From a virus (taxonomy: Duplodnaviria; Caudoviricetes): a DNA stretch of 64,000 nt. Location: IMG/VR virus record IMGVR_UViG_3300009431_000002, positions 64,001 through 128,000 of that record, one strand, 5' to 3'. This document shows, in pieces, positions 1 through 64,000 of the stretch. The notes under the pieces are model-generated. The model saw nothing but the letters and a program-made list of their open reading frames with translations. It was not told where the DNA came from and ran no database searches. The position numbers and the translations under genes are program-made. How positions within the stretch are numbered: the stretch's first letter is position 1; each line of letters starts with the position of its first letter.

Positions 1-5
1 GTGCG

Positions 6-893
6 GTGGGGTTTATGAACAGGGTGATGTCCATCCCCGCCGCGGCCGCCATGTTCCTCGCGTTCAAGCACTGGGACGTCGGTTCGCCGGTCTACGTCGT
101 CGGGCCGCGGCTCCAGTCGATGTTCACGCGGACGAAGCTCGACAGTGCCCGACAGGAGGACTTCCGCCTGCCGTACAGCACCGTCTACCTGGCGCTCCCG
201 GAGTGCGAGCTCACCGTCTGGGGCGGCTCGGCACGCCACCGGCTCATCGGAGCCTTCGTCCACCGATCCAGCTTCCAGGTCCTCGCCGACGACGGCTCCT
301 CATCCGAGGGGCTCTACATCATCCTCGCCGGCGAGGACCACAGCCCGCCAGGTGAGTTCGGCGACGACGCCCTGCGCACCATGCCCATCCGGCTCGACCT
401 GCCCATCGAAGGGCAGATCGGCCGCAAGTCGTTCTACGACGCCTCCCACCCGGACGACGACGACCGGCAGCTGGACCGGGAGGCCATGAGCCTCGCTGTC
501 CGCATCATCATCAACGCCCTGCTCTACATCACCACCGGACTACCGTCCGAGGAGACCGCGGAGAGCAAGAAGCGGCTGGCGAAGCGGCAGAAGCTGCTGC
601 GGAGGACCGGGAAGAAGGCCAAGAAGGCCCACAGCATCGCGGGCAAGCTGAGCCCCGTGTCCGTGGTCTGGCTCGGCCGCTCTGTCGAGCAGACCGCGCA
701 CCAAGGCGGCACCCACGAGTCGCCGCGCCAGCACTGGGTCACCGGCCACTGGCACACCTACCTGTACGGCCCCGGCCGCACGGAGCGCCGGCTCAAGTGG
801 GTCCAGCCGTTCTTGCGCGGCGACCCGCAACGTGGTGAGGTCCAGACCCGGGTCCACCACATGGAGGAGACCGATGCCTCAGATGACTCGTGA
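6..893 (+). CDS. phage hypothetical protein, possibly 5'-truncated by the window edge
   Basis: Frame is open to the window edge with GC3-rich codons; C-terminal RQHWVTGHWHTY...RRLKWVQPFLRG resembles a motif common in phage ORFans. Confidence 0.75.
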   Translation: MGFMNRVMSIPAAAAMFLAFKHWDVGSPVYVVGPRLQSMFTRTKLDSARQEDFRLPYSTVYLALPECELTVWGGSARHRLIGAFVHRSSFQVLADDGSSSEGLYIILAGEDHSPPGEFGDDALRTMPIRLDLPIEGQIGRKSFYDASHPDDDDRQLDREAMSLAVRIIINALLYITTGLPSEETAESKKRLAKRQKLLRRTGKKAKKAHSIAGKLSPVSVVWLGRSVEQTAHQGGTHESPRQHWVTGHWHTYLYGPGRTERRLKWVQPFLRGDPQRGEVQTRVHHMEETDASDDS

Positions 894-1158
894 GCAACTG
901 ATCCGCCACGCCATGAAGCCGTGGAAGCGACTGGCCCTGCTCCTGGGGATCCCCGTCATGGCCGCCAGCTTCACCTTCGCCGTCGCCCTCTGCCCGGACT
1001 TCGCCGCCTGGCAGTTCTGGGCGGCGCTCGCCTTCATTCCAACCCTGTACACCATTCTGCAACTGACATTCGGGCGCATGGACGCCCGCGCGCGAGCCGA
1101 GATCAAGGCTGACGCGCTGATCCAGAGGATCGAGAGGAGAGAACAAGCTGATGGATGA
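874..1158 (+). CDS. small two-TM membrane protein
   Basis: GGAGGA RBS then ATG 874; two hydrophobic segments. Confidence 0.75.
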   Translation: MPQMTREQLIRHAMKPWKRLALLLGIPVMAASFTFAVALCPDFAAWQFWAALAFIPTLYTILQLTFGRMDARARAEIKADALIQRIERREQADG

Positions 1159-1780
1159 CGTTCTGCCGCCCTGCTGCTTCGCCACCGACGGCGACCCGCC
1201 GGGCAAGAAGTGCTACGCCGCCTACAACTACGCCGGAGAGCACCGCGGCCTCAACTACCGCGGCGAGCCCTGCCCCGAGTGGGACGACCTGACCCAGGAC
1301 ATCCGTGACAAGTGGGACGCTGTGGCCGCGGCCAAGGAGTCCCCGCAGGTCATGGACCTGACGGCCAAGGACCTCGACCCCGACCTGATGGAGCGCCTGC
1401 ACGAGGAGATCTCGCGCTGGAAGGCGGACGGGACGTACATCCCCGTGCTGCCCGACCAGCCGCTCATCGCCACCCAGGGCCACCTCTTCGACGCCGAGGT
1501 CCTCAAGATGCCGCGGGCGGTCACCGACGACCCCCACTTCCTCCTGGGGATGCTGCGGGTCAACGCGCAGTGCTTCTACATGGAGTGCTTCCGCATCGCC
1601 GACGAGGACGACGGCCCGACCACCAAGGAGCGCCGCGCCCACCCCGACATGGATCCCGAGCACGTCGAGCAGCTCAACGAGCTCTGGCACGCCGCCGAGC
1701 CCGATGCCTGCTTCGAGGTGATGGAGATCCCGGCCCAGCCCGGCCAGTGGATCGTCATCATGTGGCCGCACTGCGAATGA
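1151..1780 (+). CDS. hypothetical protein
   Basis: GC3-rich, coupled to neighbours; contains CYAAYNYAG...PCPEWDDL...RDKW. Confidence 0.8.
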   Translation: MDDVLPPCCFATDGDPPGKKCYAAYNYAGEHRGLNYRGEPCPEWDDLTQDIRDKWDAVAAAKESPQVMDLTAKDLDPDLMERLHEEISRWKADGTYIPVLPDQPLIATQGHLFDAEVLKMPRAVTDDPHFLLGMLRVNAQCFYMECFRIADEDDGPTTKERRAHPDMDPEHVEQLNELWHAAEPDACFEVMEIPAQPGQWIVIMWPHCE

Positions 1781-2256
1781 CTGGCATCCGACGCATCCAC
1801 AGCCGCAGCGGGTTGGTCCGCGACATCCTCACCCTCGCCGAGCACCTCAAGGTCACGGTCGACGAGCCGGACCGGGTCATGGAGGCCCTGCACCGCGAGA
1901 ATCCCAACACCTGGGGCTGCTCCAAGTGCGGCCGCTGCTGCCGTCGCTGGACCGCTCCAGCGCCCCGTGCCGCGGCGCCACTACAAGGGGTCGTCGTGCA
2001 TCCCCTGACCACGGCCAATGTGGCCCTCCACAACATGGAGCAGCGGCACCGCGCCGAGAAGGACGCGCTGCTGCTGGGCCGGGGCTACCTCGCTGACGTC
2101 AGCGAGAGCATGGTCGTGGCCATCGACCCCGCTCTGATCCGCGTCACGGACCTGGGCACGCCCATGCTCATCGAAGACCTGGGGGACAAGCTGGAGGCGC
2201 GGAACATCCGCGCCGTCCCCCCACCGCCCGAGCTCAAGCTGCTGGAGGGATCATGA
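1777..2256 (+). CDS. hypothetical protein with CxxCxxCC cluster
   Basis: ATGA overlap at 1777; GCSKCGRCC. Confidence 0.7.
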   Translation: MTGIRRIHSRSGLVRDILTLAEHLKVTVDEPDRVMEALHRENPNTWGCSKCGRCCRRWTAPAPRAAAPLQGVVVHPLTTANVALHNMEQRHRAEKDALLLGRGYLADVSESMVVAIDPALIRVTDLGTPMLIEDLGDKLEARNIRAVPPPPELKLLEGS

Positions 2257-2765
2257 AATCGCCACTACTCGCTGCGTTCCAAATGCTGGTCTGGGTTGGG
2301 CTGGTGGTCGGGGGCATCGAGCTCCTGAACACCAACCACTCCTGGCTTGGAATCGTCCTGTGCCTGCTGTCGCTCCTGGCCGGCCGGCAGGGCATCACGT
2401 ACCTGCAGGGCCTGCTGCAAGAGGCGCAGGTCCGCGGCGCTGAAGAGTACCGCCGCAAGGTCTTCGCCATCCGCCGCGCGCAGGTCACGGACCACACTGG
2501 CGCAGTCCGCTGGTACCGCGAGTCCCCTGGCGCCGACTTCGGCGTCCTGTACGCTGTGACAGCCCGGGGCTACCGAATCTCCGAGGTCTGCTGCGACACC
2601 GAGCACCCCCTGGGGTTCGCTCGGCACGTGCCGGACGCTGCTGCCCAGGTCCGCGATCTCGGCCACGAGTTCGAGGTCCGCCCAGTACTGGTCGTCGACG
2701 CCTTCGAGACCGACCCGCCAGCCGGCAACAACCCACGAGTCACTGGAAGGGCGGCCGCACCATGA
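2253..2765 (+). CDS. membrane protein (two N-terminal TM segments)
   Basis: ATGA overlaps at both ends; hydrophobic N-terminus. Confidence 0.75.
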   Translation: MKSPLLAAFQMLVWVGLVVGGIELLNTNHSWLGIVLCLLSLLAGRQGITYLQGLLQEAQVRGAEEYRRKVFAIRRAQVTDHTGAVRWYRESPGADFGVLYAVTARGYRISEVCCDTEHPLGFARHVPDAAAQVRDLGHEFEVRPVLVVDAFETDPPAGNNPRVTGRAAAP

Positions 2766-2974
2766 TCCCGAAACTCGGTGCCATCCTCGCCAGCGTCCTG
2801 CGCCTCTGCATCACCTGCTTCTTCCGTGATCTCCGCTCCGCCGATGGCGCCATCCTGTGCTCGCGTGACGGCGGCCCCACATCCGACTGCAACGAGTGCC
2901 CGCTCTGGACCCAGGCCCGCGTGCCCGAGTTCGAGCTGCTGCATCGACAAGAGAGGGCGCTGCGATGGCGGTGA
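2762..2974 (+). CDS. small Cys-rich hypothetical protein
   Basis: ATGA overlap; CITC...C...CNECPLW. Confidence 0.6.
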   Translation: MIPKLGAILASVLRLCITCFFRDLRSADGAILCSRDGGPTSDCNECPLWTQARVPEFELLHRQERALRWR

Positions 2975-3234
2975 GACTCAGCGAGAACATGCGGGGCCTG
3001 TTGGCCCACATCCGCGAGCACGCCACCGCTGCCCGCCCGTGGGTCAAGATCGGGTGGGGCTCCCACTGGGACGGCCGGACCATCGGCGCCCTGGACCGCC
3101 GTGGCCTCGTGGACGTGCGCTACCGCACCGAGGCCCTGAACCCCAACGACGTGCCCAAGCTGACTACGCGCCAGTTCATGCACGAGAACCTCGTCACCGA
3201 GCCCTGGTGCCGGCTGACTGAGGAGGACGCGTGA
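2965..3234 (+). CDS. hypothetical protein, possible winged-helix
   Basis: RBS-like GAGAGG then ATG 2965; RTIGALDRRGLVD pattern. Confidence 0.65.
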   Translation: MAVRLSENMRGLLAHIREHATAARPWVKIGWGSHWDGRTIGALDRRGLVDVRYRTEALNPNDVPKLTTRQFMHENLVTEPWCRLTEEDA

Positions 3235-3533
3235 GCACGCCTGAAGTCCGCGTCTTCTGCGCTGTGTGCGGCGACGAGCTGTACGACCCCTATGTCGAGG
3301 TCGAGGACGGGACGATCATCGTCACCGTCTCCGGCGTCTGCGAGCGCGAACACCGCCAAGCCCTGGAGCAGGCCGGCTGGGAGCACCGGCAGGCCCTCCA
3401 GCGGCAGCAGGAGCAGGCAGACCGCCGGCTCCGAGACCAACGACAGCACCACGAAACCCAGACGTTCCTGCGCGACGAGCAGGACCGCAAGGAGAAGGAG
3501 CGGCGGGGCTTCCGCCGGCTCCTCGGGAGGTAG
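3231..3533 (+). CDS. Zn-ribbon plus coiled-coil hypothetical protein
   Basis: GTGA overlap; CAVCG...C; Q/R/E-rich C-terminus. Confidence 0.7.
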   Translation: MSTPEVRVFCAVCGDELYDPYVEVEDGTIIVTVSGVCEREHRQALEQAGWEHRQALQRQQEQADRRLRDQRQHHETQTFLRDEQDRKEKERRGFRRLLGR

Positions 3534-3535
3534 AG

Positions 3536-3835
3536 TTGATCCACAACCTGCGTGACCCGAACAACAACACGGTCGTCGACGTCGAGACCACGGATGATGA
3601 CCTGCTCCACGCCACTGTCGTCGTCGAGCCCTTCGCCCGCATGCTGCTGGCCCGCGTCAGCGGTGGCCTGACTCTCGACGACTTCATCGCTGACATGGCT
3701 GCCCTGCAGGACCTGAAGGGCGAGTGGTTCCTGTGCGTCGAGCACCGGAAGCCGGACTCGCCGCGGTCCCTCGCCACGCGTCGGCTGCGCGAGGTCGCTG
3801 CCCGCTACGGCGGCCTGGACTACGTGGAGGACTGA
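3536..3835 (+). CDS. hypothetical protein
   Basis: GGAGG RBS then TTG 3536; GC3-rich codons. Confidence 0.65.
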   Translation: MIHNLRDPNNNTVVDVETTDDDLLHATVVVEPFARMLLARVSGGLTLDDFIADMAALQDLKGEWFLCVEHRKPDSPRSLATRRLREVAARYGGLDYVED

Positions 3836-4047
3836 TGGGAGTCAAGACCCAGCGAGTCGTCAGCACCTGCACCCCCGATGGCCAGCCCGCGCTCGACGAG
3901 GTCAGGTTCGAGTCCGTGAACGCGGGCATCCGCGGCCTCGTCTGCATCCAACTGCCTGGCGGAGAGCCTGGGCAGCCGATACCTGTCGCCTTCGTCCGGC
4001 TGTCCGACTTCCTCAAGGTCGCGTCCATTCTGCGGGAGGAGAAGTGA
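3835..4047 (+). CDS. hypothetical protein
   Basis: TGATG coupling. Confidence 0.65.
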   Translation: MGVKTQRVVSTCTPDGQPALDEVRFESVNAGIRGLVCIQLPGGEPGQPIPVAFVRLSDFLKVASILREEK

Positions 4048-4691
4048 TTCCCGTCGACCAGACTGTGTTCGGCGCGCCGGACGGCAACTGCTACTCCGCC
4101 GCGCTCGCCTCCATCCTGGAGATCCCGCTGGAAGACGTGCCGCACTTCACCAAGTTGGTGCCCTATGAGACCACGGGCCCGGAGTGGCACCGCGTCACCA
4201 ATGAGTGGGCGCTGACGCAGGGCTTCTTCCTGCTCGCCCTCGACGCCGAGGCCAACATCGCCGTGTACCAGGAGGCTGACCTGCCCATGCCCTGGGCTGA
4301 CGCCTACCACCTGATCTGCGGCGAAGCACGCCGCGGGGACGACCTCATCCGGCACGTCGTGGTCGGCAAGGGCGGAGAGATGGTCCACGACCCCAACTCC
4401 GAACACCGCAATGGGTTGGAGACCGTCGACCTCTTCGAGTTCCTGGTCCCCCTGGACCCGGCTCGTCGGGAGGTCAGTGCACTACGGCGGCTCGTGGCCA
4501 TGCGCCTGCTGGACTTCAACCGACCGACGGTCGAGAACATCGCGGCCGAGATGGGCTACGACGCCCCGGACGGCGTGGCTGTCGCCACACTCGTCCGATG
4601 GATGGTCGACCGCCCCGTCGAGATGCTGAAGGCCCGACTCCTGCCTGGGTGGGAGAAGACGCTCGGCGACATCTTCGGAGGCAGGCCATGA
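4044..4691 (+). CDS. papain/C39-like Cys peptidase-fold protein (putative)
   Basis: GNCYSAALASILE...RHVVVGKGGEMVHDPN gives a Cys/His/Asp order typical of C39-like domains. Confidence 0.5.
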   Translation: MIPVDQTVFGAPDGNCYSAALASILEIPLEDVPHFTKLVPYETTGPEWHRVTNEWALTQGFFLLALDAEANIAVYQEADLPMPWADAYHLICGEARRGDDLIRHVVVGKGGEMVHDPNSEHRNGLETVDLFEFLVPLDPARREVSALRRLVAMRLLDFNRPTVENIAAEMGYDAPDGVAVATLVRWMVDRPVEMLKARLLPGWEKTLGDIFGGRP

Positions 4692-5062
4692 GCCGCCCCT
4701 ACTGGTGGGTCGTCACGATCCCCAAGACCACGCCTTGGGACGAGTATCGCCGCGAGCTTGCTGCGGTCGAGGCCGACCCCCACATGACCCTGAACTTCCG
4801 CGTCCCGCACTTCCCCCGCGAGATGAAGGTCGGCGACCGCTGCTACGTCGTGTGGAATGGCCGCATCCGCGGATGGATGGAGATCGTCGGCCTCGACGAG
4901 TTCGACCGCGGTTGGACCTGCGAGGTCACCGGCCGCGAGTGGCCGCCGGGCAAGTACATCCAGCGCAAGGGCAAGTTCCACCACCTCAACCACCAGCCCG
5001 AAATGACCGGCTTCCGAGGCGTGCAGCAGCTCGTCAAGTGGCCGGACGAGGAGGCGACGTGA
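4688..5062 (+). CDS. ASCH/EVE (PUA-like) domain protein (putative)
   Basis: MKVGDRCYVVWNGRIRGWMEIVG ... MTGFRG pattern. Confidence 0.45.
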   Translation: MSRPYWWVVTIPKTTPWDEYRRELAAVEADPHMTLNFRVPHFPREMKVGDRCYVVWNGRIRGWMEIVGLDEFDRGWTCEVTGREWPPGKYIQRKGKFHHLNHQPEMTGFRGVQQLVKWPDEEAT

Positions 5063-5298
5063 TCAAGATCAACTTCCACATCAGCATCGAGACCGACAAC
5101 GTCAGCGGCATCCGGCACGCCACCGAGGTCCAGCTCCCCAGCGGGAAGATGGATCTGGAAGAGGCGCAGCGACTGGTCGACAAGTACGCCAAACTCATCT
5201 CGACGGACATCTCCGAGATCGGGGAGGCGGGGCACGAGGCGCTGACCACCACTGAGGACGCGGTGACCTACGTCGAGAAGTTCGAGGAGGGGACATGA
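5059..5298 (+). CDS. hypothetical protein
   Basis: GGAGG RBS and GTGA overlap. Confidence 0.7.
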   Translation: MIKINFHISIETDNVSGIRHATEVQLPSGKMDLEEAQRLVDKYAKLISTDISEIGEAGHEALTTTEDAVTYVEKFEEGT

Positions 5299-5549
5299 GC
5301 CAGGGGTGGATGGGCTCCCAGCAGGAGCTGCTTGACGCACTGGCTGCCGTCGGCGCAGACCGCGACGGCAACGGCAACTTCCTCATCCACTACGGCGGCG
5401 TGACGTCCTTCATGGGCGTCGATGACCCGAACAACGACGTGGTCGTTGATGACATCGCCTGCTACTCAGTTGGCGGGCAGATGCGCAACCTCTCCGAGAT
5501 GATGAACGGCCGCGGCGTCGGCCTGTGCAACGTGGTGGTGATCTCGTGA
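5295..5549 (+). CDS. hypothetical protein
   Basis: ATGA overlap and RBS. Confidence 0.7.
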   Translation: MSQGWMGSQQELLDALAAVGADRDGNGNFLIHYGGVTSFMGVDDPNNDVVVDDIACYSVGGQMRNLSEMMNGRGVGLCNVVVIS

Positions 5550-5788
5550 CCCGCATGGCCACCATCACCGTGCAGTGCGGCAGCGGGCAACGACAGCTCA
5601 AGGTGCCGCAGGACATCCGAGACGCCTTGGACGACCTCGCCAAGACCCAGATGGCTGTGGTCGACCTCCGACGCCGCGACGACGGTCGGTGGGAGATGGT
5701 GGTCGGCGACGAAGTCCGAGTCCTGGAGACGGAGGTGCCGGACGACATGGAGGAGGGGTTTGTCTTTCCGAAGGTCGTGGTCTTCTAG
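5546..5788 (+). CDS. hypothetical protein
   Basis: GTGA overlap; GC3-rich codons. Confidence 0.65.
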   Translation: MTRMATITVQCGSGQRQLKVPQDIRDALDDLAKTQMAVVDLRRRDDGRWEMVVGDEVRVLETEVPDDMEEGFVFPKVVVF

Positions 5789-6021
5789 TGCGCTTCGACG
5801 AGCGTGACCTCCGGCGCCGCGGCCACAGGTTCCGGGTCGCCAACGGTACAGGCTACGTCACCGACACTCCGCATTTGGATCGAGCGTTGCGCGTGGGTGG
5901 GCGGTCAGCCCTGAACTTCGTGCTGTGGCTCGAGCCCGAGACGCGAGACTGGGTCCAGGTCAGTGCAGCTGGGAGCGACGAACTCCTACCGCGCGGGCAA
6001 TGGCACGTCTCGCTGTACTGA
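5788..6021 (+). CDS. hypothetical protein
   Basis: TAGTG coupling. Confidence 0.55.
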   Translation: MRFDERDLRRRGHRFRVANGTGYVTDTPHLDRALRVGGRSALNFVLWLEPETRDWVQVSAAGSDELLPRGQWHVSLY

Positions 6022-6112
6022 CCACGGGGAGGCCTGCCAGCCTCTCCATTAGCCTGCAATTACGGGGGGTTGTCGGCATAAGGGGTCCAACAACCCGAAG
6101 AGGAGGTATCGT
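6022..6112 (+). promoter_or_regulatory. stem-loop + ATAAGG promoter + RBS cassette, copy 1
   Basis: GGGGAGG...CCTCTCC hairpin, CTCTCCATTAGC 6042-6053, ATAAGG 6078-6083, GAGGAGG RBS; similar to 8177-8268. Confidence 0.65.
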
Positions 6113-7330
6113 ATGCCAGACAGGTTCAGACTCGAAGACCATTGCCAGCTGGTGCGCATCAGCGACGAGTGGTGGGCTGCGGACATCGTGCTCACAGAGT
6201 CGCTGGCCAAGCTGTTCATCCGCACCATGCTCCCCAACCGCCGGATCACGTGGCGCCACGTCCACCGCATGGCCATCGACATCCTCGAGGGGAACTACCC
6301 GTTCAACCCCTTCGAGCCGATGGAGTTCGATGTCGACACGGGCCGGATGCGGGGCGGCCAGCAGCGCTGCCACGCCCTCCTGCTGGCGTGCAAACGCCGT
6401 CCTGGGACCACCGTGAGGGTGGCCATCGTCAAGTGCCCCAAGACCGCGATGTACGGACAGGGACTGCCGCAGAAGCCCAAGGACTTTCTGGATACGCCGA
6501 GGGCCGCGCTGAAGACGAAGGTGGCGGCGTTCCTGTGGCTGCTCGAGCGCGGGCCGCGGGCTGTCACTGGATCCTGGCGACCGACTACCGCGCAGATCCT
6601 GGAGACTTACATGGCGTGGCAGGACCTGGTGGATGTCTCGGCCGAGGAGATCCCGACGATGGGCGGGGTGGATTTCCGGCACCACTGCTGCGGCAACTAC
6701 GCGTGGTTCATCGCCCTGGACTGCATCTTCCGGAAGATCGACGACACCAACGCCCGGATCTTCAGGCGACAGGTCGTGGTGGGCGAGGGCCTGGAGGAGG
6801 GCGATCCGGCGCGGACGCTGCGCATCCGCCTCAACGGCCTCGCCACCGACCTGAAGTCCGGTGCCAAGATGAAGTACCACCACAAGCAGCCGTGGTACCG
6901 GATGGCCATGGCTATCCTGGCGTGGAACGCCTTCTCCCAGGACAACGCGCTCAAGCGCCTTACTCAGTCCGCCGACCCCGACACCTTCCCGGAGATCCGC
7001 GGCTGGCTGCGGTGGGTGAGCATCTCATGGCGCCCGCCCAAGACGCGGCCGACGGATCTGTACCTGGAGATGGAGGGCAAGCTCGAGCCCCAGGCCGGCC
7101 CCCCGCAGCCCCCCGAAGACGACATCAAGAAGGAGATGGCGCGACGCGTCGACGGCACCGGCAAGTACTGCTACGACATCTCGAGGTTGCGCCACGTCGC
7201 CGTTGTGACGGGGCTGATGACCGAGGTTGTGGCCGAGACCATGGTCCGCCAGCAGCTGGTGGACGCGATCAAGGCGTCGGGGCTGTCGGTGGAGGCGTTC
7301 CGGACCGAGGTGTGGGGTGACCACGCCTGA
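6113..7330 (+). CDS. ParB/Srx-like N-terminal domain protein (DGQHR-like)
   Basis: NRRITWRHVHRMAIDILEGNY...MEFDVDTGRMRGGQQRCHALL matches the phage ParB-like N..NR...DGQHRL.A pattern. Confidence 0.65.
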   Translation: MPDRFRLEDHCQLVRISDEWWAADIVLTESLAKLFIRTMLPNRRITWRHVHRMAIDILEGNYPFNPFEPMEFDVDTGRMRGGQQRCHALLLACKRRPGTTVRVAIVKCPKTAMYGQGLPQKPKDFLDTPRAALKTKVAAFLWLLERGPRAVTGSWRPTTAQILETYMAWQDLVDVSAEEIPTMGGVDFRHHCCGNYAWFIALDCIFRKIDDTNARIFRRQVVVGEGLEEGDPARTLRIRLNGLATDLKSGAKMKYHHKQPWYRMAMAILAWNAFSQDNALKRLTQSADPDTFPEIRGWLRWVSISWRPPKTRPTDLYLEMEGKLEPQAGPPQPPEDDIKKEMARRVDGTGKYCYDISRLRHVAVVTGLMTEVVAETMVRQQLVDAIKASGLSVEAFRTEVWGDHA

Positions 7331-8177
7331 TGGTGGCGCGGCGCTTGAGGCGCACCGGCTCATGCAAGAGGCGTTGGATCGTCTCGGCGCCGGGGATGTC
7401 GTCCGGGCGAAGCGCGCCGCGAAACGCGCGTTCTTGCTGCTGGGCGATGTGGTTGCTGCGTCGAAGCAGCCCGTTCCGCTGCTCCGCTCCGATGAGGTGG
7501 ACTGGTCCAGGTGGGACGGGCTGCTCGGTGTGATCGACGACGAGTCCCTCGCACCGCTGATCGGTTGCAGCGTCTGGGCCGTTGGCAGGCGGCGTTGCAA
7601 GCGCGGAATCCGCCACTCCAGGTGGGTCGAGTGGACCCCGAGTGCGCTGGCGCTTCTAGGCCGCGTGAGCGACACGGATGCTGCTGCTGTGCTCGGGTGC
7701 ACCCACTCTTCGGTTCGACAGAAGCGGCTGTCGTTGGGCATCCCCCTCTACCGTGCCGAGCCGCCGGAGTGGCGCGGCCTTGTGGGCAAGGTGCCCGATG
7801 CGGAACTGGCACGTGAGTATGGCGTATCTGTCCACACAGTGCGGGATCGTCGTCGAGCTGCCGGGAAGAAGCCCTGCCCAGGTACAGGCAGCGGCCTGGA
7901 GTGGATCGATGAGGACGATGCGATTCTGGGCACCATGCCTGATTCCCGTGTAGCCAAGCTCGTGGGTTGTTCGGCGTCGTCTGTCGGAAACCGCCGGCGT
8001 GAACTGGGGATCCCCGCGTTCTCAAAGTACGACTGGGCTCCGCATGAGCACCTGCTCGGCAAGATCTCGGATGAGGAGATGGCGCGTCTCGTTGGCTGCA
8101 CTGTGCGCGGCGCAGAGAATCGGCGGCGGAAGCGGGCGCGGGGTATTCCCATGCCGGGACGTTGGCCGAAGTCGTGA
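7317..8177 (+). CDS. tandem HTH-repeat protein (five ~40-aa repeats)
   Basis: Repeats of W...LLG.xxD..xA..xGxS...V..RR...GI; more A/T third positions than neighbours; start uncertain. Confidence 0.7.
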   Translation: MTTPDGGAALEAHRLMQEALDRLGAGDVVRAKRAAKRAFLLLGDVVAASKQPVPLLRSDEVDWSRWDGLLGVIDDESLAPLIGCSVWAVGRRRCKRGIRHSRWVEWTPSALALLGRVSDTDAAAVLGCTHSSVRQKRLSLGIPLYRAEPPEWRGLVGKVPDAELAREYGVSVHTVRDRRRAAGKKPCPGTGSGLEWIDEDDAILGTMPDSRVAKLVGCSASSVGNRRRELGIPAFSKYDWAPHEHLLGKISDEEMARLVGCTVRGAENRRRKRARGIPMPGRWPKS

Positions 8178-8268
8178 CGGGAGGTGGCCAGCCGGCCCCT
8201 CTCCATTAGCTCGCAAATGCAACTACGGCAGTTGGGATAAGGATCACAACACCCGAAAGGAGAGGATC
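8177..8268 (+). promoter_or_regulatory. stem-loop + ATAAGG promoter + RBS cassette, copy 2
   Basis: GGGAGG..GGCC/GGCC..CCTCTCC hairpin, CTCTCCATTAGC 8199-8210, ATAAGG 8237-8242, CAACACCCGAAAGGAGAGG. Confidence 0.65.
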
Positions 8269-8436
8269 ATGATCGATACGAAGACGATGGCTGACGCAGT
8301 TCGCAAGGCCATGAAGGAGAACGGAGTCGACGACGCCGTCATCACCATCACCCAAGGCGACACGGCCCGGGTCACGGGCTACGGCGTGCGCAAGGATGGC
8401 GCGAAGGTGTCGATGAAGCTCGAGGTGACGCCATGA
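8269..8436 (+). CDS. small hypothetical protein
   Basis: RBS then ATG 8269; ATGA overlap with next gene. Confidence 0.7.
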   Translation: MIDTKTMADAVRKAMKENGVDDAVITITQGDTARVTGYGVRKDGAKVSMKLEVTP

Positions 8437-8873
8437 CCTACGAGTTCCCGTGGGGCCGCGCCGCCAAGCCGCTGCAGGTCTGCGAGCGGACCTACCACGA
8501 CCACACTGTCAAGTTCATCCCAACAGAGCGGTTGGCCACGAAGGTCGAGTGCCTGACCTGCGCCGAAGTCCTGCATGAAGGCACGTTCGAGCCCAAGTCC
8601 TTCGCCGCCAAGCACTGGGACGCCGTCAAGAAGTGGGGGTTCGAGGAGCGCGAGCACCTCCGCCAGCACTACAAGCTGCCCTACGTCGAGGACGTGTCCC
8701 AGCTGTACCCGCAGCAGTCCATTGCTGGGCTACGTGGGATCATCGCTTCTCGACGCGACATGCAGCTGCGCAAGAAGCCGGAGCGACAGCTCATCCACTT
8801 GGCCCTGCGTACCGGGGACGTGCGGCGTGTCCTCGACGGCCTGGCACTGCTGGGGGCGCAGGAGCAGGAGTGA
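8433..8873 (+). CDS. hypothetical protein (Zn-ribbon)
   Basis: VECLTCAEVLH; GC3-rich codons. Confidence 0.75.
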   Translation: MTYEFPWGRAAKPLQVCERTYHDHTVKFIPTERLATKVECLTCAEVLHEGTFEPKSFAAKHWDAVKKWGFEEREHLRQHYKLPYVEDVSQLYPQQSIAGLRGIIASRRDMQLRKKPERQLIHLALRTGDVRRVLDGLALLGAQEQE

Positions 8874-9330
8874 ACGGCTCCCTACGGGGAGACGTGGAGG
8901 GACCGCCACCTCCCGTTTACCTGTAGAAGTCCACCAGTCCCCCTCACTGACGGGATTCCAACTTCGTCACCAGTTGGAATACGCCACCACCACAACAAAA
9001 AAATTTGGTATCCAAGTTGAGACCGTCACTCTGACTCCCGGGGCCCCTTGTAGCGAAGGGGTACCCCAGATCATAGCTGCACGCCAATACGACGCAAAGA
9101 TGAACGAGCACTCGTGATAAGGGTGTTGTCGGCAGTCGTGGCTCGCCACCACGCAACGGCACGAGAGGCTTTGATTTTAGCCCGTGATTGCGCTGTTCGG
9201 CTGTAGGACACGTAGCGCTACGACCCGTACAGGGCCAACACAACTCCAGTTGGGTTTGCTGAAGGTTGAGCTAGGGCATGGATGACCCCTAGAAGGAAAC
9301 AACGCACTTGCTAGCAACCACGAGGGTTGG
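8874..9330 (+). ncRNA. candidate structured non-coding RNA, or origin-like region
   Basis: No credible ORF, lower GC; perfect or near-perfect stems at 8878-8891 (C-UACG-G loop), 8955-8980, 9040-9067, 9201-9232, 9271-9292; strand assumed from flanking transcription. Confidence 0.35.
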
Positions 9331-9446
9331 ACACAAGGGCCCACAAGGCACACGAGAGCATCGCCCTGTACCCCTACACACCACCTGCCCTCCTACAACA
9401 CCTCTTTGTGCGCGGCTGACCACGGCAAAGGGCATGACCGCAGGGT

Positions 9447-9482
9447 ATAAGGGGCCCGAACTTACTGAAGAAGGGAGAATCG
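9447..9482 (+). promoter_or_regulatory. ATAAGG-class promoter + RBS
   Basis: ATAAGG 9447-9452 lies 36 nt before ATG 9483, the same spacing as at 6078, 8237 and 23711. Confidence 0.55.
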
Positions 9483-9674
9483 ATGGATCACGACATCAAC
9501 GGGGTACTGCTGTGCCCCACCTGCATCCGCAGCACCTTCGAGCGCACACCGCCTGACCCCGTGGAGCGGGGTGTCTGCGGCCTGTGCGAGAAGGACACGG
9601 GCGTAGTCGCCCTGCCCTGCCCCACCGACGTCCCGTACCCCCACACCAGCTGCCTCCACCGGAGGACGCTGTGA
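9483..9674 (+). CDS. small Zn-binding protein
   Basis: CPTC...CGLC...C..H; RBS. Confidence 0.7.
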   Translation: MDHDINGVLLCPTCIRSTFERTPPDPVERGVCGLCEKDTGVVALPCPTDVPYPHTSCLHRRTL

Positions 9675-9943
9675 CCACCAATCCGTTCAAGGTCGGCGAC
9701 GTCATCGAGGGCTACGCAGGCGGCCTGTTCGGGCGAGACAGCTACAGCGACAAGCGCGTTGAGGCCGTCGGCCCGGACTGGTGTGTCCTGCGATCCCTGG
9801 ACCCCGATCACGACTACGGCCGCAGTGAGCGCGACCGCAAGCACGGCAGCGTGTTCTTGATCGACGCCGACGACTTCGAGCTTGCCATGGGACACAAGCA
9901 GGGCCCCAAGCGATGCACCGCCTGCGGGCACGAGGAGGAATGA
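9671..9943 (+). CDS. hypothetical protein
   Basis: GTGA overlap; FKVGDVIEGYAGGLFGRDSY..KRVEAVGPDWCV. Confidence 0.75.
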   Translation: MTTNPFKVGDVIEGYAGGLFGRDSYSDKRVEAVGPDWCVLRSLDPDHDYGRSERDRKHGSVFLIDADDFELAMGHKQGPKRCTACGHEEE

Positions 9944-10461
9944 TGAAGCCACACATGCTGATGCTCAGTCCCGAGCACACCGTCACCATCCGGTCCGAGC
10001 GCCTGCCCATGTCGGGCGAAGAGGCGACGGGCCGAGACCCCAAGCTGTCGAGAGCCGCCACCTACTACGTCTGCCGGGAGGTCGAGCGCATCTTCAACAA
10101 CGGCTCGCCGAGATCGCTCGAGCCCGCAGACCTCGAGGCCACGGTCACCTACGACGTGGGTGCCGATGCCCCGGTGGTCCTGCGCTTCCTCGAGGCGCGC
10201 ATGCCCCTGCTGCTGGTGGAGCCCAGCATCCGGCAGACCGACCTGCTCGTCACGGTGCCCGAGAACATCGTGCGCCACGGCGAGCGGGAGGCCTACCACC
10301 ACGACGCCGCCCGCCTGCTGGTCAACAACCTGGCCGAGTGCATCATGCCCGAGCACGTCGAGCTCCTGGACAACCGCACCGCCGAGCTCCTGGCCCTCAA
10401 GATGGGGTGCCAGGTCGGCGAGATCGCCGAGTGCCTCACCGACTACCGGAGCCAGCCATGA
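9940..10461 (+). CDS. hypothetical protein
   Basis: GAGGAGG RBS and ATGA overlap. Confidence 0.75.
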   Translation: MMKPHMLMLSPEHTVTIRSERLPMSGEEATGRDPKLSRAATYYVCREVERIFNNGSPRSLEPADLEATVTYDVGADAPVVLRFLEARMPLLLVEPSIRQTDLLVTVPENIVRHGEREAYHHDAARLLVNNLAECIMPEHVELLDNRTAELLALKMGCQVGEIAECLTDYRSQP

Positions 10462-10961
10462 CCTTCCAGGAGTGGCTGAGTCGAGAGGGTGCCTGCGATG
10501 ACGGCGTGACGTGGGTCGGCGGCAAGCCCTGGCGTGCAGCCTGGGAGGAGTGCCGGCTGCCTGCGTGGCTGTTCTGGCTGGCATGGAAGTGCGGCGCGCC
10601 CGACAAGGAGCTCTTCGAGGCCGCACTGATCCTGTGGACCGAAGAGCTCCGAGAGTCCGGGGACAAAGGCGCTGCGGCCCTGGAGTACATCGAGGACCTG
10701 CAGGCCCGCTCGAGCGAGAGCCTAGCACACGCCCGCGTGCGCGGCGACGAGCCGTACGTCACCTTCCGCTACGCGGTCCTCGGCACTCGACTTGACTGGT
10801 CCCTCGAGCCTCACACAGCGTTCATCGACCAGGGCGAGGACGACCTCCAGCAGGACGAGGAGCTGCACTTCTTCCTCGACATGGAGCGGGGCTTCTGCGA
10901 CCAGATCCGAGAGTTCTTCACCCACTACGTCGAGGAGGCTGACCTGCCATGCGCACCCTGA
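10458..10961 (+). CDS. hypothetical protein
   Basis: ATGA overlap; N-terminal WL...AC..G..W......W..C...WL.W pattern seen in phage ORFans. Confidence 0.75.
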   Translation: MTFQEWLSREGACDDGVTWVGGKPWRAAWEECRLPAWLFWLAWKCGAPDKELFEAALILWTEELRESGDKGAAALEYIEDLQARSSESLAHARVRGDEPYVTFRYAVLGTRLDWSLEPHTAFIDQGEDDLQQDEELHFFLDMERGFCDQIREFFTHYVEEADLPCAP

Positions 10962-11512
10962 CCATCCGTGTCGGCGCCATCCACTGCCGTGTCGAACTGC
11001 CGAAGGGCAGCTACGTCCTGTCCAGGTCCGCCCATCACGTGCTGGTGGGCGGTCTCACCCGTGCCCTGCAGGCACGACAGAGCCGCACCGCCGTCAGCGA
11101 GGTCCCGTTCAAGCTGACGACCGTCGAGGACGGCGGCATGCACCTCGCCACCACCGACAGCAGCCCCGTGTTCGTCGAGATCCCCGAGCTCACGCCCCTG
11201 AGCCACACCATCCACACCATCGAGGAGGCGGCCGCCCAGCTCGAACTGGAGTCTGAGCGGCTGCTGGAGCAGGCCGAGAAGCTCCGCATCCGCATCAACA
11301 CCCTGGCCCGGGAGCGGGAGGGCATCCGCCCCGCCACCAGGGAGGAGTGGGAGGGCAGCCTGGAGATGGAGCGGGAGGACGCCACGCACCCCTGCAACCA
11401 CCACGACCCAGACATCTGCGACTGCCGTGGCGCGTGCTCCTGCCACTGGCGCAAGGACCCGCCTGGCGACGGGCACAAGGGGTCCACTACCGAAGGAAGG
11501 GAGATCACGTGA
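10949..11512 (+). CDS. coiled-coil hypothetical protein with C/H-rich tail
   Basis: RBS; HPCNHH...CDC..ACSCH. Confidence 0.7.
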   Translation: MRTLTIRVGAIHCRVELPKGSYVLSRSAHHVLVGGLTRALQARQSRTAVSEVPFKLTTVEDGGMHLATTDSSPVFVEIPELTPLSHTIHTIEEAAAQLELESERLLEQAEKLRIRINTLAREREGIRPATREEWEGSLEMEREDATHPCNHHDPDICDCRGACSCHWRKDPPGDGHKGSTTEGREIT

Positions 11513-11922
11513 CCGCTGCCAATCCGAACATGCACTCCACCAACGTCTTCACGGGCGGGCGGATGCTCACCATCAACTACGAGGCCGCCGGCATCACCGA
11601 GTTCGCCCAAGCGCGGCTGGAGAAGGCCGCCATGGACGCCTTCGACTTGCCCAAGGGGACGCTCGACAAGGTCGTGAACTGGGTGCTCTCCTGGTCCCAC
11701 ACGGGCCAGACCGCCGCACTCGTCGCTGTCGCCATGTCCGGCCCCATCCACATCACGCCGCTGCCCGGCGTCGCCCTGCGCACCAAGTGGTTCCGCGCCA
11801 CCGAGGACCTCGTGGAGGAGCGGGACAACCTGGAGCGGACCGTCAAGGCCCTCGAGGACCACATCGTGGGCCACAAGGCCGAGATCGAGAAGCTCGACGA
11901 GCTGCTGCGGGAGGTCGTATGA
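11509..11922 (+). CDS. hypothetical protein
   Basis: GTGA overlap; C-terminal coiled coil. Confidence 0.75.
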   Translation: MTAANPNMHSTNVFTGGRMLTINYEAAGITEFAQARLEKAAMDAFDLPKGTLDKVVNWVLSWSHTGQTAALVAVAMSGPIHITPLPGVALRTKWFRATEDLVEERDNLERTVKALEDHIVGHKAEIEKLDELLREVV

Positions 11923-12845
11923 AGGCCGAGATGCTCCGACACGAGCTCGAGTTCCTGATGAAGTGGCGAGACATCGACTTCGGTGTCGTCGCAGACGAGG
12001 CCGGGACCTCGTGCCTCGGCACCACCATCCAGGCGTTCGTCCAGCACCCGTCTCGCTGCCCCACCCTGCCCGGCCGTGACCTCGGCCGACTCGAGCGCTG
12101 GTCGCTCCGTGAGCGGCTGGCCGAGAAGGTCGGCCTGTCGCTGGACAACACGCGCAAGGCGGCCGACAAGCTCGGTATTCAGTGGGACGACGTGGACGAC
12201 ATGGTCCAGCGCCGCATGATGCCCCGTGGGTGGATGGTCGTCCGCCTCTACCGGGCGATCCACCTCGAAATCAACGTGATCGGCCTCGCCAACACGGCGC
12301 TCGCTGTCGTCGCAACCGGCAAGCACGAACCCCACAGGCTCCGGGAGAAGTGGGGCCTGACCCAGGACGTGCTCCGCAGCCTGCGCAAGTTCGTCGCCGC
12401 GCCCACGGTGGGCTACAACCCCTCGCTGCAGACCATCCAGCGCCTGCAGAAGTTCGCGGGGGACAACGACAAGGCCCCGAGCCAGCTGTCGCTGACCCTC
12501 ACCGACATGCCGCAGCAGGCCGCCAAGCCGAAGAAGGCGGGCCGCGTGCCGCGGCGGGCGCCGGCCAGGGAGAGGCACGCCCAGCCCAAGCAGGCCATCC
12601 GCGGCGTGCCTGAGGGCCTCAGCGGCGAGTGCCTGCAGGTGGTGTTCCGCCTCGACGTCTCCGTCCGCACGAGCGAGACTGCCTTCGACCTCAGGGATGA
12701 GGAGGATCCGCGCGCCGGCGAGCACCACGAGCAGTTCGTCAGTGGCTACCTCAGCGGGGCGAAGGCCGCGCTCGAGGCCCTGGGGCACCGGGACGTGGTT
12801 GCTTCGGCCAACGAAACGTGCTGGATGCAGGTGCTGGTGCGCTGA
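11919..12845 (+). CDS. hypothetical protein, possible HTH/DNA-binding
   Basis: GGAGG RBS, ATGA overlap; GLTQDVL...YNPSLQTIQRL resembles an XRE-type HTH. Confidence 0.7.
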   Translation: MKAEMLRHELEFLMKWRDIDFGVVADEAGTSCLGTTIQAFVQHPSRCPTLPGRDLGRLERWSLRERLAEKVGLSLDNTRKAADKLGIQWDDVDDMVQRRMMPRGWMVVRLYRAIHLEINVIGLANTALAVVATGKHEPHRLREKWGLTQDVLRSLRKFVAAPTVGYNPSLQTIQRLQKFAGDNDKAPSQLSLTLTDMPQQAAKPKKAGRVPRRAPARERHAQPKQAIRGVPEGLSGECLQVVFRLDVSVRTSETAFDLRDEEDPRAGEHHEQFVSGYLSGAKAALEALGHRDVVASANETCWMQVLVR

Positions 12846-13228
12846 TGGCAGTCATCCACCCCTTCATGCACGTCCCCACGTTCCTGGCCAAGGTCCTCGA
12901 GGAGGTCGAGGTCGACCAGACGACGTGGGAGGCCATCGCCGACGAGATGGGGCTCACGCCCCAGGACCTCGAGGACCTCGTGGTGTGGTGCCAGTCCAAG
13001 CACAAGGACACCCACCGCTTCTGCTGCTTCATGCGCCGTGCGTTCGCGCACGACGTCGAGGAGTGGGGCGTCTTCAACCCCTACGCCGACGGCGAGGCCT
13101 TCCCCGAGGAATGGAAGGAGCCCGCCGACGCCATCCGTGATGGCTGGGAGCCCTACAGCCACTCCAACTCCTCCCTCGAGGACCCACCCTGTGTGATAGA
13201 ACGTGTCTTCCTGCGGAGGCCGTGCTGA
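12845..13228 (+). CDS. hypothetical protein
   Basis: TGATG coupling at both ends. Confidence 0.7.
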   Translation: MAVIHPFMHVPTFLAKVLEEVEVDQTTWEAIADEMGLTPQDLEDLVVWCQSKHKDTHRFCCFMRRAFAHDVEEWGVFNPYADGEAFPEEWKEPADAIRDGWEPYSHSNSSLEDPPCVIERVFLRRPC

Positions 13229-14478
13229 TGGAGCTGTCCGAGAAGAAGCAATCGCTGTTCGACCTCACCCGTGAGCTGCTGGACATCGCCTGGAAGGCCG
13301 ACAAGAAGTCACCGACGTCCGTGGCGCTCGCATGCCTCTCGTCCGTGGGGGCCATGAAGACCTACGTCCAGAGCCAGGACACGCTGCAGCGGCGGGTCAG
13401 GCGCCTCGGCGTGGAGGAGGAGTACACGGCGATGCGCTCCTTCCTCTACGAGGCGCTGGTCCGCATCTGCGGCCACCCCGAGGTGGACTGGGTGAGGGGC
13501 GACAACGAACTCCACCGCTTCGACCTCAACGGCACCCACGCCTACTTCCTCAAGGCCAAGAACGAGCCCGAGGTGAAGAACGGCGCCTACCTCTCCAACA
13601 AGGAGGCGTTCGGCCGGGTCTTCCGACGCATGTTCTGGGAGAAGCAGGGCGGCGACGCCGTCACCCTGCTCACACGCAAGCACCGCTGGATGACCTTCAT
13701 CGTCCCCCACCAGTGGGTCGGCGAGGCTGGGGCCGTGGTCGGCAAGCACGACCCCGAGACCCTGCTGGAGCGCCTGCAGCCCTTCCTCGACCGGGGCATC
13801 GGCTGCACCCTCCTCATCGCCGGGCAGCCCGGCACAGGCAAGACCTCGCTGGCCCGCCGTGTGGCGGGCACACGGGGCAAGGTCCTGCGCGTCACACCCG
13901 AGGCCATGGAGCACATCCCAGCGCCCACCTTCATCGAGATCGTGGAACTCACGGCGCCCGACGTCCTGCTGCTCGACGACTTCGACCGGGCCGGGAGCTG
14001 GTGGACCACCCGCTTCCTGGAGCAGATCGAGTCCCTCAACGAGCAGGCACGGTCGACCGGGAGGCTCGTCATCGCCACGGTGAACAGCCTCAAGTCCCTC
14101 GACAGCGCCCTGAAGCGGCCCGGCCGCTTCGACATGCTCGTCGTGGTGGACCTGCCTACGGCCACGGAGCGGCGTGCCATCCTGGCCCACTACCTCGAGA
14201 AGATGGGGGTCCGTGGTGTCACCCACCAACGGCTCGTGGCGCTGGGGCGCAAGACCAAGGGCATGCCCGGGGCCTACCTCGAGCTGCTCGCCGAGCGCAT
14301 CTCCATCTACGGCGTCGAGCACATCAACCGGGAGATGGCCGACATCAAGCAGCACTTCGAGCTGTGCCACGACTTCGAGGAGTCCAAGTACATCCACGAC
14401 CTACTCAGCGGCGCCCTAGCCAAGCAACGTGAGGAGGGCGGGAGCGAGAGCGGTCCGTCGACCGTGGAGAAGGCGTGA
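13228..14478 (+). CDS. AAA+ ATPase (classical AAA clade, FtsH/BCS1-like C-terminal domain)
   Basis: Walker A GQPGTGKT, Walker B LLLDDFD, second region of homology IATVN...LDSALKRPGRFD. Confidence 0.9.
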   Translation: MELSEKKQSLFDLTRELLDIAWKADKKSPTSVALACLSSVGAMKTYVQSQDTLQRRVRRLGVEEEYTAMRSFLYEALVRICGHPEVDWVRGDNELHRFDLNGTHAYFLKAKNEPEVKNGAYLSNKEAFGRVFRRMFWEKQGGDAVTLLTRKHRWMTFIVPHQWVGEAGAVVGKHDPETLLERLQPFLDRGIGCTLLIAGQPGTGKTSLARRVAGTRGKVLRVTPEAMEHIPAPTFIEIVELTAPDVLLLDDFDRAGSWWTTRFLEQIESLNEQARSTGRLVIATVNSLKSLDSALKRPGRFDMLVVVDLPTATERRAILAHYLEKMGVRGVTHQRLVALGRKTKGMPGAYLELLAERISIYGVEHINREMADIKQHFELCHDFEESKYIHDLLSGALAKQREEGGSESGPSTVEKA

Positions 14479-15107
14479 GCCCCCTGCCTCCAGACTTCGA
14501 CATCCTGCAGCACATCAACCTCGCCATCGTGCCCGAGGAGCGGCCCCGAGACGAGAATGGCCTGCTACTGGGCACAGCGAGGTTCTGGGTGGCGACGCAG
14601 GGCATGGCGAAGTTCAGCCGGCCCGAGCTGGAGATGCGCTACCTGCACTTCCTGTCCGTGCCCCAGGCCCTCCAGACCCTCGGCACCCTCGCCCACCACA
14701 GCGTGGCCGTGAACCCCATCCGGCCTGGTCAGCAGATCAAGGACGTGACGGGGTTCACCCCCTGCTACCTGCAGGGCGTGGCGACCGACAACCCCTTCTG
14801 GAAGGGCAAGGGCGTGCAGTGCGTGCGGCTCGTGGTCGTGCGCATCGAGTTCCACGCCTGCGGGCAGTGCGGCACCAAGAGCGGTGACGCAGCAGTGGGC
14901 GAGGGCATCGCCGTCGACCCAGAGTTCATGTCCGCCTTGGTGCTGGTCCACGGCCTCGGCTGTCCCGACGACGAGCAGGACGCCGTGGACTTCTGGGCGC
15001 CCATCCTCGCCGACACGTTCCCCTGGCCAGACGACAAGATCGAGCGGCTGTGCCGCACGATCCACCGCAACATCGTTGCGAAGCACGGTGAGTCCGGGGG
15101 AGGATGA
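14475..15107 (+). CDS. hypothetical protein (DUF4261/SUFU-like, tentative)
   Basis: ATQGMAKFSRPELEM...IRPGQQI pattern; CGQCG. Confidence 0.6.
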   Translation: MSPLPPDFDILQHINLAIVPEERPRDENGLLLGTARFWVATQGMAKFSRPELEMRYLHFLSVPQALQTLGTLAHHSVAVNPIRPGQQIKDVTGFTPCYLQGVATDNPFWKGKGVQCVRLVVVRIEFHACGQCGTKSGDAAVGEGIAVDPEFMSALVLVHGLGCPDDEQDAVDFWAPILADTFPWPDDKIERLCRTIHRNIVAKHGESGGG

Positions 15108-15136
15108 ATTTCGACCCGGGGCTACTGCACGACGAT

Positions 15137-15478
15137 TCAGCGGCGGCCCCGATTGGAGCTCCCCTCTTGGCGCTTCGGCGCACGGGGACCCCCTCCCCCG
15201 GGTGAGGGAGGGGAGCTCCTCTTTAGCCTGGGAAGCTGCAGCATCTTGAGCATCAGGGCAGCGAGGCCCGGACGCTTCTTCTCCGGTGGCGTGCAGATCC
15301 GCAGCCTGTCCCCGGGCTTGGGCGTGCGGTGGGTCGGGAACCGCACCCACGTACTGCCGTTCCACACCTGGACGCCGAACTTGGCCGCCTCAGGCATCCA
15401 GCCGAGCTGGTGCAGGACGAGGTTCAGCGGCCGCGCAGGGATCTCACGGGTCTGCCCACGGTTCGTGATGGTCGTCAT
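15137..15478 (-). CDS. hypothetical protein
   Basis: ATGA overlap with upstream gene; last gene of the leftward operon. Confidence 0.55.
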   Translation of the reverse strand: MTTITNRGQTREIPARPLNLVLHQLGWMPEAAKFGVQVWNGSTWVRFPTHRTPKPGDRLRICTPPEKKRPGLAALMLKMLQLPRLKRSSPPSPGGGGPRAPKRQEGSSNRGRR

Positions 15479-15687
15479 GCCTCGGCTGCCCCGGGGTAGA
15501 GGTGATCGAGGAGCTCGGGATGCAGCCGCAGGAGGTTGACGAGCGCCGGGGCGAAGGTCGCTGCCGCCAGGCGCGCCGCCAGGTCCTCGGCGAAGCCCTC
15601 GGGGCAGTCGTCGATGGTCTCCTGCAGCGTACGCTCCAGCAGTGGCGACACTGTGTCGGCGAACGCCGTGTGCAGGGGGTCGGTCAT
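15475..15687 (-). CDS. small hypothetical protein
   Basis: Coupled ATGA overlaps. Confidence 0.65.
   Translation of the reverse strand: MTDPLHTAFADTVSPLLERTLQETIDDCPEGFAEDLAARLAAATFAPALVNLLRLHPELLDHLYPGAAEA
15646..15658. repeat. CGACAC-W-GTGTCG palindrome (intragenic)
   Basis: CGACACTGTGTCG read directly. Confidence 0.7.
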
Positions 15688-16022
15688 CGTAGTCCGAACG
15701 CATCCGGGTGCAGGGCGAACCCGTTGACGTACTGGCCGGTCGAGTCCTCGAGGGTCAGGTAGAGGATCACGTCCTCCACGTTGAAGCCCACCTGGATGTC
15801 GCCGTTGATCACACGCTCCAGGTAGGACGTGACGGCCTCTGCGAGGGCCTTGGGCTCTGCGATGTGGCCCTCGTCCGTGAGCTTGAAGGCCGGCAGCACG
15901 TCTCGCTCGAGCAACCGCCGCACATGGAGTGAACGAACCTCACCAGCGGGCATGCGCTGGTCAACAGCGCCGCCGTCGATGGCAACTACCTTCCTGGGCG
16001 CAGGCTCAGGACGTGTCCGCAT
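15684..16022 (-). CDS. hypothetical protein
   Basis: GGAGGTG RBS; coupled. Confidence 0.65.
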   Translation of the reverse strand: MRTRPEPAPRKVVAIDGGAVDQRMPAGEVRSLHVRRLLERDVLPAFKLTDEGHIAEPKALAEAVTSYLERVINGDIQVGFNVEDVILYLTLEDSTGQYVNGFALHPDAFGLR

Positions 16023-16025
16023 GAG

Positions 16026-17021
16026 CTACACCTCCACTTCGGGGGTTTCTGGAACACCCACCGCTTCATCATCCCGCCGCACTGAGGGCATCGGCGCGTC
16101 ACCGGCGCGCCTTTCCGGCATCACCCCCGTGGGAGCGGGCGCTTCGTCCGTCGTTTCTTGCTTCGCACTGGCTCTCCTTGCGTTGCGGGCGGCCAACCTG
16201 TCGCTGAACGATGTCGGCAGCCTCGTCGGCGCCACCGCAGGGCCTGCGGGACGCCTCGGGGTCACTGTAGCAGGGTTCTGGACGTCCACGTCGGCCAAAC
16301 GAGCCCGTTCAGCCCTCTGTAGGCGTGCCCGACGGGCCCTGTCGGCCGTCGTGAGGCCGCGGAAGGCACTCCCACGGCCGTAGATGGCCCCCAAGGTGTC
16401 CACAGGGACGCCTTTGAAGCCTCGACCGAGCATCTCGGCGACCAGACGCTGGTCCTCACCACGTCCAGGGGTCCACCAGATGCCCGACTTGGCCCCCACG
16501 ACGCCTGCGCGGTGCATCAACTCGTCCGGGATGACCGTCCCGAGCTGCCAGGGGATGCCCGGACCGAACTTGGGCTCGGCCACGAGCCGCTCGTGGACCG
16601 AGTTCTCCCAGTCCGGGCCCTGGTTGCGCACGAACATGGTCCTGGACCAGCAGAAGTCGATGTCTGGGCGGGCGTCCATCACCTTCACCCGGTGCTCGAG
16701 GGCCCAGGGGGTCATCACGTCGTCGTCATCGAGGTAGGCGATGTACTTGCCCTTGGCGATCTTGACGCCCTCGTTGCGCTGCAGGCCCCCTGAGATGCCC
16801 AGGGCCACTGGGAGCCGCAGAACACGCAGCCTGGGGTCGTACTTGCGCAGGATCTCGAGGATGTCGGCCGTGTGGTCGGTCGTGGCGTCGTCGACGACAA
16901 TCACCTCGATGTCCTGCAGCGTCTGGCCGAGGCACGAGAGCACGGCGCCCGCCATGATGCGGTCGCGTGACTCGCCCGGCGGGCCTCCAGTGGGGATGAT
17001 GACGCTGGCTACGACGTTCAA
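16026..17021 (-). CDS. glycosyltransferase family 2 (GT-A)
   Basis: SVIIPT...EVIVVDDATTD...QRNEGVKIAKGKYIAYLDDDD; TTG start overlaps the upstream stop. Confidence 0.9.
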   Translation of the reverse strand: MNVVASVIIPTGGPPGESRDRIMAGAVLSCLGQTLQDIEVIVVDDATTDHTADILEILRKYDPRLRVLRLPVALGISGGLQRNEGVKIAKGKYIAYLDDDDVMTPWALEHRVKVMDARPDIDFCWSRTMFVRNQGPDWENSVHERLVAEPKFGPGIPWQLGTVIPDELMHRAGVVGAKSGIWWTPGRGEDQRLVAEMLGRGFKGVPVDTLGAIYGRGSAFRGLTTADRARRARLQRAERARLADVDVQNPATVTPRRPAGPAVAPTRLPTSFSDRLAARNARRASAKQETTDEAPAPTGVMPERRAGDAPMPSVRRDDEAVGVPETPEVEV

Positions 17022-17653
17022 CGAGCTCTCCTGGTGCGCGCCGGCTGCCGGCGGCCGCGCTGGGGTGGGCCAGCTTGGCCGGCCCGGCGGAAGACCAGGA
17101 GGTTGTCGCAGAAGTAGTGCACCACGCCCTTGGAGCGCCAGTCGCGGACCCACCGCTGCATCACGGTGGTCTGCAGCTGGAACCCTCGACGCTCGAAGTG
17201 CCCGATCCAGTGGTCCGCGGGCATGAGATTGACGTGGTGGTGGCCGGGCTGTCCAGGAGGGGCGGCCGAGAAGACCAGCCAGTCCTTGGCGTGCCGCGCG
17301 ATGGTGTGGCAGGCGATGTCCGCCGTGTGGGCGGGCAGGTGCTCCAAGACCTCCATGCAGATGACCACGTCGACCTGCAGCCGGAGGTCCAGAGCCCTGG
17401 TGAGGTCGTGGATGTGGACCGGAGTGCCGGGATCCGCGAAGTCGAGGGCATGCGACGAGCCGTCGACGCCTGCGGCATCGCACCTGCGCTTGCGCAAGGC
17501 GTTGATGACACCGCAGGGGCCGCAGCCGATGTCCAGGGCGACCTTCGGCTTGATGTGCCGGGCGATGGTGTCGGCGATGACCACGGAGGAGTGCCGCTCC
17601 GTGGCGGCCACGGCCTCCATCCACTCCTTCGTGTACAGGTCGTTGAGGCTCAT
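17018..17653 (-). CDS. class I SAM-dependent methyltransferase
   Basis: ALDIGCGPCG motif I; GVDGS; DVVICMEVLEHL; HINL-like HHVNL. Confidence 0.85.
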   Translation of the reverse strand: MSLNDLYTKEWMEAVAATERHSSVVIADTIARHIKPKVALDIGCGPCGVINALRKRRCDAAGVDGSSHALDFADPGTPVHIHDLTRALDLRLQVDVVICMEVLEHLPAHTADIACHTIARHAKDWLVFSAAPPGQPGHHHVNLMPADHWIGHFERRGFQLQTTVMQRWVRDWRSKGVVHYFCDNLLVFRRAGQAGPPQRGRRQPARTRRAR

Positions 17654-18252
17654 GCCTTCCTCGTCGGTGCGGGTGGGCAGCGCAGCCGCGGCTTCACCGG
17701 CGCGGGCTGGATCGGTGGCGGCGACGGCGGCCCGTCCCACCAAGTCCTGGTGTAGTCGACCTCCGGCGTGTGGATCCAGACGTTGGGCACGGGCTGGTCC
17801 ACCTCGTGGTCGAAGTGGGCGTGGACTGCGTCCCTCACGTCCGGCCAGTGGTAGTCGTGGCCGGCGATCACACGCGTCTTGGGCGACCAGTCTCGGATGT
17901 CCTGGTCCACAGCGGCGTTGGAGTGGTCCCCGTCGATGAAGACCATGTCGGCGAGCACAGGCACGTGCTTCACGGCCTCGTGGGAGGTCATCTTCAACAT
18001 CACGACGGGCACCTCGAACGCCGCAGCCAGCTGCTGGAAGGTGCGGTAAGCCCACGCGTCCTCCCAGGGGTCGATGGCGTACACGCACTCCAGGCACGGG
18101 GCGTCGAGGACGTAGCTGAGGCTGAGACCGGCGTGGACGCCGATCTCGACGAGCGTGCGGACCTGGTGCTCCAGGATCGTCCGGCGGTACCACTCCCCTT
18201 GCTGGTCGTCGAACCAGCCGGAGGTCTGTACGCCTCGGACGGTCCGGCTCAG
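17650..18252 (-). CDS. class I SAM-dependent methyltransferase (Methyltransf_24-like)
   Basis: LVEIGVHAGLS...YAIDPW...DMVFIDGDHS...IAGHDY; start uncertain (CTG overlapping the upstream stop). Confidence 0.8.
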   Translation of the reverse strand: MSRTVRGVQTSGWFDDQQGEWYRRTILEHQVRTLVEIGVHAGLSLSYVLDAPCLECVYAIDPWEDAWAYRTFQQLAAAFEVPVVMLKMTSHEAVKHVPVLADMVFIDGDHSNAAVDQDIRDWSPKTRVIAGHDYHWPDVRDAVHAHFDHEVDQPVPNVWIHTPEVDYTRTWWDGPPSPPPIQPAPVKPRLRCPPAPTRKA

Positions 18253-18959
18253 CGCAGGTCCCAGCGGAGCGAGGGCACGGCGTCCACCAGCTCCACGTCC
18301 TCGAAGTCCAGGCCGCAGCCCTCGTAGTCGATGGTCACGCCCGGGAACCACACCTGCCCCTCACCAGCGGCCACCGCCAGTACCGTGTCGGTGATGAAGG
18401 ACTCCAGTCCCTGGGTGTCGTCTCCGAGGATCCCCATCCAGATCTCCGCCTGGATGCAAGCCGGGCCCTCGGGCTCCTGGTTCGACATGATGAAGAGCTT
18501 CACAGTGCCCACCGCGGCCGGCACCGTGGACTGCATCACGAGGATCACCTGCTCGTTTGGCTCCACCGGCGGCCACGGGTCGGGCACGTCGTGCATCTCG
18601 AAGCAGCGGTGGACGTCGATGATGCCGCCCTCGAGCGTCAGGTGGCCGTCGGGGTTCACCGCCTCGTCCTTGATGGGGTCCACCCAGGCCGCTGCGATGG
18701 TCAAGGCGCCCTTGGACGGGTCCGCAGCCATGCAGGGGTCGAAGCTGGGCTCGGTGCTCACCGTGGCCCAGGCCTCGGCGAGCTCGATGCCGTACACGGC
18801 CGTCTCGAAGCTCAGCTCGAGGTTGTCGGCGAACTTCTCCGGGTCCATCGGCTCGTCGGGCTGCTGTTCGCCGCCGGTCTCCGCCGGAGTGCGGCAGTCG
18901 GTGTTGCCCATCAGCATGGCCAGCGCGGCCAGCAGCAGGATCTGTGCGAGTCGTCTCAT
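18249..18959 (-). CDS. exported, lipoprotein-like protein
   Basis: MRRLAQILLLAALAMLMGNTDC signal with Cys (non-canonical lipobox); acidic body. Confidence 0.7.
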   Translation of the reverse strand: MRRLAQILLLAALAMLMGNTDCRTPAETGGEQQPDEPMDPEKFADNLELSFETAVYGIELAEAWATVSTEPSFDPCMAADPSKGALTIAAAWVDPIKDEAVNPDGHLTLEGGIIDVHRCFEMHDVPDPWPPVEPNEQVILVMQSTVPAAVGTVKLFIMSNQEPEGPACIQAEIWMGILGDDTQGLESFITDTVLAVAAGEGQVWFPGVTIDYEGCGLDFEDVELVDAVPSLRWDLR

Positions 18960-19054
18960 CGTCCCTTCCTCCCTTTGGGCTTCTCGCCCTTCTTTGTGGT
19001 CTTCTTCACGCGCGCCTTCTTGCGCTTCTTGCTCCCCAAGCGGCGGTGCTTCAC
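18956..19054 (-). CDS. 32-aa highly basic peptide (not in the ORF track)
   Basis: GTG..TGA, overlapping both neighbours by 4 nt; VKHRRLGSKKRKKARVKKTTKKGEKPKGRKGR, 18 of 32 residues K/R. Confidence 0.6.
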   Translation of the reverse strand: MKHRRLGSKKRKKARVKKTTKKGEKPKGRKGR

Positions 19055-19449
19055 TCGGGCACCTCGCCGGCGGAGTCGTCATCGTCAAAGTAGCCCAGGG
19101 ACTCTGCCCACATGGCGTCCCCTTCCGTCGGTGGGTAGTGGGCGTCTTCCTCCCACTCCCAGGGGGTGTCGTAGTAGCCCATGTCGTCGAGCAGGAAGTC
19201 GTCGCGGCTGTCCCCGCGCGTCTGGATCCAGGCGTAGACGCACACGCCCATGAGCGCCACGCCGCAGACAGAGACCATGATCAGCGAGACGCCCTTCACA
19301 CTGAAGAACTTCCCGATCTTCACTTCGCCGACCGACTCGTCCTTGCCGAAGATGGCGAGGAGGAAGCATCCGAGCGCACCCAGGAAGGTGAGCGTGGCGC
19401 CCATGCAGGTACCGGCGAGCAGGAAGATGAAGGTCTCGCTATACCACAT
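19051..19449 (-). CDS. two-TM membrane protein (holin-like candidate)
   Basis: TGATG coupling; two hydrophobic helices and an acidic tail. Confidence 0.65.
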   Translation of the reverse strand: MWYSETFIFLLAGTCMGATLTFLGALGCFLLAIFGKDESVGEVKIGKFFSVKGVSLIMVSVCGVALMGVCVYAWIQTRGDSRDDFLLDDMGYYDTPWEWEEDAHYPPTEGDAMWAESLGYFDDDDSAGEVPE

Positions 19450-19988
19450 CACCACCTCAGCGTGAGGGCGGGCTCCATCGTAGCAGGCTCGTCCTGTGCG
19501 TTGTCCACCAGGGCCACGATGAGGACGGTGACTGCGACGCCGATGCCCACGCCCACACCGAAGAGGATGGGCATGCCCTTCTCAGCGCGGTAGGCCCTGA
19601 GCTCGGCCTTCTCGACCTTCTGCTGCAGAGCGTCGATCTGGATGCCGGTGCCGGTCTCGATGCGCTCCCGGAGCTCCGACTCCTCCGCGTAGAGCGTTCT
19701 GTACTTGGTGTGCCCCGCGGCGTCCTCGATGGTGAGGTCGAAGGCCGTGTCGCCGAACAACGAGCCGAAGTACCACATGCCGGGCACGCAGTCCTGGCTC
19801 TCGTGGGGCACCTCTGGGCAGCGGACGACCGTAGGGAACGGGCCGAACCCATCCAGGATGGGGTCGTCTACAGCGCCCGTCCCCACGGTCTCTCCGTAGT
19901 CTGCTTCCTGGGCCTGGCAGGGCCAGGCGGCGATGACCATGCAGGTCACGGCAACAGCGAGCATGATCACGGCTGCGCGAAAGGTCAT
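19449..19988 (-). CDS. signal peptide + coiled coil + C-terminal TM protein (spanin-like candidate)
   Basis: N-terminal hydrophobic signal, LQQKVEKAELRAY coil, PILFGVGVGIGVAVTVLIVALV TM. Confidence 0.6.
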   Translation of the reverse strand: MTFRAAVIMLAVAVTCMVIAAWPCQAQEADYGETVGTGAVDDPILDGFGPFPTVVRCPEVPHESQDCVPGMWYFGSLFGDTAFDLTIEDAAGHTKYRTLYAEESELRERIETGTGIQIDALQQKVEKAELRAYRAEKGMPILFGVGVGIGVAVTVLIVALVDNAQDEPATMEPALTLRW

Positions 19989-20377
19989 GGTCCCTGCCTC
20001 GCCTTCTCCAGCAGCATCCGCTTGCGCAGGTGCCGGTCGAACACGTCGCTGGACTGGTTGATCTCCTCCAGCTTCGTCGTCACCTGGTCGTGGGCCCAGG
20101 TCGCCTCTCGCTTCTTGACCTCGGCCTCGAGCTTGGCGTCGATGATCGACTCCTTGGCTCCCTCGATGACCTTGTCCAGCGGGTCGTCGCGCTTCACCGA
20201 CCCTCCCCTGCGCCCCAGGACCACCAGGACGAGCACGAGGAGGCTGACTGCGATGACGACGAAGGCCGGCCACCACGTCTTGATGAACGGACGAGTGGCC
20301 GGGAGGGCGTAGAGCACGCCGATGGCCGCGCAAACGCTGATGGCGGCGGCGATGAGGACAATGGCCCAGGGATCCAT
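19985..20377 (-). CDS. membrane-anchored coiled-coil protein (i-spanin-like candidate)
   Basis: Two N-terminal TMs then a coiled coil; downstream of the endolysin. Confidence 0.6.
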   Translation of the reverse strand: MDPWAIVLIAAAISVCAAIGVLYALPATRPFIKTWWPAFVVIAVSLLVLVLVVLGRRGGSVKRDDPLDKVIEGAKESIIDAKLEAEVKKREATWAHDQVTTKLEEINQSSDVFDRHLRKRMLLEKARQGP

Positions 20378-20472
20378 CAGCTCACTCCAATCCAGACCAG
20401 GAGACCGAGGACCAAGGCAGCCCAGAACTCCAGGCTGCCGAGGTCCACGTCCCCTGGCAGGTACTCCAGCAT
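20377..20472 (-). CDS. 31-aa single-TM peptide (not in the ORF track)
   Basis: TGATG coupling at both ends; MLEYLPGDVDLGSLEFWAALVLGLLVWIGVS. Confidence 0.6.
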   Translation of the reverse strand: MLEYLPGDVDLGSLEFWAALVLGLLVWIGVS

Positions 20473-21377
20473 CAGGCGACGCCGGCGGCCTTGGCCCTCG
20501 CCACGGCGTCAGCGATCTTGGCGCCGTAGTCCTGGGCCTTGCCCGGGCCGTTGTAGTACCGGGCGAATGTGACGTAGTCGCCGTCCTTGAGCGCCTGGTG
20601 CATCTTGACGTTGCTCTCGATGAACTCGAACATGCCGTCGATCTGCTCGGCGGCGGACTTGGACCACGCGTTGACCATGGCCACGGCGTTGTCGTAGCCG
20701 CAGGTCTCGGCGTTGAAGCCCATCATCTGGGGCAGGCCGAACGAGGTGGCGTCGTAGGCGGCCTCGGCGTCCAGGGACACGGCCAGGGCCAGCACCTTCC
20801 ACTCGTTCTTCTGGGTGCCGTGGCACTTCTCCCACTCGCCGTCGGGCTCGAAGCGCACCATGTGGCCGGTCCAGCGCTTGTCGGCGTTGTACTTGAAGTG
20901 CTGACGGAACTTGGCCTTGTTCGCCTCGCTCTTCTTGCCCCAGTAGTCCCAGAACACGTGGTTCTCGAACCGGGCCAGGAGGGCGCCCTTGTAGCCGAAG
21001 GCCATCCCGCCGGCCTCGACGAGCAGCACGGCCAGCACGGCCGACGGGGCGAACCCCATCTCGACCGCCTGCTCCTGCAGCACCTTGCCGTACTTGTTCC
21101 AGGTCTGCGCGAGGCGGGAGCCACCGCTCAGCAGGGTGTCCGGCTCCATGCCGGTCTTGGGCGGGTCGTCGATCAGCTTGAGCCAGATGTGCGGGCCGAC
21201 AGCGCCGTCGAAGGTGAGGTCGTTCTTCCGGCAGAAGTCCTTGACCGCACGCTCGGTGCCGCGGCCGAAGATGCCGTCGGGCCGACCGGCGTTGCAGTTG
21301 TGGATGTTCAGCCGCTCCTGCAGCTCCTTGACGGTGTCGTTGCGGTCGCCACGCTTCACGATGTCTCTGCTTGTCAC
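20472..21377 (-). CDS. endolysin: peptidoglycan-binding domain + N-acetylmuramidase (DUF3380-type)
   Basis: VKRGDRNDTVKELQERL...DGIFGRGTERAVKDF...DGAVGPHIW (PG_binding_1); VEAGG...RFENHVFW...SFGLPQMMGFN...FARYYNGPG. Confidence 0.9.
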   Translation of the reverse strand: MTSRDIVKRGDRNDTVKELQERLNIHNCNAGRPDGIFGRGTERAVKDFCRKNDLTFDGAVGPHIWLKLIDDPPKTGMEPDTLLSGGSRLAQTWNKYGKVLQEQAVEMGFAPSAVLAVLLVEAGGMAFGYKGALLARFENHVFWDYWGKKSEANKAKFRQHFKYNADKRWTGHMVRFEPDGEWEKCHGTQKNEWKVLALAVSLDAEAAYDATSFGLPQMMGFNAETCGYDNAVAMVNAWSKSAAEQIDGMFEFIESNVKMHQALKDGDYVTFARYYNGPGKAQDYGAKIADAVARAKAAGVA

Positions 21378-21793
21378 GTCGTCTCCTTGATGAGTCTGTG
21401 GTACCCCTCGGCAGTGAGGTCCCGTTGTAGTTCCTTCAGGCTGCCAGCACCATAGACTGCGCGCAACAGCTTGTCGCGGTCCTCACGTAAGTGCGTCTCG
21501 TTGCGGACGTGCTGCTCGGCCGTCGCCTTCCACGCCACGGCATCTGGATGGACGGGGTCGCCCTGCTCGACGCAGGTTTTGCCGACCTGGGAGCACTGGA
21601 TGGTCGGCACCCCGCCCAGCATCCGAGCGTCCTCATCAGCGAGGTTGACGGTGGTGCCGTCCTCCACGGGAACCCACGCGGGGTCGTCGAGGTCCTGCTC
21701 TTCGAGGACGAACAAGTCGCCCTTCCTGAGCTCCATGAAGTCGACCGCCACCTTGTCGAGGCGGTGGCACTTGCGCGTCTTCGGGTCGCTCAC
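21374..21793 (-). CDS. hypothetical protein
   Basis: GTGA overlap. Confidence 0.65.
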   Translation of the reverse strand: MSDPKTRKCHRLDKVAVDFMELRKGDLFVLEEQDLDDPAWVPVEDGTTVNLADEDARMLGGVPTIQCSQVGKTCVEQGDPVHPDAVAWKATAEQHVRNETHLREDRDKLLRAVYGAGSLKELQRDLTAEGYHRLIKETT

Positions 21794-22017
21794 GGCTCGC
21801 GCACCTCGATGGGGTCCCACTCGCAGCCCTTGGGCGCGCCGGGGCAAGCGAGGATCCAGCTCTCGCCGGTCCGGGGGTTGAAACGGATGCACTCGTGGTC
21901 CGAGCACTCCACGTCGTAGAGCACTGGGCCATCGCTCGATGCGTCCGCGTCGAGGAGCACACCGACGCCGATGCAGGCGGTGGCGAGGATGACCGCCAGG
22001 AAAGTGTTGAGCTTCAT
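21790..22017 (-). CDS. small exported protein
   Basis: MKLNTFLAVILATACIGVG signal; RFNPRTGESW. Confidence 0.7.
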   Translation of the reverse strand: MKLNTFLAVILATACIGVGVLLDADASSDGPVLYDVECSDHECIRFNPRTGESWILACPGAPKGCEWDPIEVREP

Positions 22018-22526
22018 GTCCTGTCCTCCCTCGGGTAGCGGACCTCGATGGCTGTGCGCGCCACCTCGTAGTCACCCTCGACGTCCGTCGTCATGTGGAT
22101 GCGCGCCGGAAGGCCATCCTCGTTCGGTGACAGCACGTGGATGAGCTTGTGCTCCGACTCGGGCTTCCCGTCTTCCCCCGGGAAGCTCACCGTGCCGACG
22201 ATCATCAGTTCGTGGGCCAGCATGGGCCACCGCTTGCTGGGGTAGTCGCCCGACGCACCCACACCGCCCACCCACGGCACGCCAATCACCGGCAGATCCC
22301 CGGTGACGTCGACGAACACCTCCGGCACGAAGTCTCCCCACTGCTGGTGGTCTCGGCCGGTCTTCTGCCACCGTCGGGCAGCGACCATGCCTGCGTCGAC
22401 GGCCCGGATGCCCTCGTCGGGGCGCTGGACATCCACGATGAAGTGGAACACCCCTGAGTCGTCGCGCATCTCCACGACAATCCGCTTGTGGCCTCTGCCG
22501 ACGACGGCATCGCCGACCCCCGTCAT
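22014..22526 (-). CDS. hypothetical protein
   Basis: GGAG RBS; ATGA overlaps. Confidence 0.7.
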   Translation of the reverse strand: MTGVGDAVVGRGHKRIVVEMRDDSGVFHFIVDVQRPDEGIRAVDAGMVAARRWQKTGRDHQQWGDFVPEVFVDVTGDLPVIGVPWVGGVGASGDYPSKRWPMLAHELMIVGTVSFPGEDGKPESEHKLIHVLSPNEDGLPARIHMTTDVEGDYEVARTAIEVRYPREDRT

Positions 22527-23173
22527 GTCCAGATCTCCTGCACCCAGCGGCACTCCTTGGGCTTGGGTCCACGGACGCCCGTGTGGTCCTTGTACATCAG
22601 CCGCCAGGGGTGAACGGGGTCATGGCCAAGCAGCAGTCCATGCCCGAGCTCGTGGGCGAGGACGCAGACGCTGTCGAACTTGGACAGGTCGTCAGGGATG
22701 AAGATGCGGCCGGCGATGACCTTGCGGCTGAGGTTCCAGAACAGCTCGCAGTCGCCGAGCTCCTCCCCCTTGCCCTGCGGCGACGTGGATGTGTCGCCGT
22801 GGACGCCGAACCCGCCGACGGTGCTGGCGCCGAACTGGGTCTTGCCGTCGAGCGGCTCGAAGTCCCGGCACCCCACCATCAAGTCCTTGCTGCCCAGGTA
22901 GTCGAAGTCCACCAGCATGAAGGCGGGGCCGATGCCGGCGCGCTTCTTGAGCCGGTGGTTCCAGATCTCCGTGGCGCGGCGCAGCGCGTCCTGGACGTGG
23001 TCCGGTGTGTCGGGCCACCAGCCCACGCGCAGGGGCAGCGGGTGCTCTGGAAGCAGGACGGGCTGGGCCATCTGGGCCTTGCGCAGCTTGCGCGGGCGCC
23101 CAACCAACTCCTCGGCCATGTCCGGGTCCAGCGGGACCCGCAGGCGAATCTTCTCAGCGGTCAGCGGCATCAC
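22523..23173 (-). CDS. metzincin (matrixin/M10-like) zinc metalloprotease
   Basis: VLAHELGHGLLLGH (HExxHxxxxxH variant) followed by the Met-turn RLMY. Confidence 0.8.
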   Translation of the reverse strand: MMPLTAEKIRLRVPLDPDMAEELVGRPRKLRKAQMAQPVLLPEHPLPLRVGWWPDTPDHVQDALRRATEIWNHRLKKRAGIGPAFMLVDFDYLGSKDLMVGCRDFEPLDGKTQFGASTVGGFGVHGDTSTSPQGKGEELGDCELFWNLSRKVIAGRIFIPDDLSKFDSVCVLAHELGHGLLLGHDPVHPWRLMYKDHTGVRGPKPKECRWVQEIWT

Positions 23174-23528
23174 TTCCCCCAGCGGCCTTGAGCCTACGAT
23201 CTCGTTCCACCAGTGCCAAGACGATCTCCTCCTCGCCCATGCCCCGGGCCACCATCTGTCGGATGGCCTCGTCCTCGGGCAGGGCGTCGAGGACGGCCGT
23301 GGTCGGTAGGGCGATGGGCTTGCCGTCGATGGTCACCCGCCACGGCTCGACGAGCTGAACGGCCCCCTCGTCGCCGACGAGCGTGAACGTGCAGTGCCCG
23401 TACTCCAGCAGCTGCATGACGAGCAGGGCGCCGAGCTCCCACCGACAGGCCTCCGAGGTCATCGTCTTTCGGTCGATGGGGACCTCTTCCGAGGCCGTCT
23501 TGGCGCGCTGCTTTGACTTGACTCGCAT
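23154..23528 (-). CDS. hypothetical protein, first gene of the leftward operon
   Basis: GC3-rich; ATG 23528 (alternative GTG 23534). Confidence 0.7.
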   Translation of the reverse strand: MRVKSKQRAKTASEEVPIDRKTMTSEACRWELGALLVMQLLEYGHCTFTLVGDEGAVQLVEPWRVTIDGKPIALPTTAVLDALPEDEAIRQMVARGMGEEEIVLALVERDRRLKAAGGSDAADR

Positions 23529-23535
23529 CGGCACG

Positions 23536-23565
23536 AGTATCGTTCCGTAGCGTTCAGTCTGTCAA
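23536..23565 (-). promoter_or_regulatory. sigma70-type promoter
   Basis: TTGACA (23565-23560), 18-nt spacer, GATACT (23541-23536). Confidence 0.6.
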
Positions 23566-23632
23566 CCGATTCCATGACAAACTCCAGGCTGTTGCAACGG
23601 AAACTCCTCTACGAGAGGCAGGGCACCTTGGG

Positions 23633-23657
23633 GGTCGACGACACTGTGTCGTCGACC
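23633..23657. repeat. perfect 25-bp palindrome GGTCGACGACAC-T-GTGTCGTCGACC (operator-like)
   Basis: Read directly; intergenic, between divergent promoters. Confidence 0.85.
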
Positions 23658-23710
23658 AGTCGAGGCGAACTGCGACGGGGCAACGAAGCGAAAGCTGCGA
23701 GTTGTTCGCT

Positions 23711-23745
23711 ATAAGGGCCCCAACTAGCAATCACCTGGAGGTACC
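23711..23745 (+). promoter_or_regulatory. ATAAGG-class promoter + RBS
   Basis: GTTG..ATAAGG 23711-23716, then CAAC and GGAGG; GTG start 35 nt downstream. Confidence 0.55.
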
Positions 23746-24696
23746 GTGAATCAGATCCCCACCATGCGGATGAGCATCGAGGACTCCATCGTCCTCAATG
23801 AGCCGCCGTACGTGGACGCGACCGGCCTGGCCGCGTTCCTCGCAGACCACCTGAAGTTCGTCCCGACCGTGCTGTACGGCCCCAAGGGCATCGGCAAGAC
23901 GCTGTGCCTCGAGTGGCTGGCGCACACGCTCAACCTCGCCAACCTGCAGGTCTCGTGCACCGAGGGGACCAAGGAGAAGCACCTCTTCGGTGCCATGGCC
24001 CCGAGCGACACTCCCGACCAGTACTGGTTCGTCCTCGGAGCCCTGGCCGCGGCCACCGACATGGCCAACGAGATCGCCAAGACCAAGGAGTGCGACGGCG
24101 TGATGCTGCGACTCGGCGAGGTCAACGCCCTGACGCCCCAGATGCAGAAGTCGCTCAACGCCTTCACGGACTGGCAGCAGGCCGTTCACCTCCCGCAGAT
24201 CGGGCGGGCGCTCCAGCTCGCCGAGGAGGCCAGGGTCTGGGTCGTCGCCGACATGAATCCCAGCGCCCACGGCGGCGTCTTCGACCTCAACGAGGACCTC
24301 AAGTCCAGGTTCCAGGAGGTGTGGCTCTCCTACCCGCACCCCACGCAGGAGCGCGTCATCCTCAACACGGTCGTGCCCGGCATCGACAGCGACGTCATCA
24401 CCAACATGCTCGACCTCGCCACCCAGACGCGGCAGGGCTCACTGTCCTACGCGCTGTCGACCCGCGACCTCGTCGCCTGCCTCCAGAACGCCTATGGCCG
24501 CGACGACAACAAGCCCATGGGCCTGGACAAGGCGCTCAAGCTCCTGTCCTACCGCTACACCGAGGGCGAGGACCGCGACGCCTTCCACGCGCGGACCAAG
24601 GCCAAGACCGACATCGACCTGGCCGGCATCGCGTTGATGACCCCGCCCAACCTCTCGTCGCCGGCGACGCCCGGCCGCGCCCGGGCATCGATCTGA
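23746..24696 (+). CDS. MoxR-family AAA+ ATPase (CbbQ/NirQ/NorQ/CobS-like)
   Basis: YGPKGIGKT; LRLGEVN (degenerate Walker B); ADMNPSAHGGVFDLNEDLKSRF; LSTRDL. Confidence 0.85.
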   Translation: MNQIPTMRMSIEDSIVLNEPPYVDATGLAAFLADHLKFVPTVLYGPKGIGKTLCLEWLAHTLNLANLQVSCTEGTKEKHLFGAMAPSDTPDQYWFVLGALAAATDMANEIAKTKECDGVMLRLGEVNALTPQMQKSLNAFTDWQQAVHLPQIGRALQLAEEARVWVVADMNPSAHGGVFDLNEDLKSRFQEVWLSYPHPTQERVILNTVVPGIDSDVITNMLDLATQTRQGSLSYALSTRDLVACLQNAYGRDDNKPMGLDKALKLLSYRYTEGEDRDAFHARTKAKTDIDLAGIALMTPPNLSSPATPGRARASI

Positions 24697-24947
24697 TGCC
24701 TGACGACAAGCACAAGACCCGCTGGCTCCAGATCGGCGAGCTCTGGGTGAAGGAGGGCGACGTCTCCGACCTCAAGGCCAGCGGCTTCCTCAGCATGGGG
24801 CTGCTCGGCGAGGTCTCCGTCATCCTGCGGCCGCAGAGGCACGACACCAGCCGGCTCAGCATCCTCATCGCCAAGGACAGCACGCCGCTCAAGCTGCTCG
24901 AGCGGCTCGTCAAGGCCGTGGAGGGAGGTGAAGATGTCCCATTCTGA
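24696..24947 (+). CDS. hypothetical protein
   Basis: TGATG coupling. Confidence 0.7.
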   Translation: MPDDKHKTRWLQIGELWVKEGDVSDLKASGFLSMGLLGEVSVILRPQRHDTSRLSILIAKDSTPLKLLERLVKAVEGGEDVPF

Positions 24948-25347
24948 CCCGTTCGGCGCGTTCCGCGGCCGCGACGTCCCGCACGCCTGGAACTGCGGCC
25001 ACTGCGGCGCCGAGGGCAAGGGCCACGAGCTCCTGCTGGACTCCGGCGGCGACTGGCACTGCCCCGACTGCTGCTCGAGCTCCGACCTCGACCTCGGCCT
25101 GCCTGCGCCCCTGGCGCTGGTTCGCATCACCATCCCGGCCTACACCGTCCAGTGCCTCCGTGGCGCCTTCCAGCTGGCCGAGGGTGAAGAACTGAGGCTC
25201 GTTCAGGTCCTCGACCTCATCGGCGACGAGATCCAGGTCTACGGCCGTGAGCACGACCGCGAGGTCCTCGACGCCGTGCCCATCCAGATCGCCACCACCG
25301 TCAAGATCATCGAGCCCGAGGACGAGCCATGCCCGACATCCGAGTAG
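24934..25347 (+). CDS. Zn-ribbon hypothetical protein
   Basis: GGAGG RBS; NCGHCG...WHCPDC. Confidence 0.7.
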   Translation: MSHSDPFGAFRGRDVPHAWNCGHCGAEGKGHELLLDSGGDWHCPDCCSSSDLDLGLPAPLALVRITIPAYTVQCLRGAFQLAEGEELRLVQVLDLIGDEIQVYGREHDREVLDAVPIQIATTVKIIEPEDEPCPTSE

Positions 25348-25685
25348 AGCTGGCCTTCGACGCCTTCGACATCGACGAGCAGTACACCACCGAAGACGCG
25401 CTGATCGCCGCCTGCGCACAGGTGAGCGAGCGCATCCCAGGCCTGGACCCCCGCACCGCCTTCACCTGCACTATGCCCAACGGCGACCGCTTCCTCGTCG
25501 ACTACTTCGAGGCCGACGTGCACGGCAGCCCCAAGATCACGGAGCTCGACCTCCCGCCCGAGAAGAGCGAGGAGGAACAGGAACTGGAGCGGCTGGAGGC
25601 TGCGCTCGAGGAGAGCGGTGGTCGTGGCGTCGAGCTGGCTGAGCGCATCGACGAGCTCCGACGCGACCTCGGGAAGGAGCTCTGA
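25329..25685 (+). CDS. acidic hypothetical protein
   Basis: GC3-rich codons. Confidence 0.7.
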   Translation: MPDIRVELAFDAFDIDEQYTTEDALIAACAQVSERIPGLDPRTAFTCTMPNGDRFLVDYFEADVHGSPKITELDLPPEKSEEEQELERLEAALEESGGRGVELAERIDELRRDLGKEL

Positions 25686-25894
25686 TGCCTGACCCGACCA
25701 AGCCCGACTTCTCCCGCGTCGTCGAGATGGCCGAAGGGACCTGGAACTCCACCGAGATCGCCCTGTACACCGACCGCCTGACAGACGAGCAGCAGGCGGA
25801 GATCCGCCGCATCCTCGTCGACGCCACTGCCGAGTACGCCGCCAAGGTCGCGGAGGCCTGGACCCTCGTCCTCAACTCGTGGAAGGAGGCCTGA
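25685..25894 (+). CDS. small hypothetical protein
   Basis: TGATG coupling. Confidence 0.7.
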   Translation: MPDPTKPDFSRVVEMAEGTWNSTEIALYTDRLTDEQQAEIRRILVDATAEYAAKVAEAWTLVLNSWKEA

Positions 25895-26361
25895 TGCCCT
25901 GGTTCGTCTGCGCCACCTCGAGCAGCAACCCCGACTACAACGGCGATGGCGACTACGCCCTCGTCTACATCGGCCACAGGGCCACCACGAACACGCCCTA
26001 CAACTTGCTGCGCTTCATCGGCGACGTCGCACGACTCAAGCACAGCATCGGCGCCCTGTACAAGCTGGTGCTGTGGGACTCGTCGGTCCGCTACTTCTCC
26101 TCGTTCTTCGTCGACGCCGAGGGCGGTGGGTCCGATCTCCCGGAGGAGCTGGTGGCGGCCGACGATGAGATCACCGAGGTCTCGGAGGAGTTCGCCAAGT
26201 CCTGCGTCGACCACCAGATCAGCGTCGAGGCCGACACGCTCCACGTGACCCACGAGAAGGTCTTCTGGACCGCCCACGTCAAGCACTCGGACGTCGTCCT
26301 GACCACATCCACACGATTCACCAAGGAGCTCCTGCTGGGGCTCGAGAAGAGGGAGAGGTGA
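25894..26361 (+). CDS. hypothetical protein
   Basis: GGAGG RBS and TGATG coupling. Confidence 0.75.
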   Translation: MPWFVCATSSSNPDYNGDGDYALVYIGHRATTNTPYNLLRFIGDVARLKHSIGALYKLVLWDSSVRYFSSFFVDAEGGGSDLPEELVAADDEITEVSEEFAKSCVDHQISVEADTLHVTHEKVFWTAHVKHSDVVLTTSTRFTKELLLGLEKRER

Positions 26362-26876
26362 TGGCAACCTACGTTCTCGCTGCGTTCCTGGTCGACGATG
26401 ACGACCCCGAGGTCGCTCGGGGCATCGTCCGCAACTCCACGGCCTTCGACTGCGTCGGGGCCAGCCCGCGCATCCGCGACGGCCGCATCTTCGCCGTCGC
26501 GTCCGAGGAGGAGTACCTCGGCGCCAAGCCCCCGCCCGACTTCTCCGACCAGGCGGCCGAGATCGCCCACTGGTTCACGACCAAGGAGGTCGTCTCCGAG
26601 TACCTGGACGAGGCGATCCACGGCGAGAAGGGGAGGGAGGGGTCTGCGGTCAACAACGCCGACCTCGCCGAGCAGGTCGAGTACCTGCTCGGCCGCAACT
26701 GGTCGGAGCACGACATCTGCGTCGCCGTGATGGGCGAAGCGTCGCACATCGACCTCGTCGTCGAGTGCGGCAGCTGCCGCCGCGCGACGTCCAAGCGCGT
26801 CGCGGAGGTCAAGGGCAAAGGCCCGGGCGTCCGGCGCTGGCAGTGCCCCGACTGCGACGACAACTCGGGGGCCTGA
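26358..26876 (+). CDS. hypothetical protein with C-terminal Zn ribbon
   Basis: ECGSCR...WQCPDC. Confidence 0.75.
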   Translation: MMATYVLAAFLVDDDDPEVARGIVRNSTAFDCVGASPRIRDGRIFAVASEEEYLGAKPPPDFSDQAAEIAHWFTTKEVVSEYLDEAIHGEKGREGSAVNNADLAEQVEYLLGRNWSEHDICVAVMGEASHIDLVVECGSCRRATSKRVAEVKGKGPGVRRWQCPDCDDNSGA

Positions 26877-27050
26877 TCGGGCACAAGGAGTACAACGCCA
26901 ACCGAGGGAGGTACCAGAGCATGCAGTCGCTCGACGGCTTATGACCCCCAACGGGGTGGTCCGGCGTCCGACCACGGGCGCCGGGCCGCCTGCTCCCTCC
27001 CGGCAATTAGCTGGAGATGGCGGCACAAGAAGGACAACTACTACGAGGAG

Positions 27051-27410
27051 ATGCCCATGCCTGTACCCAAGCCCAGTGACGTCCCCGAGGGGGACAAGGT
27101 CCTCTTCCTCACGATCCGCGACGACCACGCCGTCATCCTGGCCCGCGCCAAGGTCGACGGCGAGTACGCCACCCTCGCCTGCCACATGGTCAAGCCACAC
27201 AGCGCCGTCGGCCCCTCCTTCGAGGGCCCCGACGGCACGCGCATCGTACCCATTGGCGTCGTCTCGGGGCTGACCGAGGCCGACTTCGCTCGCGTCACCG
27301 ACCTCGAGGGCGCGCCCCTGCAGAAGCTGAAGCTGGATGAAGATGGACCCGGACCTGCTGATCGTGATCCTGCTGCTGACGGTGCTGGCCGTGGCGGCGT
27401 GGAGAAGTAG
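27051..27410 (+). CDS. hypothetical protein
   Basis: GAGGAG RBS directly upstream. Confidence 0.75.
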   Translation: MPMPVPKPSDVPEGDKVLFLTIRDDHAVILARAKVDGEYATLACHMVKPHSAVGPSFEGPDGTRIVPIGVVSGLTEADFARVTDLEGAPLQKLKLDEDGPGPADRDPAADGAGRGGVEK

Positions 27411-29429
27411 GTGAGCGCTGCCGCTCCGTCGTACCGCGACATCATCGAGGCCCTGCCCCGCTGCTTCCAAGTGCCCCAGTGGCGCCGACGCCAGATGTGC
27501 GTCCACACCGTCGAGATCTTCAACGGGATCATGAAGCGCGAGTTCTGGCTCAAGCACGCGGACCAAGGCGCCACGGACTGCGCGAAGTGGATCTGGGTCG
27601 ACCTCTCGGACCCCGAGTGCTACGTCGTCACCTGCCACGAGATCTCCCACCCCTACTTCGGCTCCGACATGGTGGCCCGGGACCTGTTTGTCAAGGAGTA
27701 CTCTGAGCGGCTGATCCTCAAGTACAAGCGCACGGGCTCGCCACTCATCATGCAGCCGCTGTTCCCCGAGAAGCTCAAGACCATGCTGCACTTCCTCGTC
27801 AACTACTTCGACGACCACCGCTGCTGCCACCTGTGGGGCCAGATCTACCCAGGCGACCTGGGCATGACGCAGACCCGGTGGAGCCGGTTCGCCCGGCAGT
27901 TCATCGCGCAGGGGCGCGCCGAGCGGGAGTTCTTCCCCTACGCCTTCGCCATCGCCGACGGCGTGGCTGACGAAGTCAAGCACCCCAAGCCCGAGTTCCT
28001 GGCCATCCGGCCGGTGATGGAAGACGCACTGCGGGAGGTGCGCTTCACCGACTTCCGCGGGTGCCTCGTGGTCACGCGCAAGACCCTCGACCGCATCGTC
28101 AACGTCCTGCTCGACGACATGGCCGACCCGCCGTCTTCCGCGGCCTCCGGTGGCATGCAGATCCACAAGGCGCAGGCCCTGGTGGCCTCGGCGCTCGATG
28201 ACGACCGCGACGACGCCGACGGTGACGGCGACGCGGCCGACGGCGACGCCGGCGACCCCGCTGGGCAGAAGAAGGGCGGCCAGGCCAAGGTCGACCGCAA
28301 GCAGCTCGACAAGGACCGCGCCACGATGTTGGGGTTCCTCTGCAACTCCCTCGCCGGCGCCGGTGACGACGACCTCGGCCAGGATGGCAGCGAGCGGTAC
28401 GACGACGCCAAGCCGTCCAAGTACCGTGCAGGACGCAAGCAGGCGCTCTCCAAGGCCTGGTCCGTGGTCAACGATGCCCTGGACGTGGATCCGCACGACT
28501 CCGACGACCTGCAGTCCTACATGGACATGGGCGCTCAGGACATGCAGCGCAAGGTCGACGATGCACGCGCCTACGTCAAGTCCATCCAGAAGGACGACTG
28601 GCTGAGCAAGGAGAGCAAGTGCAAGGTCGTGTTCCACGACGTCGACGACTCCGAGCTCGGCCTGCCTGTGGCGCTGTCCGGACCCGAGCGCAGCGCCGCC
28701 GAGGCCATGAAGGTGGGGTTCATCCGCATCCTCGGCTCCCAGCGGGCCGATCTCGACGACGCTGGCGACGACATCGACATCGACGCCGTCATCGCCCGCA
28801 AGTTCGACCCCACCATCACGGAGCTGTTCAACGTCGACGACCCCGCGTCCGGCTTCTACGCCCTGCTGTCCTGCGACGCCAGCATCTCGATGAGGGGCAG
28901 CCCGTTCGAGGCCGTCGAGACCGCCGAGACCATGCTGCGGCGGGGCATGGACTTCCCGTTCGTCGAGATCGAGAAGTGGGCGTGGACCCAGCTCGCCGAT
29001 GGGCAAATCGACCTGTTCCGCATCGACCCCAAGGCCAAGGGCTCATTCGCCGACCGCACGGACACGTGGGGCTACACGCCCCTGCACGAGGCCATCCGCG
29101 TCTCGGCCCGGCAGTGCATGCTGACCAACAAGGTCCGGCGGCTGTTCGTGCTCACCGACGGCATGCCCGTGTACACCGGCCACGGCGGCGCCCAGTTCGC
29201 CGAAGACCAGCTGGTGCGCTTCGCCGCCCAGAACGCCGAGATGGCCCGCCGCAACAACGTGGGCCTGTTCGGGCTGGTCATCGGTGGAGCCATCGACGAC
29301 GCCGCCATGAACACCATCTTCGGCGGTCCGAGGTTCTGGCGTCGAGCGCCCGGTGTGGGCGATACTGCCCCGGCGCTCACCGACCTCGTGACCGAGCAAT
29401 TCAACCACTGGCTGAGGACCAGACACTGA
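27411..29429 (+). CDS. VWA-domain protein with N-terminal HExxH (CobT/DUF2201-like MoxR partner)
   Basis: CHEISH; acidic linker; MIDAS DASISM; TPL; LFVLTDGMP. Confidence 0.8.
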   Translation: MSAAAPSYRDIIEALPRCFQVPQWRRRQMCVHTVEIFNGIMKREFWLKHADQGATDCAKWIWVDLSDPECYVVTCHEISHPYFGSDMVARDLFVKEYSERLILKYKRTGSPLIMQPLFPEKLKTMLHFLVNYFDDHRCCHLWGQIYPGDLGMTQTRWSRFARQFIAQGRAEREFFPYAFAIADGVADEVKHPKPEFLAIRPVMEDALREVRFTDFRGCLVVTRKTLDRIVNVLLDDMADPPSSAASGGMQIHKAQALVASALDDDRDDADGDGDAADGDAGDPAGQKKGGQAKVDRKQLDKDRATMLGFLCNSLAGAGDDDLGQDGSERYDDAKPSKYRAGRKQALSKAWSVVNDALDVDPHDSDDLQSYMDMGAQDMQRKVDDARAYVKSIQKDDWLSKESKCKVVFHDVDDSELGLPVALSGPERSAAEAMKVGFIRILGSQRADLDDAGDDIDIDAVIARKFDPTITELFNVDDPASGFYALLSCDASISMRGSPFEAVETAETMLRRGMDFPFVEIEKWAWTQLADGQIDLFRIDPKAKGSFADRTDTWGYTPLHEAIRVSARQCMLTNKVRRLFVLTDGMPVYTGHGGAQFAEDQLVRFAAQNAEMARRNNVGLFGLVIGGAIDDAAMNTIFGGPRFWRRAPGVGDTAPALTDLVTEQFNHWLRTRH

Positions 29430-29439
29430 GGAGGAGACA

Positions 29440-29997
29440 GTGCCCGACGAGAAGATCCCACTGAGGAAGGCCGTCGACGGCCCGACCGATCCACCTGCGC
29501 TCGATGACCTGATCGAGACGATGCGCGACCACGCCGGCAAGTCCACGGACGGACGGCTGTGGCTGCTGCGCATCACCCAGGCCGCCACCATCGTCCTGAC
29601 CGAGCTGCACACCAACACCAGCCACCCCAAGGGGACCGGCGAGCCTCCCAAGCGCGACTTCCCGAGCGTCATCCACGACGGCAGCCGCATCCAGGTGACC
29701 GCCCATGAGGTCGAGCTCCTCGAGGGTGGCGCGCAGTGCATCTTCGTCCCCGGCAAGTTCAACCCCGGCCACCTCAACAAGTACGAGCTGTACCGCGGCG
29801 ACAAGAAGCTGGGCTACCGCGTCGTATCCACCCACTCCGACCGGCTCTGCAACATCATCCAGGGCGGGGGCACCCAGGACGAGGTGTCGTCCCGGCTCGG
29901 CGTGAGCGGCCGCATCGCCGAGATCACGCAGCTGTGGGTCCGCAAGCCGCAGCAGCACCCGGCGGGCCAGGACCACACGCGGAACACGCCCGCGTGA
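29440..29997 (+). CDS. hypothetical protein
   Basis: GAGGAG RBS then GTG. Confidence 0.75.
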   Translation: MPDEKIPLRKAVDGPTDPPALDDLIETMRDHAGKSTDGRLWLLRITQAATIVLTELHTNTSHPKGTGEPPKRDFPSVIHDGSRIQVTAHEVELLEGGAQCIFVPGKFNPGHLNKYELYRGDKKLGYRVVSTHSDRLCNIIQGGGTQDEVSSRLGVSGRIAEITQLWVRKPQQHPAGQDHTRNTPA

Positions 29998-30218
29998 GCA
30001 AGCACCGCCTCGAGGTCTCGCTGTCCCCGTCGTCCATGAGGCTACTGGGACGGCTGAAGCAGCGCGCCAGAGAGGCGATGGGACGAGAACCGACATGGAG
30101 CGAGGTGCTGGATGGACTCTGCGCGACCGTTGACCGTTATGCCGACACCCGAAGCGTGCCTGAGGAGCTGCGTCCGACCGGACATCTCCGACTGCCCGGA
30201 CATCGTGATCGACGGTGA
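29994..30218 (+). CDS. small ribbon-helix-helix-like DNA-binding protein (tentative)
   Basis: RLEVSLS...LLGRLKQRA...PTWSEVLDGL. Confidence 0.5.
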   Translation: MSKHRLEVSLSPSSMRLLGRLKQRAREAMGREPTWSEVLDGLCATVDRYADTRSVPEELRPTGHLRLPGHRDRR

Positions 30219-30342
30219 CGTCCGTCACTGCAAGCTGGACGCGAAGTATAGCTGCGCCGACCCCGACTGGAGCGACCTGCCGTACAAGCGGCGCGCGCCG
30301 AAGGCCGGGGACCCACGCAAAATTCGCCGCAGAGGGCCCTGA
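30139..30342 (+). CDS. small Cys-containing basic protein
   Basis: Open frame running to the convergent hairpin; start uncertain (alternative GTG 30205). Confidence 0.35.
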   Translation: MPTPEACLRSCVRPDISDCPDIVIDGDVRHCKLDAKYSCADPDWSDLPYKRRAPKAGDPRKIRRRGP

Positions 30343-30349
30343 GCCCTCG

Positions 30350-30373
30350 CTGGAGGGCAATCGCGCCCTCCAG
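30350..30373. terminator. hairpin between convergent operons
   Basis: CTGGAGGGC-aatcgc-GCCCTCCAG, 9-bp stem; no U-tract. Confidence 0.5.
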
Positions 30374-30375
30374 TC

Positions 30376-31101
30376 TTAGCCGTAATGGCTGGGGTGGGCG
30401 GCGGCGCGCTGCCGGCGCTGAAGGTAGTGTGACGTGCCCAGGAGACCGCCGGCGCCGAGCACCGTGCCCGCGCCGAAGGTCATCATCCCCTTGCGGACGG
30501 GGCTCATCGGGGCCTTGGCGCCCTCTTCCACGACCTCCTTGGCCGCCTGGGTGCCTGCGGCGGCCTCGGGCGCCACCTTGCCGGCGACGGCGCCAGCTGT
30601 CTCGTCAGCCGTGCCCGGGAAGCCACGCACGACGTCTTCCGCTTGGTCCAGGCTGCGGTGCGGGAGCACCCGTTCGCCGTGGCCTGCGCCTCGGAGGCGA
30701 GCGACCTCCGCTGCCGGGTCGTCGAAGTGCTGGGCCGGAAGGTGCGGCCGCGTGCCGGAGACAGCCTCATCCCAGCTCTTGGGCAGCTGCTCCATGCCCT
30801 CCTGCCAGCCCTTCCGCATGCGGCTGAGCAGCCCCGGCTTGCCGAGGGTGGACGAGAACATCTGCGACGCGTCGTCGGCGCGGCTCCCGATGGCCTTGAC
30901 GGCGCCGGAGACGGCACGCCCAAGCGTGGCCTCCTTCTCCATGGCGAGCTTCGCGTGGTCCCGGGCCAGCAGTCGCCCGCTGGCGTCGGCCATCAGCATC
31001 ATGGAGAGCACACGGTCCTCGACCTGGGAGGTCTTCTCGGGCTTGCCGAGCGCAAGGAGCTCGTCCAGGTTCTTGGCCTGGAGGATGTCGAGAGGGGACA
31101 A
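30376..31101 (-). CDS. putative virion internal protein (K-x-A motifs, C-terminal Gly-rich TM)
   Basis: HAKLAMEKEATL; FGAGTVLGAGGLLG; TTG start with GGAGG RBS. Confidence 0.65.
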   Translation of the reverse strand: MSPLDILQAKNLDELLALGKPEKTSQVEDRVLSMMLMADASGRLLARDHAKLAMEKEATLGRAVSGAVKAIGSRADDASQMFSSTLGKPGLLSRMRKGWQEGMEQLPKSWDEAVSGTRPHLPAQHFDDPAAEVARLRGAGHGERVLPHRSLDQAEDVVRGFPGTADETAGAVAGKVAPEAAAGTQAAKEVVEEGAKAPMSPVRKGMMTFGAGTVLGAGGLLGTSHYLQRRQRAAAHPSHYG

Positions 31102-31110
31102 GGTCGCCTC

Positions 31111-31842
31111 CTACGCGGCGATCTCCTCGCCCGTGATGCCGCTGATCAGGTTCACGGCGCCGACGGCGATGGGAACCTGCCGCTCGTACTGCAGGCCAGC
31201 GGACTCCTGGAGCACCACGCCCTGCGCGTCCATGGCGAGGTTGTGGTTCGGGACCACGCACGCCTCGAGGTAGGTCGCGCCCAACGAGTCCTCGTTGCTG
31301 TCCCGCAGGTACAGCATCATCCCGATGGGCTGACCGAACAGGTCGGACGCCAGGTTGAGGTACAGGTTCCGGTGGCCCGGCGGGATCTTCACGTCGTGGG
31401 GGTTGGCCACGCCGGCGATGCCGGGGTTGTTGAAGACCGCGGGGATCGTGGTCGGGGGGACCAGGTCCTGGTAGTACGCGTACAGCGTGCGGAGCAGCGA
31501 GGGGCCGTGGTACAGGATGCGGCTCAGGCCGAGCTGTCCGACGGTGCGTCCGGAGATCACGTAGCTCCGCTCGGAGCCGATCTCCCAGAACCGGCTGAAC
31601 TGCCGGTTGCTGCCCAGGTTCATGGTCTGCGTGATGCCGATGGGGTGCACGAGCTCCAGACCGCCTGCTCCCCCGCCACCAGCGGCGCCCGCCAGTGCCT
31701 CTGCACCGGCGGAGCCGCTCATGGCCGAGAGGCGGGGTGGCCCCGACGCCAGGAGGGTGAAGGCGGCCGACGCGAACCGGCCGTCTACGAGTCCGTCCTG
31801 GACGTAATTCTCGTACGCCCTCCAGTCGCCAATGGAGCTCAT
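31111..31842 (-). CDS. tail tube protein
   Basis: IGITQTMNL...RFWEIGSERSYVISGRTVGQLGLSRILY...YLEAC pattern; size and position in a sheath-containing operon. Confidence 0.6.
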   Translation of the reverse strand: MSSIGDWRAYENYVQDGLVDGRFASAAFTLLASGPPRLSAMSGSAGAEALAGAAGGGGAGGLELVHPIGITQTMNLGSNRQFSRFWEIGSERSYVISGRTVGQLGLSRILYHGPSLLRTLYAYYQDLVPPTTIPAVFNNPGIAGVANPHDVKIPPGHRNLYLNLASDLFGQPIGMMLYLRDSNEDSLGATYLEACVVPNHNLAMDAQGVVLQESAGLQYERQVPIAVGAVNLISGITGEEIAA

Positions 31843-31854
31843 CCGCTACCTCCT

Positions 31855-32535
31855 CTACGCTGCGTCGGCCTGGGCCTGCCAGCTGACCAGCGCACCCGCT
31901 GCCGGGTTGATGCCGCTGTCGGTCAGCGTGACGGCGAACATGTCGCCCACGCCCATGTCGACGATCACGAACCCCACCGCGCCCGCGGCGAGGTCGGCGA
32001 GGACCACGCCGGCCGCCGACCGGACCATGCCGGACAGCAGCTCGGGGGTGGTGCCGGAGCCGAACGCGCCGACGGTGACCGGCATGCCGGCCGCCAGGGC
32101 GGTCGCCTCGTTGGCACCCAGGGCGAACTCGTCGCCCCAGACGAGCTTGGTGGCCGCGTCGGCGCCGTCGGTGAGGGTGGCACCGGACAGGTACATCCTC
32201 ACGCCGGCGGTGGACTCGACCAGGACGTAGGTGTTGCCCACCGCGCCCGGGGTCTGCGAGACCACGTAGAGCACGCTGACGCCGTCGTCGTCGACGTAGA
32301 CGTCGGGGCTCTCGGCGTTGATCTTGGCCTTGGCCGCGGCGAGGGTGGCCACGAGACCACCGGACTGGTCGATCTCGTTGGCGCCGGCGCCCCCGACGTT
32401 GAACGTCCAGGTGATCGAACCGATCTCCAGGGTGTCGCCCACGTTGGGGTTGTTGGCGAAGAAGACGGACCCGCATGCGGTCTTGGCGGGGACCTCCTTC
32501 ATCACCGGCTTGAGCTGACTGCGTTGCAAGCTCAT
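31855..32535 (-). CDS. tail/virion decoration protein
   Basis: Acidic G/A/T-rich beta protein; module shared with the sheath insert. Confidence 0.6.
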   Translation of the reverse strand: MSLQRSQLKPVMKEVPAKTACGSVFFANNPNVGDTLEIGSITWTFNVGGAGANEIDQSGGLVATLAAAKAKINAESPDVYVDDDGVSVLYVVSQTPGAVGNTYVLVESTAGVRMYLSGATLTDGADAATKLVWGDEFALGANEATALAAGMPVTVGAFGSGTTPELLSGMVRSAAGVVLADLAAGAVGFVIVDMGVGDMFAVTLTDSGINPAAGALVSWQAQADAA

Positions 32536-32548
32536 GGTCTACCTCCGA

Positions 32549-33238
32549 TCAGCCCGTCGTGAAGATGAAGCCGATGACGTCGCCGGTCTGCAGGACAGCG
32601 CCGGCGTCGGTCAGCAGGATGGCGTACTCGTCGCCCGCGAGATTGTCGAGGTCGATCTCCACGTTGACGAGGGACTGGTAGGACCCCGCGGCCGTCCGCC
32701 GGATGGCGCTGAGCAGCTTGGGGGCCTCACCGAGGGTCACGGTGCTGATGGCGACCTGGCCGCCACCGGCGAGCATGGCCACCTCCTGGGCGGTCATGGC
32801 GTGCTCGTTGGGCACCAGGATCTCCACCTCTTCGGCGTGGCCGTCGACCATCGCGTGGGCCACGCCGTTGGCCGCGGCCTCCTGGTCGGCGGCGAAGGCG
32901 GCCATGGCGATGTCGAGGGTGATCTCCAGCCCCACGCCGGCTCCGGCGGTCTGGGCGACGATCAGGCAGACGTCGCCGCCGATGTCGTAGGCGTCGAACA
33001 GGGCGCTGGGGCCCCCGGCCACGTTGCCGTTGTTGATGGCGTCCACCAGCTGGGCGATGCCGTTGGGGGCGGTGTCGTCGGCCAGGGCGTACGCCTCGGG
33101 GGTGACGCCGTCGGTGAGGGTGACGCCGTTGTTGGGTGCCGCGTTGAGGGCGCCGGAGAAGTACACCAGGGCGTGTGCCTTCTGCGCCGTGAACTTGGCG
33201 ATCTGGGACGAGAGCTGGGTGTCGAGCAATCCGGGCAT
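32549..33238 (-). CDS. tail/virion decoration protein
   Basis: Shared T-L-T-D-G...AIN module; C-terminus resembles that of 33256-34656. Confidence 0.6.
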   Translation of the reverse strand: MPGLLDTQLSSQIAKFTAQKAHALVYFSGALNAAPNNGVTLTDGVTPEAYALADDTAPNGIAQLVDAINNGNVAGGPSALFDAYDIGGDVCLIVAQTAGAGVGLEITLDIAMAAFAADQEAAANGVAHAMVDGHAEEVEILVPNEHAMTAQEVAMLAGGGQVAISTVTLGEAPKLLSAIRRTAAGSYQSLVNVEIDLDNLAGDEYAILLTDAGAVLQTGDVIGFIFTTG

Positions 33239-33255
33239 TTTCTATCTCCCTCCGG

Positions 33256-34656
33256 CTATTCGCCGAGGATGAAGCGGACGATGTCGTTCTGCTGGAAGAG
33301 GCCCAAGCTGTCGTACAGCGAGAGCGCGAAGTACCCCGCGACGCCAGCCTGGTCCACGCGGTAGTCGAGGCCGTTGACCCCGATGAGGTTGCCCGCCCGG
33401 TCGGCGCAGATGCCGTACAGGTTGGGCGCGGCGGTGAACGGGAAGCAGCCCACCGGGACCCAGTTGGCCAGGGGGCCACCGTCGGCCCACCGCGCGACGT
33501 CCTGCGCCGAGACGGTGTACTCCTGGGTGAAGGCGCCCTGGAACGCGTCCGCGGCGCCGCCCTGCAGGTCCTGGTCGGTCATGTTGGTGACGCCGGTGGC
33601 GTCGAGCACCAGGTTGCCGGCGAGGCCCTCGGCGTCCTTGGGCACGATGCAGACGATGGCCTGGCCGGCCGCGCTGTTGAACCCGATGACGGCGTCCGCC
33701 AGGACGCTGTCGGTGTTGATCGCCGTGATGAGGGCGTTGGCCACGGCCTGGGCGTTGGCCAGGTTGCGCTGGACCTCGAAGGGCGCCGCCGGTGCGCCGT
33801 CCACGAAGGTGAACGTCTCGAGGGTGGTGCCGTCGGTGATGGTGAACGTCTCGGCCGCGACGGGAAGACCCGTCAGGTAGCCGTAGCCCGCGCCGCCGCG
33901 CTCGATGCGCGACTGCCCCGAGACCGAGGACAGCGACAGGTGGAAGAACCGCTCGATGCCGTCGGCGATGACCATGATCTCGACGACGTCGCCGTCGCTG
34001 TAGCCGCTGAGGTCCAGGAGCGCGTCGATCTGGTGGGCGCTCCAGTCCATCAGCTGGGTGACGATGTTGGTGGGCTCGAGGGCGAACTCGCCCTGGCCCG
34101 CACCGCCGCTGAGCTCCACCTCGGCGGCGTCCGTGGGCGCCACGGCGCCGGTGGCGCCTGCCTCGAGCGTGCAGTTGACGAGGTCCGAGGTGTTGAGGAG
34201 CACGTCGGCCGCCGCGAGGACCACGTCGGAGGCGTCGTGGCCGGCGCCGACGGAGTCGTAGCCGACGGTGACGTCGTCGCCCACCGCCGTGATGAACGGA
34301 CCCGCGGCGTGCGCCACGTCGTCGTCCATGGTGATGGTGATGTCGTTGCCGTCGGCCCCCGGCCGGATGGCGTACCAGTCGATGCCGGCGTTGGTGCCGG
34401 TGTCGCTCGTGCCCTCCGCCTGCAGGCTGTCCTGCAGGAAGTTCTCGCCGGTGATGCTGACCTCCTGGTCGGCCAGCGGGGCGATCCCGCTCATCGGCAC
34501 CTGGGTGATGTGGTGGATGGAACCATCGTCGACGGGCGAGAGCGCAATCAGCGCCAGGTTCTCTCGCACGGCGTCGAGGTGCCGGTGATGCCGGTGCTGG
34601 CGGTTCGCGGGGTTCCACGACGTCAGCAGCGGGATACGGGAGCGGTCACGAGCCAT
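33256..34656 (-). CDS. tail/virion decoration protein
   Basis: GADGNDITIT and ETFTITDGTT...ALITAIN modules typical of sheath-associated domains. Confidence 0.6.
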   Translation of the reverse strand: MARDRSRIPLLTSWNPANRQHRHHRHLDAVRENLALIALSPVDDGSIHHITQVPMSGIAPLADQEVSITGENFLQDSLQAEGTSDTGTNAGIDWYAIRPGADGNDITITMDDDVAHAAGPFITAVGDDVTVGYDSVGAGHDASDVVLAAADVLLNTSDLVNCTLEAGATGAVAPTDAAEVELSGGAGQGEFALEPTNIVTQLMDWSAHQIDALLDLSGYSDGDVVEIMVIADGIERFFHLSLSSVSGQSRIERGGAGYGYLTGLPVAAETFTITDGTTLETFTFVDGAPAAPFEVQRNLANAQAVANALITAINTDSVLADAVIGFNSAAGQAIVCIVPKDAEGLAGNLVLDATGVTNMTDQDLQGGAADAFQGAFTQEYTVSAQDVARWADGGPLANWVPVGCFPFTAAPNLYGICADRAGNLIGVNGLDYRVDQAGVAGYFALSLYDSLGLFQQNDIVRFILGE

Positions 34657-34822
34657 TGTTCGTTCCCTCGGTCGAGGCGGCGTAGCGAGCTACGCTGCCG
34701 GTTTGCGGCCCCCAGCCGGGACGAGCCTTGTGGGTCAAGTCCTGTGGGAACGCCCGATGCGCCCACCGTTGGCCGGGCCAGTTGCGATTACCTTAGAACA
34801 CCCCGACACGTAGTGTCGAGGG

Positions 34823-34894
34823 CTAACCTCCTACCAACAGACCGGCCAGAGCGCCGAGTCCGACGATGAACAGGGCTACGGACACCATCCACAT
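34823..34894 (-). CDS. 23-aa single-TM micropeptide
   Basis: TGATG-coupled to the upstream gene; MWMVSVALFIVGLGALAGLLVGG. Confidence 0.45.
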   Translation of the reverse strand: MWMVSVALFIVGLGALAGLLVGG

Positions 34895-35340
34895 CACGGT
34901 GGCTGAATCCAGTCGGTGATGTTGAAGCCGAGCTCTGCCAAGACCACGGCGAACAGCAGCAGCCCGAGGATCACTGCCACGGAGGCCAAGGGCTTCTTCT
35001 CCACCAGCCCCACCAGCTCCCGGAAACACCACAGCCATTTCGGCTGTCGTGGGGCCAAAGCGCAGACCTTCTTGATCTGCTCCTCCAGCTCCCGCAGCCG
35101 CTCCTCGATCTTCTCCTTGAAGTCCGTCTCCGACTGGATGAGCACGTCGATCCGGGCCTGGGTCAGTCGCTCCGACTCCTCCCGATCCTTCATGCAGTGG
35201 TCGGTGCTGCGCACCATCTCCTTGGTGGTGTCGTCCAGCCCCCGCAGGGAGTCGCTCGTCCGTTCCACCAGGGACAGGACAGATTCGAGATAGGCCGCGT
35301 CCGTCGTCTGGGGCGTGCTGGGCTTGTCGTCCGTCCCCAT
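34894..35340 (-). CDS. coiled-coil protein with C-terminal TM
   Basis: GAGGAG RBS; heptad region; LASVAVILGLLLFAVVLAELG. Confidence 0.7.
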   Translation of the reverse strand: MGTDDKPSTPQTTDAAYLESVLSLVERTSDSLRGLDDTTKEMVRSTDHCMKDREESERLTQARIDVLIQSETDFKEKIEERLRELEEQIKKVCALAPRQPKWLWCFRELVGLVEKKPLASVAVILGLLLFAVVLAELGFNITDWIQPP

Positions 35341-35472
35341 TCCAGCTCCTCACAGTCGCCAGTGCTTCAGCCGAGGTATTCTCCAGGGACGTCAGGTTCG
35401 CTTCCCAAGATGCGAGCGCGTCGTCTCTCGAGCTCATGGCTCTGGCCCCTTCTCCCCTCTCCATCGTACCAC

Positions 35473-35826
35473 CTACGGGCTCGCCTCCCCGACCTTCTTC
35501 GCGGCCTCGATCTCCCCGACAGTCTCTTCCCGGGCGACCGGGACGATCTTGCCGTTCTCCTTCTTGCTGCCGACCGCTCCGAGGATACGGTACTCCGCCT
35601 CCAGGTTCCCCAGGTTCACGGCCTCGAGGGACGCGATGGTGGGTCCGACCACCTGGTCCATGTGCTCGTCCATGCCCGCGCTCACCTGCGACACGCCGCG
35701 ACGCCGGGTGTACACCACACACGAGGTATCCACGTCCAGCTCGGCTGTGTCAGGGAAGACCAACACCCTACCCAGCTCGTCGGTGACGAGCGACCCATCT
35801 GTCAGTTCTGCAACGACCCAGCCCAT
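35473..35826 (-). CDS. hypothetical protein (fibre-associated or chaperone, tentative)
   Basis: Follows the fibre genes; GGAGG RBS. Confidence 0.65.
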   Translation of the reverse strand: MGWVVAELTDGSLVTDELGRVLVFPDTAELDVDTSCVVYTRRRGVSQVSAGMDEHMDQVVGPTIASLEAVNLGNLEAEYRILGAVGSKKENGKIVPVAREETVGEIEAAKKVGEASP

Positions 35827-35835
35827 GCCGCCCTC

Positions 35836-36582
35836 CTAGTAGTGGACCAACGTCGCGTCTGGGATTTCGACGTCGAAGACCCTCGTAGCCGCGTCCCACT
35901 TGTTGAAGTAGTAGTAGACGCGGAAGGTCAGGCCGCCGCCTTGGTCCATCCTATGAGCGTCGGCCGCAACAGCGCCGTAGATCCCCATCTGTTCGGTCAA
36001 GTAGGTCCGCCCCGTGTTGAGGTTGTCCAAGATGCGGTAGCCACCCTGGGGGCTGTAGGTGAAACAATACCTTCCGTCGTCGGAGTTGTCCCACCGGGCG
36101 TTCGCACCCCAGTTCATCTGCGTCCCGGTGTTCTTCGTAATGATGTCCAGCCGCTGGCGGTCCGGGTTGCCCCCGTCACAAGACAGGCGGAGCCGCATCG
36201 AATCGTCCGCTAGCAGGGGGTCGATGAATTGAATCCGAAGCCAGAACTCCTTGTTGCTCGCCAGCGTATCCGCCATGTTCAAGATGGTTTCCCAGGTGAA
36301 ATCGGGCCACAGCTCGATAGGGATGTTCGCCGTGTAGTCCTTGTAGATCCCGCTCGACCCGTTGGGGGCGTCGGTGATGTTCCTCATCTTGAGGATGCCG
36401 CCCTCGAACTTGCAGATGTCCATGCTGGCCTTGGCAACCGTCGTCCAACCCTCCCAGGGATCGGCCTCGGTCAGGAAGTCGTGGTCCACAGCCCACTCAT
36501 CTGCGGAGAAGTTGATGAGAGACTGGATAGGAGCGGGACCGCTGCCGCCTCCGCCTCCACCTGGGGTCTGCGTGTAGCCCAT
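35836..36582 (-). CDS. putative receptor-binding/lectin-like beta protein
   Basis: Gly-rich linker then aromatic-rich beta domain; more A/T third positions. Confidence 0.55.
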   Translation of the reverse strand: MGYTQTPGGGGGGSGPAPIQSLINFSADEWAVDHDFLTEADPWEGWTTVAKASMDICKFEGGILKMRNITDAPNGSSGIYKDYTANIPIELWPDFTWETILNMADTLASNKEFWLRIQFIDPLLADDSMRLRLSCDGGNPDRQRLDIITKNTGTQMNWGANARWDNSDDGRYCFTYSPQGGYRILDNLNTGRTYLTEQMGIYGAVAADAHRMDQGGGLTFRVYYYFNKWDAATRVFDVEIPDATLVHY

Positions 36583-36591
36583 GATCTTCTC

Positions 36592-39105
36592 CTACAGCCC
36601 TGTCATCCACACACGGAACTTGGGGTAGACGCTGAAGACGGCAACGCTCCCCACGACGTTGTTCCTCACCACGTTGATGGCGAGGGTGTCCCCCGGGTCG
36701 GGGGCGATGCCCCCAATCAGACCGTCGGGATCGGTCATGGCGATGCGCTGGGACTCCGTCACCTCCTGGAGATTCAATGACTCCGGGATGGCCTCGTTCG
36801 CCACCGTCTCCAGGTTGGCGGGCGGGTTGACGTCGGCGTCGTTGTCGTCACGGTACAGCGCCGTGTTGAACGTGAAGTCCGCATCGGCCAGAGCCGCCGC
36901 ACTGCTGGAGTACTTGAAGTCGAACTCCAGCTCCGCCCCCTGGCGGAACTCATCGGGCACGGTGAAGTGTCCCACGATGCTCTCACCGGCCGGAGGGGCG
37001 GCAAAGTCCATCGACAGCAGGTAGCCGATGAGACCACCTGGGGGACCAACTGCCGGAGCGGGACCGCCTGCCCAATCGTCCACCACGTACAGCAGCTTCT
37101 CGCCGTTGCCGGTGCCCCAGATCTCCACGTCGTGCTCGAAGTACGCCTCGGCGCCCCCGATGCCACAGACGTTGGCGCCCAGAGCCGTGGTGAAGTTCGG
37201 AGCCTCCATGAACTCCCAGTGCTGACGCCCCTGGTTGGCGGGCGCCTGTAGGGCGATGAGGTAGTTGTCCGTGACCGTACCGAAGACGGCGGGCAGCTCG
37301 ACGCGAGACTCCCCCACCTCGACGGTGATCTGCTGCTCGAACAGGTGGCCACAGCCGTGCATCCGGATGAACCGGCCGTCGTTGGCCACGCCGCAGGTGA
37401 TGGTGGGGCAACCGATGTGGACCTGGTCCACGTCTGCGAACACGACCTCCTGGTCGAAGTGCAGGTCCATGTCCCAGGTGTTCATGTTGATGGACCGGGC
37501 GGCGCCTCCGCCCCAACCATCGACCACGCTGGGGCCGCTGTTGAAGATGAACTTCGCGCCCCGGGTGCCCAGCATCATGTTGCGCTGGCCGCTGGCCTGG
37601 TTCCACAGGTAGACGCTGTCGCCCAAACAAGAGCCGCCATCCACCATGTTGAGGAAGGAGCCCGCGGCGTTCCCCAGCCTGATGCGCGTCACCGCGAGCT
37701 GGACGAACATCTGCTGCATGTTCAGCGCGCCCTGGACCTCGATGTCGCAGTTGATGAACGACACGGAGCCCAGCACCTCGGCCACCCCGCCTGCGATGAC
37801 CAGGTTGGCCGGGAAGTCGGTGATGAGCACGTCGTCGGCGGCCAAGGTGCCGAAGTTGTTGGTGTCCAGCTCGACGAACAGACTGGTGGCGTCGTTGTCG
37901 TAGACCCAGCCGACCGCGCCGGACTCGGCGCCGGAGGTCAGGGCGATGCGCTTCCCCTTGTGCTCGTGGGCCGCCCACGCGCCTCCGGGGATGTCGCCGG
38001 CGGCGAAGGTCAGCTGCCGTCCCCCAGCCCTCGTGTCGGAGGCCACGGCGTTGATGGTGGCCGTGCCGTCGCCGCTGTTGAAGATGCCGGCGTCCGCGGC
38101 GAGGTCGGGGCCCCGGATGACCAGTCGCGGCCACCCGCCCCGGTATTCGATGCCCGCTCCGAAGTCCAGGGTGCCCCCGACGCTGTCCCAGTCGATGATG
38201 TACCCGAAGATGTTGGTGCCGCTGTGGTACGTCGGGATGTCCAGCAGGGCACGTGCGAGCGTGGCGTAGGCGGTGGGCGCGGTCGTGCCGTCCCCAGCGT
38301 CATCGTCACCGGTGTCCCGGACGAAGATGGTCTGGTCGGCCACCAGGGGCTCGTCGTACTCGCGCTTGCGGATGCCCCAGGCGTTGGGGCCGACCTCGCG
38401 CAGCCGTCCGACGTCCGTGGCGACGACCAGGGACCCGACGGGGAAGGAGGTGTAGGACACGCCCGAGAAGGTCGGGATGTAGTACACGCTCGTGGCCACG
38501 TCGGGCAGGGGGTCAGCGCCGACGATCAGCGAGATGTACGACAGGTTGTGGATCCGCCGATGGAGCTTCAGCCCGTAGCTGTAGTCGCCATCCGGCAGGT
38601 CGTACAGGGCCATGTTCGGCAGGCCCGGCGTGGCGTGCGGCCGGTAGACGAAACTGATCTGCGCGTTCTCCACGGCAGCGGCGGCGACGGCGTCTCCATC
38701 GGCGACCGTGGCCTCGGCCTGCAGGAGCCCGAACACCTGCTCACCGTCGGGGGTCTCGACCTTCTCGCCGCGGTCGTCGAAGATCTCCACGGCGTTGATG
38801 ATGGCGTCGTCGATGGCAAGGTAGTCGGCAGCGCTGGGCGTCTCGGTGCCCGGCACGTTGAATCCCGCCGAGACCACGGCCTCGTACCCGCCGTCGTTGG
38901 TGCTCGCGGGCCCGCCGATGGCGAAGGTCCCGACCCCGCCGGGGAGCATCGTGACGTCGACGACCACCCCCTGCGCCGGTGCGCCGAGAGTGAACTCCGT
39001 CGTGCCCACGTGGACGGGCACGCGCTGTGCAAAGGTCTTGGCTCCCAGCGCCGACGCGATGGCCGAACTGACGAGCTGAAGGCCGTGCCTGACTGCTCCG
39101 AGCAT
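36592..39105 (-). CDS. tail fibre/spike with beta-helix (pectin-lyase-like) region
   Basis: IFVRDTGDDDAGDGTTAPTAYATLARAL (DUF1565-type start of a beta helix); G/N/D-rich strands. Confidence 0.65.
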   Translation of the reverse strand: MLGAVRHGLQLVSSAIASALGAKTFAQRVPVHVGTTEFTLGAPAQGVVVDVTMLPGGVGTFAIGGPASTNDGGYEAVVSAGFNVPGTETPSAADYLAIDDAIINAVEIFDDRGEKVETPDGEQVFGLLQAEATVADGDAVAAAAVENAQISFVYRPHATPGLPNMALYDLPDGDYSYGLKLHRRIHNLSYISLIVGADPLPDVATSVYYIPTFSGVSYTSFPVGSLVVATDVGRLREVGPNAWGIRKREYDEPLVADQTIFVRDTGDDDAGDGTTAPTAYATLARALLDIPTYHSGTNIFGYIIDWDSVGGTLDFGAGIEYRGGWPRLVIRGPDLAADAGIFNSGDGTATINAVASDTRAGGRQLTFAAGDIPGGAWAAHEHKGKRIALTSGAESGAVGWVYDNDATSLFVELDTNNFGTLAADDVLITDFPANLVIAGGVAEVLGSVSFINCDIEVQGALNMQQMFVQLAVTRIRLGNAAGSFLNMVDGGSCLGDSVYLWNQASGQRNMMLGTRGAKFIFNSGPSVVDGWGGGAARSINMNTWDMDLHFDQEVVFADVDQVHIGCPTITCGVANDGRFIRMHGCGHLFEQQITVEVGESRVELPAVFGTVTDNYLIALQAPANQGRQHWEFMEAPNFTTALGANVCGIGGAEAYFEHDVEIWGTGNGEKLLYVVDDWAGGPAPAVGPPGGLIGYLLSMDFAAPPAGESIVGHFTVPDEFRQGAELEFDFKYSSSAAALADADFTFNTALYRDDNDADVNPPANLETVANEAIPESLNLQEVTESQRIAMTDPDGLIGGIAPDPGDTLAINVVRNNVVGSVAVFSVYPKFRVWMTGL

Positions 39106-39114
39106 GGGCTCCTC

Positions 39115-39966
39115 CTACACGCCGTCGCGCACGGTCCTCATGTAGCGGACCTCGAGCGTGTCGTCCGCGTCGGGCTGCACGTCCGTGGTCACCAGCATCT
39201 TCACCATCGGGTCGTGGATCGGGATCGAGAGACGCTTGTGGTAGTACCGCACGCCGGCGGCCGGGGCCGCGACGGGGAACTGGTACTCCACGATGGGCGT
39301 GGCGACGGGCAACACGCCGGCGGCCACGAGCCCCACGTCGAGGCCCACCTCGTCGTACAGCCGACCGTGGCCGCGCTGGCCCTCACCCATGCCGTACCGC
39401 AGCCGCAGCTGCACCTGCGTCACCGGGCTGGCGTTGGTGATGGCGAACTGCAACCAGATCTCCAGGTAGTCGTTGGCGTTCATCTCGACGTTGCCGCCGG
39501 AGTTCCCCTCCGAGTCCCAGAACTGGTGGAAGTTCTCCAGCTGCGAGTTCCACACGCCGTTGAGCAGCAGGCCCGTCGGTGCGTCCGAGGCGACGGTCGG
39601 CACCAAGCCCCAGTCCGCCGCGTTGGCCAGCAGGACGACGGTGTCGCCGACAGCCGTGGCCGTGCCGGGGTTGCCGAGCGCCGCCATCGGGACGTTGAGC
39701 ACGGCCGCGAGGTTCGTGGCCGACTCCTCCGGGGTGCCGCCGGCGTCCCAGTCCGGCCCACCACCGCCGGCCTCGGTGTGGACGGTGGCGCCGCCACCCA
39801 GGGCCGTGAGGTCCAGGGTGACGACTGCGCCGGTGAGGTTGTCGTTGTCGATGACGGCGACGAACGCCTGGGGTGCCATCTGGAACGAGGCCTCGGCCCG
39901 CAGCTCGACGGGGAAGAGGTCCATGTCAGCGTCGCCGCGCACGGCGGACGCATTTGCCTGGCTCAT
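39115..39966 (-). CDS. tail structural protein sharing a module with the sheath
   Basis: LDLTALGGGATVHTEAGGGGPDW...ATNLAAVLN resembles the sheath inserts. Confidence 0.6.
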   Translation of the reverse strand: MSQANASAVRGDADMDLFPVELRAEASFQMAPQAFVAVIDNDNLTGAVVTLDLTALGGGATVHTEAGGGGPDWDAGGTPEESATNLAAVLNVPMAALGNPGTATAVGDTVVLLANAADWGLVPTVASDAPTGLLLNGVWNSQLENFHQFWDSEGNSGGNVEMNANDYLEIWLQFAITNASPVTQVQLRLRYGMGEGQRGHGRLYDEVGLDVGLVAAGVLPVATPIVEYQFPVAAPAAGVRYYHKRLSIPIHDPMVKMLVTTDVQPDADDTLEVRYMRTVRDGV

Positions 39967-39978
39967 CGGTCACCTCCC

Positions 39979-40001
39979 GTCGACGACACAGTGTCGCCGA
40001 C
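39979..40001. repeat. CGACAC-W-GTGTCG palindrome (intergenic, beside an RBS)
   Basis: GTCGACGACAC-A-GTGTCGCCGAC, one mismatch. Confidence 0.75.
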
Positions 40002-40009
40002 CGGCTGCA

Positions 40010-43000
40010 TCACACGATCAGGCGCACCCGGATGTAGTTGCAGGGGTACGGCAGATCGAGCGTGACGTCGATCAGCACGGTGTCCGGGTTGTCCTCGTCC
40101 TGGGTGATGGAGTTGAGCGTGTACCCGATCAGGGACCCGCTGGCCTTCAGGAACTCCAGGAGGCCATCCACAACCGCGGTGAGGGTGTCCAGGAACGCCG
40201 TGGTGATGTTGAAGATGCCCAGGAAGTTACGCAGGGCCGCCCGCAGGAACTTCGACACGAAGTCGAGGTTCTTGGTGATGGACAGCTCGCGCGTCTCCAG
40301 GGTCGTGACGTCGGTCGAGTTCTGGTGGCGGCAGATCAGCGGGGCGCCGTCGTACTCCTGCACCAGGATGTACACACCGCCGCCGGAGATCTCGTTGAGC
40401 AGCGACTCCCGGAAGGTGTCGTTCGAGCCGTAGACGTTGCTGAACCCCGCGATGGGGTAGCGGCTGAAGCCCTGCTGGGGCAGCTGCTGGCTGACCATGC
40501 CGGCGACGGCCGCGCAGGCGTAGTACGCCGGCAGCAGCGTGGTGCCGTCGTCGAGCTCGGCCTCCACCTCGTCGGGGAAGATCATGTACAGGCGGCGGTC
40601 GGCGTAGGTGCTCGCCACGCCGGCCACGGTCTCGGCGATGCCGTCGAGGTCGGGCTGACCCGCCACCTCCAGCGCCGCGCCGCGGATCTTGACGGCCCAC
40701 GTCACGCTGGACACGGTCTCGTCGAAGTCCTCGGTGTCGTAGAACAGGTCGTCGTTCTCGCCCGTGACGAAGGTGGTGTTGATGGCGCACAGCGCCCCGT
40801 TCACCAGGTTGAGGTTGTAGCGGCGCAGCTCGCTGCCCACCGTCGCCTCGAGGTACACGCCGTCGGAGACCGCCAGCGCCGCCGGGTTGAGTCCCTGGGC
40901 CACCAAGCCGTTGGCCGGGCTGGAGTCGCAGATGAACTGGTTCACCGCGCCCGTGGACCGGCCGTCGGTGCCGCTGGCCACCGTCGTCGGCGTCGCCTCG
41001 GTCGGCACCTCGGGGTTGAAGAACAGGATCCGCTCGCCGCGCTGCGCGGCCGCGCTCATCCAGTCCACGTGGGTCTGGAAGAGCTGGTGCACCGTGTCCT
41101 GGTGCGTCAGCGGGGCGATGGCGTAGACCTCCTCGCTCTCGAGGAACTCGGCGGCCCGGGTGAAGGCGCTCAGCGTACCCTCCGGGTGCGCCGAGGAGAC
41201 CTCGTCGACACCGAGCCCCGTCACGCTCACGCCCGAGGCGTTGAGCTTGGCGAAGAACAGGCCCAGGCCGAGCGGGTTGTCGGTGGTCAGCGGCGACAGG
41301 AGCTCCTCGAGCTCGGTGGTGTCGTCGATGACCAGCAGCCCCGGGTTGGAGGCCGCGGCCGCGCTCACGTCCAGACGCAGGCCGTGGTAGCCGATGTAGA
41401 TGCCAGAGGACCCGAGGTACTCGTTGTCGTGCGGGATGCCGGTCATCGTGTCCCGCAGGATCTGCGCACCGATGACGACGCCGCCCGAGGAGTCCAGGTA
41501 GAAGTCCGGGTTGGGCCGGCCGGAGCCGTCCGCCTCGTGGTCGGGGTCGACCATGCCCACGGCCGTGGCCGCGGCCAGCCGGCTGGTGGTGTCGGCCAGG
41601 ACCTCGACTCTGGACGCCTGGCCCAGCAGGAGGCTGGTCAGCACGAGCTGGCGGGTGTTGGTGCCGCCGGCGGACGCCACGATGTTGTCGTTGACCTCCT
41701 CGTTGATCCTGTCGATCAGGTCGTCGAGGGAGTCGCCGATGGGAGTCACGGACCACTCGTGCGGGTTGTAGTCCAGCTGGAAGACGAACTCCTCGCCGGT
41801 GAGGTTGTCCGCGCCGGTGTCCAGATCGTTGTCGCTGGTGCCGCCGGTGAGCTCGTGCTGCAGGAGGTCGCCGGCGCCGGCCACGTCGATGTTGGCGGCG
41901 TCGTTGCCCTGCATCCAGCACTGGTTGCCCAGGAAGCTGTTGACGATGACGTAGACCGTCACCGTGGCCGTGGCCACGCCAGCGGCGTCGGTGTTGTGGG
42001 CGTAGACCTCACCGGCCTGCGCGCCCGCGTTGATGGCCGCGGCGAGGGAGGTGGCACCGGCGATACCCACGCCGGCCCACGCGCCGCCCTCGATGTACTC
42101 CACCTGGGAGCCACCGAGGGCCGTGGTGTCCACGATGAGCGAGTCGGGTCCGGCGGCCGCGCCGCCGATGATCACGTGCTGCTCGGCCGTCGCCGTGCCC
42201 CCCGTGAAGAAGGCCGCGACCGCGCCACCCTGGATCGTCATGTTGGTGAAGTCGTCCGACACGATGGTGCAGAGGTTGCCCTCCCAGCCCGCCAGGTCGA
42301 TGGTCACGGTCACCGTGTCCACGCCGTCGTCGATGGCCGAGATGCCGGCCAGCGTGTCGAGGAAGGCCGCCAGGGCTGCGACGGTGGCCGGAATGTCGCC
42401 CACCACCCTGGACCAGTCCGCGCCGCCGCCCTCCGTGGCCGTCAGTGCGCCACCACCGGCCACCGTGGTGTCGATGGTGATGATGTGCCCCGCCCCGGGG
42501 TCGCCTGTCAGAACGATGTCGGCCGTCGCGCTCACCTCGGCGCCGCCGAAGTTGAAGGCCGCGTCGGTGGTGACCTCGTCCACGTCGACCTCGGTGCCGT
42601 TGCCACCCTCGAGGACCGTGATGGTCAGCCCGCGGGATCCCGCCACGTCGCTGCCCGAGAACTCCACCATCGGGCAGTTGGGCATGCCGTTGGAGGGCAG
42701 GGCCGTGCCGTTGCCGCCGGCCGTGAGCTGCGCGGCGAGCAGGGCCCAGGTGCCTCCGGCGACGTCCGCAGCGTCCAGGGCGTAGCTGAGGTTGAGTCCC
42801 GTGCCGTTGCGGTCGGTGACCGTGAAGGCCAGGACCTCGCCACCGACCAACGGGAAGGCGTAGGGCGCGGGGGTCTCCCCAGCGTCCGGACCGCCGGTGA
42901 CCGAGGCCTGCGTGGAGAACTCGGCGTCCACGCCCTCCCCGCTGCCTCCGCTCAGGGTGTCCATGCCCACGTCGGCGATGGCGTTGTTGGAGCCGGTGGC

Positions 43001-44530
43001 CGCGATCTCCACGCCCTGGTCGGCGCCGGTCGCGGACGTCTGCAGCGTGAGGTACTGCTCGTTGGCCGTGGCGTCGGTGTAGGCGCTCGCCACGATGTCG
43101 GTGGCCGCGGCGTTGATGTCGTCGGCGATGGCCTGCATGCTGGCGTAGTCGCCGGCGAGGGTGATGGTCTGCTCCGCGCCGCGGACGCCGTCGACCGTCG
43201 CCCGCAGGTACAGGCTCTTGCCGGTCAGGCCCATCGGGAAGTTGGCGTTCGCCACCGGCGACCCAACGAGGTACCCGAACAGCGCTGCGTTGGCCTCCAC
43301 GGTGCCCGTGAGCGCGGCAGCGACCGGCGTCGGGACGACATCGCCCTCGACCAGGCCCTGCGCACCGAACCACGCGTACCGCGGAGCCAGCGGGGTGGCG
43401 TCGAACAGGTTGCCCACCTCGTAGGTGGTGTACACGCGCGAGGTGATGTCGCCGTCGTCGTCGTACACCGAGTTGACGATGTCGATGGTGCCCACCCGGA
43501 AGCGGGAGGTCTGGACCTCGGTGACCTCGGCCGTGGTGCCCACCTGGGCGCCGTCGGCCATGAACACGTCGCCGGGTGCCGTGGTCGTCGCGGCCTGCAG
43601 CGGCACGTCGGGGCTCACCCCCGCGAAGGTGCGGGCCGGGGCCCGGGAGCCGAGGTAGGCGTCGGCGTCATCCACCAGCTGCGCGGAGGCGGACCACGCG
43701 GGCCCACCGACGTCCTGCGTGCCGACGCCGTCCTCGTAGTACTCCCCGCGGAAGTACTCGATCCACGGCGTGGTGGTGTCGGTGTCGCCGTCGTCCTGGC
43801 CGCGGAAGCCGGCGGCCTCCACCCGGTACTCGGTGGCCTTGCCGCCGATGGACGTCCAGAGGATGTCGGACGCCGTGCTGCCGGCGCGGATGGTGATGGA
43901 CGACCCGGCGCCGTAGGTGGTCGAGATGATCTGGAGGTAGAAGTCGCCCGGGACGAGCGGGTCCTCCCAGGTCTCGGCCACGGTCTCGCCCACGGCGTCG
44001 TTGATGGCGTCGGCGACGTCGTCCGAGGCCATCACGCCCGACAGGCTCACGGTCACGTCGTTGTCGGTGCTGGTGCGCACGACGTTGTCGACGGCCAGCA
44101 CCAGGAGCATGCCCGTGCCGAAGTTGTAGCCCGCACCCTCGAGCTCGGAGGCGCGGAAGCCGGCCCGGTACGCCCAGTTGGCGAAGGCCAGGAAGGAGGA
44201 GCCGTAGTCGCCGTAGACCGAGTCGCCGTTGTCCAGCTCGGTGGTCTCACCGCCGTGGCTGATGTGCGCCTCGATGGTGCCCTCCTGGACGTCCACCTCG
44301 TCGATGTTCCCGCGGGGCGACGGGAAGGAGGACTGGGCGATGTTCTGCTCGAACTGGTCGTACTCCCCGAAGTACGCGTCCTCGTCCAGCAGCTGGCTGG
44401 AGTCGTACACCTCGATGACCTCGAAGGCCGCCCCGACGACGTTGGTCCGGAGGGTGGGCACGAGGATGGTGGCGCTGGTCGACTCGAACTCCTGGATGAC
44501 CTGCACGCTGGGCTGCTCGAGAGCGGGCAT
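40010..44530 (-). CDS. contractile tail sheath protein, ~1,506 aa, with large inserted domains
   Basis: MPALEQPSVQVIQEFES N-terminus; C-terminal EFLESEEVYAIAPLT...ELSITKNLDFVSKFLR...PDTVLIDVTLDLPYPCNYIRVRL; ATG 44530 with GGAG RBS. Confidence 0.85.
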   Translation of the reverse strand: MPALEQPSVQVIQEFESTSATILVPTLRTNVVGAAFEVIEVYDSSQLLDEDAYFGEYDQFEQNIAQSSFPSPRGNIDEVDVQEGTIEAHISHGGETTELDNGDSVYGDYGSSFLAFANWAYRAGFRASELEGAGYNFGTGMLLVLAVDNVVRTSTDNDVTVSLSGVMASDDVADAINDAVGETVAETWEDPLVPGDFYLQIISTTYGAGSSITIRAGSTASDILWTSIGGKATEYRVEAAGFRGQDDGDTDTTTPWIEYFRGEYYEDGVGTQDVGGPAWSASAQLVDDADAYLGSRAPARTFAGVSPDVPLQAATTTAPGDVFMADGAQVGTTAEVTEVQTSRFRVGTIDIVNSVYDDDGDITSRVYTTYEVGNLFDATPLAPRYAWFGAQGLVEGDVVPTPVAAALTGTVEANAALFGYLVGSPVANANFPMGLTGKSLYLRATVDGVRGAEQTITLAGDYASMQAIADDINAAATDIVASAYTDATANEQYLTLQTSATGADQGVEIAATGSNNAIADVGMDTLSGGSGEGVDAEFSTQASVTGGPDAGETPAPYAFPLVGGEVLAFTVTDRNGTGLNLSYALDAADVAGGTWALLAAQLTAGGNGTALPSNGMPNCPMVEFSGSDVAGSRGLTITVLEGGNGTEVDVDEVTTDAAFNFGGAEVSATADIVLTGDPGAGHIITIDTTVAGGGALTATEGGGADWSRVVGDIPATVAALAAFLDTLAGISAIDDGVDTVTVTIDLAGWEGNLCTIVSDDFTNMTIQGGAVAAFFTGGTATAEQHVIIGGAAAGPDSLIVDTTALGGSQVEYIEGGAWAGVGIAGATSLAAAINAGAQAGEVYAHNTDAAGVATATVTVYVIVNSFLGNQCWMQGNDAANIDVAGAGDLLQHELTGGTSDNDLDTGADNLTGEEFVFQLDYNPHEWSVTPIGDSLDDLIDRINEEVNDNIVASAGGTNTRQLVLTSLLLGQASRVEVLADTTSRLAAATAVGMVDPDHEADGSGRPNPDFYLDSSGGVVIGAQILRDTMTGIPHDNEYLGSSGIYIGYHGLRLDVSAAAASNPGLLVIDDTTELEELLSPLTTDNPLGLGLFFAKLNASGVSVTGLGVDEVSSAHPEGTLSAFTRAAEFLESEEVYAIAPLTHQDTVHQLFQTHVDWMSAAAQRGERILFFNPEVPTEATPTTVASGTDGRSTGAVNQFICDSSPANGLVAQGLNPAALAVSDGVYLEATVGSELRRYNLNLVNGALCAINTTFVTGENDDLFYDTEDFDETVSSVTWAVKIRGAALEVAGQPDLDGIAETVAGVASTYADRRLYMIFPDEVEAELDDGTTLLPAYYACAAVAGMVSQQLPQQGFSRYPIAGFSNVYGSNDTFRESLLNEISGGGVYILVQEYDGAPLICRHQNSTDVTTLETRELSITKNLDFVSKFLRAALRNFLGIFNITTAFLDTLTAVVDGLLEFLKASGSLIGYTLNSITQDEDNPDTVLIDVTLDLPYPCNYIRVRLIV

Positions 44531-44568
44531 GGGCGTCTCCTTCAGTGGGTGCGGCGTCTCTCGCCGCG

Positions 44569-45318
44569 TCACACACCAAATTCTGTATCGGTGTCCGGGC
44601 TATTGGCTAGCCCATAGTGCGCCAGGAACGCGATGTCGTTGAGCACCTCGAAGGGGGGCTTCTCGACATCACTCGCCCGTGGCTCACCAAACACCAGGTC
44701 GAGGGTGGTTCGCTGCGGCGGAACGGTGGGCGTCTCGCTCCACGTCCACTGCATGAACCAGGGAATGGTGACATCGACCATTACGGCCTCTGCCTCGGCG
44801 GATCCGTTGACGATGGCCCCCGGCGGCGTTTCGGGTCCGACAGCGGCCTTCTGTCCGATGTGGTGGAACCCACCTTCCTTCTGCAACAGGCGCCGATGGA
44901 AGACGGTTCCGCGGCTGACGAGGTCGGCGATCCTCCCGGCCTCCATCCCCGTCTCGGCGACGCAGTGCGCCACGAGGTTGCCGGGGATCAGGTCCGTGTG
45001 GGTGCGCTCACCCGTCATCGTGTTCATGGTCCGCAGCTTGTCCATGACGAGCCCGGACCACTCGTAGCCGCCGCGCATCACGACGATGTGCGGCTTCTGC
45101 GCGATGGCCTCCCGGTCGACGGGGGCCTCGGCGGTGATGATGATCTTGGAGTCGTGGTCGTCCGGCTCCCAGCGGAAGGCGTCGACGTGGAAGTGGTTGA
45201 AGAGCCCCTGCAGGAAGCACACGTACAGCCGGCGCGTCCAGTCACCGATGCCCTCGTAGGGGTCTCGGTAGCCCGAGTCCGGCGTGACGGGCGCGACGGT
45301 GGGGACTCTGGAGCTCAA
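44569..45318 (-). CDS. tail terminator/completion protein
   Basis: Directly upstream of the sheath; KPHIVVMRGGY...GNLVAHCVAETGMEAGRIA pattern. Confidence 0.55.
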   Translation of the reverse strand: MSSRVPTVAPVTPDSGYRDPYEGIGDWTRRLYVCFLQGLFNHFHVDAFRWEPDDHDSKIIITAEAPVDREAIAQKPHIVVMRGGYEWSGLVMDKLRTMNTMTGERTHTDLIPGNLVAHCVAETGMEAGRIADLVSRGTVFHRRLLQKEGGFHHIGQKAAVGPETPPGAIVNGSAEAEAVMVDVTIPWFMQWTWSETPTVPPQRTTLDLVFGEPRASDVEKPPFEVLNDIAFLAHYGLANSPDTDTEFGV

Positions 45319-45710
45319 GCTGTCTCCTCAGCGGCCGCGGCCTCGCGGCGCTTCCGGTCTTCGTGCATCTGCTGGTAGGCCTGGTGGCGATGATACCCGA
45401 GGGCGACGCCGCCGAGAGCTCCGCCTGCGGTCCCGAGGACCTTCAGCGCACGCGCCGCCGTGACCTGCTGTGCGGGGGTGAGGCCGTGCCAGAGTTCCGA
45501 GATGTGCGGCGCCTTGGACAGCGCGTAGTGGCCGGCGCCGCCACCGAGGTACCCGAGACCCACACCGAGGCCGACGGGCAGCCCCACGCGGCCCAACGGC
45601 TCCAGGACGCCGTAGCGGACGCCCTGCCAGAAGGTCGGGGCCTGCGGGTCCTCCGCACGCTCCTCGCCGATCTTCTGGAGCTCGTCGAAGAAGGCGCCGG
45701 TGTCGATCAT
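45315..45710 (-). CDS. putative internal head protein (FFDELQKIG tag, glycine zipper)
   Basis: MIDTGAFFDELQKIG; two GxxxG segments. Confidence 0.7.
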   Translation of the reverse strand: MIDTGAFFDELQKIGEERAEDPQAPTFWQGVRYGVLEPLGRVGLPVGLGVGLGYLGGGAGHYALSKAPHISELWHGLTPAQQVTAARALKVLGTAGGALGGVALGYHRHQAYQQMHEDRKRREAAAAEETA

Positions 45711-46414
45711 CACTCGTACTCCAGCCGCATCGTCTTCACTTCTGGGTTCGCCATCAGTGCCTTCGCCTTGTTGACGAACGCTTGCACCTGCCGGTCGTAG
45801 CTCTCCCGGTCCTCGATCCCGCCGAGGGCCTTCGGGTCCTGGCTGGCCCTCTGGTAGATGGCGAGCACCCTCTGCATGTCCTCGCGGGACAGATTCCGGA
45901 TCGTGGGGGTGTCGCCGTAGGACGTATCCGTGGTGCTCTCCCACAGCTCGTTGGCGGCGTTGGCCGCGATCCAGTCGTTGAGCTTGTAGTTCGTGCCCTT
46001 GTCGTGCGGGGTCCTCACCCGCAGGTCGCGCATGGCGAAGAACGAATCGTCGGGTGGGGGGTTGTCCTCGTAGTACTTGCGCCGCGCGCCGCGGTAGGCG
46101 TCGGCGGCCTGCTGCCAGTCCTGTTGCGCCTGCAGACTCTTCTTGGTCTGCTTGGCCTGCCCCCACGGCAGGAGGCGGAACCGCCGCTTGATCTCAGGCT
46201 TCTTGCCCGGCCACTGCGGTGCACCGACGAGGTCGGCCTCCATCTTCTTGTCGTAGGCGTCTCCGGCCGCCTCGAGGGGCGCAACGGCAGCCTCCGGATC
46301 CGGGACCGAGTAGCCATGAACGTCCCAGCCGACGCCGGCGACCTTGGCCATCAGCGGACCAGCACCGATCTTCTGGAGCTCGTCGAAGAAGGCCGCAATG
46401 GATGGGGAGCTCAC
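45710..46414 (-). CDS. putative internal head cargo protein (FFDELQKIG tag)
   Basis: GTGA overlap; SIAAFFDELQKIGAGPLMAKVAG followed by an unrelated globular body. Confidence 0.7.
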   Translation of the reverse strand: MSSPSIAAFFDELQKIGAGPLMAKVAGVGWDVHGYSVPDPEAAVAPLEAAGDAYDKKMEADLVGAPQWPGKKPEIKRRFRLLPWGQAKQTKKSLQAQQDWQQAADAYRGARRKYYEDNPPPDDSFFAMRDLRVRTPHDKGTNYKLNDWIAANAANELWESTTDTSYGDTPTIRNLSREDMQRVLAIYQRASQDPKALGGIEDRESYDRQVQAFVNKAKALMANPEVKTMRLEYE

Positions 46415-47313
46415 GGCATCCTCCACTGGTAGATGTCCAGGATCTCGTCCATCTCCATCTCCATGCCGTCGGACGACTCGATGGTCTGTGGGTTGATGAA
46501 GTCGCGGTTCACCAGCTGATCCCACTCCTGGAACTCGTCGGGCACGGGCAGCAGGAACTCGATGGAGCCAGGCGGAATCTTCCGCATCTGGATCTCCTGG
46601 TGGATCGGCGACCGCAGGCGCTTGGTCTTCGGTACCTTGGCGACGCGCCACCGGACGTTCTCGAGCTCGACGATCACGTCCTTGGGGGCGACGGGCGGGA
46701 AGAAGGTGCAGCGCGCACGCACCACCTGCTCCTGGCCCTCACCGAGCGCAGACGTCTGCACGTCGTCGGTCTCCGGGTCCACCTGCATCCAGAAGAGGAT
46801 GGGCGCGTGGTACCCGTGCATGAACGTGCCGCCGAAGCAGGCCTCGCAGCGCTTGGTGGTCTGCCGGCCCTGCCGCTCGTCGTAGCAGTGGGGGCAGCGA
46901 GGACCGAAGGTCCGGCGCTTGTACAGCAGGCACGGCCGGCCCGTGTGCTCGCGCAGCAGCGTCTCCTCGAACCGCGCGGCCTCCATGGCGTCGAGAGGCA
47001 GCGGCGGCTCCACGGACGCACCGTGGTTGTCCGGGAAGTCACGCTCCTCGCCCGAGGCCCGGTGGACCAGCCGCACGCGGTAGTACAGCTGCCGCCAGTT
47101 GTGGAGGAGCCCCGGCTGCGTGTCGCGGAACCAGTACAGGTCGCGCAGCGGCTCCGGCGTCAGCAGCGTGTAGGGGCCGAGCGGCGAGTCGACGGAGCGC
47201 AGGATGTACGTGTCGTAGTCCTGCGGGTCCTCAGAACTGGTCGAGATCTCCCAGAAGAGGTCGAGGCGATCCAGGTCGAAGGACCTGGCACGGATGTGGC
47301 GAACCTCGATCAA
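46411..47313 (-). CDS. neck/head-closure protein with Zn finger
   Basis: FN3-like N-terminus; RCPHCYD...RCEACFGGTFMHGY; PPVAPKDVIVELENVRWRV. Confidence 0.55.
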   Translation of the reverse strand: MIEVRHIRARSFDLDRLDLFWEISTSSEDPQDYDTYILRSVDSPLGPYTLLTPEPLRDLYWFRDTQPGLLHNWRQLYYRVRLVHRASGEERDFPDNHGASVEPPLPLDAMEAARFEETLLREHTGRPCLLYKRRTFGPRCPHCYDERQGRQTTKRCEACFGGTFMHGYHAPILFWMQVDPETDDVQTSALGEGQEQVVRARCTFFPPVAPKDVIVELENVRWRVAKVPKTKRLRSPIHQEIQMRKIPPGSIEFLLPVPDEFQEWDQLVNRDFINPQTIESSDGMEMEMDEILDIYQWRMP

Positions 47314-47322
47314 CCATGTCTC

Positions 47323-49041
47323 CTACGCCGTGAGCAGCTTCTGGTACGCCTCCGGGAGGTGGTTCTCCCAGCCGCCCTTGGCCAGGAGCCGCTCGTGGAC
47401 GGTGCTGGTCTTCTCCTCGTCCGCCTTGTCCTTCTTGATGGGCGTGCCGAACGGGACCTTGGTCGGCGTCTCGCCGCGCTCGTGCGCCCCGGCCATCTGG
47501 TGCATCCGGATGCCCTGGCCGGCGGTGCCTCCAACCAGTCCGGTGAGCGCGCCTGCGCCTGCGCCCAGCAGCGTGGACCGGAGATCGCCACCGTGCGACG
47601 CGCCGATCAGGCCGCCGCCCACTGCGCCACCGACGCCCATCGGCAGTCCGCTGCCCAGCCCGGCGGCCAGCAGTCGCCCACCGGGGCCGATCTCGGACGC
47701 GTACTGCTGGTAGTTGGCCAGGTTCTGCAGTGCCTCGGCCTCCGTCGGCCGCCCGGACTCCTGCACGGGTCCCGGGGCATCGAAGGCGCTGCGCCGTTCG
47801 CCCTCGGCGGCGCCGGTCTTCTCGCCGGCCCGCGCCAGCTCGGACTTCATCCGCTCGATGTACTCCAGGGCCTCGTCGCCCACCGGGGCGAAGGTGGCGC
47901 TCACGCTGGAGCCCAGCGGGGCCTTGCGGGGCGCCGGCATCCGGCTCATGTAGTCGGCCACCTCGTCCCGCCGCTCGGGGTTGCCGGCGTAGAACTCACC
48001 CAGGGCGCCCGGCATCTGCTGCAGGGCGTCCTCGATGTTGGACTCGCGGCGCTCGCGGAGCAGACGCTGCGTGCCGAGGGTGCCGATGGCACCACCAGCC
48101 ACCCCGGCCCCGAGGCCGAGCGCGCCGGCACCGACCGGGCCCAGCGCCTCCTTCTTCAGGTCGGGCTTCTCGGCGCCAGGCTTCTTGGGGTCCTGGGCCT
48201 CCTGGACCTTCTTGGCGTTCTCCTGCAGGGCCTCCATCATGTCGCCGTTGGCCGCCTTGACCAGGGCCTCGCTGAACGAGATCCCCTGCTGCTCGGCGTA
48301 GGCGGCGACCTTCTCCTGCATCTCCTTGTACGCCTCGGGCGTTGGCGCGCTCATCTTGGCCTTGGGCTTGGAGGGAGCCGGCCCCGCTGGGCCCGCGCCC
48401 GGGGGCATGGCGGGCATGCCGATGCCGCCCATCGCCGGCTGACCGGCCATCGGCACGGAGGGTCCCGGAGCGGGGGCCATCGGCGGGCCGCCTGCCGGCG
48501 GACCGGCTTCCGGGCCACCCATCCCCATGGCGTCCATGCCCATGCCAGCCGCGCCACCGGCCATGCCGCCGAGCGCTCCTCCGCCGGCCATGCCGGCCAG
48601 ACCGCCACCGACCCCGCCCACGACGGCGCCGCCGGGGCCACCGCCTGCCTGGATGCCGGCGCGGATGCCTCCGATCATCCCCAGCAGGGTGCCGGTGGCC
48701 GCGCCGAGCATGGTGCCGATCTGCGCGGGGCTCGGGGGCACGTCCTCGGTGATGGGAGCGGTCGAGTCCTCGGCCACCATCTCGGACGCCGGCATCTCAC
48801 CACCCTCCGGCGGCATGCCCTCGTCCATCATGGGCTCCTCCATCTCCGGCGGTGCGCCGGGGGTCGGAGGCGTGCCCGGGGGTACGGCCGGGGGCGGCTC
48901 CGGGAGCTGGAGGTCACCGGGGGCCATGGCGAGCTTCAGGAGGTCCTCCATCGACATCTCCTGGAGCATCTCCTGTCGAGACGCGCGCTTCTCGAGGGCG
49001 GCCTCTTCCTGGGCGGCGTCGTTCAGCCAACGGTCGAGCAT
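47323..49041 (-). CDS. putative internal head protein (Pro/Met-rich, glycine zippers, K-x-A motifs)
   Basis: LEKRAS, LLKLAM, EKVAA, KKEAL; several GxxxGxxxG segments. Confidence 0.7.
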   Translation of the reverse strand: MLDRWLNDAAQEEAALEKRASRQEMLQEMSMEDLLKLAMAPGDLQLPEPPPAVPPGTPPTPGAPPEMEEPMMDEGMPPEGGEMPASEMVAEDSTAPITEDVPPSPAQIGTMLGAATGTLLGMIGGIRAGIQAGGGPGGAVVGGVGGGLAGMAGGGALGGMAGGAAGMGMDAMGMGGPEAGPPAGGPPMAPAPGPSVPMAGQPAMGGIGMPAMPPGAGPAGPAPSKPKAKMSAPTPEAYKEMQEKVAAYAEQQGISFSEALVKAANGDMMEALQENAKKVQEAQDPKKPGAEKPDLKKEALGPVGAGALGLGAGVAGGAIGTLGTQRLLRERRESNIEDALQQMPGALGEFYAGNPERRDEVADYMSRMPAPRKAPLGSSVSATFAPVGDEALEYIERMKSELARAGEKTGAAEGERRSAFDAPGPVQESGRPTEAEALQNLANYQQYASEIGPGGRLLAAGLGSGLPMGVGGAVGGGLIGASHGGDLRSTLLGAGAGALTGLVGGTAGQGIRMHQMAGAHERGETPTKVPFGTPIKKDKADEEKTSTVHERLLAKGGWENHLPEAYQKLLTA

Positions 49042-49045
49042 GTCA

Positions 49046-50098
49046 TCACCTCACGGGTAGGGCGGCTGCGCCGCCGGCTCCCAGCACTGCCCCGGTCAGC
49101 GCGCCGAGCAACGCGGCCTTTCCCGGGTGGTCTACGTTCACGTCGGCGACGCCCTCGGAGGCGCGCGCCAGCACGGCGCCCAGCCTCTTGGCGTAGCCGG
49201 GGTCCTCGGTCTCGTCCAAGGCCCGCTCCGACTTCTCCCGGCCGAGCTCGGCCAGGGCTTGCTCCTTGCTCCTGCCGCTCATTGTAGGCCTGCTGAACGC
49301 GTACTGCCCAGCGCCTCCGAGCGCTGCACCCACGGGCGCGCCGATGATGGCACGCTGCATCCGGGGGTCCAGGGCCTGCCAGGCGGCCACGAGATCCTGG
49401 GCCGCGCTGGTCTTCACCGGCGACCGCTTGATCTTCGTGTCGGCCTCGTCGTGGGGCTCCCACGTCCTCCCCAGCAGGCCAGCACCAGCTCCTGCAGCCG
49501 TCGCCGCTCCGCCGGCGAGGCCGAGGGTGAGCAGCCCGCCCTTGACGGCCTGGGGCCCGAACTGCCTCACCAGCTCCTTGACGTGGGGCTTGACGGCCTG
49601 GCCGCCGGCGGACTCCGACACGCCCTTCAACCCCGAGAAGATCCCCTTCAGGGTGTCGTACTTCCCCATCATCATGCGGCCGGCGATCCCGCGCTGCCTC
49701 TGCCCTCCTGCCATGCCCTCGAGGCCGCCCTGCAGCATGCTGCCGACGCTGTGCTCGTCGAGGCTGTTGGCGAGTGCCGCAGCGGCCTGGGAGTGCATGG
49801 CGTCGCTGATGAGCCTGTCGAGGGCCTGCCCCCGCAGGTAGGCGACGCCTCCGCCCGCCGCAGCGCCCGCCGGGACACCGAGGGAGACGCCACGGAGCTC
49901 GCGTTCGTCGCCACCGCCGAAGTAGCCGCCAGCACCTCCGAGCACTGCGCCGAGAGCGGCATGGGGCACGGCCGTCGCCAGCGGGAGCCTGCGGAGCAGG
50001 TGCTTCCGCTTGTCCACCTCCCGGGCGAGGATCTCCTCGGGGCCTGGCGCGGCGTCCTCGGACATGGCTCCGGTGATGGCGCTGAACGGTCGGGTCAC
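49046..50098 (-). CDS. putative internal head protein with several glycine zippers
   Basis: GTGA overlap start; five Gly/Ala hydrophobic segments; VKTSAA. Confidence 0.7.
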   Translation of the reverse strand: MTRPFSAITGAMSEDAAPGPEEILAREVDKRKHLLRRLPLATAVPHAALGAVLGGAGGYFGGGDERELRGVSLGVPAGAAAGGGVAYLRGQALDRLISDAMHSQAAAALANSLDEHSVGSMLQGGLEGMAGGQRQRGIAGRMMMGKYDTLKGIFSGLKGVSESAGGQAVKPHVKELVRQFGPQAVKGGLLTLGLAGGAATAAGAGAGLLGRTWEPHDEADTKIKRSPVKTSAAQDLVAAWQALDPRMQRAIIGAPVGAALGGAGQYAFSRPTMSGRSKEQALAELGREKSERALDETEDPGYAKRLGAVLARASEGVADVNVDHPGKAALLGALTGAVLGAGGAAALPVR

Positions 50099-50592
50099 GA
50101 CTCCCACCCCCCGTACCAGCCGTGCGAGTACCAGATGTACTCGGAGTGGATGCCGCCGCCCCAGCCGGCGCGGATGTTGCGCGACGCCTTGAGCCGCAGC
50201 TTCTTGTGCTCATACTCGTTCGAGATGAGCTGGATCCACGCCATGATGGCCCGGCTCTTGTCGGTGTTGTACGAGAAGCCGCCGTCGGTGAAGGCGATGG
50301 CGTTGCGGGTGTTGAGCAGTCCCACCGACGTCAGGAGGTTCACCACGGTCCCCCGGAGCAGCAGGTGCATCGACGGGAAGGTCGAGACCGTCCAGGTGCC
50401 GATCTCCGGGGGCGTGGTGTTGAAGTCGTCGATGCAGTCCAGCACCGCCCAGGCGATCATGCGGTTGCTGCTCTCCTCACCCCGCGTGAGGCGGTTGAGC
50501 TGCGGGTGGTCACGCATGAACGTGCGTACCATCTTGACGACCTGCGCCAGGCGCTGGTCCTCGGATGGTGTGTAGCTGGACGGCGTGAGCAT
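50095..50592 (-). CDS. head-tail adaptor/neck protein
   Basis: Size and position downstream of the capsid gene; helical with DGGFSYN loop; aromatic C-terminus. Confidence 0.55.
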   Translation of the reverse strand: MLTPSSYTPSEDQRLAQVVKMVRTFMRDHPQLNRLTRGEESSNRMIAWAVLDCIDDFNTTPPEIGTWTVSTFPSMHLLLRGTVVNLLTSVGLLNTRNAIAFTDGGFSYNTDKSRAIMAWIQLISNEYEHKKLRLKASRNIRAGWGGGIHSEYIWYSHGWYGGWES

Positions 50593-50595
50593 CGA

Positions 50596-51120
50596 CTACT
50601 CCAGCAGCTCGTCGAGCTTCGTCAGCGGCGTCAGCTTGGAGCCGCCCTCGACCGCGAGGTCCACGGCGTCCTTGAGCTCGGTGAGCTTCATGCGGTCGCT
50701 GAGGAGCGGCGCCGGTCGGACGTACTTGGCGAACGCCAGCACGTCCTTCTTGGTCCGCATCTTCCGCATGGCCTCGAGGTATGGGGTGTAGTCGACAGCG
50801 GCGTCGCCGGTGTCCACCTCGTCGCGCTCCGCAGGCTCCGGCCGCCCCGGCGGCTTGTAGGCCTGCGCCGCGCGGCGCTGCTGGTCGATCTCGCGCTTGC
50901 GGCGGACGTACCAGGCCGGCGGGGTGGCGCCGACGTGGATGTCCCGAGCCTTCTGCATGCGCGCAAGTCGCGCGGTGTGGATGGGCCCGGCGATCTTGGA
51001 GACCGGGACCACCAGCCTACCGCCAGGCGGCACACGGACGCGGAAGATGGTCAGGGGCCGAGGCCTGTCCTGCACGTCCGTGAGGTTGTAGATGTTGGTC
51101 CGCTTGGTCTTCGCCGCCAT
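50596..51120 (-). CDS. head-associated protein with C-terminal Rho-N/LEM-like helical domain
   Basis: MRKMRTKKDVLAFAK...DRMKLTELKDAV. Confidence 0.6.
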   Translation of the reverse strand: MAAKTKRTNIYNLTDVQDRPRPLTIFRVRVPPGGRLVVPVSKIAGPIHTARLARMQKARDIHVGATPPAWYVRRKREIDQQRRAAQAYKPPGRPEPAERDEVDTGDAAVDYTPYLEAMRKMRTKKDVLAFAKYVRPAPLLSDRMKLTELKDAVDLAVEGGSKLTPLTKLDELLE

Positions 51121-51121
51121 C

Positions 51122-51844
51122 TCAGTCCTCCATCGACACGATCTTGGCGTCCAGGGCCTTCATGGCGCCGGTGCGGGTCTTGCCCGACTGCTCGGCGTCA
51201 CGCAGGGCCAGGACGTGGTCGGCGTCCTCGCAGGTCTCGAGGAAGGCCTCGAGGTCCCCGATGTTGCCGTCGAGGACCGACAGGTCGTAGGTGACCTCGA
51301 CCTCCTCGGGCTTCTCCTCGAGGTCTTCGGGCTCGTCGGTCTCCGCGGGCGCGCCCGGCCCCGTCTCCTCCCCCAGATCCCCCTCCTCTTCCCCGTCGGC
51401 CTGGGAATCCTCGCCGACATCGGCGTCCTTCTCCTCGGGTGGGTCCTCGAGGTCGTCCAGGCCGACAGGCTCGTCCGCGTCCTCGTCGACCTCCTTCTCG
51501 GCCGGCTCCTCGGGCTCCGGCGGCACGAGCGCCTCCATGTGCAGCGCCGTGAACCGGGCACCGTCGCCGGCCTGCAGGGCCTCGATGGCCTCCTGCCGCT
51601 TGGCCGGGTCCTTGAAGTCGTCGAACAGTTCGGTCAGGTCCGGGCCGGGCTCCGGCTCCGACGACACTGTGTCGTCGACCTCCGGCACGACCTCCTGGAT
51701 GAAGCCGTTCTTGGTCAGGTGTTGGATGTGTCGCCGATCCTTCTTCGCGTCCGCGTCCGAGACGGGGAGCGGTACGGATCCCAGGCACTTGCCTGCGATG
51801 GCGATGTTGGGCGGAGCGCCCGCGAGCTTGCGGTAGTACTTCAT
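51122..51844 (-). CDS. acidic head-associated protein with C-terminal helical domain
   Basis: E/D/P-rich linker; LDGNIGDLEAFL...AEQSGKTRTGAMKALD. Confidence 0.65.
   Translation of the reverse strand: MKYYRKLAGAPPNIAIAGKCLGSVPLPVSDADAKKDRRHIQHLTKNGFIQEVVPEVDDTVSSEPEPGPDLTELFDDFKDPAKRQEAIEALQAGDGARFTALHMEALVPPEPEEPAEKEVDEDADEPVGLDDLEDPPEEKDADVGEDSQADGEEEGDLGEETGPGAPAETDEPEDLEEKPEEVEVTYDLSVLDGNIGDLEAFLETCEDADHVLALRDAEQSGKTRTGAMKALDAKIVSMED
51659..51677. repeat. CGACAC-W-GTGTCG palindrome (intragenic)
   Basis: CGACGACAC-T-GTGTCGTCG, perfect 19 bp. Confidence 0.75.
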
Positions 51845-51878
51845 GATGGGGTCCCTCTCTCCTCTGCTTCCGAGGGCC

Positions 51879-51919
51879 CCCGCCCCCGCGCCGCCGCGCG
51901 GGTTGGGAGCGGGGGCGGG
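51879..51919 (-). terminator. GC-rich hairpin downstream of the major capsid gene
   Basis: CCCGCCCCCGC / GCGGGGGCGGG 11-bp stem; no U-tract, so possibly a stabiliser or attenuator. Confidence 0.45.
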
Positions 51920-51950
51920 ACCCCGGTAGAACGTCAGGCCACTGGCCTGA

Positions 51951-53072
51951 TCAGAACTGGTTGACCTGCGGGTACGTCAGGCCATCCTCGGCACGGTTGT
52001 TCATCGCGCCCAAGTCCTCGATATCGACGGGCTGACGATCGGCGAAGTTCGCGTCCTCCGCGCCCGTCGTGACGGAACCGCGGTAGAGCTCGAGCTTGCG
52101 GACTGCGGCGATGTTGCCGAAGCCCATGCCGATATCTTCCCACGCCTGCCAGAAGATCCGGTTGGCGCGCTTGTCGATGTAGAACTTCGTCTGGTTCAGG
52201 ATGTAGAACCGGCCGAAGAACTCGGGCTTGGTGAAGATGTAGACGTTGCCATCCCGCAGGATGTCCGTCTTGATCGTCCGGATGAAGTTGGTGCCGAGGA
52301 GCATGTTGTACTTGTAGCCGTCGACCACGGTCTCGGACTGGATCTTGTCCCCGAAGTCCTCGACGGTCCACTGCAGCACGTCCTCGAAGTCCGGCTCGGA
52401 CATGAGCATGCGCTCGGGCCGCAGGCGGTTGCGGCTCAGGAGCTTGCGCAGGTTGACGATGTCCGGCCGCAGGATGGGCCGCACCTCGAAGTCGTCCACG
52501 CCACCGAGGGTCAGGGCGTTGAGGCCCTTCACGCGGGACACGCCGACCACGGTGCCGTTGTTGACGTTGGTGCGGTTGAAGGCGACGGTGCCGTTGGTCT
52601 CGAACTGCAGCGCCTCGATGCAGGCCTCCACGTGGAGCAAGAACTCGCGGTCCTCGATCTCCTGGATGTCCTTGGCGCTGTTGTCCTCGATCACCTTCGT
52701 GATCGGCATCTCGTACGCCAGCAGCTCCTGCTCCGTCTTCTCGAACTTCTCCGAGGAGATGGTGAAGAAGGGGATGGCGTACCGCGGCGCGCTGATGTAC
52801 CGCGCGGTCGGCTGGCCCCGGAAGGTCAGCGGCATGGCGCGGGACTGCGGCTCGATGTCCACGATCCGCACGAGCGTGTCGTGGTTCTCGGACCGCTGGC
52901 ACTCGTTGCGGGTGATGGGGGTGGGCGGGACCACCTTGCGCGCGAAGCTGACCTCACGCAGGTGGTCACGGATGAAGGTGCCGCCGTACTCGGCGATCTT
53001 CTCTTTGCCCTCGGCGGTCTCCAACTTGCGGTTGAAGAGCTCGTTGAGGACCTCGGCGGGGGTGCTGGACAT
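51951..53072 (-). CDS. major capsid protein
   Basis: 373 aa, downstream of protease/scaffold/decoration genes; IRDHLREVSFARKVVPP...YAIPFFTISSEKFEK...IQEIEDREFL; followed by a hairpin. Confidence 0.75.
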   Translation of the reverse strand: MSSTPAEVLNELFNRKLETAEGKEKIAEYGGTFIRDHLREVSFARKVVPPTPITRNECQRSENHDTLVRIVDIEPQSRAMPLTFRGQPTARYISAPRYAIPFFTISSEKFEKTEQELLAYEMPITKVIEDNSAKDIQEIEDREFLLHVEACIEALQFETNGTVAFNRTNVNNGTVVGVSRVKGLNALTLGGVDDFEVRPILRPDIVNLRKLLSRNRLRPERMLMSEPDFEDVLQWTVEDFGDKIQSETVVDGYKYNMLLGTNFIRTIKTDILRDGNVYIFTKPEFFGRFYILNQTKFYIDKRANRIFWQAWEDIGMGFGNIAAVRKLELYRGSVTTGAEDANFADRQPVDIEDLGAMNNRAEDGLTYPQVNQF

Positions 53073-53132
53073 GTTGTGTCCTCCTCGACTCGGTTCGTTG
53101 GTCCTACGACCCTTGGTTGAGCCCTTCAGGGC

Positions 53133-53642
53133 CTAGCTGGGCACTCCGACGATGCCGCGGATGCGTCCGTGCACGGCGTCGATGTGCGTCAGGCGTGCGA
53201 CGACCAGCCCGGCACCGGCGCCCACCTGGTCGGCCAGGACGCGGCGGATCACGCCGGCGCCTGCCAGGTCGAAGTCGATGACGGTCAGGGCGTTGTTGGT
53301 GTCGAGGTCGAGGCCGGTGTCGTCGTAGACGTCCGTCTCGAACTCGTAGAAGCTCGGGAGCAGCACGTGCCCCATGCCACCGTTGATGGCCTGGGCGTCG
53401 TAGCGTCCCTCCTCGAGCCAGAAGCAGTACTGCGGCCGCGCGGCCACGTCTGCGGTGGCGTCGTTGTTGTCCCCTCCGCGGCGGAGGTTCCAGTCGTCGT
53501 CGTACTCCAGCCACTCGCCCTCGACGAGCGAGCGCCCGTCCTGGGGCCACAGGGGCCGGTGTCCGGCAGCGTCGCCGGTGCCGGCGACCACACGACGGTC
53601 CCGCGTGGGGAGCGTCTCGTACTCGGTGATCAGTCGAAACAT
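53133..53642 (-). CDS. capsid decoration/cement protein (putative)
   Basis: Small acidic beta protein immediately upstream of the capsid gene. Confidence 0.5.
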   Translation of the reverse strand: MFRLITEYETLPTRDRRVVAGTGDAAGHRPLWPQDGRSLVEGEWLEYDDDWNLRRGGDNNDATADVAARPQYCFWLEEGRYDAQAINGGMGHVLLPSFYEFETDVYDDTGLDLDTNNALTVIDFDLAGAGVIRRVLADQVGAGAGLVVARLTHIDAVHGRIRGIVGVPS

Positions 53643-53682
53643 GGTGCGTCCTCCATCGGCTCAGTGAGCCGAGTCGTTGCTG

Positions 53683-54054
53683 CTAGTCCTCGTCCAGGAT
53701 GAAGGCCTCCAGCTGGGTCTTGCCCGCGCCGGCGACCTTCTCTTCGCCGTCGCCCAGCTCGAAGAAGGGGACGTCGCCCGCGGCCATGCCGATGGCTTCC
53801 TCCCTCGTGGAGAGCTTGTCGGGCTCGGACAGGAGCTCGGCCGTCTTGGTGCCGACGTCGTCCTCGTCGATGAGGCCCTTCTGCGCCATCTTGTCCGCGA
53901 GTGCGGCGGCGCGCTTCTCCAGCTTGAGCTGTGCGTTCTCCACCCGGAGCTGCTCGTTCTCGGACTCGAGGTCGCTCGCCCGCTTGGTCAGAACGCGCAA
54001 GGCGCCCGGGACCTGCTTGAAGACGGTGTGTGCCTGCTGCCGGTCGATGGTCAT
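53683..54054 (-). CDS. scaffold-like coiled-coil head protein
   Basis: Coiled coil; five K-x-A motifs; acidic C-terminus LEAFILDED. Confidence 0.6.
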   Translation of the reverse strand: MTIDRQQAHTVFKQVPGALRVLTKRASDLESENEQLRVENAQLKLEKRAAALADKMAQKGLIDEDDVGTKTAELLSEPDKLSTREEAIGMAAGDVPFFELGDGEEKVAGAGKTQLEAFILDED

Positions 54055-54066
54055 CGTCGGTACCTC

Positions 54067-55767
54067 CTACACCGTCGCCGGGACGTCCGGCGCGGCGGCG
54101 GGGGCCACAGGCTCCCCGGTTCCCTCGCCCTCGGCGCGAGCCGCGGACTCCAGGATGTCTGCGAACTGCTGCTCGGACCGCTCCGTCTGCTGACGGTCGG
54201 CCTCGTCGGGATCCTCCACGTCCGAGGCGGGTGGCACCTCGTCCATGGGGTTGTCGGCGAGCTTCGCCATCGCCTGCTTCAGCGCAGCCTCCTTCTCCGG
54301 GCCGTCGTCACCGGCGAGGACACGTCGGAGGAGCTCACGCGCCGCGTCGGCCTCGATGGTGCCGTCGGACGCGATCTTCGCTCCCGCGGAGTCCACCACG
54401 GGGCCGAGGTTCTCGTGGAGCTTGGAGTCGGTCGCCTTCGACTGGGCCGGCTCGTCCAGGACCTTGCCCATGTCCTTCTTGGGCTCGGCCTTTGCCTCCC
54501 GCTTGGTGTACTGGATGGCGGCGTCGTTGGAGCCGACCATCTTGTCCTGCCCGCGGGTCTTCTTCTCGGGGACGCCCTCGCCCGCCTCGGTGCCCGGGAA
54601 GTCGCCACCGTCCACGGTGGTGCCTCCCTTGCCGGCGGAGGGCTTGGCGCCGGAGTTGTCCTCGGCCAGCTTCCGCAGCACGAAGTCCACGAGGGGGCTC
54701 CGGCCGCGGACGGAGGCCGTGACCTCCTGGCCACCGCCCAGCACGGAGGCGCCGCCGGCGCCGAGCGCGCCGAGGCCGGCCACGCCACCGGCGCCCTTGC
54801 CGACGGCCTTGGCGCCCTCACGGCGGGCCTGCTGCTGGAGCTCCGGGATCTGCCCGGTGATGGCAGCCAGGGCCTCGTCGCCGAAGCCGCGCCGGCCCAT
54901 GTCGCCGGCCATCTCGCCGGCCTCACCGGCCTGCTCCAAGAGCTCGCGGCGGAGGGCCAGGTTCTCCAGCGGGTTGACGGCCTTGACGGCCTTGCCGCCG
55001 GCGCCCTGGATCGCCTGCAGGATCTCGGCTGGGCCGGCCTGCTTGACCATCACGCGGGCGTAGCGTGTGGGGATGCCCTGGGCCTCCAGTGCGGCCTGGG
55101 CCTCCTTGAACACGCCCTCGTCCGGGTAGCCGGCGGTGGGCACGGAGCCGGAGTTGCCGCCCGGCGCCTGGTTCTCGTCGGTCTCCATGGCGGTGGACGA
55201 CGAGCCGGCGGCGAGCTCGGGGCTCTCCAGCGGCGTCTCGTTGGGGATGGTGGTGGTCTTGGCCTTGTCGTGCTTGTAGGGCTGCTCGCCCGCACCACCC
55301 GGAGCATCCTCCTGGGTGTTGGCCATGGCGTTGCTGGGCGCCGGGGACTCCTGGAGCCCCTTGCCCGTGGCGGGCTTCATCGGCGGCGTCAGGTCCGCCG
55401 GCGCGTTGCCGGCGTCCTTGGTGTCGGTCTTGAGGGCCGTCTTCTCGTAGCCCATCAGCTCGGCGACGATGAGGGCCTCGGCGACCTTCTCCTCGTTGGA
55501 GCGGCCGTCGACGATCTCGTCGAGGTGGTCGTTCGCGTACTCCACCGCACCCGCGAGCTTGTCGAAGTACGCGTAGTCGAGCTCCGCGGACTTCTCCTCA
55601 CCCTCGTCCTTCTTGACGAAGGGCGGCACGTCCTTCTTGTCCTTGGGCTTGTCCTCGGCCTCGCCCTCGTCCGCCTCGGCGGTCTTCTGCATCCGCTCGT
55701 GGCCGCGGTGGTAGGCGTCCTTGAGCATCTCGGTGAGCTGGAAGCCGTGGGTGGTGCTTTCGGGCAT
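54067..55767 (-). CDS. scaffold/internal head protein
   Basis: Low complexity; at least 10 K-x-A motifs; one glycine zipper. Confidence 0.65.
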   Translation of the reverse strand: MPESTTHGFQLTEMLKDAYHRGHERMQKTAEADEGEAEDKPKDKKDVPPFVKKDEGEEKSAELDYAYFDKLAGAVEYANDHLDEIVDGRSNEEKVAEALIVAELMGYEKTALKTDTKDAGNAPADLTPPMKPATGKGLQESPAPSNAMANTQEDAPGGAGEQPYKHDKAKTTTIPNETPLESPELAAGSSSTAMETDENQAPGGNSGSVPTAGYPDEGVFKEAQAALEAQGIPTRYARVMVKQAGPAEILQAIQGAGGKAVKAVNPLENLALRRELLEQAGEAGEMAGDMGRRGFGDEALAAITGQIPELQQQARREGAKAVGKGAGGVAGLGALGAGGASVLGGGQEVTASVRGRSPLVDFVLRKLAEDNSGAKPSAGKGGTTVDGGDFPGTEAGEGVPEKKTRGQDKMVGSNDAAIQYTKREAKAEPKKDMGKVLDEPAQSKATDSKLHENLGPVVDSAGAKIASDGTIEADAARELLRRVLAGDDGPEKEAALKQAMAKLADNPMDEVPPASDVEDPDEADRQQTERSEQQFADILESAARAEGEGTGEPVAPAAAPDVPATV

Positions 55768-55770
55768 GGT

Positions 55771-56046
55771 TCACCTCACGCTCGGGGGCTGTAGGCCTTT
55801 GCCCATGTCGCCCGCCGGGGTGTTCTTGATGGGGGACTCCAGGCGCATCGGAGGTGCCAGCGACGGCCCCTTCACGCCCTTCACACTGGGGATGGCTCCA
55901 CTACGAGGAGACTGCACGAGCTTGGGCGCCGACGAGGTGGGGGATGTCAGTCCTGGCATCTTCGCACTCAACGCGATCTTCTCCAGCTCGTCGACGAACC
56001 CGGCCACCACTACGGGGTTGGCCGTCTTCGTCAGCTCCTTCAGCAC
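55771..56046 (-). CDS. small internal head protein (FVDELEKIA tag)
   Basis: LTKTANP..AGFVDELEKIALS; Pro/Lys-rich tail. Confidence 0.6.
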   Translation of the reverse strand: MLKELTKTANPVVVAGFVDELEKIALSAKMPGLTSPTSSAPKLVQSPRSGAIPSVKGVKGPSLAPPMRLESPIKNTPAGDMGKGLQPPSVR

Positions 56047-56055
56047 CGCGCTCCT

Positions 56056-56715
56056 CTACTGGAGCAGGTGGCCGTAGCCGTTGGCCTGCAACAGCTGCGC
56101 GGCGGCCTGGTCGATGCGGTCCTGCTGCGAGGGCTGCTCCGGCGCGGCCGCGGTCTTGGCGGTCTCGCAGTCGCCCTTGCAGTCCGCCTTCAGGCACCGG
56201 CACAGCTGGTTGGCGGCGACCTTCTCGGCCAGGAACTCGTTGGCGCGGGCGGTGGCCAGCTCGACGAGCAGCGGGTCGGCCTGCGGCTGCTCGGGCTGGG
56301 CCTGCGCGGCCGCGGCGGTCTTCTGGATGACGTCCAGCTCGTTGACGAAGGCGTGGGCCATCTGCCGGCCGAGCAGATCCGCCTCGGCCATCTCGGCCGC
56401 GGCCTTCTTCTCCTCGTCGTTCATCGGCGGGCCCTCGTCCTTCTTCTCGTCCTTCTTCTCCTCGTCCTTCTCCTCCTTCTTGGGCGGGAAGGGGGGAGCG
56501 GGCGGCGCGTCGGCCGGGGCCTCCTCGGCCGCTACCTTCTTGAGGTAGTGCTGGAAGGTGGCCTGGACCTGGGCGTCGGACATCTGCGAGATGTCGTAGC
56601 CGTCGGCCGAGGCCAGCTTGTCCAGCGCGTCGTAGACGGCCTGCTGGTCGACCTGCTCCTGGTTGCGGGCGTGGCCGTAGGCCGCTGCGAGGACCGGGTT
56701 CATCTGGTCGGGCAT
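56056..56715 (-). CDS. scaffold/internal head protein
   Basis: DKLAS, KKVAA, QKTAA, EKVAA, AKTAA; AFVNEL. Confidence 0.7.
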   Translation of the reverse strand: MPDQMNPVLAAAYGHARNQEQVDQQAVYDALDKLASADGYDISQMSDAQVQATFQHYLKKVAAEEAPADAPPAPPFPPKKEEKDEEKKDEKKDEGPPMNDEEKKAAAEMAEADLLGRQMAHAFVNELDVIQKTAAAAQAQPEQPQADPLLVELATARANEFLAEKVAANQLCRCLKADCKGDCETAKTAAAPEQPSQQDRIDQAAAQLLQANGYGHLLQ

Positions 56716-56728
56716 TTCCTCTTGCTCC

Positions 56729-58420
56729 TCATGCTGGCTGCGCTGAGGCTAGCTTCACCGCCAGCTGTGGGTTGCTCTGAACGATTCGTTCTCCAAGCTC
56801 CGGGCCCAGCCTCTTTCCCGCATCCCAGTGTGCACGGACGAGGTACACGACGGGGCCTGACGAGAACAATCCTGCCAGCGGCCCACCCTCAATGGCAACA
56901 GGCTTTCGCCCGAAAAGCTCAGCGAGGGGGTCCAACTGGTCGGTTGGTAGCCCAAAGTGTGGTTGCGCAGTTTCCCGTGCCAGCAGGGAGAGCAGAGCTC
57001 TCCTGTACCCGTTGTAGGCCCGAGAGATCTCACTCAACAGCGGGTTGTCCGCGTAGTTCGGGGCCGAGGGCTTGGGCACTTCCATGCGGATGATGACGGT
57101 CAGCCTCTTCTTCAGGGGGCCGCCGAACATCGAACGGCCGCCGACCAGTGGGGCCAGCAGCTCCTGCAGGTCTGGCGCGTGGCCAGAGAGGGACGGGCAC
57201 TCGCCCATGTCCATGCACGGCTTGAATACGCTGCCGGCGGAGTCAAGCTCGTCGGCCAGCGGCTTGTTGCCGCAGCGGACCAAGGTGATGCGCTGGAACT
57301 CACGGGGCGTCAGCACGATCCCCATGCGGCCAGCAGTCCCCAGGGCGGTCCCGAGGTCCGACGACACTGTGTCGTTTGGCGCCGCCATCCGGTCGAGGAC
57401 CTTGGAGGGCAAGGGCTTCTCGGTCTTCTCCAACAGGGGGACGGCGTGTCCGGCGGCCTGGCTGGGCGGCAGCTCCTTGATGATGTCGGCGAGCTTCTGC
57501 TGACTGGCCGTCTTCGGGCTGTCCGCCACCATCTCCTGGAGCGCCTCCGCGTACGCGCCCGCGGTCTTCTCGTACCCGAGATCCGCAGCGCGCTCTGCTG
57601 ACGGCGCGGAGAGGGTGCCGGGCTTGACCACGACGAACGTCCTCTTGCCTGACGCCAGCAGTGCCATCACCTTGGCAGTCCTGTCCGCTCCGATCAAGAC
57701 GTACGAGATGTCGAAGAACCGCGGGTGCGGGTTCCACACGAAGATCTGCTGGCCGTCCGGCAGGATCATGTTGGGCCGGTACCGCGGGTCCTTGCGGCTC
57801 ATGTGCTCGCAGTAGTCAGCCCGAGTCTTGGACTTGTGGCCGCAGATCGAGCACACGTCGTACTTGACCCGGCAGCCCATGCTCACCGGCAAGTACTCGC
57901 CCCGCTCCAGGCGCTCGATGATGTCGTAGCCGCCGGCCTGGCGGCACAGGCCGTGGTCCAGCTCCTGGACCAGCTCGACCCGCTTCATCAGGTCGTTCCA
58001 CACCGCCAGCACGACGTCGCCGTACTTCGGGTGGTTGTGCGGCGGGTAGGGCTTGTTCTTGTGGTGCCGGAACGCGTTGGCCAGGTAGAAGGTCGTGTAC
58101 CCGTAGGGCGCGTGCGCGGCGAGACGCCGGCGGCCCTCGATGTCCCAGGGCGGGACGTTGCGCCAGCCCGGCGGCTCCAGCTTCAGGGAGTCGATGCTGA
58201 ACCCGTCGGCGTTGATGTTGGGGCCCCAGATCTCTGTGGCTCCCAGCGCGTTGACCAGTGCGTAGGTCTTGTCGGGCTTCGGCTCCAGCTTGGCGATGAA
58301 CTGCTGCACCTCGTCGTGCAGGGGCGCCGCGGTCTTCACGAGACCGGGCTCACCTGGAGTGACGAGCTGGGAGTAGACGCCCCGCTCGTCCTCCCCCTGG
58401 TAGTGCAGCAGCTTGATCAT
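56729..58420 (-). CDS. prohead maturation protease (HK97/herpes-fold, Zn insertion) with C-terminal extension
   Basis: FRHHKNK...GDVV; LPVSMGCRVKYDVCSICG...YCEH; NPHPRFFDISYVLIGAD. Confidence 0.7.
   Translation of the reverse strand: MIKLLHYQGEDERGVYSQLVTPGEPGLVKTAAPLHDEVQQFIAKLEPKPDKTYALVNALGATEIWGPNINADGFSIDSLKLEPPGWRNVPPWDIEGRRRLAAHAPYGYTTFYLANAFRHHKNKPYPPHNHPKYGDVVLAVWNDLMKRVELVQELDHGLCRQAGGYDIIERLERGEYLPVSMGCRVKYDVCSICGHKSKTRADYCEHMSRKDPRYRPNMILPDGQQIFVWNPHPRFFDISYVLIGADRTAKVMALLASGKRTFVVVKPGTLSAPSAERAADLGYEKTAGAYAEALQEMVADSPKTASQQKLADIIKELPPSQAAGHAVPLLEKTEKPLPSKVLDRMAAPNDTVSSDLGTALGTAGRMGIVLTPREFQRITLVRCGNKPLADELDSAGSVFKPCMDMGECPSLSGHAPDLQELLAPLVGGRSMFGGPLKKRLTVIIRMEVPKPSAPNYADNPLLSEISRAYNGYRRALLSLLARETAQPHFGLPTDQLDPLAELFGRKPVAIEGGPLAGLFSSGPVVYLVRAHWDAGKRLGPELGERIVQSNPQLAVKLASAQPA
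57361..57375. repeat. CGACAC-W-GTGTCG palindrome (intragenic)
   Basis: ACGACAC-T-GTGTCGT, perfect 15 bp. Confidence 0.7.
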
Positions 58421-58424
58421 GCCA

Positions 58425-59099
58425 TCAGCCAGAGACGGCCTTCATCGCCCCCGTGAACGCGGCTCCCGCGCCGCCCGCGGCCTGCGTGCCGACGGGCCGT
58501 CCCATGTCCTTGCGAGCCCGGATCAGCTCGCTGACGGTCTTGTGGTCGATCAGCTCGGCGTCGGAGACCCGCTTGACGAAGGTGCCGGCGACCAGTGGGT
58601 CCGCGGCCATCTCCGGTGCGAAGCGGTGCATCGTGTTCCAGGCGCGGTTGACCATGGTGCCGTCGTACTGGTCGGCGTCGGCGAGTTCCGGGTGGACCTC
58701 GACCATCTTCTTGAAGCGGTGCTTCTTCATCGCCTCCTGGACGACGACGTCCGCGGCGTTGACGCCGGCCTGCGCCGCGGCACCCGCGGCGACACCGCCG
58801 GCGGTGAGGGCGCCGCCGAGCCCACCGACCATCAGCGCGGCCTCATGCGGCTTCTTCCCGCTGAGCAGTCCCAGTAGCCCCTTCGCCGGAGGCGCCTGCC
58901 CGATCAGCTCGCCGATCTCGGCGAGGGTCTCCGGCGTGACGCCGCGCATCTGCGGGAAGCGGCTTTCGACGGCCCGGAGGGTCGCCGCTGGGATCGCCGC
59001 GACCTTCTCCATCGCAGCGCTCACCAGGCTGTCAGCCTGCTCCTCGGACAGCTGGCCGCTGGACACCAGCTGGTCGATGTGGTCGGTCGCGGCGCTCAT
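58425..59099 (-). CDS. putative internal head protein with glycine zipper
   Basis: AMEKVAA; MVGGLGGALTAGGVAAG; APEMAADPLVAGTFV. Confidence 0.7.
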   Translation of the reverse strand: MSAATDHIDQLVSSGQLSEEQADSLVSAAMEKVAAIPAATLRAVESRFPQMRGVTPETLAEIGELIGQAPPAKGLLGLLSGKKPHEAALMVGGLGGALTAGGVAAGAAAQAGVNAADVVVQEAMKKHRFKKMVEVHPELADADQYDGTMVNRAWNTMHRFAPEMAADPLVAGTFVKRVSDAELIDHKTVSELIRARKDMGRPVGTQAAGGAGAAFTGAMKAVSG

Positions 59100-59108
59100 G
59101 GGGCCTCC

Positions 59109-60017
59109 CTACTGGCGGACGCGCTTGTCGACGTCCTCGTACTGGCGCTCGAGTTCGGCCTTCGCAGCCTTCACCACGCCGAGGCGCTGCTGCAGCAGGT
59201 CGAGGTGGCGGGTCGCCTTGGCGAGCTGGCTGTCCAGGTCGACCTCCCGGCTCTGCGCCGCGGCCACCTTCTCGGCGTCGAAGTGGATCTCGAGGTCGGG
59301 GTCGTTCCGCAGCGCCGACTTCATGCCGACGATGATGTGCGGGAGCATGCTGGCCATCTTCTCGGGACCGGAGACGAACTCCACCACGGCGCCGACGTCC
59401 TCGAGCGGCACACCCTCCTGCAGGGCCTGCTGCATCACGGCGTCGAACTGCTCGGCTGCCTCCTTGTAGAAGGTCCGGACCTCCGCCTCCTCCGCGCTGA
59501 CGTGCTCGATGGCGCCGCGGAGCTGCTGCCACTGCCGGACGTCGGCGGAGGCGTCCACGTGCTCCGATGCCACCTTCTCCTGCTCGACGCCGAAGGCATC
59601 GGCGAGGACGTCGTCGGCGATGTCCTCGTGCAGTCCCTCCCGGAAGTCCTGGACCTGGACGCCGTAGGCCTGCGCGGCCGAGAGCTTCACGGCGGGGCGC
59701 GACTGCCCCTCCAGGTGCGCGAGGATCACGACGGGGTCGCCGTAGTCGAACACCACGTTCTTGACGGCGCCGGCCTCCTTCTGGAAGAGCTGGTCGTAGG
59801 CCTCCTGGTTGGCGGCCTCGGTGATCCGGTGGACGTGCTGGGGCGTCAGGTCGGGGTTGGCCTGGGCGATCTTGAGAACGGCGTCGTTCAGTGAGGTACC
59901 CTGGTTCAGGAACTCCGACGCGGCCTCCTTGCCCAGCAGCTTCAGCTTGGTCGCTTCGACCCCGGAGGTCTTGGTCTTGGTCGACGTGAGGAACGCTTCG
60001 AGAGCGGTGTCGGGCAT
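59109..60017 (-). CDS. head morphogenesis protein, first gene of the structural operon
   Basis: SLNDAVLKIA...LTPQHVHRITEAANQEAY..VVFDYGDP; about 7 K-x-A motifs. Confidence 0.7.
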   Translation of the reverse strand: MPDTALEAFLTSTKTKTSGVEATKLKLLGKEAASEFLNQGTSLNDAVLKIAQANPDLTPQHVHRITEAANQEAYDQLFQKEAGAVKNVVFDYGDPVVILAHLEGQSRPAVKLSAAQAYGVQVQDFREGLHEDIADDVLADAFGVEQEKVASEHVDASADVRQWQQLRGAIEHVSAEEAEVRTFYKEAAEQFDAVMQQALQEGVPLEDVGAVVEFVSGPEKMASMLPHIIVGMKSALRNDPDLEIHFDAEKVAAAQSREVDLDSQLAKATRHLDLLQQRLGVVKAAKAELERQYEDVDKRVRQ

Positions 60018-60046
60018 GGTTCACCTCTGGGGTTGGACCTCTTCTG

Positions 60047-60076
60047 GTTATAGGTGGGCGCGCGAATCAGTGTCAA
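60047..60076 (-). promoter_or_regulatory. near-consensus sigma70 promoter for the structural operon
   Basis: TTGACA (60076-60071), 18-nt spacer, TATAAC (60052-60047); GAGGTGA RBS before ATG 60017. Confidence 0.75.
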
Positions 60077-60122
60077 CGGCAAAGCCCGGGGCGGGGCGGG
60101 CACAAGTGGGTCGGAGGAAACG

Positions 60123-60818
60123 ATGACACAGACCCTATCCAAGAAGGAGGCGGCCGTACATCTGGGCGTCTCCGTGCGCTCTGTCGAGAAGTTCATTCAG
60201 GACGGCCTGCTCCCCAAGTACACCCAGGGGAGGCGTGTGCTGCTCATGGCCGACGATGTCGAGGAACTCCGCGTCGAACGCGAGGAGGCAACGGTCCCGC
60301 TGCTGAACCGGAAGGTCATCGCCGACCTGCGCCGCCGCGTCCGCGTGCTCGAGCACCGCGTCTCCATCGTCCTGAGCATCCATGAGATCTCCGAGCCGCC
60401 ACTCGCCCTCACCGACGAGGACGCACTGCGCGTCTTCACCATGGCCGTGCACGCCGTGGAGCACCCGACCATCGAAGCCTGCACGCGGTGGGCCGCGCTG
60501 CTGCCCCGCATCAACGAGGACGTGCTGGCGCAGATGCAGCGCGTGGCCAAACGGCTCAACCCCGGCGCCACCTTCCTCAAGCTGAGCCTGTCGTTGCAGC
60601 GGCACCTCAAGGAGAACGAGCACTTCGCCACCAGCCTCGAGATGCAGAAGCTCCACGCCCAACTGAGCAACCTCCATCCATTCCTGCGCACCGTCGTCGT
60701 CGCCTTCATCGACATGCAGGAGGGCCTGTCGATCCAGGATCGCGTGAATCTCATCGGCGGGCCCGAGTCCTCCATCGAAGAGGACATCGTCTCCCAGATC
60801 TGCAAGTCCAGCCGCTGA
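60123..60818 (+). CDS. HTH_17/excisionase-like (MerR-fold) DNA-binding protein
   Basis: LSKKEAAVHLGVSVRSVEKFIQDGLL...GRRVLLMADDVEEL; GGAGG RBS. Confidence 0.8.
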   Translation: MTQTLSKKEAAVHLGVSVRSVEKFIQDGLLPKYTQGRRVLLMADDVEELRVEREEATVPLLNRKVIADLRRRVRVLEHRVSIVLSIHEISEPPLALTDEDALRVFTMAVHAVEHPTIEACTRWAALLPRINEDVLAQMQRVAKRLNPGATFLKLSLSLQRHLKENEHFATSLEMQKLHAQLSNLHPFLRTVVVAFIDMQEGLSIQDRVNLIGGPESSIEEDIVSQICKSSR

Positions 60819-60859
60819 TCCGGCACAAGGGCGTCAGAACCCCCGCATTTCCGCCCAAA

Positions 60860-60893
60860 AACCGCAAATATGGCGCGCGGTTACGGGATAAGA
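60860..60893 (+). promoter_or_regulatory. ATAAG-class promoter (variant)
   Basis: GCAAAT...TTACGGG-ATAAGA (60888-60893), resembling 8213-8242. Confidence 0.45.
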
Positions 60894-60961
60894 AAAGTAG
60901 CCCGCAGACAGACTGCTCATGCTGTCGGTGGGAAAACTCACCCCACAGAGGAGGTACGATT

Positions 60962-61717
60962 ATGAGCGACCAGGCAACCGCGAAGAAGAAGGCCCCCGCC
61001 AAGGCCACGAAGACCACGGCCGCCCCCACGGCCACGGGGGCGGACACCGCCCGCAAGGCCGCGCCGGCCAAGGCCAAGAAGACCTCGACGTCCAAGGCCC
61101 CGACCACCGCCCAGCGCCTGAGCGCGATGGACAAGCGGATCGGCGGCATCGGTGACGAGGTCGCCGCGATGGCCGAGACGGTCAACGGCATCCCCGGCGC
61201 CCTGGAGGACCACGCCAAGTCCGTGTCCGGCCAGATCCACGCCGGCGTGACCGAGGCCGTGACCGAGGGCCTCCGGCCCGTCGCCGAGGCCGTCGAGACC
61301 GTGGCCGAGACCGAGCGCCGCGTGGCCCACCTGGAGCGCGGCCAGGACGAGATCGCCGACGAGATGGACTGGCTGGCCAACCGGGTCCGCCCCGGCCACG
61401 ACCGCGGCACCGTCGGCGCCATCGTGCTGGCGCCCGTGGACGCGGCCCGCACGCCGGTGACCCCGGCGCAGGTCGGCGGCACCGTGGCCGGCAGCGCCGG
61501 CGCGCTGGCCCTGGGCAGCCGGTTCGAGAACGGCTTCCTGTCCGGCCCGCTCGGCATGGTGACCGGCGGCGTGACCGGCTACGTCGTGACCCGCGTCGGC
61601 GGCTGGGCCATCGGCAAGGGCATCACCCGCGCCGGCCAGTTCCTGGCCGACCGCAAGGCCCGCCGCGAGGCCGCCCAGCAGGTCGAGGCGCCCGCCGAGG
61701 CCCCGGCCCAGTCCTAG
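60962..61717 (+). CDS. histone-H1-like N-terminus + coiled coil + glycine-zipper membrane protein
   Basis: AKKKAPAKATK...KAAPAKAKK; GAGGAGG RBS; third positions almost all C/G. Confidence 0.75.
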   Translation: MSDQATAKKKAPAKATKTTAAPTATGADTARKAAPAKAKKTSTSKAPTTAQRLSAMDKRIGGIGDEVAAMAETVNGIPGALEDHAKSVSGQIHAGVTEAVTEGLRPVAEAVETVAETERRVAHLERGQDEIADEMDWLANRVRPGHDRGTVGAIVLAPVDAARTPVTPAQVGGTVAGSAGALALGSRFENGFLSGPLGMVTGGVTGYVVTRVGGWAIGKGITRAGQFLADRKARREAAQQVEAPAEAPAQS

Positions 61718-61816
61718 CGACCCCGCCACCCACCGTCCTCACAGCGCACCCGCGCCCCGTCCCGGGGCTGCGACGCGAGCGCACCTGGAACCACCGCGGT
61801 TCCTCTTACCTCGGGA

Positions 61817-63586
61817 TTACGCGGCGAGCTTCTGCGGCACGAAGATGTCCGGCCGCGGGATGCGGCGGGTCGATGCGAGCAAGCACAACAGCGCGGCGTG
61901 GTAGGAGTCATCCGTGGTCTCCGGCGCCAGCTTGTACTCGTCCTGTCGGGTCTTCTCGTTGTACTCGGTGAAGATGTTGACGAAGTCCGAAGCGAACGGC
62001 TCCTTGAACTGCCGCCAGTTGGGGAACCGGATCAGCTGCTTGCCCTGGTTCTTCATCGCGTTGAAGAAGTCGGCCATCACGGCGGTCCGGTTGACGACGT
62101 ACCTGTGCAGGCCGGGGTCCCAGCGCCACTTCTCGTTGGGCTGGCTGTACTGCCACTTCGTGATGCGCTGAGGGCCGAAGGTCTTGATGAGCTCGTTGTT
62201 GGGGAAGTGGCCACCACCGAAGTCGCAGGCCACGACCTCGACCTTCCAGGTGTTGATCAGCTGCTTGATGAGGTCGAGCTGGACATCCGGCTCAGCCTCT
62301 GGCCCCTCGAACCTGTGCAGGTAGAAGATGGTGAAGCGGTCGTCGCCCGGGAAGTAGGTGCCCAGGCACACGACGGTGTAGCTGGACTCGCTGCCACCCG
62401 CCCAGTCCACGCCCATGAACACGCGGCCGCTGCCGCCGAGCCGGGCGCCGAACTTCCGCATGCTGTCGGCGTCCATGCTGATCTTCGAGTCGCACAGCAT
62501 CTGGAGCTGACGGCGCGTGATGGGCCGGACACCAGAGTCGTAGCTCAGACCCAGGACCTCGTTGAAGAACCGGACCCGCGGGTAGAACTGCTGCTTCTGC
62601 AGGATGTCGGTCCAGCTGATCCACGGCACCATCAGCTGCGGGATCCGGAAGCCCTCGAACGGCTCGGGGATGTCCGGGTGCGGGTTCATCATCGCCCACT
62701 GCGCCATCGGGTGCATGGGGTCGATGGGCCGGCCGCAGCGGTCGCAGATGCAGCCGTGCTTGCCGATGTTCCGCTCGGTCAGGATGTTCCAATGCCAGGA
62801 GCTCGGGTCCTTCGGCGTGCCGTGACGCTCGCAAGGAACCACCCACTCGTTCTGGGTCGAGTAGTAGACCCAGTAGTGCTCCATCGGATTGTCGGTGGAT
62901 TTCGGCGTGCCCGAGTAGGTGAACAGGCCCCACGGCGAGTGGGAAGCCGTCTCCTCGATCACCGGAATGTTGCCGAGCAGGATGTCCTGGAGCTCGTCGA
63001 TGCACACCATGTCCGCAGAGATCCCGCGGGTCCGGTCGGCGTTGTGGTAGGCGTAGCGCAGCCGGATGAAGGCGTGGTTGATGAACTTCTTGAGGTGGAT
63101 GTTGTCGGCGAGTTTCGTGGTCGTCCAGCTCGCCAGCACGGGGCTGATGCTGATGGGGTCGGCCAGCCGATCTCGGGAGAACTGGTTCGTCTGGGTGTGG
63201 GTCGGGGAGACGTAGAGGCTCTTGAAGCCGGTGTTGATGCACGAGTAGCTCAGCATCTTGTTGCCGAGCATCGTGCTCTTCTCGACCTGTCGGCCGGTCT
63301 TCAGTAGAACTCTCTTGTAGCTGGTGTCATAAGGGCGTCGTAGGTAACGGCGCTCGGAGAAATCGAAGGGGACGATGCGGTTCTTCTCTTGGTCGACGAC
63401 CTTGATGGCGTACTCGGTGAAGTCTGAGGGGCGCGCGTAGATGAGCGCCTCTTCCGTCTTCTCCTCAACGTAGTCCTCGCTGACGGGGTCGTAGGGTTCG
63501 ACCTCGAGGTCCCAATCCTCGGTCTCGACCCACTCGCCGTTGTTCCGCCAATCTTGGATGACGCGCGGCGCTACCTCGAATGTCAT
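61817..63586 (-). CDS. terL: terminase large subunit (GpA-like)
   Basis: KTGRQVEKST Walker A; RTRGISADMVCIDELQD Walker B; FMGVDWAGG nuclease; DDSYHA. Confidence 0.9.
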   Translation of the reverse strand: MTFEVAPRVIQDWRNNGEWVETEDWDLEVEPYDPVSEDYVEEKTEEALIYARPSDFTEYAIKVVDQEKNRIVPFDFSERRYLRRPYDTSYKRVLLKTGRQVEKSTMLGNKMLSYSCINTGFKSLYVSPTHTQTNQFSRDRLADPISISPVLASWTTTKLADNIHLKKFINHAFIRLRYAYHNADRTRGISADMVCIDELQDILLGNIPVIEETASHSPWGLFTYSGTPKSTDNPMEHYWVYYSTQNEWVVPCERHGTPKDPSSWHWNILTERNIGKHGCICDRCGRPIDPMHPMAQWAMMNPHPDIPEPFEGFRIPQLMVPWISWTDILQKQQFYPRVRFFNEVLGLSYDSGVRPITRRQLQMLCDSKISMDADSMRKFGARLGGSGRVFMGVDWAGGSESSYTVVCLGTYFPGDDRFTIFYLHRFEGPEAEPDVQLDLIKQLINTWKVEVVACDFGGGHFPNNELIKTFGPQRITKWQYSQPNEKWRWDPGLHRYVVNRTAVMADFFNAMKNQGKQLIRFPNWRQFKEPFASDFVNIFTEYNEKTRQDEYKLAPETTDDSYHAALLCLLASTRRIPRPDIFVPQKLAA

Positions 63587-63612
63587 CGACCCTCCGCTTG
63601 TCAGCCAATCAG

Positions 63613-63642
63613 TTTACACGCCGTAACGTAGGCCTCTACCAT
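63613..63642 (+). promoter_or_regulatory. sigma70-type promoter
   Basis: TTTACA (63613-63618), 18-nt spacer, TACCAT (63637-63642); GAGGAGG RBS. Confidence 0.55.
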
Positions 63643-63657
63643 ACCCGAGGAGGAGAT

Positions 63658-64000
63658 ATGAAGGTCCAGCTCATTCCACGGGGCGAGATCCGCCTCGACC
63701 TCAACCTGCTGCCCAATCCACGCGAGTGGCACATCCGGGAGGAGTCGGGGTTCGCGCTCCGCATCATCCAGGTCGGCCGCCTCGACCAGCCCATCGACGT
63801 CTGGTTCGACGGCGAGCACTACTACCTGGTCAACGGACTCCGCCGATGGCTCGCCCTGGAGTGGATGGAGGAACACCGCCCCGACGAGTACCACGCCATG
63901 TTCGACGACGGCATCGAGTGCCTCGTCCGGACGGGCGACATCGAGGACGTCATCGTCGCGGCCATCGTGGTCAACGCCGACCGCGAGGAGTACACCCCGC
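63658..64000 (+). CDS. ParB/Srx N-terminal domain protein, 3'-truncated (not in the ORF track)
   Basis: Own translation: VGRLDQPIDVW...YYLVNGLRRWLAL...AAIVVNADREEYTP. Confidence 0.7.
   Translation, partial: MKVQLIPRGEIRLDLNLLPNPREWHIREESGFALRIIQVGRLDQPIDVWFDGEHYYLVNGLRRWLALEWMEEHRPDEYHAMFDDGIECLVRTGDIEDVIVAAIVVNADREEYTP

What the first reader, a model, noticed from the sequence alone, without database searches (positions are those of the whole stretch)
15646..57375. Dispersed palindrome CGACAC-W-GTGTCG, five copies, three inside coding regions
Seen at 15646-15658, 23633-23657 (perfect 25 bp), 39979-40001, 51659-51677 and 57361-57375, with a spacer variant CGACAC-GTA-GTGTCG at 34804-34818. 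The in-gene copies force D-T-V-S with a rare ACA codon in an otherwise C/G-ending codon context. A rough i.i.d. estimate at 68% GC gives about 0.002 expected copies of the 13-mer in 64 kb. It does not match the canonical parS, matS or SlmA sites as I recall them. Inference: a genome-wide protein-binding site acting as a parS-like centromere/compaction site, a stoperator-type repressor site or a packaging signal. Candidate binders in the window are the two ParB-like proteins, HTH 60123, RHH 29994 and the tandem-HTH protein.
Basis: partly seen in the sequence, partly recalled or inferred. Interest (0 to 1): 0.7.

Follow-up and report, generated by a model that had tools for sequence, protein, structure and literature searches.

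The report
Evenly spaced ParB-type sites, giant phage
A 202-kb uncultured phage carries 15 exact, evenly spread copies of a 13-base palindrome, five of them in this window, written even into its protein-coding genes. They are most likely docking sites for the phage's own ParB-like DNA clamp, a whole-genome layout I found in no paper I could search for a phage of this kind.

Summary
CGACACWGTGTCG occurs five times in the window at the stated places (about 0.01 expected) and 15 times in the 201,921-bp phage genome. There is no excess of near-matches, and the spacing is far more regular than random (P about 2e-4). All eight D-T-V-S peptides in the proteome are spelled with this motif and a rare ACW codon, so the DNA word is what selection keeps.

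Two sister lineages carry their own versions, CGACAGWCTGTCG and GGACAGNCTGTCC. Both halves changed together, at bases that would lie in a hairpin loop. That points to a two-fold symmetric protein reading duplex DNA.

The best candidate is the gene at 63658+. It has a ParB N-domain, an HTH and a predicted dimerising tail. It sits beside the terminase in all three lineages, is nearly the most diverged shared gene, and differs at ParB's DNA-contact positions in step with the sites. It keeps the CTP-binding Gly and Arg residues but lacks both catalytic glutamates, and the genome has no match to the ParA-type family searched.

No binding has been shown, and the purpose is unknown. The closest analogues are KorB-OB and Noc-NBS. 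The scan reached the same reading on the neighbouring window of this genome (e1-5362268). The 3-bp-spacer variant is probably chance, and the "second ParB" at 6113 is not supported.

The parts
15646..15658 (.). Site copy 1, CGACACTGTGTCG, inside a weakly supported 70-aa ORF (15475-15687, minus strand), read as D-T-V-S
23633..23657 (.). Site copy 2. The 13-mer core is at 23639-23651 inside a perfect 25-bp palindrome. It lies in the divergent gap between gene 23154-23528(-) and the MoxR-like AAA_5 ATPase gene 23746-24696(+). Sister phage G001 has its own variant in the same gap.
39984..39996 (.). Site copy 3, CGACACAGTGTCG, in the 43-bp gap between two minus-strand genes (39115-39966 and 40010-44530)
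51662..51674 (.). Site copy 4, inside the 240-aa gene 51122-51844(-), read as D-D-T-V-S-S
57362..57374 (.). Site copy 5, inside the 563-aa structural-module gene 56729-58420(-), read as N-D-T-V-S-S. The G001 and G003 homologues carry their variant at a different codon of the same gene.
63658..64000 (+). 5' part of the candidate reader P0002 (338 aa). The gene runs 674 bases past the window end, to G000:128674. It has a ParB N-domain with GLRR in place of GERR, an HTH, a long Lys/Arg-rich disordered linker, and a C-terminal dimerisation domain. It sits next to the large terminase gene (61817-63586, minus strand).

Best explanation
The 13-bp palindromes are specific binding or loading sites for a homodimer of the phage's own ParB-family protein (P0002, gene at 63658+). 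One HTH reads each 6-bp half-site across a central A/T.

The protein keeps the CTP-binding Gly and Arg residues but lacks both catalytic glutamates. It therefore probably closes into a long-lived clamp that leaves the site and spreads along flanking DNA. Sites every 13 kb or so would then let the protein cover the whole 202-kb chromosome.

Shown in silico: the site statistics, the symmetric site changes between lineages, the ParB fold, the predicted dimer tail, and the absence of a match to the ParA-type family PF13614. Candidate purposes are genome organisation or compaction, marking phage DNA for the adjacent packaging genes, shielding, or KorB-like long-range repression.
For: 1. The DNA word itself is selected.
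- 15 exact copies and no excess of near-copies.
- All 8 DTVS peptides are spelled with the motif using a rare ACW codon, and synonymous shuffles leave about 0.2 genic copies.

2. Spacing is regular.
- G000: CV 0.40, P=2e-4.
- Sister composite: 11 sites in 104 kb, CV 0.42, P=0.005.

3. The site changed in concert in sister lineages.
- G001-G003 carry CGACAGWCTGTCG (8, 8 and 6 copies per fragment) and G006 carries GGACAGNCTGTCC (3 copies in 49 kb).
- In the convergent gap next to the 665-aa gene, all three lineages have a site, each in its own version.
- The C/G swap falls in the 3-nt loop of any hairpin. Base pairing does not require the symmetry; a symmetric dimer on duplex DNA does.

4. P0002 is a ParB-family protein.
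- PHROG ParB-like, E=4e-16.
- phmmer match to Spo0J 1vz0, E=1e-4, across the N-domain and HTH.
- AF2 model with mean pLDDT 84, whose top Foldseek matches are Noc, ParB, KorB and Spo0J.
- C-terminal residues 262-338 as two copies score 0.80 against a best control of 0.00. That mark was reached by 20 of 30 proteins solved as pairs of one chain and by 1 of 23 solved as single chains. The runs agree in at least 87% of contacts and pLDDT is at least 70. ParB tail dimers are solved, so this pass may reflect likeness.

5. Linkage between protein and sites.
- A P0002 homologue sits beside TerL in all three array-bearing lineages.
- It is absent beside TerL, together with repeated palindromes, in about 30 TerL relatives at about 50% identity.
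- It is the second most diverged of 41 shared genes, at 29-30% identity against 72-76% for TerL.

6. DNA-contact positions track the sites.
- At the positions defined for ParB/Noc (PMC7383237), G001 and G003 are identical and share the same site.
- G006 shares STRHV and IDAAYD with them and shares the inner 5 bp of the site.
- G000 differs (DVRTV, FSAACD), and its site differs at the inner base.

7. Nucleotide motifs.
- G60, R62 and R63 are kept, while E78 is replaced by L and E111 by V (B. subtilis numbering).
- E78Q and E111Q in B. subtilis ParB bind CTP and close the clamp but do not hydrolyse, and they spread further (PMC8494293).
Against: - No binding data exist.
- The link between protein and sites rests on three lineages that form one clade, so it amounts to a single evolutionary origin. 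About 40 other genes share the same presence/absence pattern.
- At 30% identity, differences at contact positions are expected anyway.
- The complete relatives G004 and G005 carry a more canonical ParB homologue elsewhere but have no palindrome array. A ParB alone therefore does not predict an array.
- Pfam's ParB_N model does not match P0002.
- CTP binding and sliding are inferred from a few residues.
- Only one ParA-type family (PF13614) was searched.
Confidence: 0.6

Rival explanations
1. The sites are read by a different phage-encoded DNA-binding protein and P0002 is unrelated to them. Candidates are the small-terminase-like HTH protein at 60123 (packaging signals), the tandem-HTH protein at 7227-8177, or one of the many unannotated genes.
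For: About 40 genes share the phyletic pattern 'present in G001-3, absent in G004/5'. The TerS-like protein has an N-terminal HTH and is itself diverged at 39-44% identity. Most of the phage proteome has no annotation.
Against: The TerS HTH segment is much the same in all lineages, including G004 and G005, which lack the array. Packaging signals are normally single, not 15 evenly spread. None of the other candidates I scanned shows a dimeric HTH architecture like ParB.
Confidence: 0.17
2. The sites are read by a host protein, such as a host nucleoid, division or partition factor, that the phage exploits. Lineage variants would then reflect different hosts.
For: The host is unknown, so this cannot be excluded. 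Closely related phages may infect different hosts.
Against: A phage-encoded, fast-evolving dimeric HTH protein gives a simpler account of the concerted change.
Confidence: 0.08
3. The palindromes act as nucleic-acid structures, either RNA or DNA hairpins or cruciforms, serving for example as terminators, processing sites or priming sites, and not as duplex protein sites.
For: Each site can form a 5-11-bp stem, and the 25-bp copy folds at -19.5 kcal/mol with z=-3.5. Five of 15 sites are intergenic (P=0.009).
Against: - Stability varies widely and at 15646 the palindrome is not even the best fold. It is the sequence that is invariant, not the stability.
- The lineage change lies in the hairpin loop yet is symmetric.
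- Ten of 15 copies lie inside predicted genes. In sisters they lie inside TerL and the RNA polymerase gene.
- A separate canonical hairpin with a T-run follows the site at G000:150188.
- A 13-bp insert would shift the reading frame, so the copies arose in place rather than by spread of a mobile element.
Confidence: 0.06

Closest known systems
KorB and its OB operators on IncP plasmid RK2
   Same: A ParB-family protein with N-domain, HTH and dimer tail reads a short palindromic operator whose identical copies are scattered round the whole replicon. My recollection is 12 copies of a 13-bp core. KorB is a CTP-dependent sliding clamp that acts at a distance from its sites (PMC11790492). The KorB structure 8qa9 is among the best fold matches to P0002 (TM by target 0.64).
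   Different: KorB also partitions the plasmid with the ParA-type IncC and works with the clamp-lockers KorA and TrbA. No match to the ParA-type family searched was found here, and no locking partner is known. The replicon is a 202-kb phage that carries its own RNA polymerase gene. Most sites lie inside genes, the spacing is regular, and both catalytic glutamates are missing. The Pfam KorB domain does not match P0002.
Noc and its NBS sites in Bacillus subtilis
   Same: A ParB paralogue without a ParA partner binds palindromic sites dispersed over most of a chromosome and spreads from them in a CTP-dependent way (PMC8429893). Its specificity diverged from parS through changes at a few HTH contact residues (PMC7383237). 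Noc 7nfu is the top Foldseek match.
   Different: Noc has an N-terminal membrane-targeting helix, whereas P0002 starts directly at the N-domain. Noc serves cell-division control in a cell, not a virus. NBS sites are not reported to be evenly spaced (my knowledge).
Canonical ParABS centromeres (chromosomal, and P1 or N15 plasmid prophages)
   Same: Same protein family and the same logic of a palindromic site read by a dimer.
   Different: Centromere sites cluster near the origin or near parB and need ParA. Here the sites are spread evenly, no match to the ParA-type family searched was found, no canonical parS lies within 3 mismatches, and the protein has no ParA-binding N-terminal peptide.
Stoperators of cluster A mycobacteriophages
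   Same: Many near-identical 13-14-bp sites are dispersed through a phage genome, inside genes as well as between them (my knowledge).
   Different: Stoperators are asymmetric, oriented with transcription, and bound by the immunity repressor of a temperate phage. These sites are perfect palindromes with no orientation bias: on the gene strand the central base is A six times and T six times (my count).
5mYOX-associated phage ParB activators
   Same: An orphan phage ParB-fold protein with N-domain and dimer tail whose function did not depend on the conserved NTP-binding or hydrolysis residues (PMC13229309).
   Different: Those proteins lack a DNA-binding domain and work with a neighbouring thymine dioxygenase. 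P0002 has an HTH, and the genome has no Tet_JBP match.

Membership tests
ParB/Noc/KorB family (ParB-CTPase fold + HTH) | ParB N-terminal (sulfiredoxin-like) domain | tested here: met
   PHROG ParB-like E=4e-16. phmmer match to Spo0J 1vz0, E=1e-4. Foldseek probability 1.0 to Noc, ParB, KorB and Spo0J. Pfam ParB_N itself gives no hit, so the protein is divergent.
ParB/Noc/KorB family (ParB-CTPase fold + HTH) | HTH DNA-binding domain directly after the N-domain | tested here: met
   Sequence and fold alignments run through residues of about 110-190 onto the ParB, Noc and KorB DNA-binding domains. There is also a weak HTH_38 hit at 122-149.
ParB/Noc/KorB family (ParB-CTPase fold + HTH) | C-terminal constitutive dimerisation domain | tested here: met
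   Prediction only. Residues 262-338 as two copies score 0.80 against a best control of 0.00. The mark was reached by 20 of 30 known homodimers and 1 of 23 monomers.
ParB/Noc/KorB family (ParB-CTPase fold + HTH) | CTP-binding GxRRxxA motif and N/R of box III | tested here: met
   G60, R62, R63, A66, N106 and R109 are conserved. Nucleotide binding itself is not testable here.
ParB/Noc/KorB family (ParB-CTPase fold + HTH) | Catalytic glutamates for CTP hydrolysis (B. subtilis E78 and E111) | tested here: not met
   GLRR and VNADR in P0002, GMRR and LDVDR in G001, GIRR and ANVDR in G006. The role of these residues is taken from PMC8494293.
ParB/Noc/KorB family (ParB-CTPase fold + HTH) | Specific binding of the protein to the palindrome | not testable with these tools
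   Only indirect support exists: synteny, divergence, and covariation at contact positions across three lineages.
ParABS partition system | Cognate ParA ATPase | tested here: not met
   No PF13614 match in the complete genome, with controls positive. Other ParA-type models were not searched.
ParABS partition system | Centromere sites clustered near parB or the origin | tested here: not met
   The 15 sites are spread over the whole genome at 5.7-23.9 kb intervals.
KorB-OB global regulon | Identical short palindromic operators dispersed round the replicon | tested here: met
KorB-OB global regulon | Clamp-locking partner (KorA or TrbA) and operators placed at promoters | not tested
   No partner was searched for. 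Five of 15 sites are intergenic, one of them in a conserved divergent gap. Promoters of this phage are unknown.
Noc-NBS | N-terminal amphipathic membrane-targeting helix | tested here: inconclusive
   P0002 begins directly with the N-domain strand. No dedicated helix prediction was run.
Cluster A stoperators | Asymmetric site oriented with transcription | tested here: not met
   The site is a perfect palindrome. On the gene strand the central base is A six times and T six times (my count).
Intrinsic terminator or structural hairpin | Stable stem in every copy, placed at transcript ends | tested here: not met
   Fold stability is variable. Ten of 15 copies lie inside genes. A separate terminator-like hairpin lies next to one site.

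The most novel reading that the evidence does not exclude
A phage that looks lytic loads a naturally hydrolysis-dead ParB clamp from evenly spaced sites so that the protein coats its entire 202-kb chromosome. This would be a phage-encoded 'chromatin' or self-mark that organises, shields or earmarks phage DNA, for example for the packaging motor encoded next door. Site and reader would be re-keyed together in each lineage.
Probability: 0.3. Interest if true: 0.85.

Novelty: new variant of a known kind. Interest (0 to 1): 0.66.

Why it matters
ParB-type clamps are known from chromosome and plasmid segregation, nucleoid occlusion and plasmid gene silencing. Many phages that appear non-temperate carry orphan ParB genes whose role is unknown (bioRxiv 10.1101/2024.12.31.630880; PMC12704722).

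This case offers a ready-made, testable system. It has a defined 13-bp site, 15 copies at regular spacing, a candidate reader with natural 'hydrolysis-dead' motifs, and two sister lineages with re-keyed sites for specificity-swap experiments. If confirmed, it would show whole-genome coating by a ParB clamp in a virus. It would also give three naturally orthogonal ParB/site pairs usable for DNA labelling.

Tried and rejected
- Pfam ParB_N gave no hit, either against the genome or on P0002 alone. The family was established by PHROGs, phmmer and fold instead.
- A word-based homologue search with P0002 found only P0002 itself, and the locus search with it found no relatives. A megablast against cultured phages found nothing.
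- The simple claim 'relatives without the array lack ParB' was rejected. A profile search found a more canonical ParB homologue next to the AAA_5 gene in G004 and G005, which have no array.
- The thymine-dioxygenase/ParB-activator idea was rejected because the genome has no Tet_JBP match.
- A classical partition system is not supported because the ParA-type family searched (PF13614) has no match.
- No canonical parS lies within 3 mismatches in any of the five genomes checked.
- The exact G000 motif in IMG/VR occurs only as single copies in 51 unrelated contigs. In bacterial genomes there are only scattered singles.
- A search for a fourth lineage failed. The P0004 contig has no DNA held, the P0005 contig is only 1.2 kb, and further homologue searches found nothing new. 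The A2 alignment was too diverse for a locus scan.
- Clustered GGACAGNCTGTCC arrays in two unrelated high-GC viral contigs (L162, L166) look like iterons inside a replication-initiator gene beside a DnaC-like loader. I did not count them as evidence.
- Orthologous-codon conservation of in-gene sites is not found. Sites sit at different codons in the shared 563-aa gene, and sisters have sites in TerL and the RNA polymerase gene that G000 lacks. Number and spacing persist while the places turn over.
- Association with strand-switch points is not significant.


Full report
**What the window is.** The window is bases 64001-128000 of a single 201,921-bp IMG/VR phage record. The record is 67% G+C and CheckV rates it complete. 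In or beside the window the phage carries a structural and packaging module: a large terminase at 61817-63586(-) (GpA_ATPase) and a small-terminase-like HTH protein at 60123-60818. Gene positions come from my own codon-model caller, which gave 235 genes and 91% coding.

**Check of the observation.** CGACACWGTGTCG occurs exactly five times in the window, at the stated coordinates, against 0.01 expected from dinucleotide shuffles. The extended palindromes are as described, including a perfect 25-mer at 23633-23657. The variant with a 3-bp spacer at 34804 exists. From the half-site counts (102 and 115) I estimate about 0.4 such pairs by chance in the genome, so I do not count it.

The genome holds 15 copies. 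Every occurrence of the 9-base core lies inside a full 13-mer. Only four variants with 1-2 mismatches exist, no more than chance. The flanks show a weaker TCGA...TCGA symmetry, and the centre is A or T in all 15 copies.

**The DNA word, not a peptide, is selected.** Ten copies lie in predicted genes, and eight of these use the frame GAC-ACW-GTG-TCG. That is the only frame that avoids several rare codons. All eight D-T-V-S peptides in the proteome are spelled this way, although ACA+ACT make up 7.5% of threonine codons. DTVS itself occurs 8 times against 0.9 expected, and synonymous shuffling leaves about 0.2 genic copies. A 13-bp insertion would break a reading frame. The copies therefore arose in place by point mutation under selection, not by spread of a mobile element.

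**Spacing.** Intervals run from 5.7 to 23.9 kb, with a coefficient of variation of 0.40 against about 0.91 for random placement (P=2e-4). Five of 15 sites are intergenic against 9% non-coding DNA (P=0.009). There is no significant link to strand-switch points.

**Relatives.** A search with the large terminase found three fragments at about 72% identity and two complete genomes at about 48%. The fragments are G001-G003, of which G001 and G002 overlap. The complete genomes are G004 and G005. None carries the G000 motif.

- G001-G003 carry CGACAGWCTGTCG, with 8, 8 and 6 copies per fragment. That makes 11 in the 104-kb G001/G002 composite, again regularly spaced (CV 0.42, P=0.005).
- A third lineage was found through the closest homologue of the ParB-like protein (G006; TerL 76% identical). 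It carries CGGACAGNCTGTCCG three times in 49 kb.
- G004, G005 and about 30 further terminase relatives at about 50% identity show no repeated palindrome.
- In all of IMG/VR the G000 form occurs only as single copies elsewhere.

Sites turn over. In the shared 563-aa gene they sit at different codons, and the sisters have sites inside TerL and the RNA polymerase gene. Some places persist. The divergent gap upstream of the AAA_5 ATPase gene holds a site in G000 and G001. The convergent gap beside the 665-aa gene holds a site in all three lineages, each in its own version.

**Protein site or nucleic-acid structure?** Between lineages both half-sites changed together. In any hairpin the changed bases (positions 6 and 8) lie in the 3-nt loop, so base pairing does not require the symmetry. 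A two-fold symmetric reader of duplex DNA does require it. Fold stability also varies from copy to copy, and at 15646 the palindrome is not the preferred fold. A separate canonical hairpin with a T-run follows the site at G000:150188. All copies in one genome are identical while related genomes differ. That calls for one trans-acting, sequence-specific reader per genome.

**The candidate reader.** The gene at 63658+ continues 674 bases beyond the window and encodes P0002, 338 aa.

- It matches PHROG 'ParB-like partition protein' families (E=4e-16).
- It matches T. thermophilus Spo0J across the N-domain and HTH (E=1e-4).
- 39 of 60 of its HMMER relatives carry ParB_N and HTH_ParB.
- An AF2 model (mean pLDDT 84) has Noc, ParB, KorB and Spo0J as its top structural matches.
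- After a 70-residue Lys/Arg-rich disordered linker comes a helical tail. As two copies the tail scores 0.80 against a best control of 0.00. That mark was reached by 20 of 30 known homodimers and 1 of 23 monomers; the runs agree in at least 87% of contacts and pLDDT is at least 70. ParB tail dimers are solved structures, so this pass may reflect likeness.
- No match to the ParA-type family PF13614 and no Tet/JBP dioxygenase is encoded.

**Link between protein and sites.** A homologue sits directly beside TerL in all three array-bearing lineages. It is absent from that position in the array-less relatives. It is the second most diverged of 41 shared genes, at 29-30% identity while TerL is 72-76%.

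I mapped the proteins onto the DNA-contact and specificity positions defined for Caulobacter ParB and Noc (170-184 and 201-204; PMC7383237), using the Spo0J alignment.

- G001 and G003 proteins are 77% identical overall. They are identical through position 179 of the first contact segment and throughout the second, and they share one site.
- G006 shares S-T-R-H-V and I-D-A-A-Y-D with them, and its site differs only at the outermost base.
- G000 has D-V-R-T-V and F-S-A-A-C-D, and its site differs at the innermost base. In Noc that innermost base is read by residue 201.

This is coherent but weak. It rests on three lineages from one clade, and about 40 other genes share the same presence pattern. 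G004 and G005 have a more canonical ParB homologue elsewhere without any array.

**Likely mechanism.** P0002 keeps G60, R62, R63, N106 and R109. The equivalents G77 and R80 in B. subtilis are needed for CTP binding. P0002 has L and V in place of the two glutamates E78 and E111. E78Q and E111Q mutants of B. subtilis ParB bind CTP and close the clamp but do not hydrolyse, and they spread further from parS (PMC8494293). The two sister proteins lack both glutamates as well.

My best reading is a dimer that loads at each palindrome and then leaves as a long-lived clamp. Sites about 13 kb apart would then let the clamps cover the whole chromosome. A nucleotide-independent slider like ParT is also possible (PMC12260392).

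What the coating does is open. The options are compaction or organisation, marking phage DNA for the packaging genes next door, shielding, or KorB-like long-range repression. One site lies in a conserved divergent gap, which would fit an operator role.

**Comparison and novelty.** The closest analogues are KorB with its dispersed identical palindromic operators on RK2 (PMC11790492) and Noc with its dispersed NBS sites (PMC8429893). The differences are these:
- the replicon is a large phage that looks lytic;
- no ParA-type or clamp-locking partner is known;
- most sites are written into coding sequence;
- the spacing is regular;
- the catalytic residues are lost;
- site and reader are re-keyed between sister lineages.

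I found no description of such a layout in the searchable literature. The scan itself reached the same reading on the neighbouring window (e1-5362268). I re-derived it independently and add three things: the third lineage, the hairpin-loop argument, and the caveat about G004 and G005.

**Verdict.** The best explanation stands at about 0.6, and the finding is a new variant of a known kind.

Noticed in passing
window 34804-34818: CGACAC-GTA-GTGTCG, the same half-sites with a 3-bp spacer, lies in the gap upstream of gene 33256-34656(-). I estimate about 0.4 such pairs by chance genome-wide, so it is probably not a functional site.
   Followed up: partly
It has no Pfam hit, no PDB hit and no match to the ParB profile, and no homologue in the five relatives.
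   Followed up: partly
window 7227-8177 (+): A 316-aa ORF with two weak HTH matches (HTH_AsnC-type, HTH_23) and a PHROG 'transcriptional regulator, D5-like' hit. My gene caller left this stretch empty, so the gene is plausible but unconfirmed.
   Followed up: no
G000:150201-150232 (outside the window): A G+C-rich hairpin followed by TTTT lies directly after the palindrome in the convergent gap. It looks like a canonical intrinsic terminator, which suggests host-type termination is used here.
   Followed up: no
L006:3921-6932 (G001): The large terminase of the G001 lineage lies in a 1003-aa ORF, but only residues 94-586 of the G000 protein align. The P0004 contig has a 950-aa gene with Hint-domain hits nearby. 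Inteins or fusions in the packaging module are possible.
   Followed up: no
G004:80757-81524 and G005:176962-177750: The array-less relatives carry a more canonical ParB homologue (GSRR, ENIDR) next to the MoxR-like AAA_5 ATPase gene. In G000 the strongest palindrome (25 bp) sits just upstream of that ATPase gene, while the ParB gene lies beside the terminase.
   Followed up: partly
L162:5850-6045 and L166:11880-12075: Two unrelated 70%-GC viral contigs carry tight clusters of CCGGACAGNCTGTCCGGA repeats. The repeats lie inside an HTH-bearing ORF, upstream of a DnaC/IstB-like gene and downstream of a ParB-N/DPPW-methyltransferase fusion. They look like origin iterons.
   Followed up: partly
L302:5200-5520: A 45%-GC Clostridiales MAG contig has about five tandem ~100-bp units, each containing GGGGGT(A/G)CGACACAGTGTCG(C/T)ACCCCC. 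This is an unrelated repeat family that shares the core.
   Followed up: no

Follow-up and report, generated by a model that had tools for sequence, protein, structure and literature searches.

In phage T4, diverse internal proteins bear an N-terminal propeptide of 10–20 residues, the capsid-targeting sequence (CTS), which targets them to the prohead core and is removed by the prohead protease gp21 (PMC3012670, PMC5694885), as an earlier sequence-only reading of the DNA analyzed here had stated. T4- and phiKZ-type proteases cut after Glu, and in phage SPN3US an identical 15-residue N-terminus on gp53 and gp54 has been noted as CTS-like (PMC5694885). In the jumbo phages phiKZ, 201phi2-1 and SPN3US, which have a virion RNA polymerase, a gp21-like protease processes many internal proteins; their propeptides mostly exceed 100 residues, lack a shared tag and are cleaved at (A/S/G)-x-E. 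The T4 CTS reads MKTYQEFIAE and is cut after Glu. Encapsulins, which are not viruses, use short, portable cargo-loading peptides that direct unrelated cargo into an HK97-fold shell via a flexible linker; these peptides mostly lie at the C-terminus, follow another consensus and are not cleaved off by a protease. In herpesvirus assemblin the maturation and release sites follow (V/L/I)-x-A↓S.

The window (the whole stretch of 64,000 nucleotides that was analyzed) lies within one phage contig of 201,921 bp and 67% GC, that of an uncultivated jumbo phage of 202 kb, in which a compact ten-residue peptide, [A/G/S]-F-x-D-E-L-x-K-I-[A/G/S], usually preceded by M-[N/D]-x-[I/V]-x-x-x, recurs at the start of otherwise unrelated proteins. 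This tag resembles the T4 CTS (of IPI-III, Alt and gp24) in being an N-terminal peptide of 10–20 residues on diverse proteins, in having bearers that include both enzymes and small proteins, and in its link to a gp21-fold prohead protease. Capsid and core proteins also contain the short motif, which would be a further likeness if it is indeed the site of the protease. It differs in that the candidate P1 residue of the cleavage site is Ala or Gly, after K-(I/T/V), in that about 10% of copies are internal, and in that far more putative cargo families are involved. The tag logo F-x-D-E-L-x-K-I-A shows no sequence similarity to the T4 CTS; on present sequences the tag is an analogue of the T4 CTS and not a homologue. 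Unlike phiKZ, 201phi2-1 and SPN3US, this phage has one compact motif across unrelated proteins. With encapsulin peptides the likeness is that of a short portable peptide on unrelated cargo, and with herpesvirus assemblin it extends to a related protease fold, a candidate motif that ends in Ala plus a small residue and sites that flank the protease domain, although the motifs diverge in detail and cleavage in the phage is a prediction.

At least 288 contigs in IMG/VR encode this capsid protein. The phages of this large, uncultivated clade have genomes of 175–210 kb, and several of the contigs are complete. Homologues of the locus and strict motif copies were counted in 80 related loci, the closest relatives being L001 and L069, each with a capsid-protein identity of 85% to this phage. 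No phage in culture was found to carry the tag; the nearest cultured one is Salmonella phage Arash (capsid identity 29%), in which the core D-E-L-x-K-[IV]-[AG] was not found. A virion proteome exists for Arash (PMC10585845) and was rejected as proxy evidence because Arash lacks any copy of the motif core. A Pfam search gave no match for the 19 proteins of the window's structural block, in which PHROGs identified the capsid protein and, by a weak match, the protease, and nothing else; for ten further proteins outside the window PHROGs gave nothing useful and named no portal or tail gene. The features needed below are as follows, in window positions unless stated otherwise.

45315–45710, minus strand: gene P1, 131 aa by translation, an N-terminal tag followed by a glycine-zipper body
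45667–45695, minus strand: tag-coding 29-mer of P1 (AFFDELQKIG, residues 6–15)
45710–46414, minus strand: gene P2, 234 aa, with tag, remnant of an older tag and body
46365–46393, minus strand: tag-coding 29-mer of P2 (AFFDELQKIG, residues 8–17)
51951–53072, minus strand: major capsid protein, 373 aa, phrog_2522 match
53683–54054, minus strand: coiled-coil scaffold-like protein, 123 aa, with EEKVAG at residues 104–109
54067–55767, minus strand: p566, an acidic low-complexity protein with MQKTA (residues 26–30), EEKVA and YEKTA
55771–56046, minus strand: small disordered Pro/Lys-rich protein, 91 aa, tag at residues 16–25
56056–56715, minus strand: p219, with the long motif variant AFVNELDVIQKTAA internal (residues 122–135, nt 56311–56352)
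56729–58420, minus strand: prohead maturation protease, 563 aa, identified by a phrog_18299 match and a fold match
Genome positions 921–1403, 1400–1759, 141439–141861 and 141871–142656: further N-terminal motif copies
Genome positions 152240–153178: motif variant

In six-frame translation of the contig the strict pattern F-x-[DN]-E-L-x-K-[IVT]-[AG] occurs seven times, every copy on the strand of the virion genes and no more than 20 residues from a start, compared with about 0.01 copies expected by an estimate from amino-acid composition. A reversed-pattern control gave no matches in five relatives that have two to seven copies each of the true motif. Across the 80 related loci all 35 strict copies fall on the coding strand, mostly 2–9 residues past the start codon, and a motif scan of IMG/VR found matches in at least 117 stretches, and of 130 matches listed 113 lie no more than 14 residues from a start. 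Internal or C-terminal copies make up about 10%; they fit a processing or docking site and not a strictly N-terminal address. Within N-terminal tags the first half (F-x-D-E-L) and the second are equally invariant, and no conservation was found in the residues after the tag. The scan of the genome and its relatives that the earlier reading had proposed gave N-terminal copies before heterogeneous bodies. The idea of a head-cluster tag holds in part: there are copies in the head cluster, but the motif is not confined there, as the four further N-terminal copies listed above show. The neighbors of the first two of these are large, unannotated genes, tail- or baseplate-like in look, not head genes. 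A tag-like ORF at 12663–13424 lies outside the virion blocks.

BLAST sorts the 194 distinct tagged proteins of the related DNA retrieved into 107 clusters, and among these proteins are different Pfam families (SNF2 helicases, a glyoxalase and GNAT fusion, a weak MazG-like match), which upholds the claim that the tag is portable and sits on unrelated bodies. Membrane-like peptides with a glycine zipper are frequent among the tagged bodies. Of five further contigs with the tag, four have both the capsid family and the protease family; the fifth has neither, and its match is internal. Judging by these contigs, the tag is restricted to phages with this capsid and protease. A match in a transketolase (L171) was set aside as chance, since it falls inside the Pfam domain, and one in a 332-kb contig (L143) is probably chance as well. 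Searches of literature full text for the motif strings found no relevant paper.

The adjacent genes P1 and P2 share AFFDELQKIG through the identical 29-mer CCGATCTTCTGGAGCTCGTCGAAGAAGGC, which occurs exactly twice in the window, as had been reported from the sequence, and no such repeat arose in 100 shuffles. Their bodies belong to different BLAST clusters, and none of the 80 related loci, L001 and L069 included, has a homologue of P2, while its neighbor P1 has orthologues in L069, L001, L059 and L049; the two are unrelated in body, again as first described. In L069 and L001 the tag of the P1 orthologue is split, AAFHDEL-SRILS-LEKVA. P2 consists of the tag, a 9-residue remnant of an older tag (GPLMAKVA) and a body running GVGWDVHGY...RLEYE, and its homologues elsewhere (P0004–P0007) have other tag variants directly before GVGWD. 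A model of P2 (mean pLDDT 77) found no match at E ≤ 0.001 in a Foldseek search against the PDB, and the ESM Atlas gave no usable lead. Read from these sequences, P2 is a lineage-specific insertion carrying a copy of the P1 tag upstream of its own family's degenerate tag. Because P2 is absent from the closest relatives and its family carries variant tags, the sequences indicate that tags are exchanged between genes, in agreement with the claim of acquisition by recombination. The exact repeat had been given weight of its own here; its existence stands, but as evidence it is weak when taken alone. Codon bias in this genome is so extreme that an identical peptide would be encoded by identical codons about 10% of the time, so the 29-nt identity adds little beyond the identity of the peptide and was rejected as strong proof of recent recombination.

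The small protein at 55771–56046 carries the tag as claimed, GFVDELEKIA at nt 55972–56001, preceded by the half-motif KELTKTA at residues 3–9, and its GTG start has a Shine-Dalgarno sequence, AGGAG, upstream. In about 30 relatives its orthologue lies directly upstream of that of p566, and every one of these orthologues begins with a tag and has a conserved PPP(N)V motif at its C-terminus. The related motif that had been assigned to 56056–56715 is present but is not N-terminal; in all relatives of p219 checked it is likewise internal, with 108–168 residues upstream in the same ORF. Internal translation starts at a conserved Met before two internal motifs were considered and dropped, as there is no Shine-Dalgarno sequence.

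The second half of the tag, as (E/Q)-K-(I/T/V)-A, shows an enrichment of about 12-fold in proteins of the virion block (16 observed vs 1.3 expected), compared with 2 observed vs 1.5 expected in proteins elsewhere. The same enrichment is seen in relatives in the protease, p566 and the capsid protein; p169 and p165 in relatives show none. Orthologues of p566, which is probably a scaffold or core protein, conserve REK[LT]A, EKTSS/EKTAS and VEKLASA, and the N-terminus of the capsid protein has EGKEKIA, with K25 and A27 invariant in 24 relatives (alignment A2). The RNA polymerase of the same block (2048 aa) has neither tag nor short motif, which would mean, should this enzyme be packaged, that proteins can also enter the virion without the tag.

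The protease is named in PHROGs by a weak match (E 2e-4), and its sequence found no match among PDB sequences. In a structural model a catalytic domain (about residues 32–266) is followed by a helical domain, and the best structural match is T4 gp21 (5jbl; Z 8.4, 132 residues aligned, rmsd 2.9 Å), followed by herpesvirus proteases. Conserved segments in alignment A1 are AHHRNKD (HH), DVSMGCKV (VSMG) and DYCEHA (CEH), so that fold and His-Ser-His residues occur together in the expected order, with a catalytic triad that we presume by analogy with known proteases. As modeled, a protease of the T4 gp21/assemblin fold is encoded in the head module. Of its K-T-A sites, residues 285–287 are invariant and 29–31 nearly so (A1), and K29, A31, K285 and A287 lie in modeled disordered segments flanking the catalytic domain. 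A complex prediction for the capsid protein, protease residues 32–270 and P1 residues 1–40 scored 0.00, which argues neither for nor against binding.

The reading that we prefer, with a probability of about 0.5, is that the tag is an amphipathic-helix propeptide acting like the T4 CTS in head targeting and protease processing. Its steps, from docking and cleavage at a given scissile bond to packaging and injection, we infer from sequence. During prohead assembly the tag would dock on a conserved part of the head-assembly core and bring its protein with it; the gp21-like protease would recognize the second half of the tag, hydrophobic-x-K-(I/T/V)-(A/G), the same short motif that may mark sites conserved in p566, in the N-terminus of the capsid protein and in the protease itself; and once the tag is removed, the cargo would stay in the capsid until it is delivered together with the DNA. 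The sole register fitting both motif classes places Ala or Gly at the candidate P1 position, which counts against this reading, as T4- and phiKZ-type proteases cut after Glu. Other points against it are the internal and C-terminal copies, the lack of conservation after the tag, the untagged polymerase, the two tagged genes among tail- or baseplate-like neighbors, the tag-like ORF outside the virion blocks and the absence of the motif core from Arash. By recombination genes may acquire the tag, drop it or exchange it, of which P1 and P2 with their 29-nt repeat are possibly a recent case, and such changes would be easy because only about 10 codons are needed. A stronger version, which we offer more tentatively and think somewhat doubtful, is that the one compact address F-x-D-E-L-x-K-I-A suffices to load any protein into the capsid, with the tag clipped by the head protease and a cassette of about 30 nt moving between genes.

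The motif could instead be only a recognition or cleavage site of the maturation protease, a propeptide boundary without a targeting role, on proteins that enter the prohead otherwise. This would explain why half-motifs stand at conserved positions of p566, of the capsid protein N-terminus and of the linkers of the protease, and why there are internal copies such as those of the p219 family and of the SNF2 protein at residue 641. However, F-x-D-E-L is invariant in N-terminal tags and missing from the internal sites of protease and p566, which suggests that it does something extra; an N-terminal extension on more than 100 unrelated proteins merely for removal would have no obvious purpose; and T4 uses the same kind of peptide for both jobs (PMC5694885). 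We consider this explanation unlikely, if the most serious of those opposed to a targeting propeptide. Slightly less likely again is an unremoved helix that docks on another partner, such as the portal, the tail or ejection apparatus, a phage chaperone or an intracellular compartment. The position of two tagged genes among large tail- or baseplate-like genes, the many glycine-zipper, membrane-like bodies and the lack of a conserved residue after the tag are consistent with such a helix, but the tag co-occurs with this capsid and protease family, its second half is the motif enriched in protease, capsid and scaffold-like proteins, and SNF2, GNAT and MazG-like enzymes are likelier as internal cargo than as tail parts.

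Two further explanations fare much worse. That the tagged genes are diverged paralogues of one family, the tag being its best-conserved N-terminal segment and not portable, might be thought of where many tagged proteins are small, of low complexity and hard to compare, and certain BLAST clusters that share a genomic position are plainly orthologues that have diverged. It is very improbable given the different Pfam folds among the bodies, the lack of P2 homologues in the closest relatives, a P2 family that joins a conserved body to different tag variants and an SNF2 helicase whose motif is N-terminal in L124 and at residue 641 in this genome. That the repeat acts at the level of nucleotides, for instance as a signal for translation initiation or as a regulatory RNA signal, with peptide conservation secondary, would suit an exact 29-nt copy right after two start codons, yet relatives keep the amino acids fixed while synonymous positions vary freely (TTT/TTC, GAT/GAC, CTN/TTG, AAA/AAG), codon bias alone would yield that identity at the frequency given above, and the motif also occurs inside long ORFs; this we regard as the least probable of all. 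By these sequences the constraint acts on the tag peptide and not on the DNA.

The importance of a CTS-like role for the tag is tempered by the fact that the CTS principle is already 30 years old. On the stronger and more doubtful version, in which the address alone suffices, the whole injected proteome would be readable from metagenomes as more than 100 unrelated families, among them SNF2 helicases, acetyltransferases and pyrophosphohydrolases, and the tag would be reusable to package foreign proteins. If the tag is a head-loading address, it would show the T4 CTS principle at work a second, independent time and with another protease specificity, and the packaged or injected proteome of a widespread uncultivated clade would become predictable from sequence alone, yielding a list of candidate early-acting effectors such as anti-defense proteins or a transcription kit. 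These phages would then recruit new cargo by swapping only about ten codons.

Two adjacent, translationally coupled genes, P1 (45315–45710, minus strand, 131 aa) and P2 (45710–46414, minus strand, 234 aa), encode AFFDELQKIG a few residues past their starts in the same 29-mer, as the sequence-only reading had described; the 29-mer occurs exactly twice in the window (45667–45695 and 46365–46393) and in none of 100 shuffles. P1 is a glycine-zipper peptide and P2 a mixed helix/strand protein (AlphaFold model, mean pLDDT 77), for which comparison of the model with the PDB gave no structural match. Codon usage in this genome is extremely biased (TTC 98%, AAG 98%, ATC 97%), such that two independent encodings of AFFDELQKI would give identical DNA about 10% of the time. 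The two tags also agree at all four variable positions (chance about 0.004, estimated from logo frequencies), and all other tags of the genome differ among themselves; this agreement is more telling than the 29-nt identity. A further tag was confirmed in 55771–56046 as GFVDELEKIA at residues 16–25, the ORF starting at GTG behind an AGGAG ribosome-binding site, and a half-copy, KELTKTA, preceding the tag. The N-terminal motif claimed for 56056–56715 was misplaced, AFVNELDVIQKTAA lying at residues 122–135; in the relatives that were checked the motif of this family is likewise internal, with 108–168 residues upstream within the same ORF, so the label "N-terminal" is wrong for that gene.

These genes belong to a virion module, a block on the minus strand that spans roughly 30–60 kb of the window; the window is itself bases 64001–128000 of a single 201,921-bp contig of 67% GC (a virus record). 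Coordinates are those of the window unless marked genome.

Features placed by family or domain match
51951–53072, minus strand, major head protein (PHROG phrog_2522, E 1.4e-7)
56729–58420, minus strand, head maturation protease (weak PHROG family match, E 2e-4)
61817–63586, ORF with terminase GpA ATPase domain (domain match)

The Pfam search gave no match for the remaining structural proteins of the block. Between head and neck genes there were two large Gly/Ala/Pro-rich proteins (47323–49041, 572 aa, and 49046–50107, 353 aa), very fast-evolving and with homologues detectable in just 1–2 of 80 related loci; the former contains MQEKVAA and an N-terminal DLLKLAMA. The small protein 55771–56046 and its orthologues (for example L015:7666–7956 and L059:7424–7717, from relatives) are disordered and Pro/Lys-rich, lie just upstream of p566, the acidic and probable scaffold or core protein, and are conserved at both ends, with the tag at the N-terminus and PPP(N)VVFGVR or QPPPV at the C-terminus, an arrangement which suggests a tether linking two partners.

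A six-frame scan of the genome for F-x-[DN]-E-L-x-K-[IVT]-[AG], the strict motif, found seven copies, each of which is on the minus strand, that of the virion genes, and lies no further than 20 residues from a start, against an estimated expectation from amino-acid composition of about 0.01 per genome. Three of these N-terminal copies are inside the window.

Tag copies and variants outside the window
genome 921–1403, minus strand, N-terminal copy
genome 1400–1759, minus strand, N-terminal copy
genome 141439–141861, minus strand, N-terminal copy
genome 141871–142656, minus strand, N-terminal copy
genome 152240–153178, variant FEDELEKQA at gene head
genome 132230–134818 (L083:4230–6818), minus strand, internal in-frame copy MQAAFDDEMEKIS at residue 641 of an 862-aa SNF2 helicase
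genome 12663–13424, minus strand, K-I-K variant heading a 253-codon ORF that starts PAFVDELCKIKEAA

The helicase matches Pfam SNF2-rel_dom and Helicase_C, and no Shine–Dalgarno sequence precedes its internal MQAAFDDEMEKIS; unlike this copy, the tag is N-terminal in the SNF2 helicases of relatives L124 and L190. The 253-codon ORF has atypical codon usage (GC3 0.75), adjoins the tRNA region, and shows no visible ATG, GTG or TTG start upstream of its motif.

Relatives of the capsid protein occur in at least 288 IMG/VR stretches, complete relatives being 175–210 kb, and from these we retained 80 loci with capsid identity of 62–85%. They carry 35 strict copies, every one on the coding strand and most of them 2–9 residues past the start, and each of five near-complete relatives has 2–7, the reversed-pattern control giving none. 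In IMG/VR the pattern A-F-x-D-E-L-x-K-I-[AG] matched at least 117 stretches, and among the matches listed 113 of 130 lay no more than 14 residues from a start. When extended, the logo reads M-[ND]-x-[IV]-x-[LYM]-[AS]-A-F-x-D-E-L-x-K-I-A-[AGS], with no conservation downstream of it; its hydrophobic residues F, L and I follow an i, i+4, i+7 spacing, and in the AlphaFold model of P2 a helix of low confidence (pLDDT about 50–60) covers the tag. There were also copies at the other end of proteins: one C-terminal in an ORF of L093 (G001:C1:73513–76538, minus strand) that ends in SSFLDELSKIAALH, and four more within 40 residues of a stop. When five further tag-bearing contigs from outside the top capsid matches, low-GC ones included, were tested, capsid and protease families were both present in four; the other (332 kb) had neither, and the start nearest to its motif lies 49 residues away. 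The nearest cultured relative is Salmonella phage Arash, whose virion proteome is published (PMC10585845); its capsid protein has 29% identity, and the phage contains no copy of D-E-L-x-K-[IV]-[AG].

There is evidence that genes exchange tags. No P2 homologue was found in the 80 related loci, and in the closest relatives, L069 and L001, the P1 orthologue directly follows the p300 orthologue, which makes P2 an insertion of this lineage. In the wider P2 family (P0004–P0007) the body is conserved from GVGWD.HGY to a C-terminal RLEYE and different tag forms precede it.

Sequence before GVGWD in P2 homologues
P0005, AFQDELQKIA
P0004, TFKKIA
P0006, YFIKTA
P0007, LIDNLYEMQKTASIEKTA

P2 of the present genome reads AAFFDELQKIG-AGPLMAKVA-GVGWD, its full tag being the same as that of its neighbor P1, and the AGPLMAKVA downstream looks like what is left of the tag of the P2 family itself. 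A split tag, AAFHDEL-SRILS-LEKVA, heads the P1 orthologues of L069 and L001, which indicates that the halves of the motif are separable and that the P1 N-terminus, too, was remodelled in the present genome. On another contig, one P2 homologue adjoins a gene for a 2061-aa fused RNA polymerase, so the P2 family also moves within genomes. Its members, here including L109, share an invariant K-x-A before GVGWD.HGY and a central TNYKLN block, and some have glycine-zipper inserts.

A direct sequence link exists between the tag's second half and the adjoining protease. In 22 aligned orthologues of this 563-aa protein AHHRNKD, DVSMGCKV and DYCEHA are conserved, the serine of VSMG being Ser180, and its AlphaFold model has a confident domain (residues 32–266) that in structural comparison best matches gp21, the capsid assembly protease of T4 (5jbl: Z 8.4, 132 residues, 2.9 A); a series of herpesvirus proteases comes next (Z 5–7). 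In the same alignment K29/A31 (FEKTAS) are nearly invariant and K285/A287 (EKTAS) invariant, these sites flanking the catalytic domain in segments modelled as disordered, and the linker holds more EK(V/T)A repeats. Residues 324–483 form a well-modelled helical C-terminal domain, conserved in relatives (GLGIVL.PREFQR, AAYNGYR), which could be a scaffold- or cargo-binding part. The capsid protein N-terminus has EGKEK[IVTL]A, in which K25 and A27 do not vary, and p566 orthologues contain REK[LT]A, EKTSS/EKTAS and VEKLASA. The present genome has 16 copies of [EQ]K[ITV]A in minus-strand proteins of the virion blocks, by our own delimitation of these, versus 1.3 expected by shuffling, and two in all other proteins versus 1.5 expected.

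Copies of [EQ]K[ITV][AS] per protein in relatives, with expectation from shuffling
protease, 1.8 versus 0.12
p566, 1.28 versus 0.14
capsid protein, 0.76 versus 0.07
p169 and p165, 0–0.01 versus 0.01

Neither the tag nor [EQ]K[ITV]A was found in the 2048-aa RNA polymerase of the virion block. An InPase-domain pyrophosphatase (genome 135075–136052, L083:7075–8052, minus strand; Pfam PF18823, E 1e-35) that shares its minus-strand block with the RNA polymerase contains ALEKVAK. Because one register, hydrophobic-(E/Q/x)-K-(I/T/V)-(A/G), accommodates the tags and the protease, capsid and p566 sites, we take the tag's second half to be a candidate recognition motif of the protease.

An alternative explanation could be that the repeat is a nucleotide-level element, but residues stay fixed between relatives as synonymous codons vary freely, which indicates constraint on the peptide and not the DNA, and the evidence rejects it almost entirely. 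That the tag marks one diverged paralogue family is scarcely more credible, and is likewise rejected: the heterogeneity of bodies claimed earlier stood up, the 194 distinct N-terminally tagged bodies in all fetched DNA (median about 104 residues) forming 107 single-linkage BLAST clusters, including 84 singletons. Some clusters are divergent orthologues at one position, such as the Pro/Lys-rich protein upstream of p566. Judged by Pfam, the predicted folds behind the tag are genuinely different.

Tagged bodies identified in relatives
L124 and L200, SNF2 helicases of two architectures (Pfam)
L098, MazG-like protein (weak Pfam match)
L166, glyoxalase–GNAT fusion (Pfam)

A transketolase subunit (L171:7835–8770, starting MRTAFVDELCKIAEDHPEL) on a 55-kb "viral" contig was rejected as a chance match within its Transket_pyr domain; motif-only searches therefore yield some false positives.

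The best reading, to which we give a probability of roughly one half, is that the tag would serve two roles, as docking peptide and as processing site. A processing site only is a good deal less likely; internal motif copies favor it, yet the first half of the tag is equally invariant and is absent from the protease's own sites. Slightly more doubtful again is that the tag docks some other partner and stays uncleaved. For the dual role the closest known system, by analogy, is the T4 capsid targeting sequence, a 10–20 residue N-terminal propeptide of diverse internal proteins which directs them to the prohead core, is then removed by gp21, and can load the head with foreign proteins (PMC3012670, PMC5694885). 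Anatomically the tag is the same, and the same kind of protease adjoins the tagged genes, although the sequences are unrelated, and T4- and phiKZ-type proteases cleave on the C-terminal side of Glu (PMC5694885). The register common to the tag and the short-motif sites suggests Ala or Gly at the P1 cleavage position. Such a pattern would be closer to herpesvirus assemblin sites than to cleavage after Glu. A literature search for the tag motif found no paper mentioning it. The principle is already known; this variant of it is new, and stands out by how clean its motif is, by the very wide range of its candidate cargo, and by the direct link in sequence to the protease's own sites.

What the first reader, a model, noticed from the sequence alone, without database searches (positions are those of the whole stretch)
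47323..60017. Lysine-based K-x-A motif saturates head proteins: candidate prohead-protease cleavage code
Seen: 59109 (GKEAAS, LKIAQ, QKEAG, EKVAS, EKMAS, EKVAA), 58425 (EKVAA), protease 56729 (VKTAAP at its N-terminus, EKTAG, PKTASQQKLAD, VKLASA at its C-terminus), 56056 (DKLAS, KKVAA, QKTAA, EKVAA, AKTAA), 54067 (10 or more), 53683 (TKRAS, EKRAA, DKMAQ, TKTAE, EKVAG), capsid N-terminus (EKIAE), 47323 (EKRAS, LKLAM, EKVAA, KKEAL) and the distant 30376 (AKLAMEKEAT). By eye the sheath, tube and fibre lack this density. Established: T4 gp21 and phiKZ gp175 cleave head proteins at short Glu-ending consensus sites. Inference: this lineage uses K-x-A instead, cutting scaffolds to small peptides and releasing domains from polyprotein-like internal proteins.
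Basis: partly seen in the sequence, partly recalled or inferred. Interest (0 to 1): 0.72.

Follow-up and report, generated by a model that had tools for sequence, protein, structure and literature searches.

The report
Lys-x-Ala cleavage code in phage heads
The head-building proteins of this uncultured 202-kb phage and its relatives carry far more copies of a short Lys-x-Ala motif than chance allows. The motif is most likely the cutting signal of the phage's own T4-type head-maturation protease, a specificity I found in no paper, but no cut has yet been shown.

Summary
In the seven genes 53683-60017, K-x-A occurs 45 times against about 20 expected (z 6.2-6.7, also with local shuffles). It is the top of 1,600 gapped dipeptides. 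Controls A.K, KA, K..A, R.A and E.A are at chance. Four genes are significant on their own: 59109, 56056, 54067 and 53683. Genes 47323, 30376, 58425, the protease and the capsid are not.

The full motif is [L/M/I/F]-x-K-x-A-[S/A/G]. It saturates the matching head modules of Salmonella phage Arash, Vibrio phage D69 and three metagenomic relatives (z 6.1-9.4).

Gene 56729 has a T4 gp21-like protease fold (Z 9.6) with invariant His119/120 and Ser180. Conserved motif copies bracket this domain in disordered linkers. In relatives they also flank fused cargo domains. The same scan run on T4 recovers its known I/L-x-E code.

Best reading (0.7): these are prohead-protease cleavage sites, probably cut after Ala as in herpesviruses. 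No proteomic evidence exists. This scan noted the same code earlier on other phage genomes, and I found no publication of it. It is a new variant of a known kind.

The parts
59109..60017 (-). 302-aa head protein of unknown family with 9 K-x-A sites (first at K30). Counterpart by gene order and size of Arash gp220 and D69_0268.
   Evidence: 9 vs 2.6 expected, P = 0.0006. The counterparts carry 10 and 11 sites.
58425..59099 (-). 224-aa Gly/Ala-rich head protein with a single N-terminal site, MEKVAA (K32).
   Evidence: Not enriched by count (1 vs 2.2). The gene in the same slot of three relatives also carries N-terminal sites (Arash gp221 at 21 and 45, L010 8963-9817 at 23, L011 9410-9991 at 23).
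56729..58420 (-). 563-aa prohead protease polyprotein: N-terminal propeptide, gp21-fold protease domain, cleavable linker, helical C-terminal domain.
   Evidence: AF2 model. T4 gp21 Z 9.6, rmsd 2.8 over 131 aa; herpesvirus proteases Z 4.6-6.3. phrog_18299 'head maturation protease', E = 2e-4.
57686..58324 (-). Protease domain, aa 33-245. It holds invariant His119/His120 (58061-58066) and Ser180 of VSMGC (57881-57883), followed by a Cys-rich stretch (Cys183, 189, 192, 204 by sequence).
   Evidence: Invariant columns in 39 homologues. pLDDT is 78-96 over most of aa 31-240, with one dip to 55 at 121-130. hhalign pairs Ser180 with T4 gp21 Ser140, but weakly (E = 0.2). In relatives an intein is inserted between Gly182 and Cys183.
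58328..58336 (-). Protease N-terminal site, LVK29-T-A31-A.
   Evidence: K.A at this alignment column in 38 of 39 homologues. 98 of 115 50%-identity representatives have [LMIVF]xKxA at the matching distance from the Ser. Lies in a segment with pLDDT below 50.
57488..57568 (-). Linker sites after the protease domain: EK285TAG, PK303TAS, QK309LAD.
   Evidence: The column of K285 has K.A in 33 of 39 homologues. The surrounding linker is gap-rich, and residues 283-310 have pLDDT below 50.
56747..56755 (-). C-terminal site VK556-L-A558-S, five residues from the end of the protease protein.
   Evidence: A C-terminal site is conserved in 28 of 39 homologues; variants are K-x-[S/G]-S.
56056..56715 (-). 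219-aa acidic, Ala-rich scaffold-like protein with 7 sites.
   Evidence: 7 vs 3.5 expected, P = 0.04. Genes in the same slot of relatives have z 3.8-4.6.
55771..56046 (-). 91-aa protein with the N-terminal tag FVDELEKIAL plus TKTAN.
54067..55767 (-). 566-aa internal or scaffold-like protein with 16 sites. Predicted fragments are 5-98 residues long.
   Evidence: 16 vs 6.5 expected, P = 0.0004. Fragment sizes.
53683..54054 (-). 123-aa scaffold-like protein (my inference of a helical protein, not modelled) with 5 sites.
   Evidence: 5 vs 1.3 expected, P = 0.002.
53133..53642 (-). 169-aa protein with no lysine at all, directly upstream of the capsid gene. Predicted to be uncut.
51951..53072 (-). 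Major capsid protein (HK97 fold) with KEK25-I-A27-E in its low-confidence N-terminal arm (52992-53000).
   Evidence: Foldseek E = 2e-9, probability 1.00 to SaPI1 and HK97 capsids. K25 and A27 are invariant in 30 homologues. Arash and D69 have LVKEAG and LTKEAG at residue 27.
47323..49041 (-). 572-aa Gly/Ala/Pro-rich protein with a consensus N-terminal site, LEKRAS (K18). Overall count is not enriched.
   Evidence: 5 vs 3.8 expected; site.
61817..63586 (-). Large terminase, which marks the start of the head module. Not enriched.
   Evidence: phrog_675 E = 4e-55; PF05876. K.A 3 vs 1.4 expected. TerL of three relatives has 0 K.A.

Best explanation
K-x-A is the core of a seven-residue recognition motif, [L/M/I/F]-[E/V]-K-[V/T/L/I]-A-[S/A/G]-[A]. 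I propose that it is cut by the phage's own prohead serine protease, the N-terminal domain of ORF 56729-58420.

Proposed mechanism (inferred, not shown):
1. The protease, scaffold-like proteins and internal proteins co-assemble inside the prohead.
2. The protease frees itself at the sites that bracket its catalytic domain (K29, K285/303/309, K556).
3. It trims 18-35-residue N-terminal propeptides from head proteins, possibly including the capsid protein.
4. It cuts the scaffold-like proteins 53683, 54067, 56056 and 59109 into short peptides that can leave the shell before DNA packaging.
5. In relatives the same sites release enzymes fused behind the protease.

The cleaved bond is most likely Ala|Ser/Ala/Gly, with P3 = Lys and P1 = Ala (about 0.6 given that cleavage occurs). 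The alternative is cleavage after Lys.
For: SHOWN
- Enrichment and its specificity in the window.
- The same enrichment in the syntenic head modules of six phages with GC 46-69%: z 6.1-9.4, and 29-38% of all Lys lie in K.A. In 294 sites, information is confined to positions -2 to +4.
- A positive control: the identical scan on T4 gp67/68/21/22 returns I.E (z 4.0) and L.E (z 3.7) as the top two, which is T4's established code.
- The protease: gp21 fold Z 9.6, with invariant His119/120 and Ser180.
- Site positions are conserved in the protease alignment (38/39, 33/39, 28/39). They lie in gap-rich linkers with pLDDT below 50.
- At these sites Lys is never replaced by Arg. At a non-consensus structural K.A (GAD[K/R]TAK), K and R interchange 21:17.
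- In 141 representatives at 50% identity or less, K.A occurs 1,405 times vs 623 expected.
- Sites flank fused domains: InPase 412-526 has sites at 400/405 and 546. DUF6321 and DUF5661 are flanked likewise.
- A K.A with K at residues 15-40 occurs in 9 of 14 head-region proteins against 13 of 156 elsewhere (Fisher P = 3e-6).
- K/A-rich non-head proteins are not enriched: Snf2 8 vs 8.8, RNA polymerase 11 vs 13.
- Phage G gp19 has LVKTAA, LEKVAS and LLKIAS around its protease domain.

INFERRED (for the Ala|Ser bond)
- Position +2 accepts only A, S or G, and +3 is S, A or G.
- A small P1' is shared by T4 (Ser 4.1-fold enriched after [LI]xE), by SPN3US (PMC10052503) and, from my own knowledge, by herpesvirus assemblin (Ala|Ser).
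Against: - No N-terminal sequencing or semi-specific proteomics exists for any member. The Arash virion study used trypsin only, reports no peptides and deposited no raw data.
- Arash gp220-gp225 were detected in virion preparations, so these proteins are not wholly removed. That preparation listed 116 proteins, including many enzymes.
- The capsid site in this sub-lineage (K-E-K-I-A-E) lacks the -2 hydrophobic and the +3 small residue.
- No sequence profile (Pfam, PDB) links the enzyme to a named protease family. hhalign to T4 gp21 is not significant.
Confidence: 0.7

Rival explanations
1. The motif is cleaved by the same protease, but after the lysine: [L/M]-x-K|x-A. This would be a charge-swapped version of T4's [L/I]-x-E| rule.
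For: The hydrophobic residue at -2 and the charged residue at 0 have exactly the spacing of T4's P3 and P1. T4 gp21 is the best structural match. Lys is the most invariant position.
Against: This would put beta-branched or hydrophobic V/T/L/I at P1'. It would also demand a strict small residue at P2' and P3', unlike T4, SPN3US or herpesvirus sites, which all prefer a small P1' (PMC10052503). Arg never substitutes for Lys, which is unusual for a basic S1 pocket.
Confidence: 0.22
2. The motif is not cut. It is a multivalent docking peptide by which scaffold, internal and cargo proteins bind the inner shell, the portal or the protease, so it serves as a packaging address.
For: Some copies sit at the extreme N-terminus (MEKAAA on the Snf2 protein). 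Others end a longer shared tag, F-x-D-E-L-x-K-I-[A/G], which resembles a targeting sequence. Arash homologues are found in virion preparations.
Against: Docking does not explain conserved copies on both sides of the protease domain and of fused enzyme domains, always in disordered linkers. It also does not explain 16 copies in one protein. T4's cleavage code gives the same statistical signature. The two roles are not exclusive.
Confidence: 0.12
3. The sites are cut by a different protease, either a host enzyme or another phage enzyme, and not by ORF 56729.
For: No enzymology links the enzyme to the motif.
Against: The motif accompanies this protease family in every relative examined that is closer than phage G, including its own flanks. 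In phage G itself the flanks of the protease carry it, while the wider head set is only modestly enriched. No Peptidase_C39 was found in the genome. The hosts are diverse (Salmonella, Vibrio, uncultured marine).
Confidence: 0.04
4. The motif is a by-product of Ala/Lys/Glu-rich helical composition or of a DNA repeat.
For: The enriched proteins are rich in Ala, Lys and Glu.
Against: Local-window shuffles keep z above 6. A.K, KA, K..A and E.A are at chance. K/A-rich non-head proteins are not enriched. The sites use 31 distinct 9-mers. The motif is conserved across a GC range of 46-69%.
Confidence: 0.02

Closest known systems
Bacteriophage T4 prohead protease gp21 (MEROPS S77) and its (L/I)-x-E cleavage code
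   Same: Best structural match (Z 9.6). Like T4, there is a multi-site scaffold, and this enzyme may process itself as reported for related prohead proteases. The code is detectable as the top gapped dipeptide in core proteins. A hydrophobic residue lies two positions before the charged one.
   Different: Lys/Ala motif instead of a Glu-ending one, probably cut after Ala. Cys-rich stretch after the catalytic Ser. Long C-terminal extension, often with fused cargo. No significant sequence similarity.
phiKZ gp175 and SPN3US gp245 (MEROPS S80), motif (S/A/G)-x-E or A-x-E
   Same: Large phages with virion RNA polymerase and many internal head proteins. Long propeptides carry several motif copies. 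The protease cleaves its own C-terminus (PMC5694885, PMC10052503).
   Different: All reported cuts there are C-terminal to Glu. Here no Glu-based pair is among the top dozen enriched gapped dipeptides.
Herpesvirus assemblin (MEROPS S21), (V/L/I)-x-A|S release and maturation sites (motif from my own knowledge)
   Same: Related fold (Z 4.6-6.3). A small-small Ala-Ser pair. Sites bracket the protease domain, and another lies near the C-terminus of the protease protein.
   Different: An obligatory Lys two residues before the Ala. Bacterial virus. The nature of the catalytic triad was not established here.
Salmonella phage Arash gp220-gp226 and Vibrio phages D69/D181/D148
   Same: Cultured relatives with the same gene order, the same protease family (33% identity) and the same motif saturation.
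   Different: Their proteins are annotated only as structural or hypothetical. No processing has been reported (PMC10585845).

Membership tests
Assemblin-fold prohead serine proteases (clan SH; T4 gp21 type) | Assemblin/gp21 fold of the catalytic domain | tested here: met
   AF2 domain 33-243 (pLDDT 78-96 over most of it, one dip to 55). 5jbl_B Z 9.6, rmsd 2.8 over 131 of 164 residues. Next best are the VZV, PrV, HSV-1 and HCMV proteases at Z 4.6-6.3.
Assemblin-fold prohead serine proteases (clan SH; T4 gp21 type) | Conserved catalytic Ser and His | tested here: met
   His119, His120 and Ser180 are invariant in 39 homologues. The His-Ser spacing is 60 residues. The only hhalign segment pairs Ser180 with T4 Ser140, but its E-value is 0.2.
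Assemblin-fold prohead serine proteases (clan SH; T4 gp21 type) | Third catalytic residue (Asp in gp21, His in assemblin) | tested here: inconclusive
   Asp188 and Asp237 are invariant, Asp202 nearly so, and His119 is also a candidate. No residue-level superposition was available.
Assemblin-fold prohead serine proteases (clan SH; T4 gp21 type) | Match to a curated sequence profile of a protease family | tested here: not met
   No Pfam hit at E <= 0.01. No PDB chain matched a profile search at E <= 10. The only hit is weak: phrog_18299 'head maturation protease', E = 2e-4.
Assemblin-fold prohead serine proteases (clan SH; T4 gp21 type) | Gene lies in the head module, between the terminase and the scaffold-like and capsid genes | tested here: met
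   The same order is seen in Arash, D69, L009, L010 and L011.
Assemblin-fold prohead serine proteases (clan SH; T4 gp21 type) | Proteolytic activity and self-processing | not testable with these tools
   Only inferred, from conserved motif copies that flank the domain.
Prohead-protease cleavage codes (T4 L/I-x-E; phiKZ S/A/G-x-E) | Motif over-represented in scaffold and core proteins beyond their composition | tested here: met
   z 6.1-9.4 in six phages. The T4 positive control recovers I.E and L.E.
Prohead-protease cleavage codes (T4 L/I-x-E; phiKZ S/A/G-x-E) | Cleavage C-terminal to glutamate | tested here: not met
   No Glu-based pair is among the top dozen enriched gapped dipeptides, and E.A is at chance. 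The signal is Lys/Ala.
Prohead-protease cleavage codes (T4 L/I-x-E; phiKZ S/A/G-x-E) | Motif-defined new termini in mature virions | not testable with these tools
   The only relative with a virion proteome (Arash) gives no peptide-level data.
Herpesvirus assemblin-type release and maturation sites | Sites bracket the protease domain, and one lies near the C-terminus of the protease-scaffold protein | tested here: met
   Conserved K.A columns before the domain (38/39), after it (33/39) and near the C-terminus (28/39).
Herpesvirus assemblin-type release and maturation sites | Cleaved bond is Ala|Ser | tested here: inconclusive
   Position +2 is A, S or G and +3 is S, A or G. This is compatible with Ala|Ser, but the bond is unknown.

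The most novel reading that the evidence does not exclude
The motif may be both the address and the release signal of a modular cargo system. Any protein placed behind a short tag ending in K-x-[A/G], or fused behind the protease through K-x-A linkers, would be carried into the prohead by binding the protease or scaffold. It would then be cut free for injection. Examples seen are pyrophosphatase, DUF6321 and DUF5661 in relatives, and the F-x-D-E-L-x-K-I-[A/G]-tagged small proteins here. If so, the packaged and injected proteome of thousands of uncultured large phages could be read from sequence.
Probability: 0.3. Interest if true: 0.75.

Novelty: new variant of a known kind. Interest (0 to 1): 0.6.

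Why it matters
In the SPN3US papers I read, the characterised gp21-type prohead proteases (T4, phiKZ, 201phi2-1, SPN3US) all cut after glutamate. A Lys/Ala code in a large family would be a second specificity class for them. By its likely Ala|Ser bond it would link phage and herpesvirus maturation more closely. The family is large: 2,647 protease representatives at 50% identity and more than 2,000 capsid clusters, on contigs of about 190-200 kb.

In practice the motif lets one predict from sequence alone:
- mature protein ends;
- which proteins are scaffold (many sites) and which are retained or injected cargo (a single N-terminal site);
- where polyproteins are split.

It is directly testable in cultured relatives (Arash, Vibrio phage D69).

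Tried and rejected
- Complex prediction of the protease domain with the first 80 residues of 53683 gave no verdict (score 0.01). It is not evidence either way.
- A profile search of the PDB by sequence found nothing. Pfam found nothing for any head protein except TerL.
- hhalign of the protease alignment against T4 gp21 was not significant (E = 0.2).
- The Arash paper and its supplements hold only protein-level counts and annotation. There are no peptides and no deposited raw data.
- The phage G paper names gp19 a maturation protease but gives no specificity.
- Phage G head genes gp15-gp25 show only modest K.A excess (20 vs 11, z 2.9). Most of it comes from gp19 and gp21, and the phage G capsid protein has no K.A.
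- Mycobacteriophage Cali gp92-gp94 show no enrichment, although gp93 carries a distantly related protease domain.
- PHROGs gave no names for ORFs 30376-51844, so 'sheath, tube and fibre' could not be verified. It also gave none for the K.A-rich ORFs beyond the window.
- No Peptidase_C39 is present in this genome.
- Literature searches for a Lys/Ala prohead-protease motif found nothing.
- I rejected composition bias and DNA repeats as explanations.


Full report
WHAT THE WINDOW IS. The window is bases 64001-128000 of a 201,921-bp uncultured virus record with about 68% GC. Codon-position GC gives a clean gene set. On the minus strand a head module runs from the large terminase (61817-63586; phrog_675 E = 4e-55) down to the major capsid protein (51951-53072). 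The capsid protein has weak PHROG support, but its AF2 model matches HK97-fold capsids (Foldseek E = 2e-9, probability 1.00). Between them lie eight ORFs without Pfam families. The nearest cultured relatives are Salmonella phage Arash, Vibrio phages D69/D181/D148 and, for the protease domain only, Bacillus phage G gp19.

THE OBSERVATION. For the seven ORFs 53683-60017, K.A occurs 45 times against 19.8 expected. z is 6.2 with whole-protein shuffles and 6.4-6.7 when residues are shuffled only within 30- or 15-residue windows, so co-localisation of Lys and Ala does not explain it. K.A is the single most over-represented of 1,600 gapped dipeptides.

The reversed and shifted patterns (A.K, KA, K..A), the Arg version (R.A) and E.A are all at chance. 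Per gene, four ORFs are significant (59109, 54067, 53683, 56056). Genes 47323, the protease, 58425, the capsid gene and the distant 30376 are at chance by count. The sites use 31 different 9-mers, so this is not a DNA repeat.

Genome-wide, z >= 3 occurs in only seven of 188 ORFs. Three are in this cluster. Two more lie just beyond the window, in the region that also encodes the large RNA polymerase. K/A-rich non-head proteins are not enriched (Snf2 8 vs 8.8; the 2,048-aa RNA polymerase 11 vs 13).

THE MOTIF IS LONGER AND LINEAGE-WIDE. In the window the context is (L/M)-E-K-(T/V/L/I)-A-(A/S/G). The syntenic head genes of Arash (GC 53%), D69 and three metagenomic contigs (GC 46-62%) show the same saturation. 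Pooled z per phage is 6.1-9.4, and 29-38% of all lysines sit in K.A. In 294 sites, information is confined to positions -2 to +4. The strict form [LMIVF].K.A[SAG] occurs 13 times against 1.2 expected in the window's head set.

As a positive control I ran the same unbiased scan on T4 gp67, gp68, gp21 and gp22. The top two patterns were I.E (z 4.0) and L.E (z 3.7), which is the experimentally established gp21 code (PMC5694885). So the statistic detects real prohead-protease codes, and the signal here is stronger than T4's.

THE PROTEASE. An AF2 model built on 39 homologues gives a confident domain at residues 33-243 and a second, helical domain at about 320-480. The first domain matches T4 gp21 best (Z 9.6, rmsd 2.8 over 131 of 164 residues), followed by herpesvirus proteases (Z 4.6-6.3). 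His119, His120 and Ser180 (in VSMGC) are invariant. The only hhalign segment against T4 gp21 pairs Ser180 with T4 Ser140, but it is not significant on its own.

In several relatives an intein is inserted between Gly182 and Cys183, two residues after this Ser. Inteins are typically found at functionally critical sites. No curated sequence profile recognises the enzyme. I therefore treat it as a gp21-like protease by fold and context, not as a member of a named sequence family. The family is large: 2,647 representatives at 50% identity with E <= 1e-3, and 499 with E <= 1e-30.

WHERE THE SITES ARE.
- In the protease alignment, K.A is fixed before the catalytic domain (K29; 38 of 39), after it (K285 column; 33 of 39, inside a gap-rich linker) and near the C-terminus (28 of 39).
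- In the model these sites fall in or beside segments with pLDDT below 50.
- At these sites Lys is never replaced by Arg, and position +2 varies only among A, S and G. A non-consensus K.A in the last helix of the domain (GAD[K/R]TAK) swaps K and R 21:17, which serves as an internal control.
- Among 141 further representatives, K.A totals 1,405 against 623 expected. 98 of 115 have [LMIVF]xKxA at the expected distance upstream of the Ser.
- Phage G gp19 has LVKTAA before its protease domain and LEKVAS and LLKIAS after it.
- In relatives whose protease is fused to other domains, the sites flank those domains closely. InPase 412-526 has sites at 400/405 and 546. DUF6321 326-398 has sites at 309 and 429. 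DUF5661 305-345 has sites at 297 and 352.
- In this genome, 9 of 14 proteins encoded between 47323 and 60017 have a K.A with K at residues 15-40, against 13 of 156 elsewhere (Fisher P = 3e-6).
- In the capsid protein K25 and A27 are invariant in 30 homologues. They lie in the low-confidence N-terminal arm, ahead of the first strand. Residues 1-21 are less conserved (0.64) than 22-28 (0.88). Arash and D69 have a consensus LVKEAG or LTKEAG at the same place. The window's own KEKIAE fits the consensus poorly, so capsid cleavage in this sub-lineage is the least certain part.

MECHANISM. The best reading (0.7) is that the motif is the cleavage signal of this protease. The protease would free itself, trim N-terminal propeptides, and cut 53683, 54067, 56056 and 59109 into fragments of 5-98 residues. 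In relatives it would release fused enzymes. These steps are inferred from anatomy and comparison, and none has been shown biochemically.

Which bond is cut is open. I favour Ala|Ser/Ala/Gly (about 0.6 given cleavage). Positions +2 and +3 accept only small residues. A small P1' is shared by T4 and SPN3US (PMC10052503), and herpesvirus assemblin cuts Ala|Ser (my own knowledge). Cutting after Lys would mirror T4's L-x-E spacing, but it would place V/T/L/I at P1'.

RIVALS. A non-cleaved docking motif remains possible and may coexist with cleavage (0.12). Support for it comes from N-terminal M-x-K-x-A copies and from the longer F-x-D-E-L-x-K-I-[A/G] tag on seven small ORFs. A different protease (0.04) and a composition artefact (0.02) are unlikely.

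KNOWN OR NEW. The SPN3US papers report that the T4, phiKZ, 201phi2-1 and SPN3US proteases all cut after Glu (PMC5694885, PMC10052503). Full-text searches found no Lys/Ala prohead code. The Arash and phage G papers report no processing.

This scan's own earlier notes describe the same K-x-A code on other phage genomes, and on this protease gene read from an overlapping window. Those are unchecked AI notes, not independent evidence. I class the finding as a new variant of a known kind: a prohead-protease cleavage code with a new specificity, predicted and not demonstrated.

Noticed in passing
Relatives P0003, P0005 and P0007 (protease homologues); L009:4491-7571: An intein (Hint plus LAGLIDADG) is inserted in the protease between Gly and Cys of the VSMGC motif, two residues after the putative catalytic Ser. 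The terminase of contig L009 also carries an intein.
   Followed up: partly
P0017 (L011:10001-12502), P0039, P0042: In many relatives the protease is fused to cargo domains (inorganic pyrophosphatase PF18823, DUF6321, DUF5661). K-x-A sites flank each domain. Family members range from 284 to 1,497 aa.
   Followed up: partly
window 53133-53642 (-); 40010-44572 (-); 36592-39105 (-): The 169-aa protein just upstream of the capsid gene has no lysine at all. The very large Ala-rich ORFs downstream have 8 Lys in 1,520 aa and 10 in 837 aa. By contrast, Lys outnumbers Arg in the head set (140 vs 94).
   Followed up: no
window 45692, 46390 and 55998 (-); beyond the window at 77810 and 78632; genome 1379 and 1723: Seven small ORFs begin with a shared tag, F-x-D-E-L-x-K-[I/V]-[A/G], which ends in the K-x-A/G core. 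It may be a packaging address joined to a cut site. Another finding covers it.
   Followed up: partly
genome 138191-140335 and 154034-155128 (L014:192-2336 and L014:16035-17129, minus strand): Two more strongly K-x-A-enriched proteins lie outside the window, in the same region as the large RNA polymerase gene (714 aa, 11 vs 4.7; 364 aa, 10 vs 2.3, z 5.7). Neither has a PHROG match.
   Followed up: partly
L012:7352-11212 (Mycobacterium phage Cali gp93): This 1,286-aa protein is annotated 'tape measure'. It has an N-terminal SMG + CxxC protease-like domain and sits just upstream of the major head protein. It looks like a protease-scaffold polyprotein, and it shows no K-x-A enrichment.
   Followed up: partly
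L001:10738-12213 (Arash gp222); L002:8605-10020 (D69_0270): These proteins are annotated 'structural protein' and 'hypothetical protein'. They are homologues of the prohead protease (33% identity over the domain) and have the same flanking sites.
   Followed up: yes
L009:4491-7571; L010:4845-6644; L011:5054-6895: The large terminases of three relatives contain no K-x-A at all (expected 1.1-3.8). This may reflect avoidance of the motif in a protein that works at the prohead.
   Followed up: no
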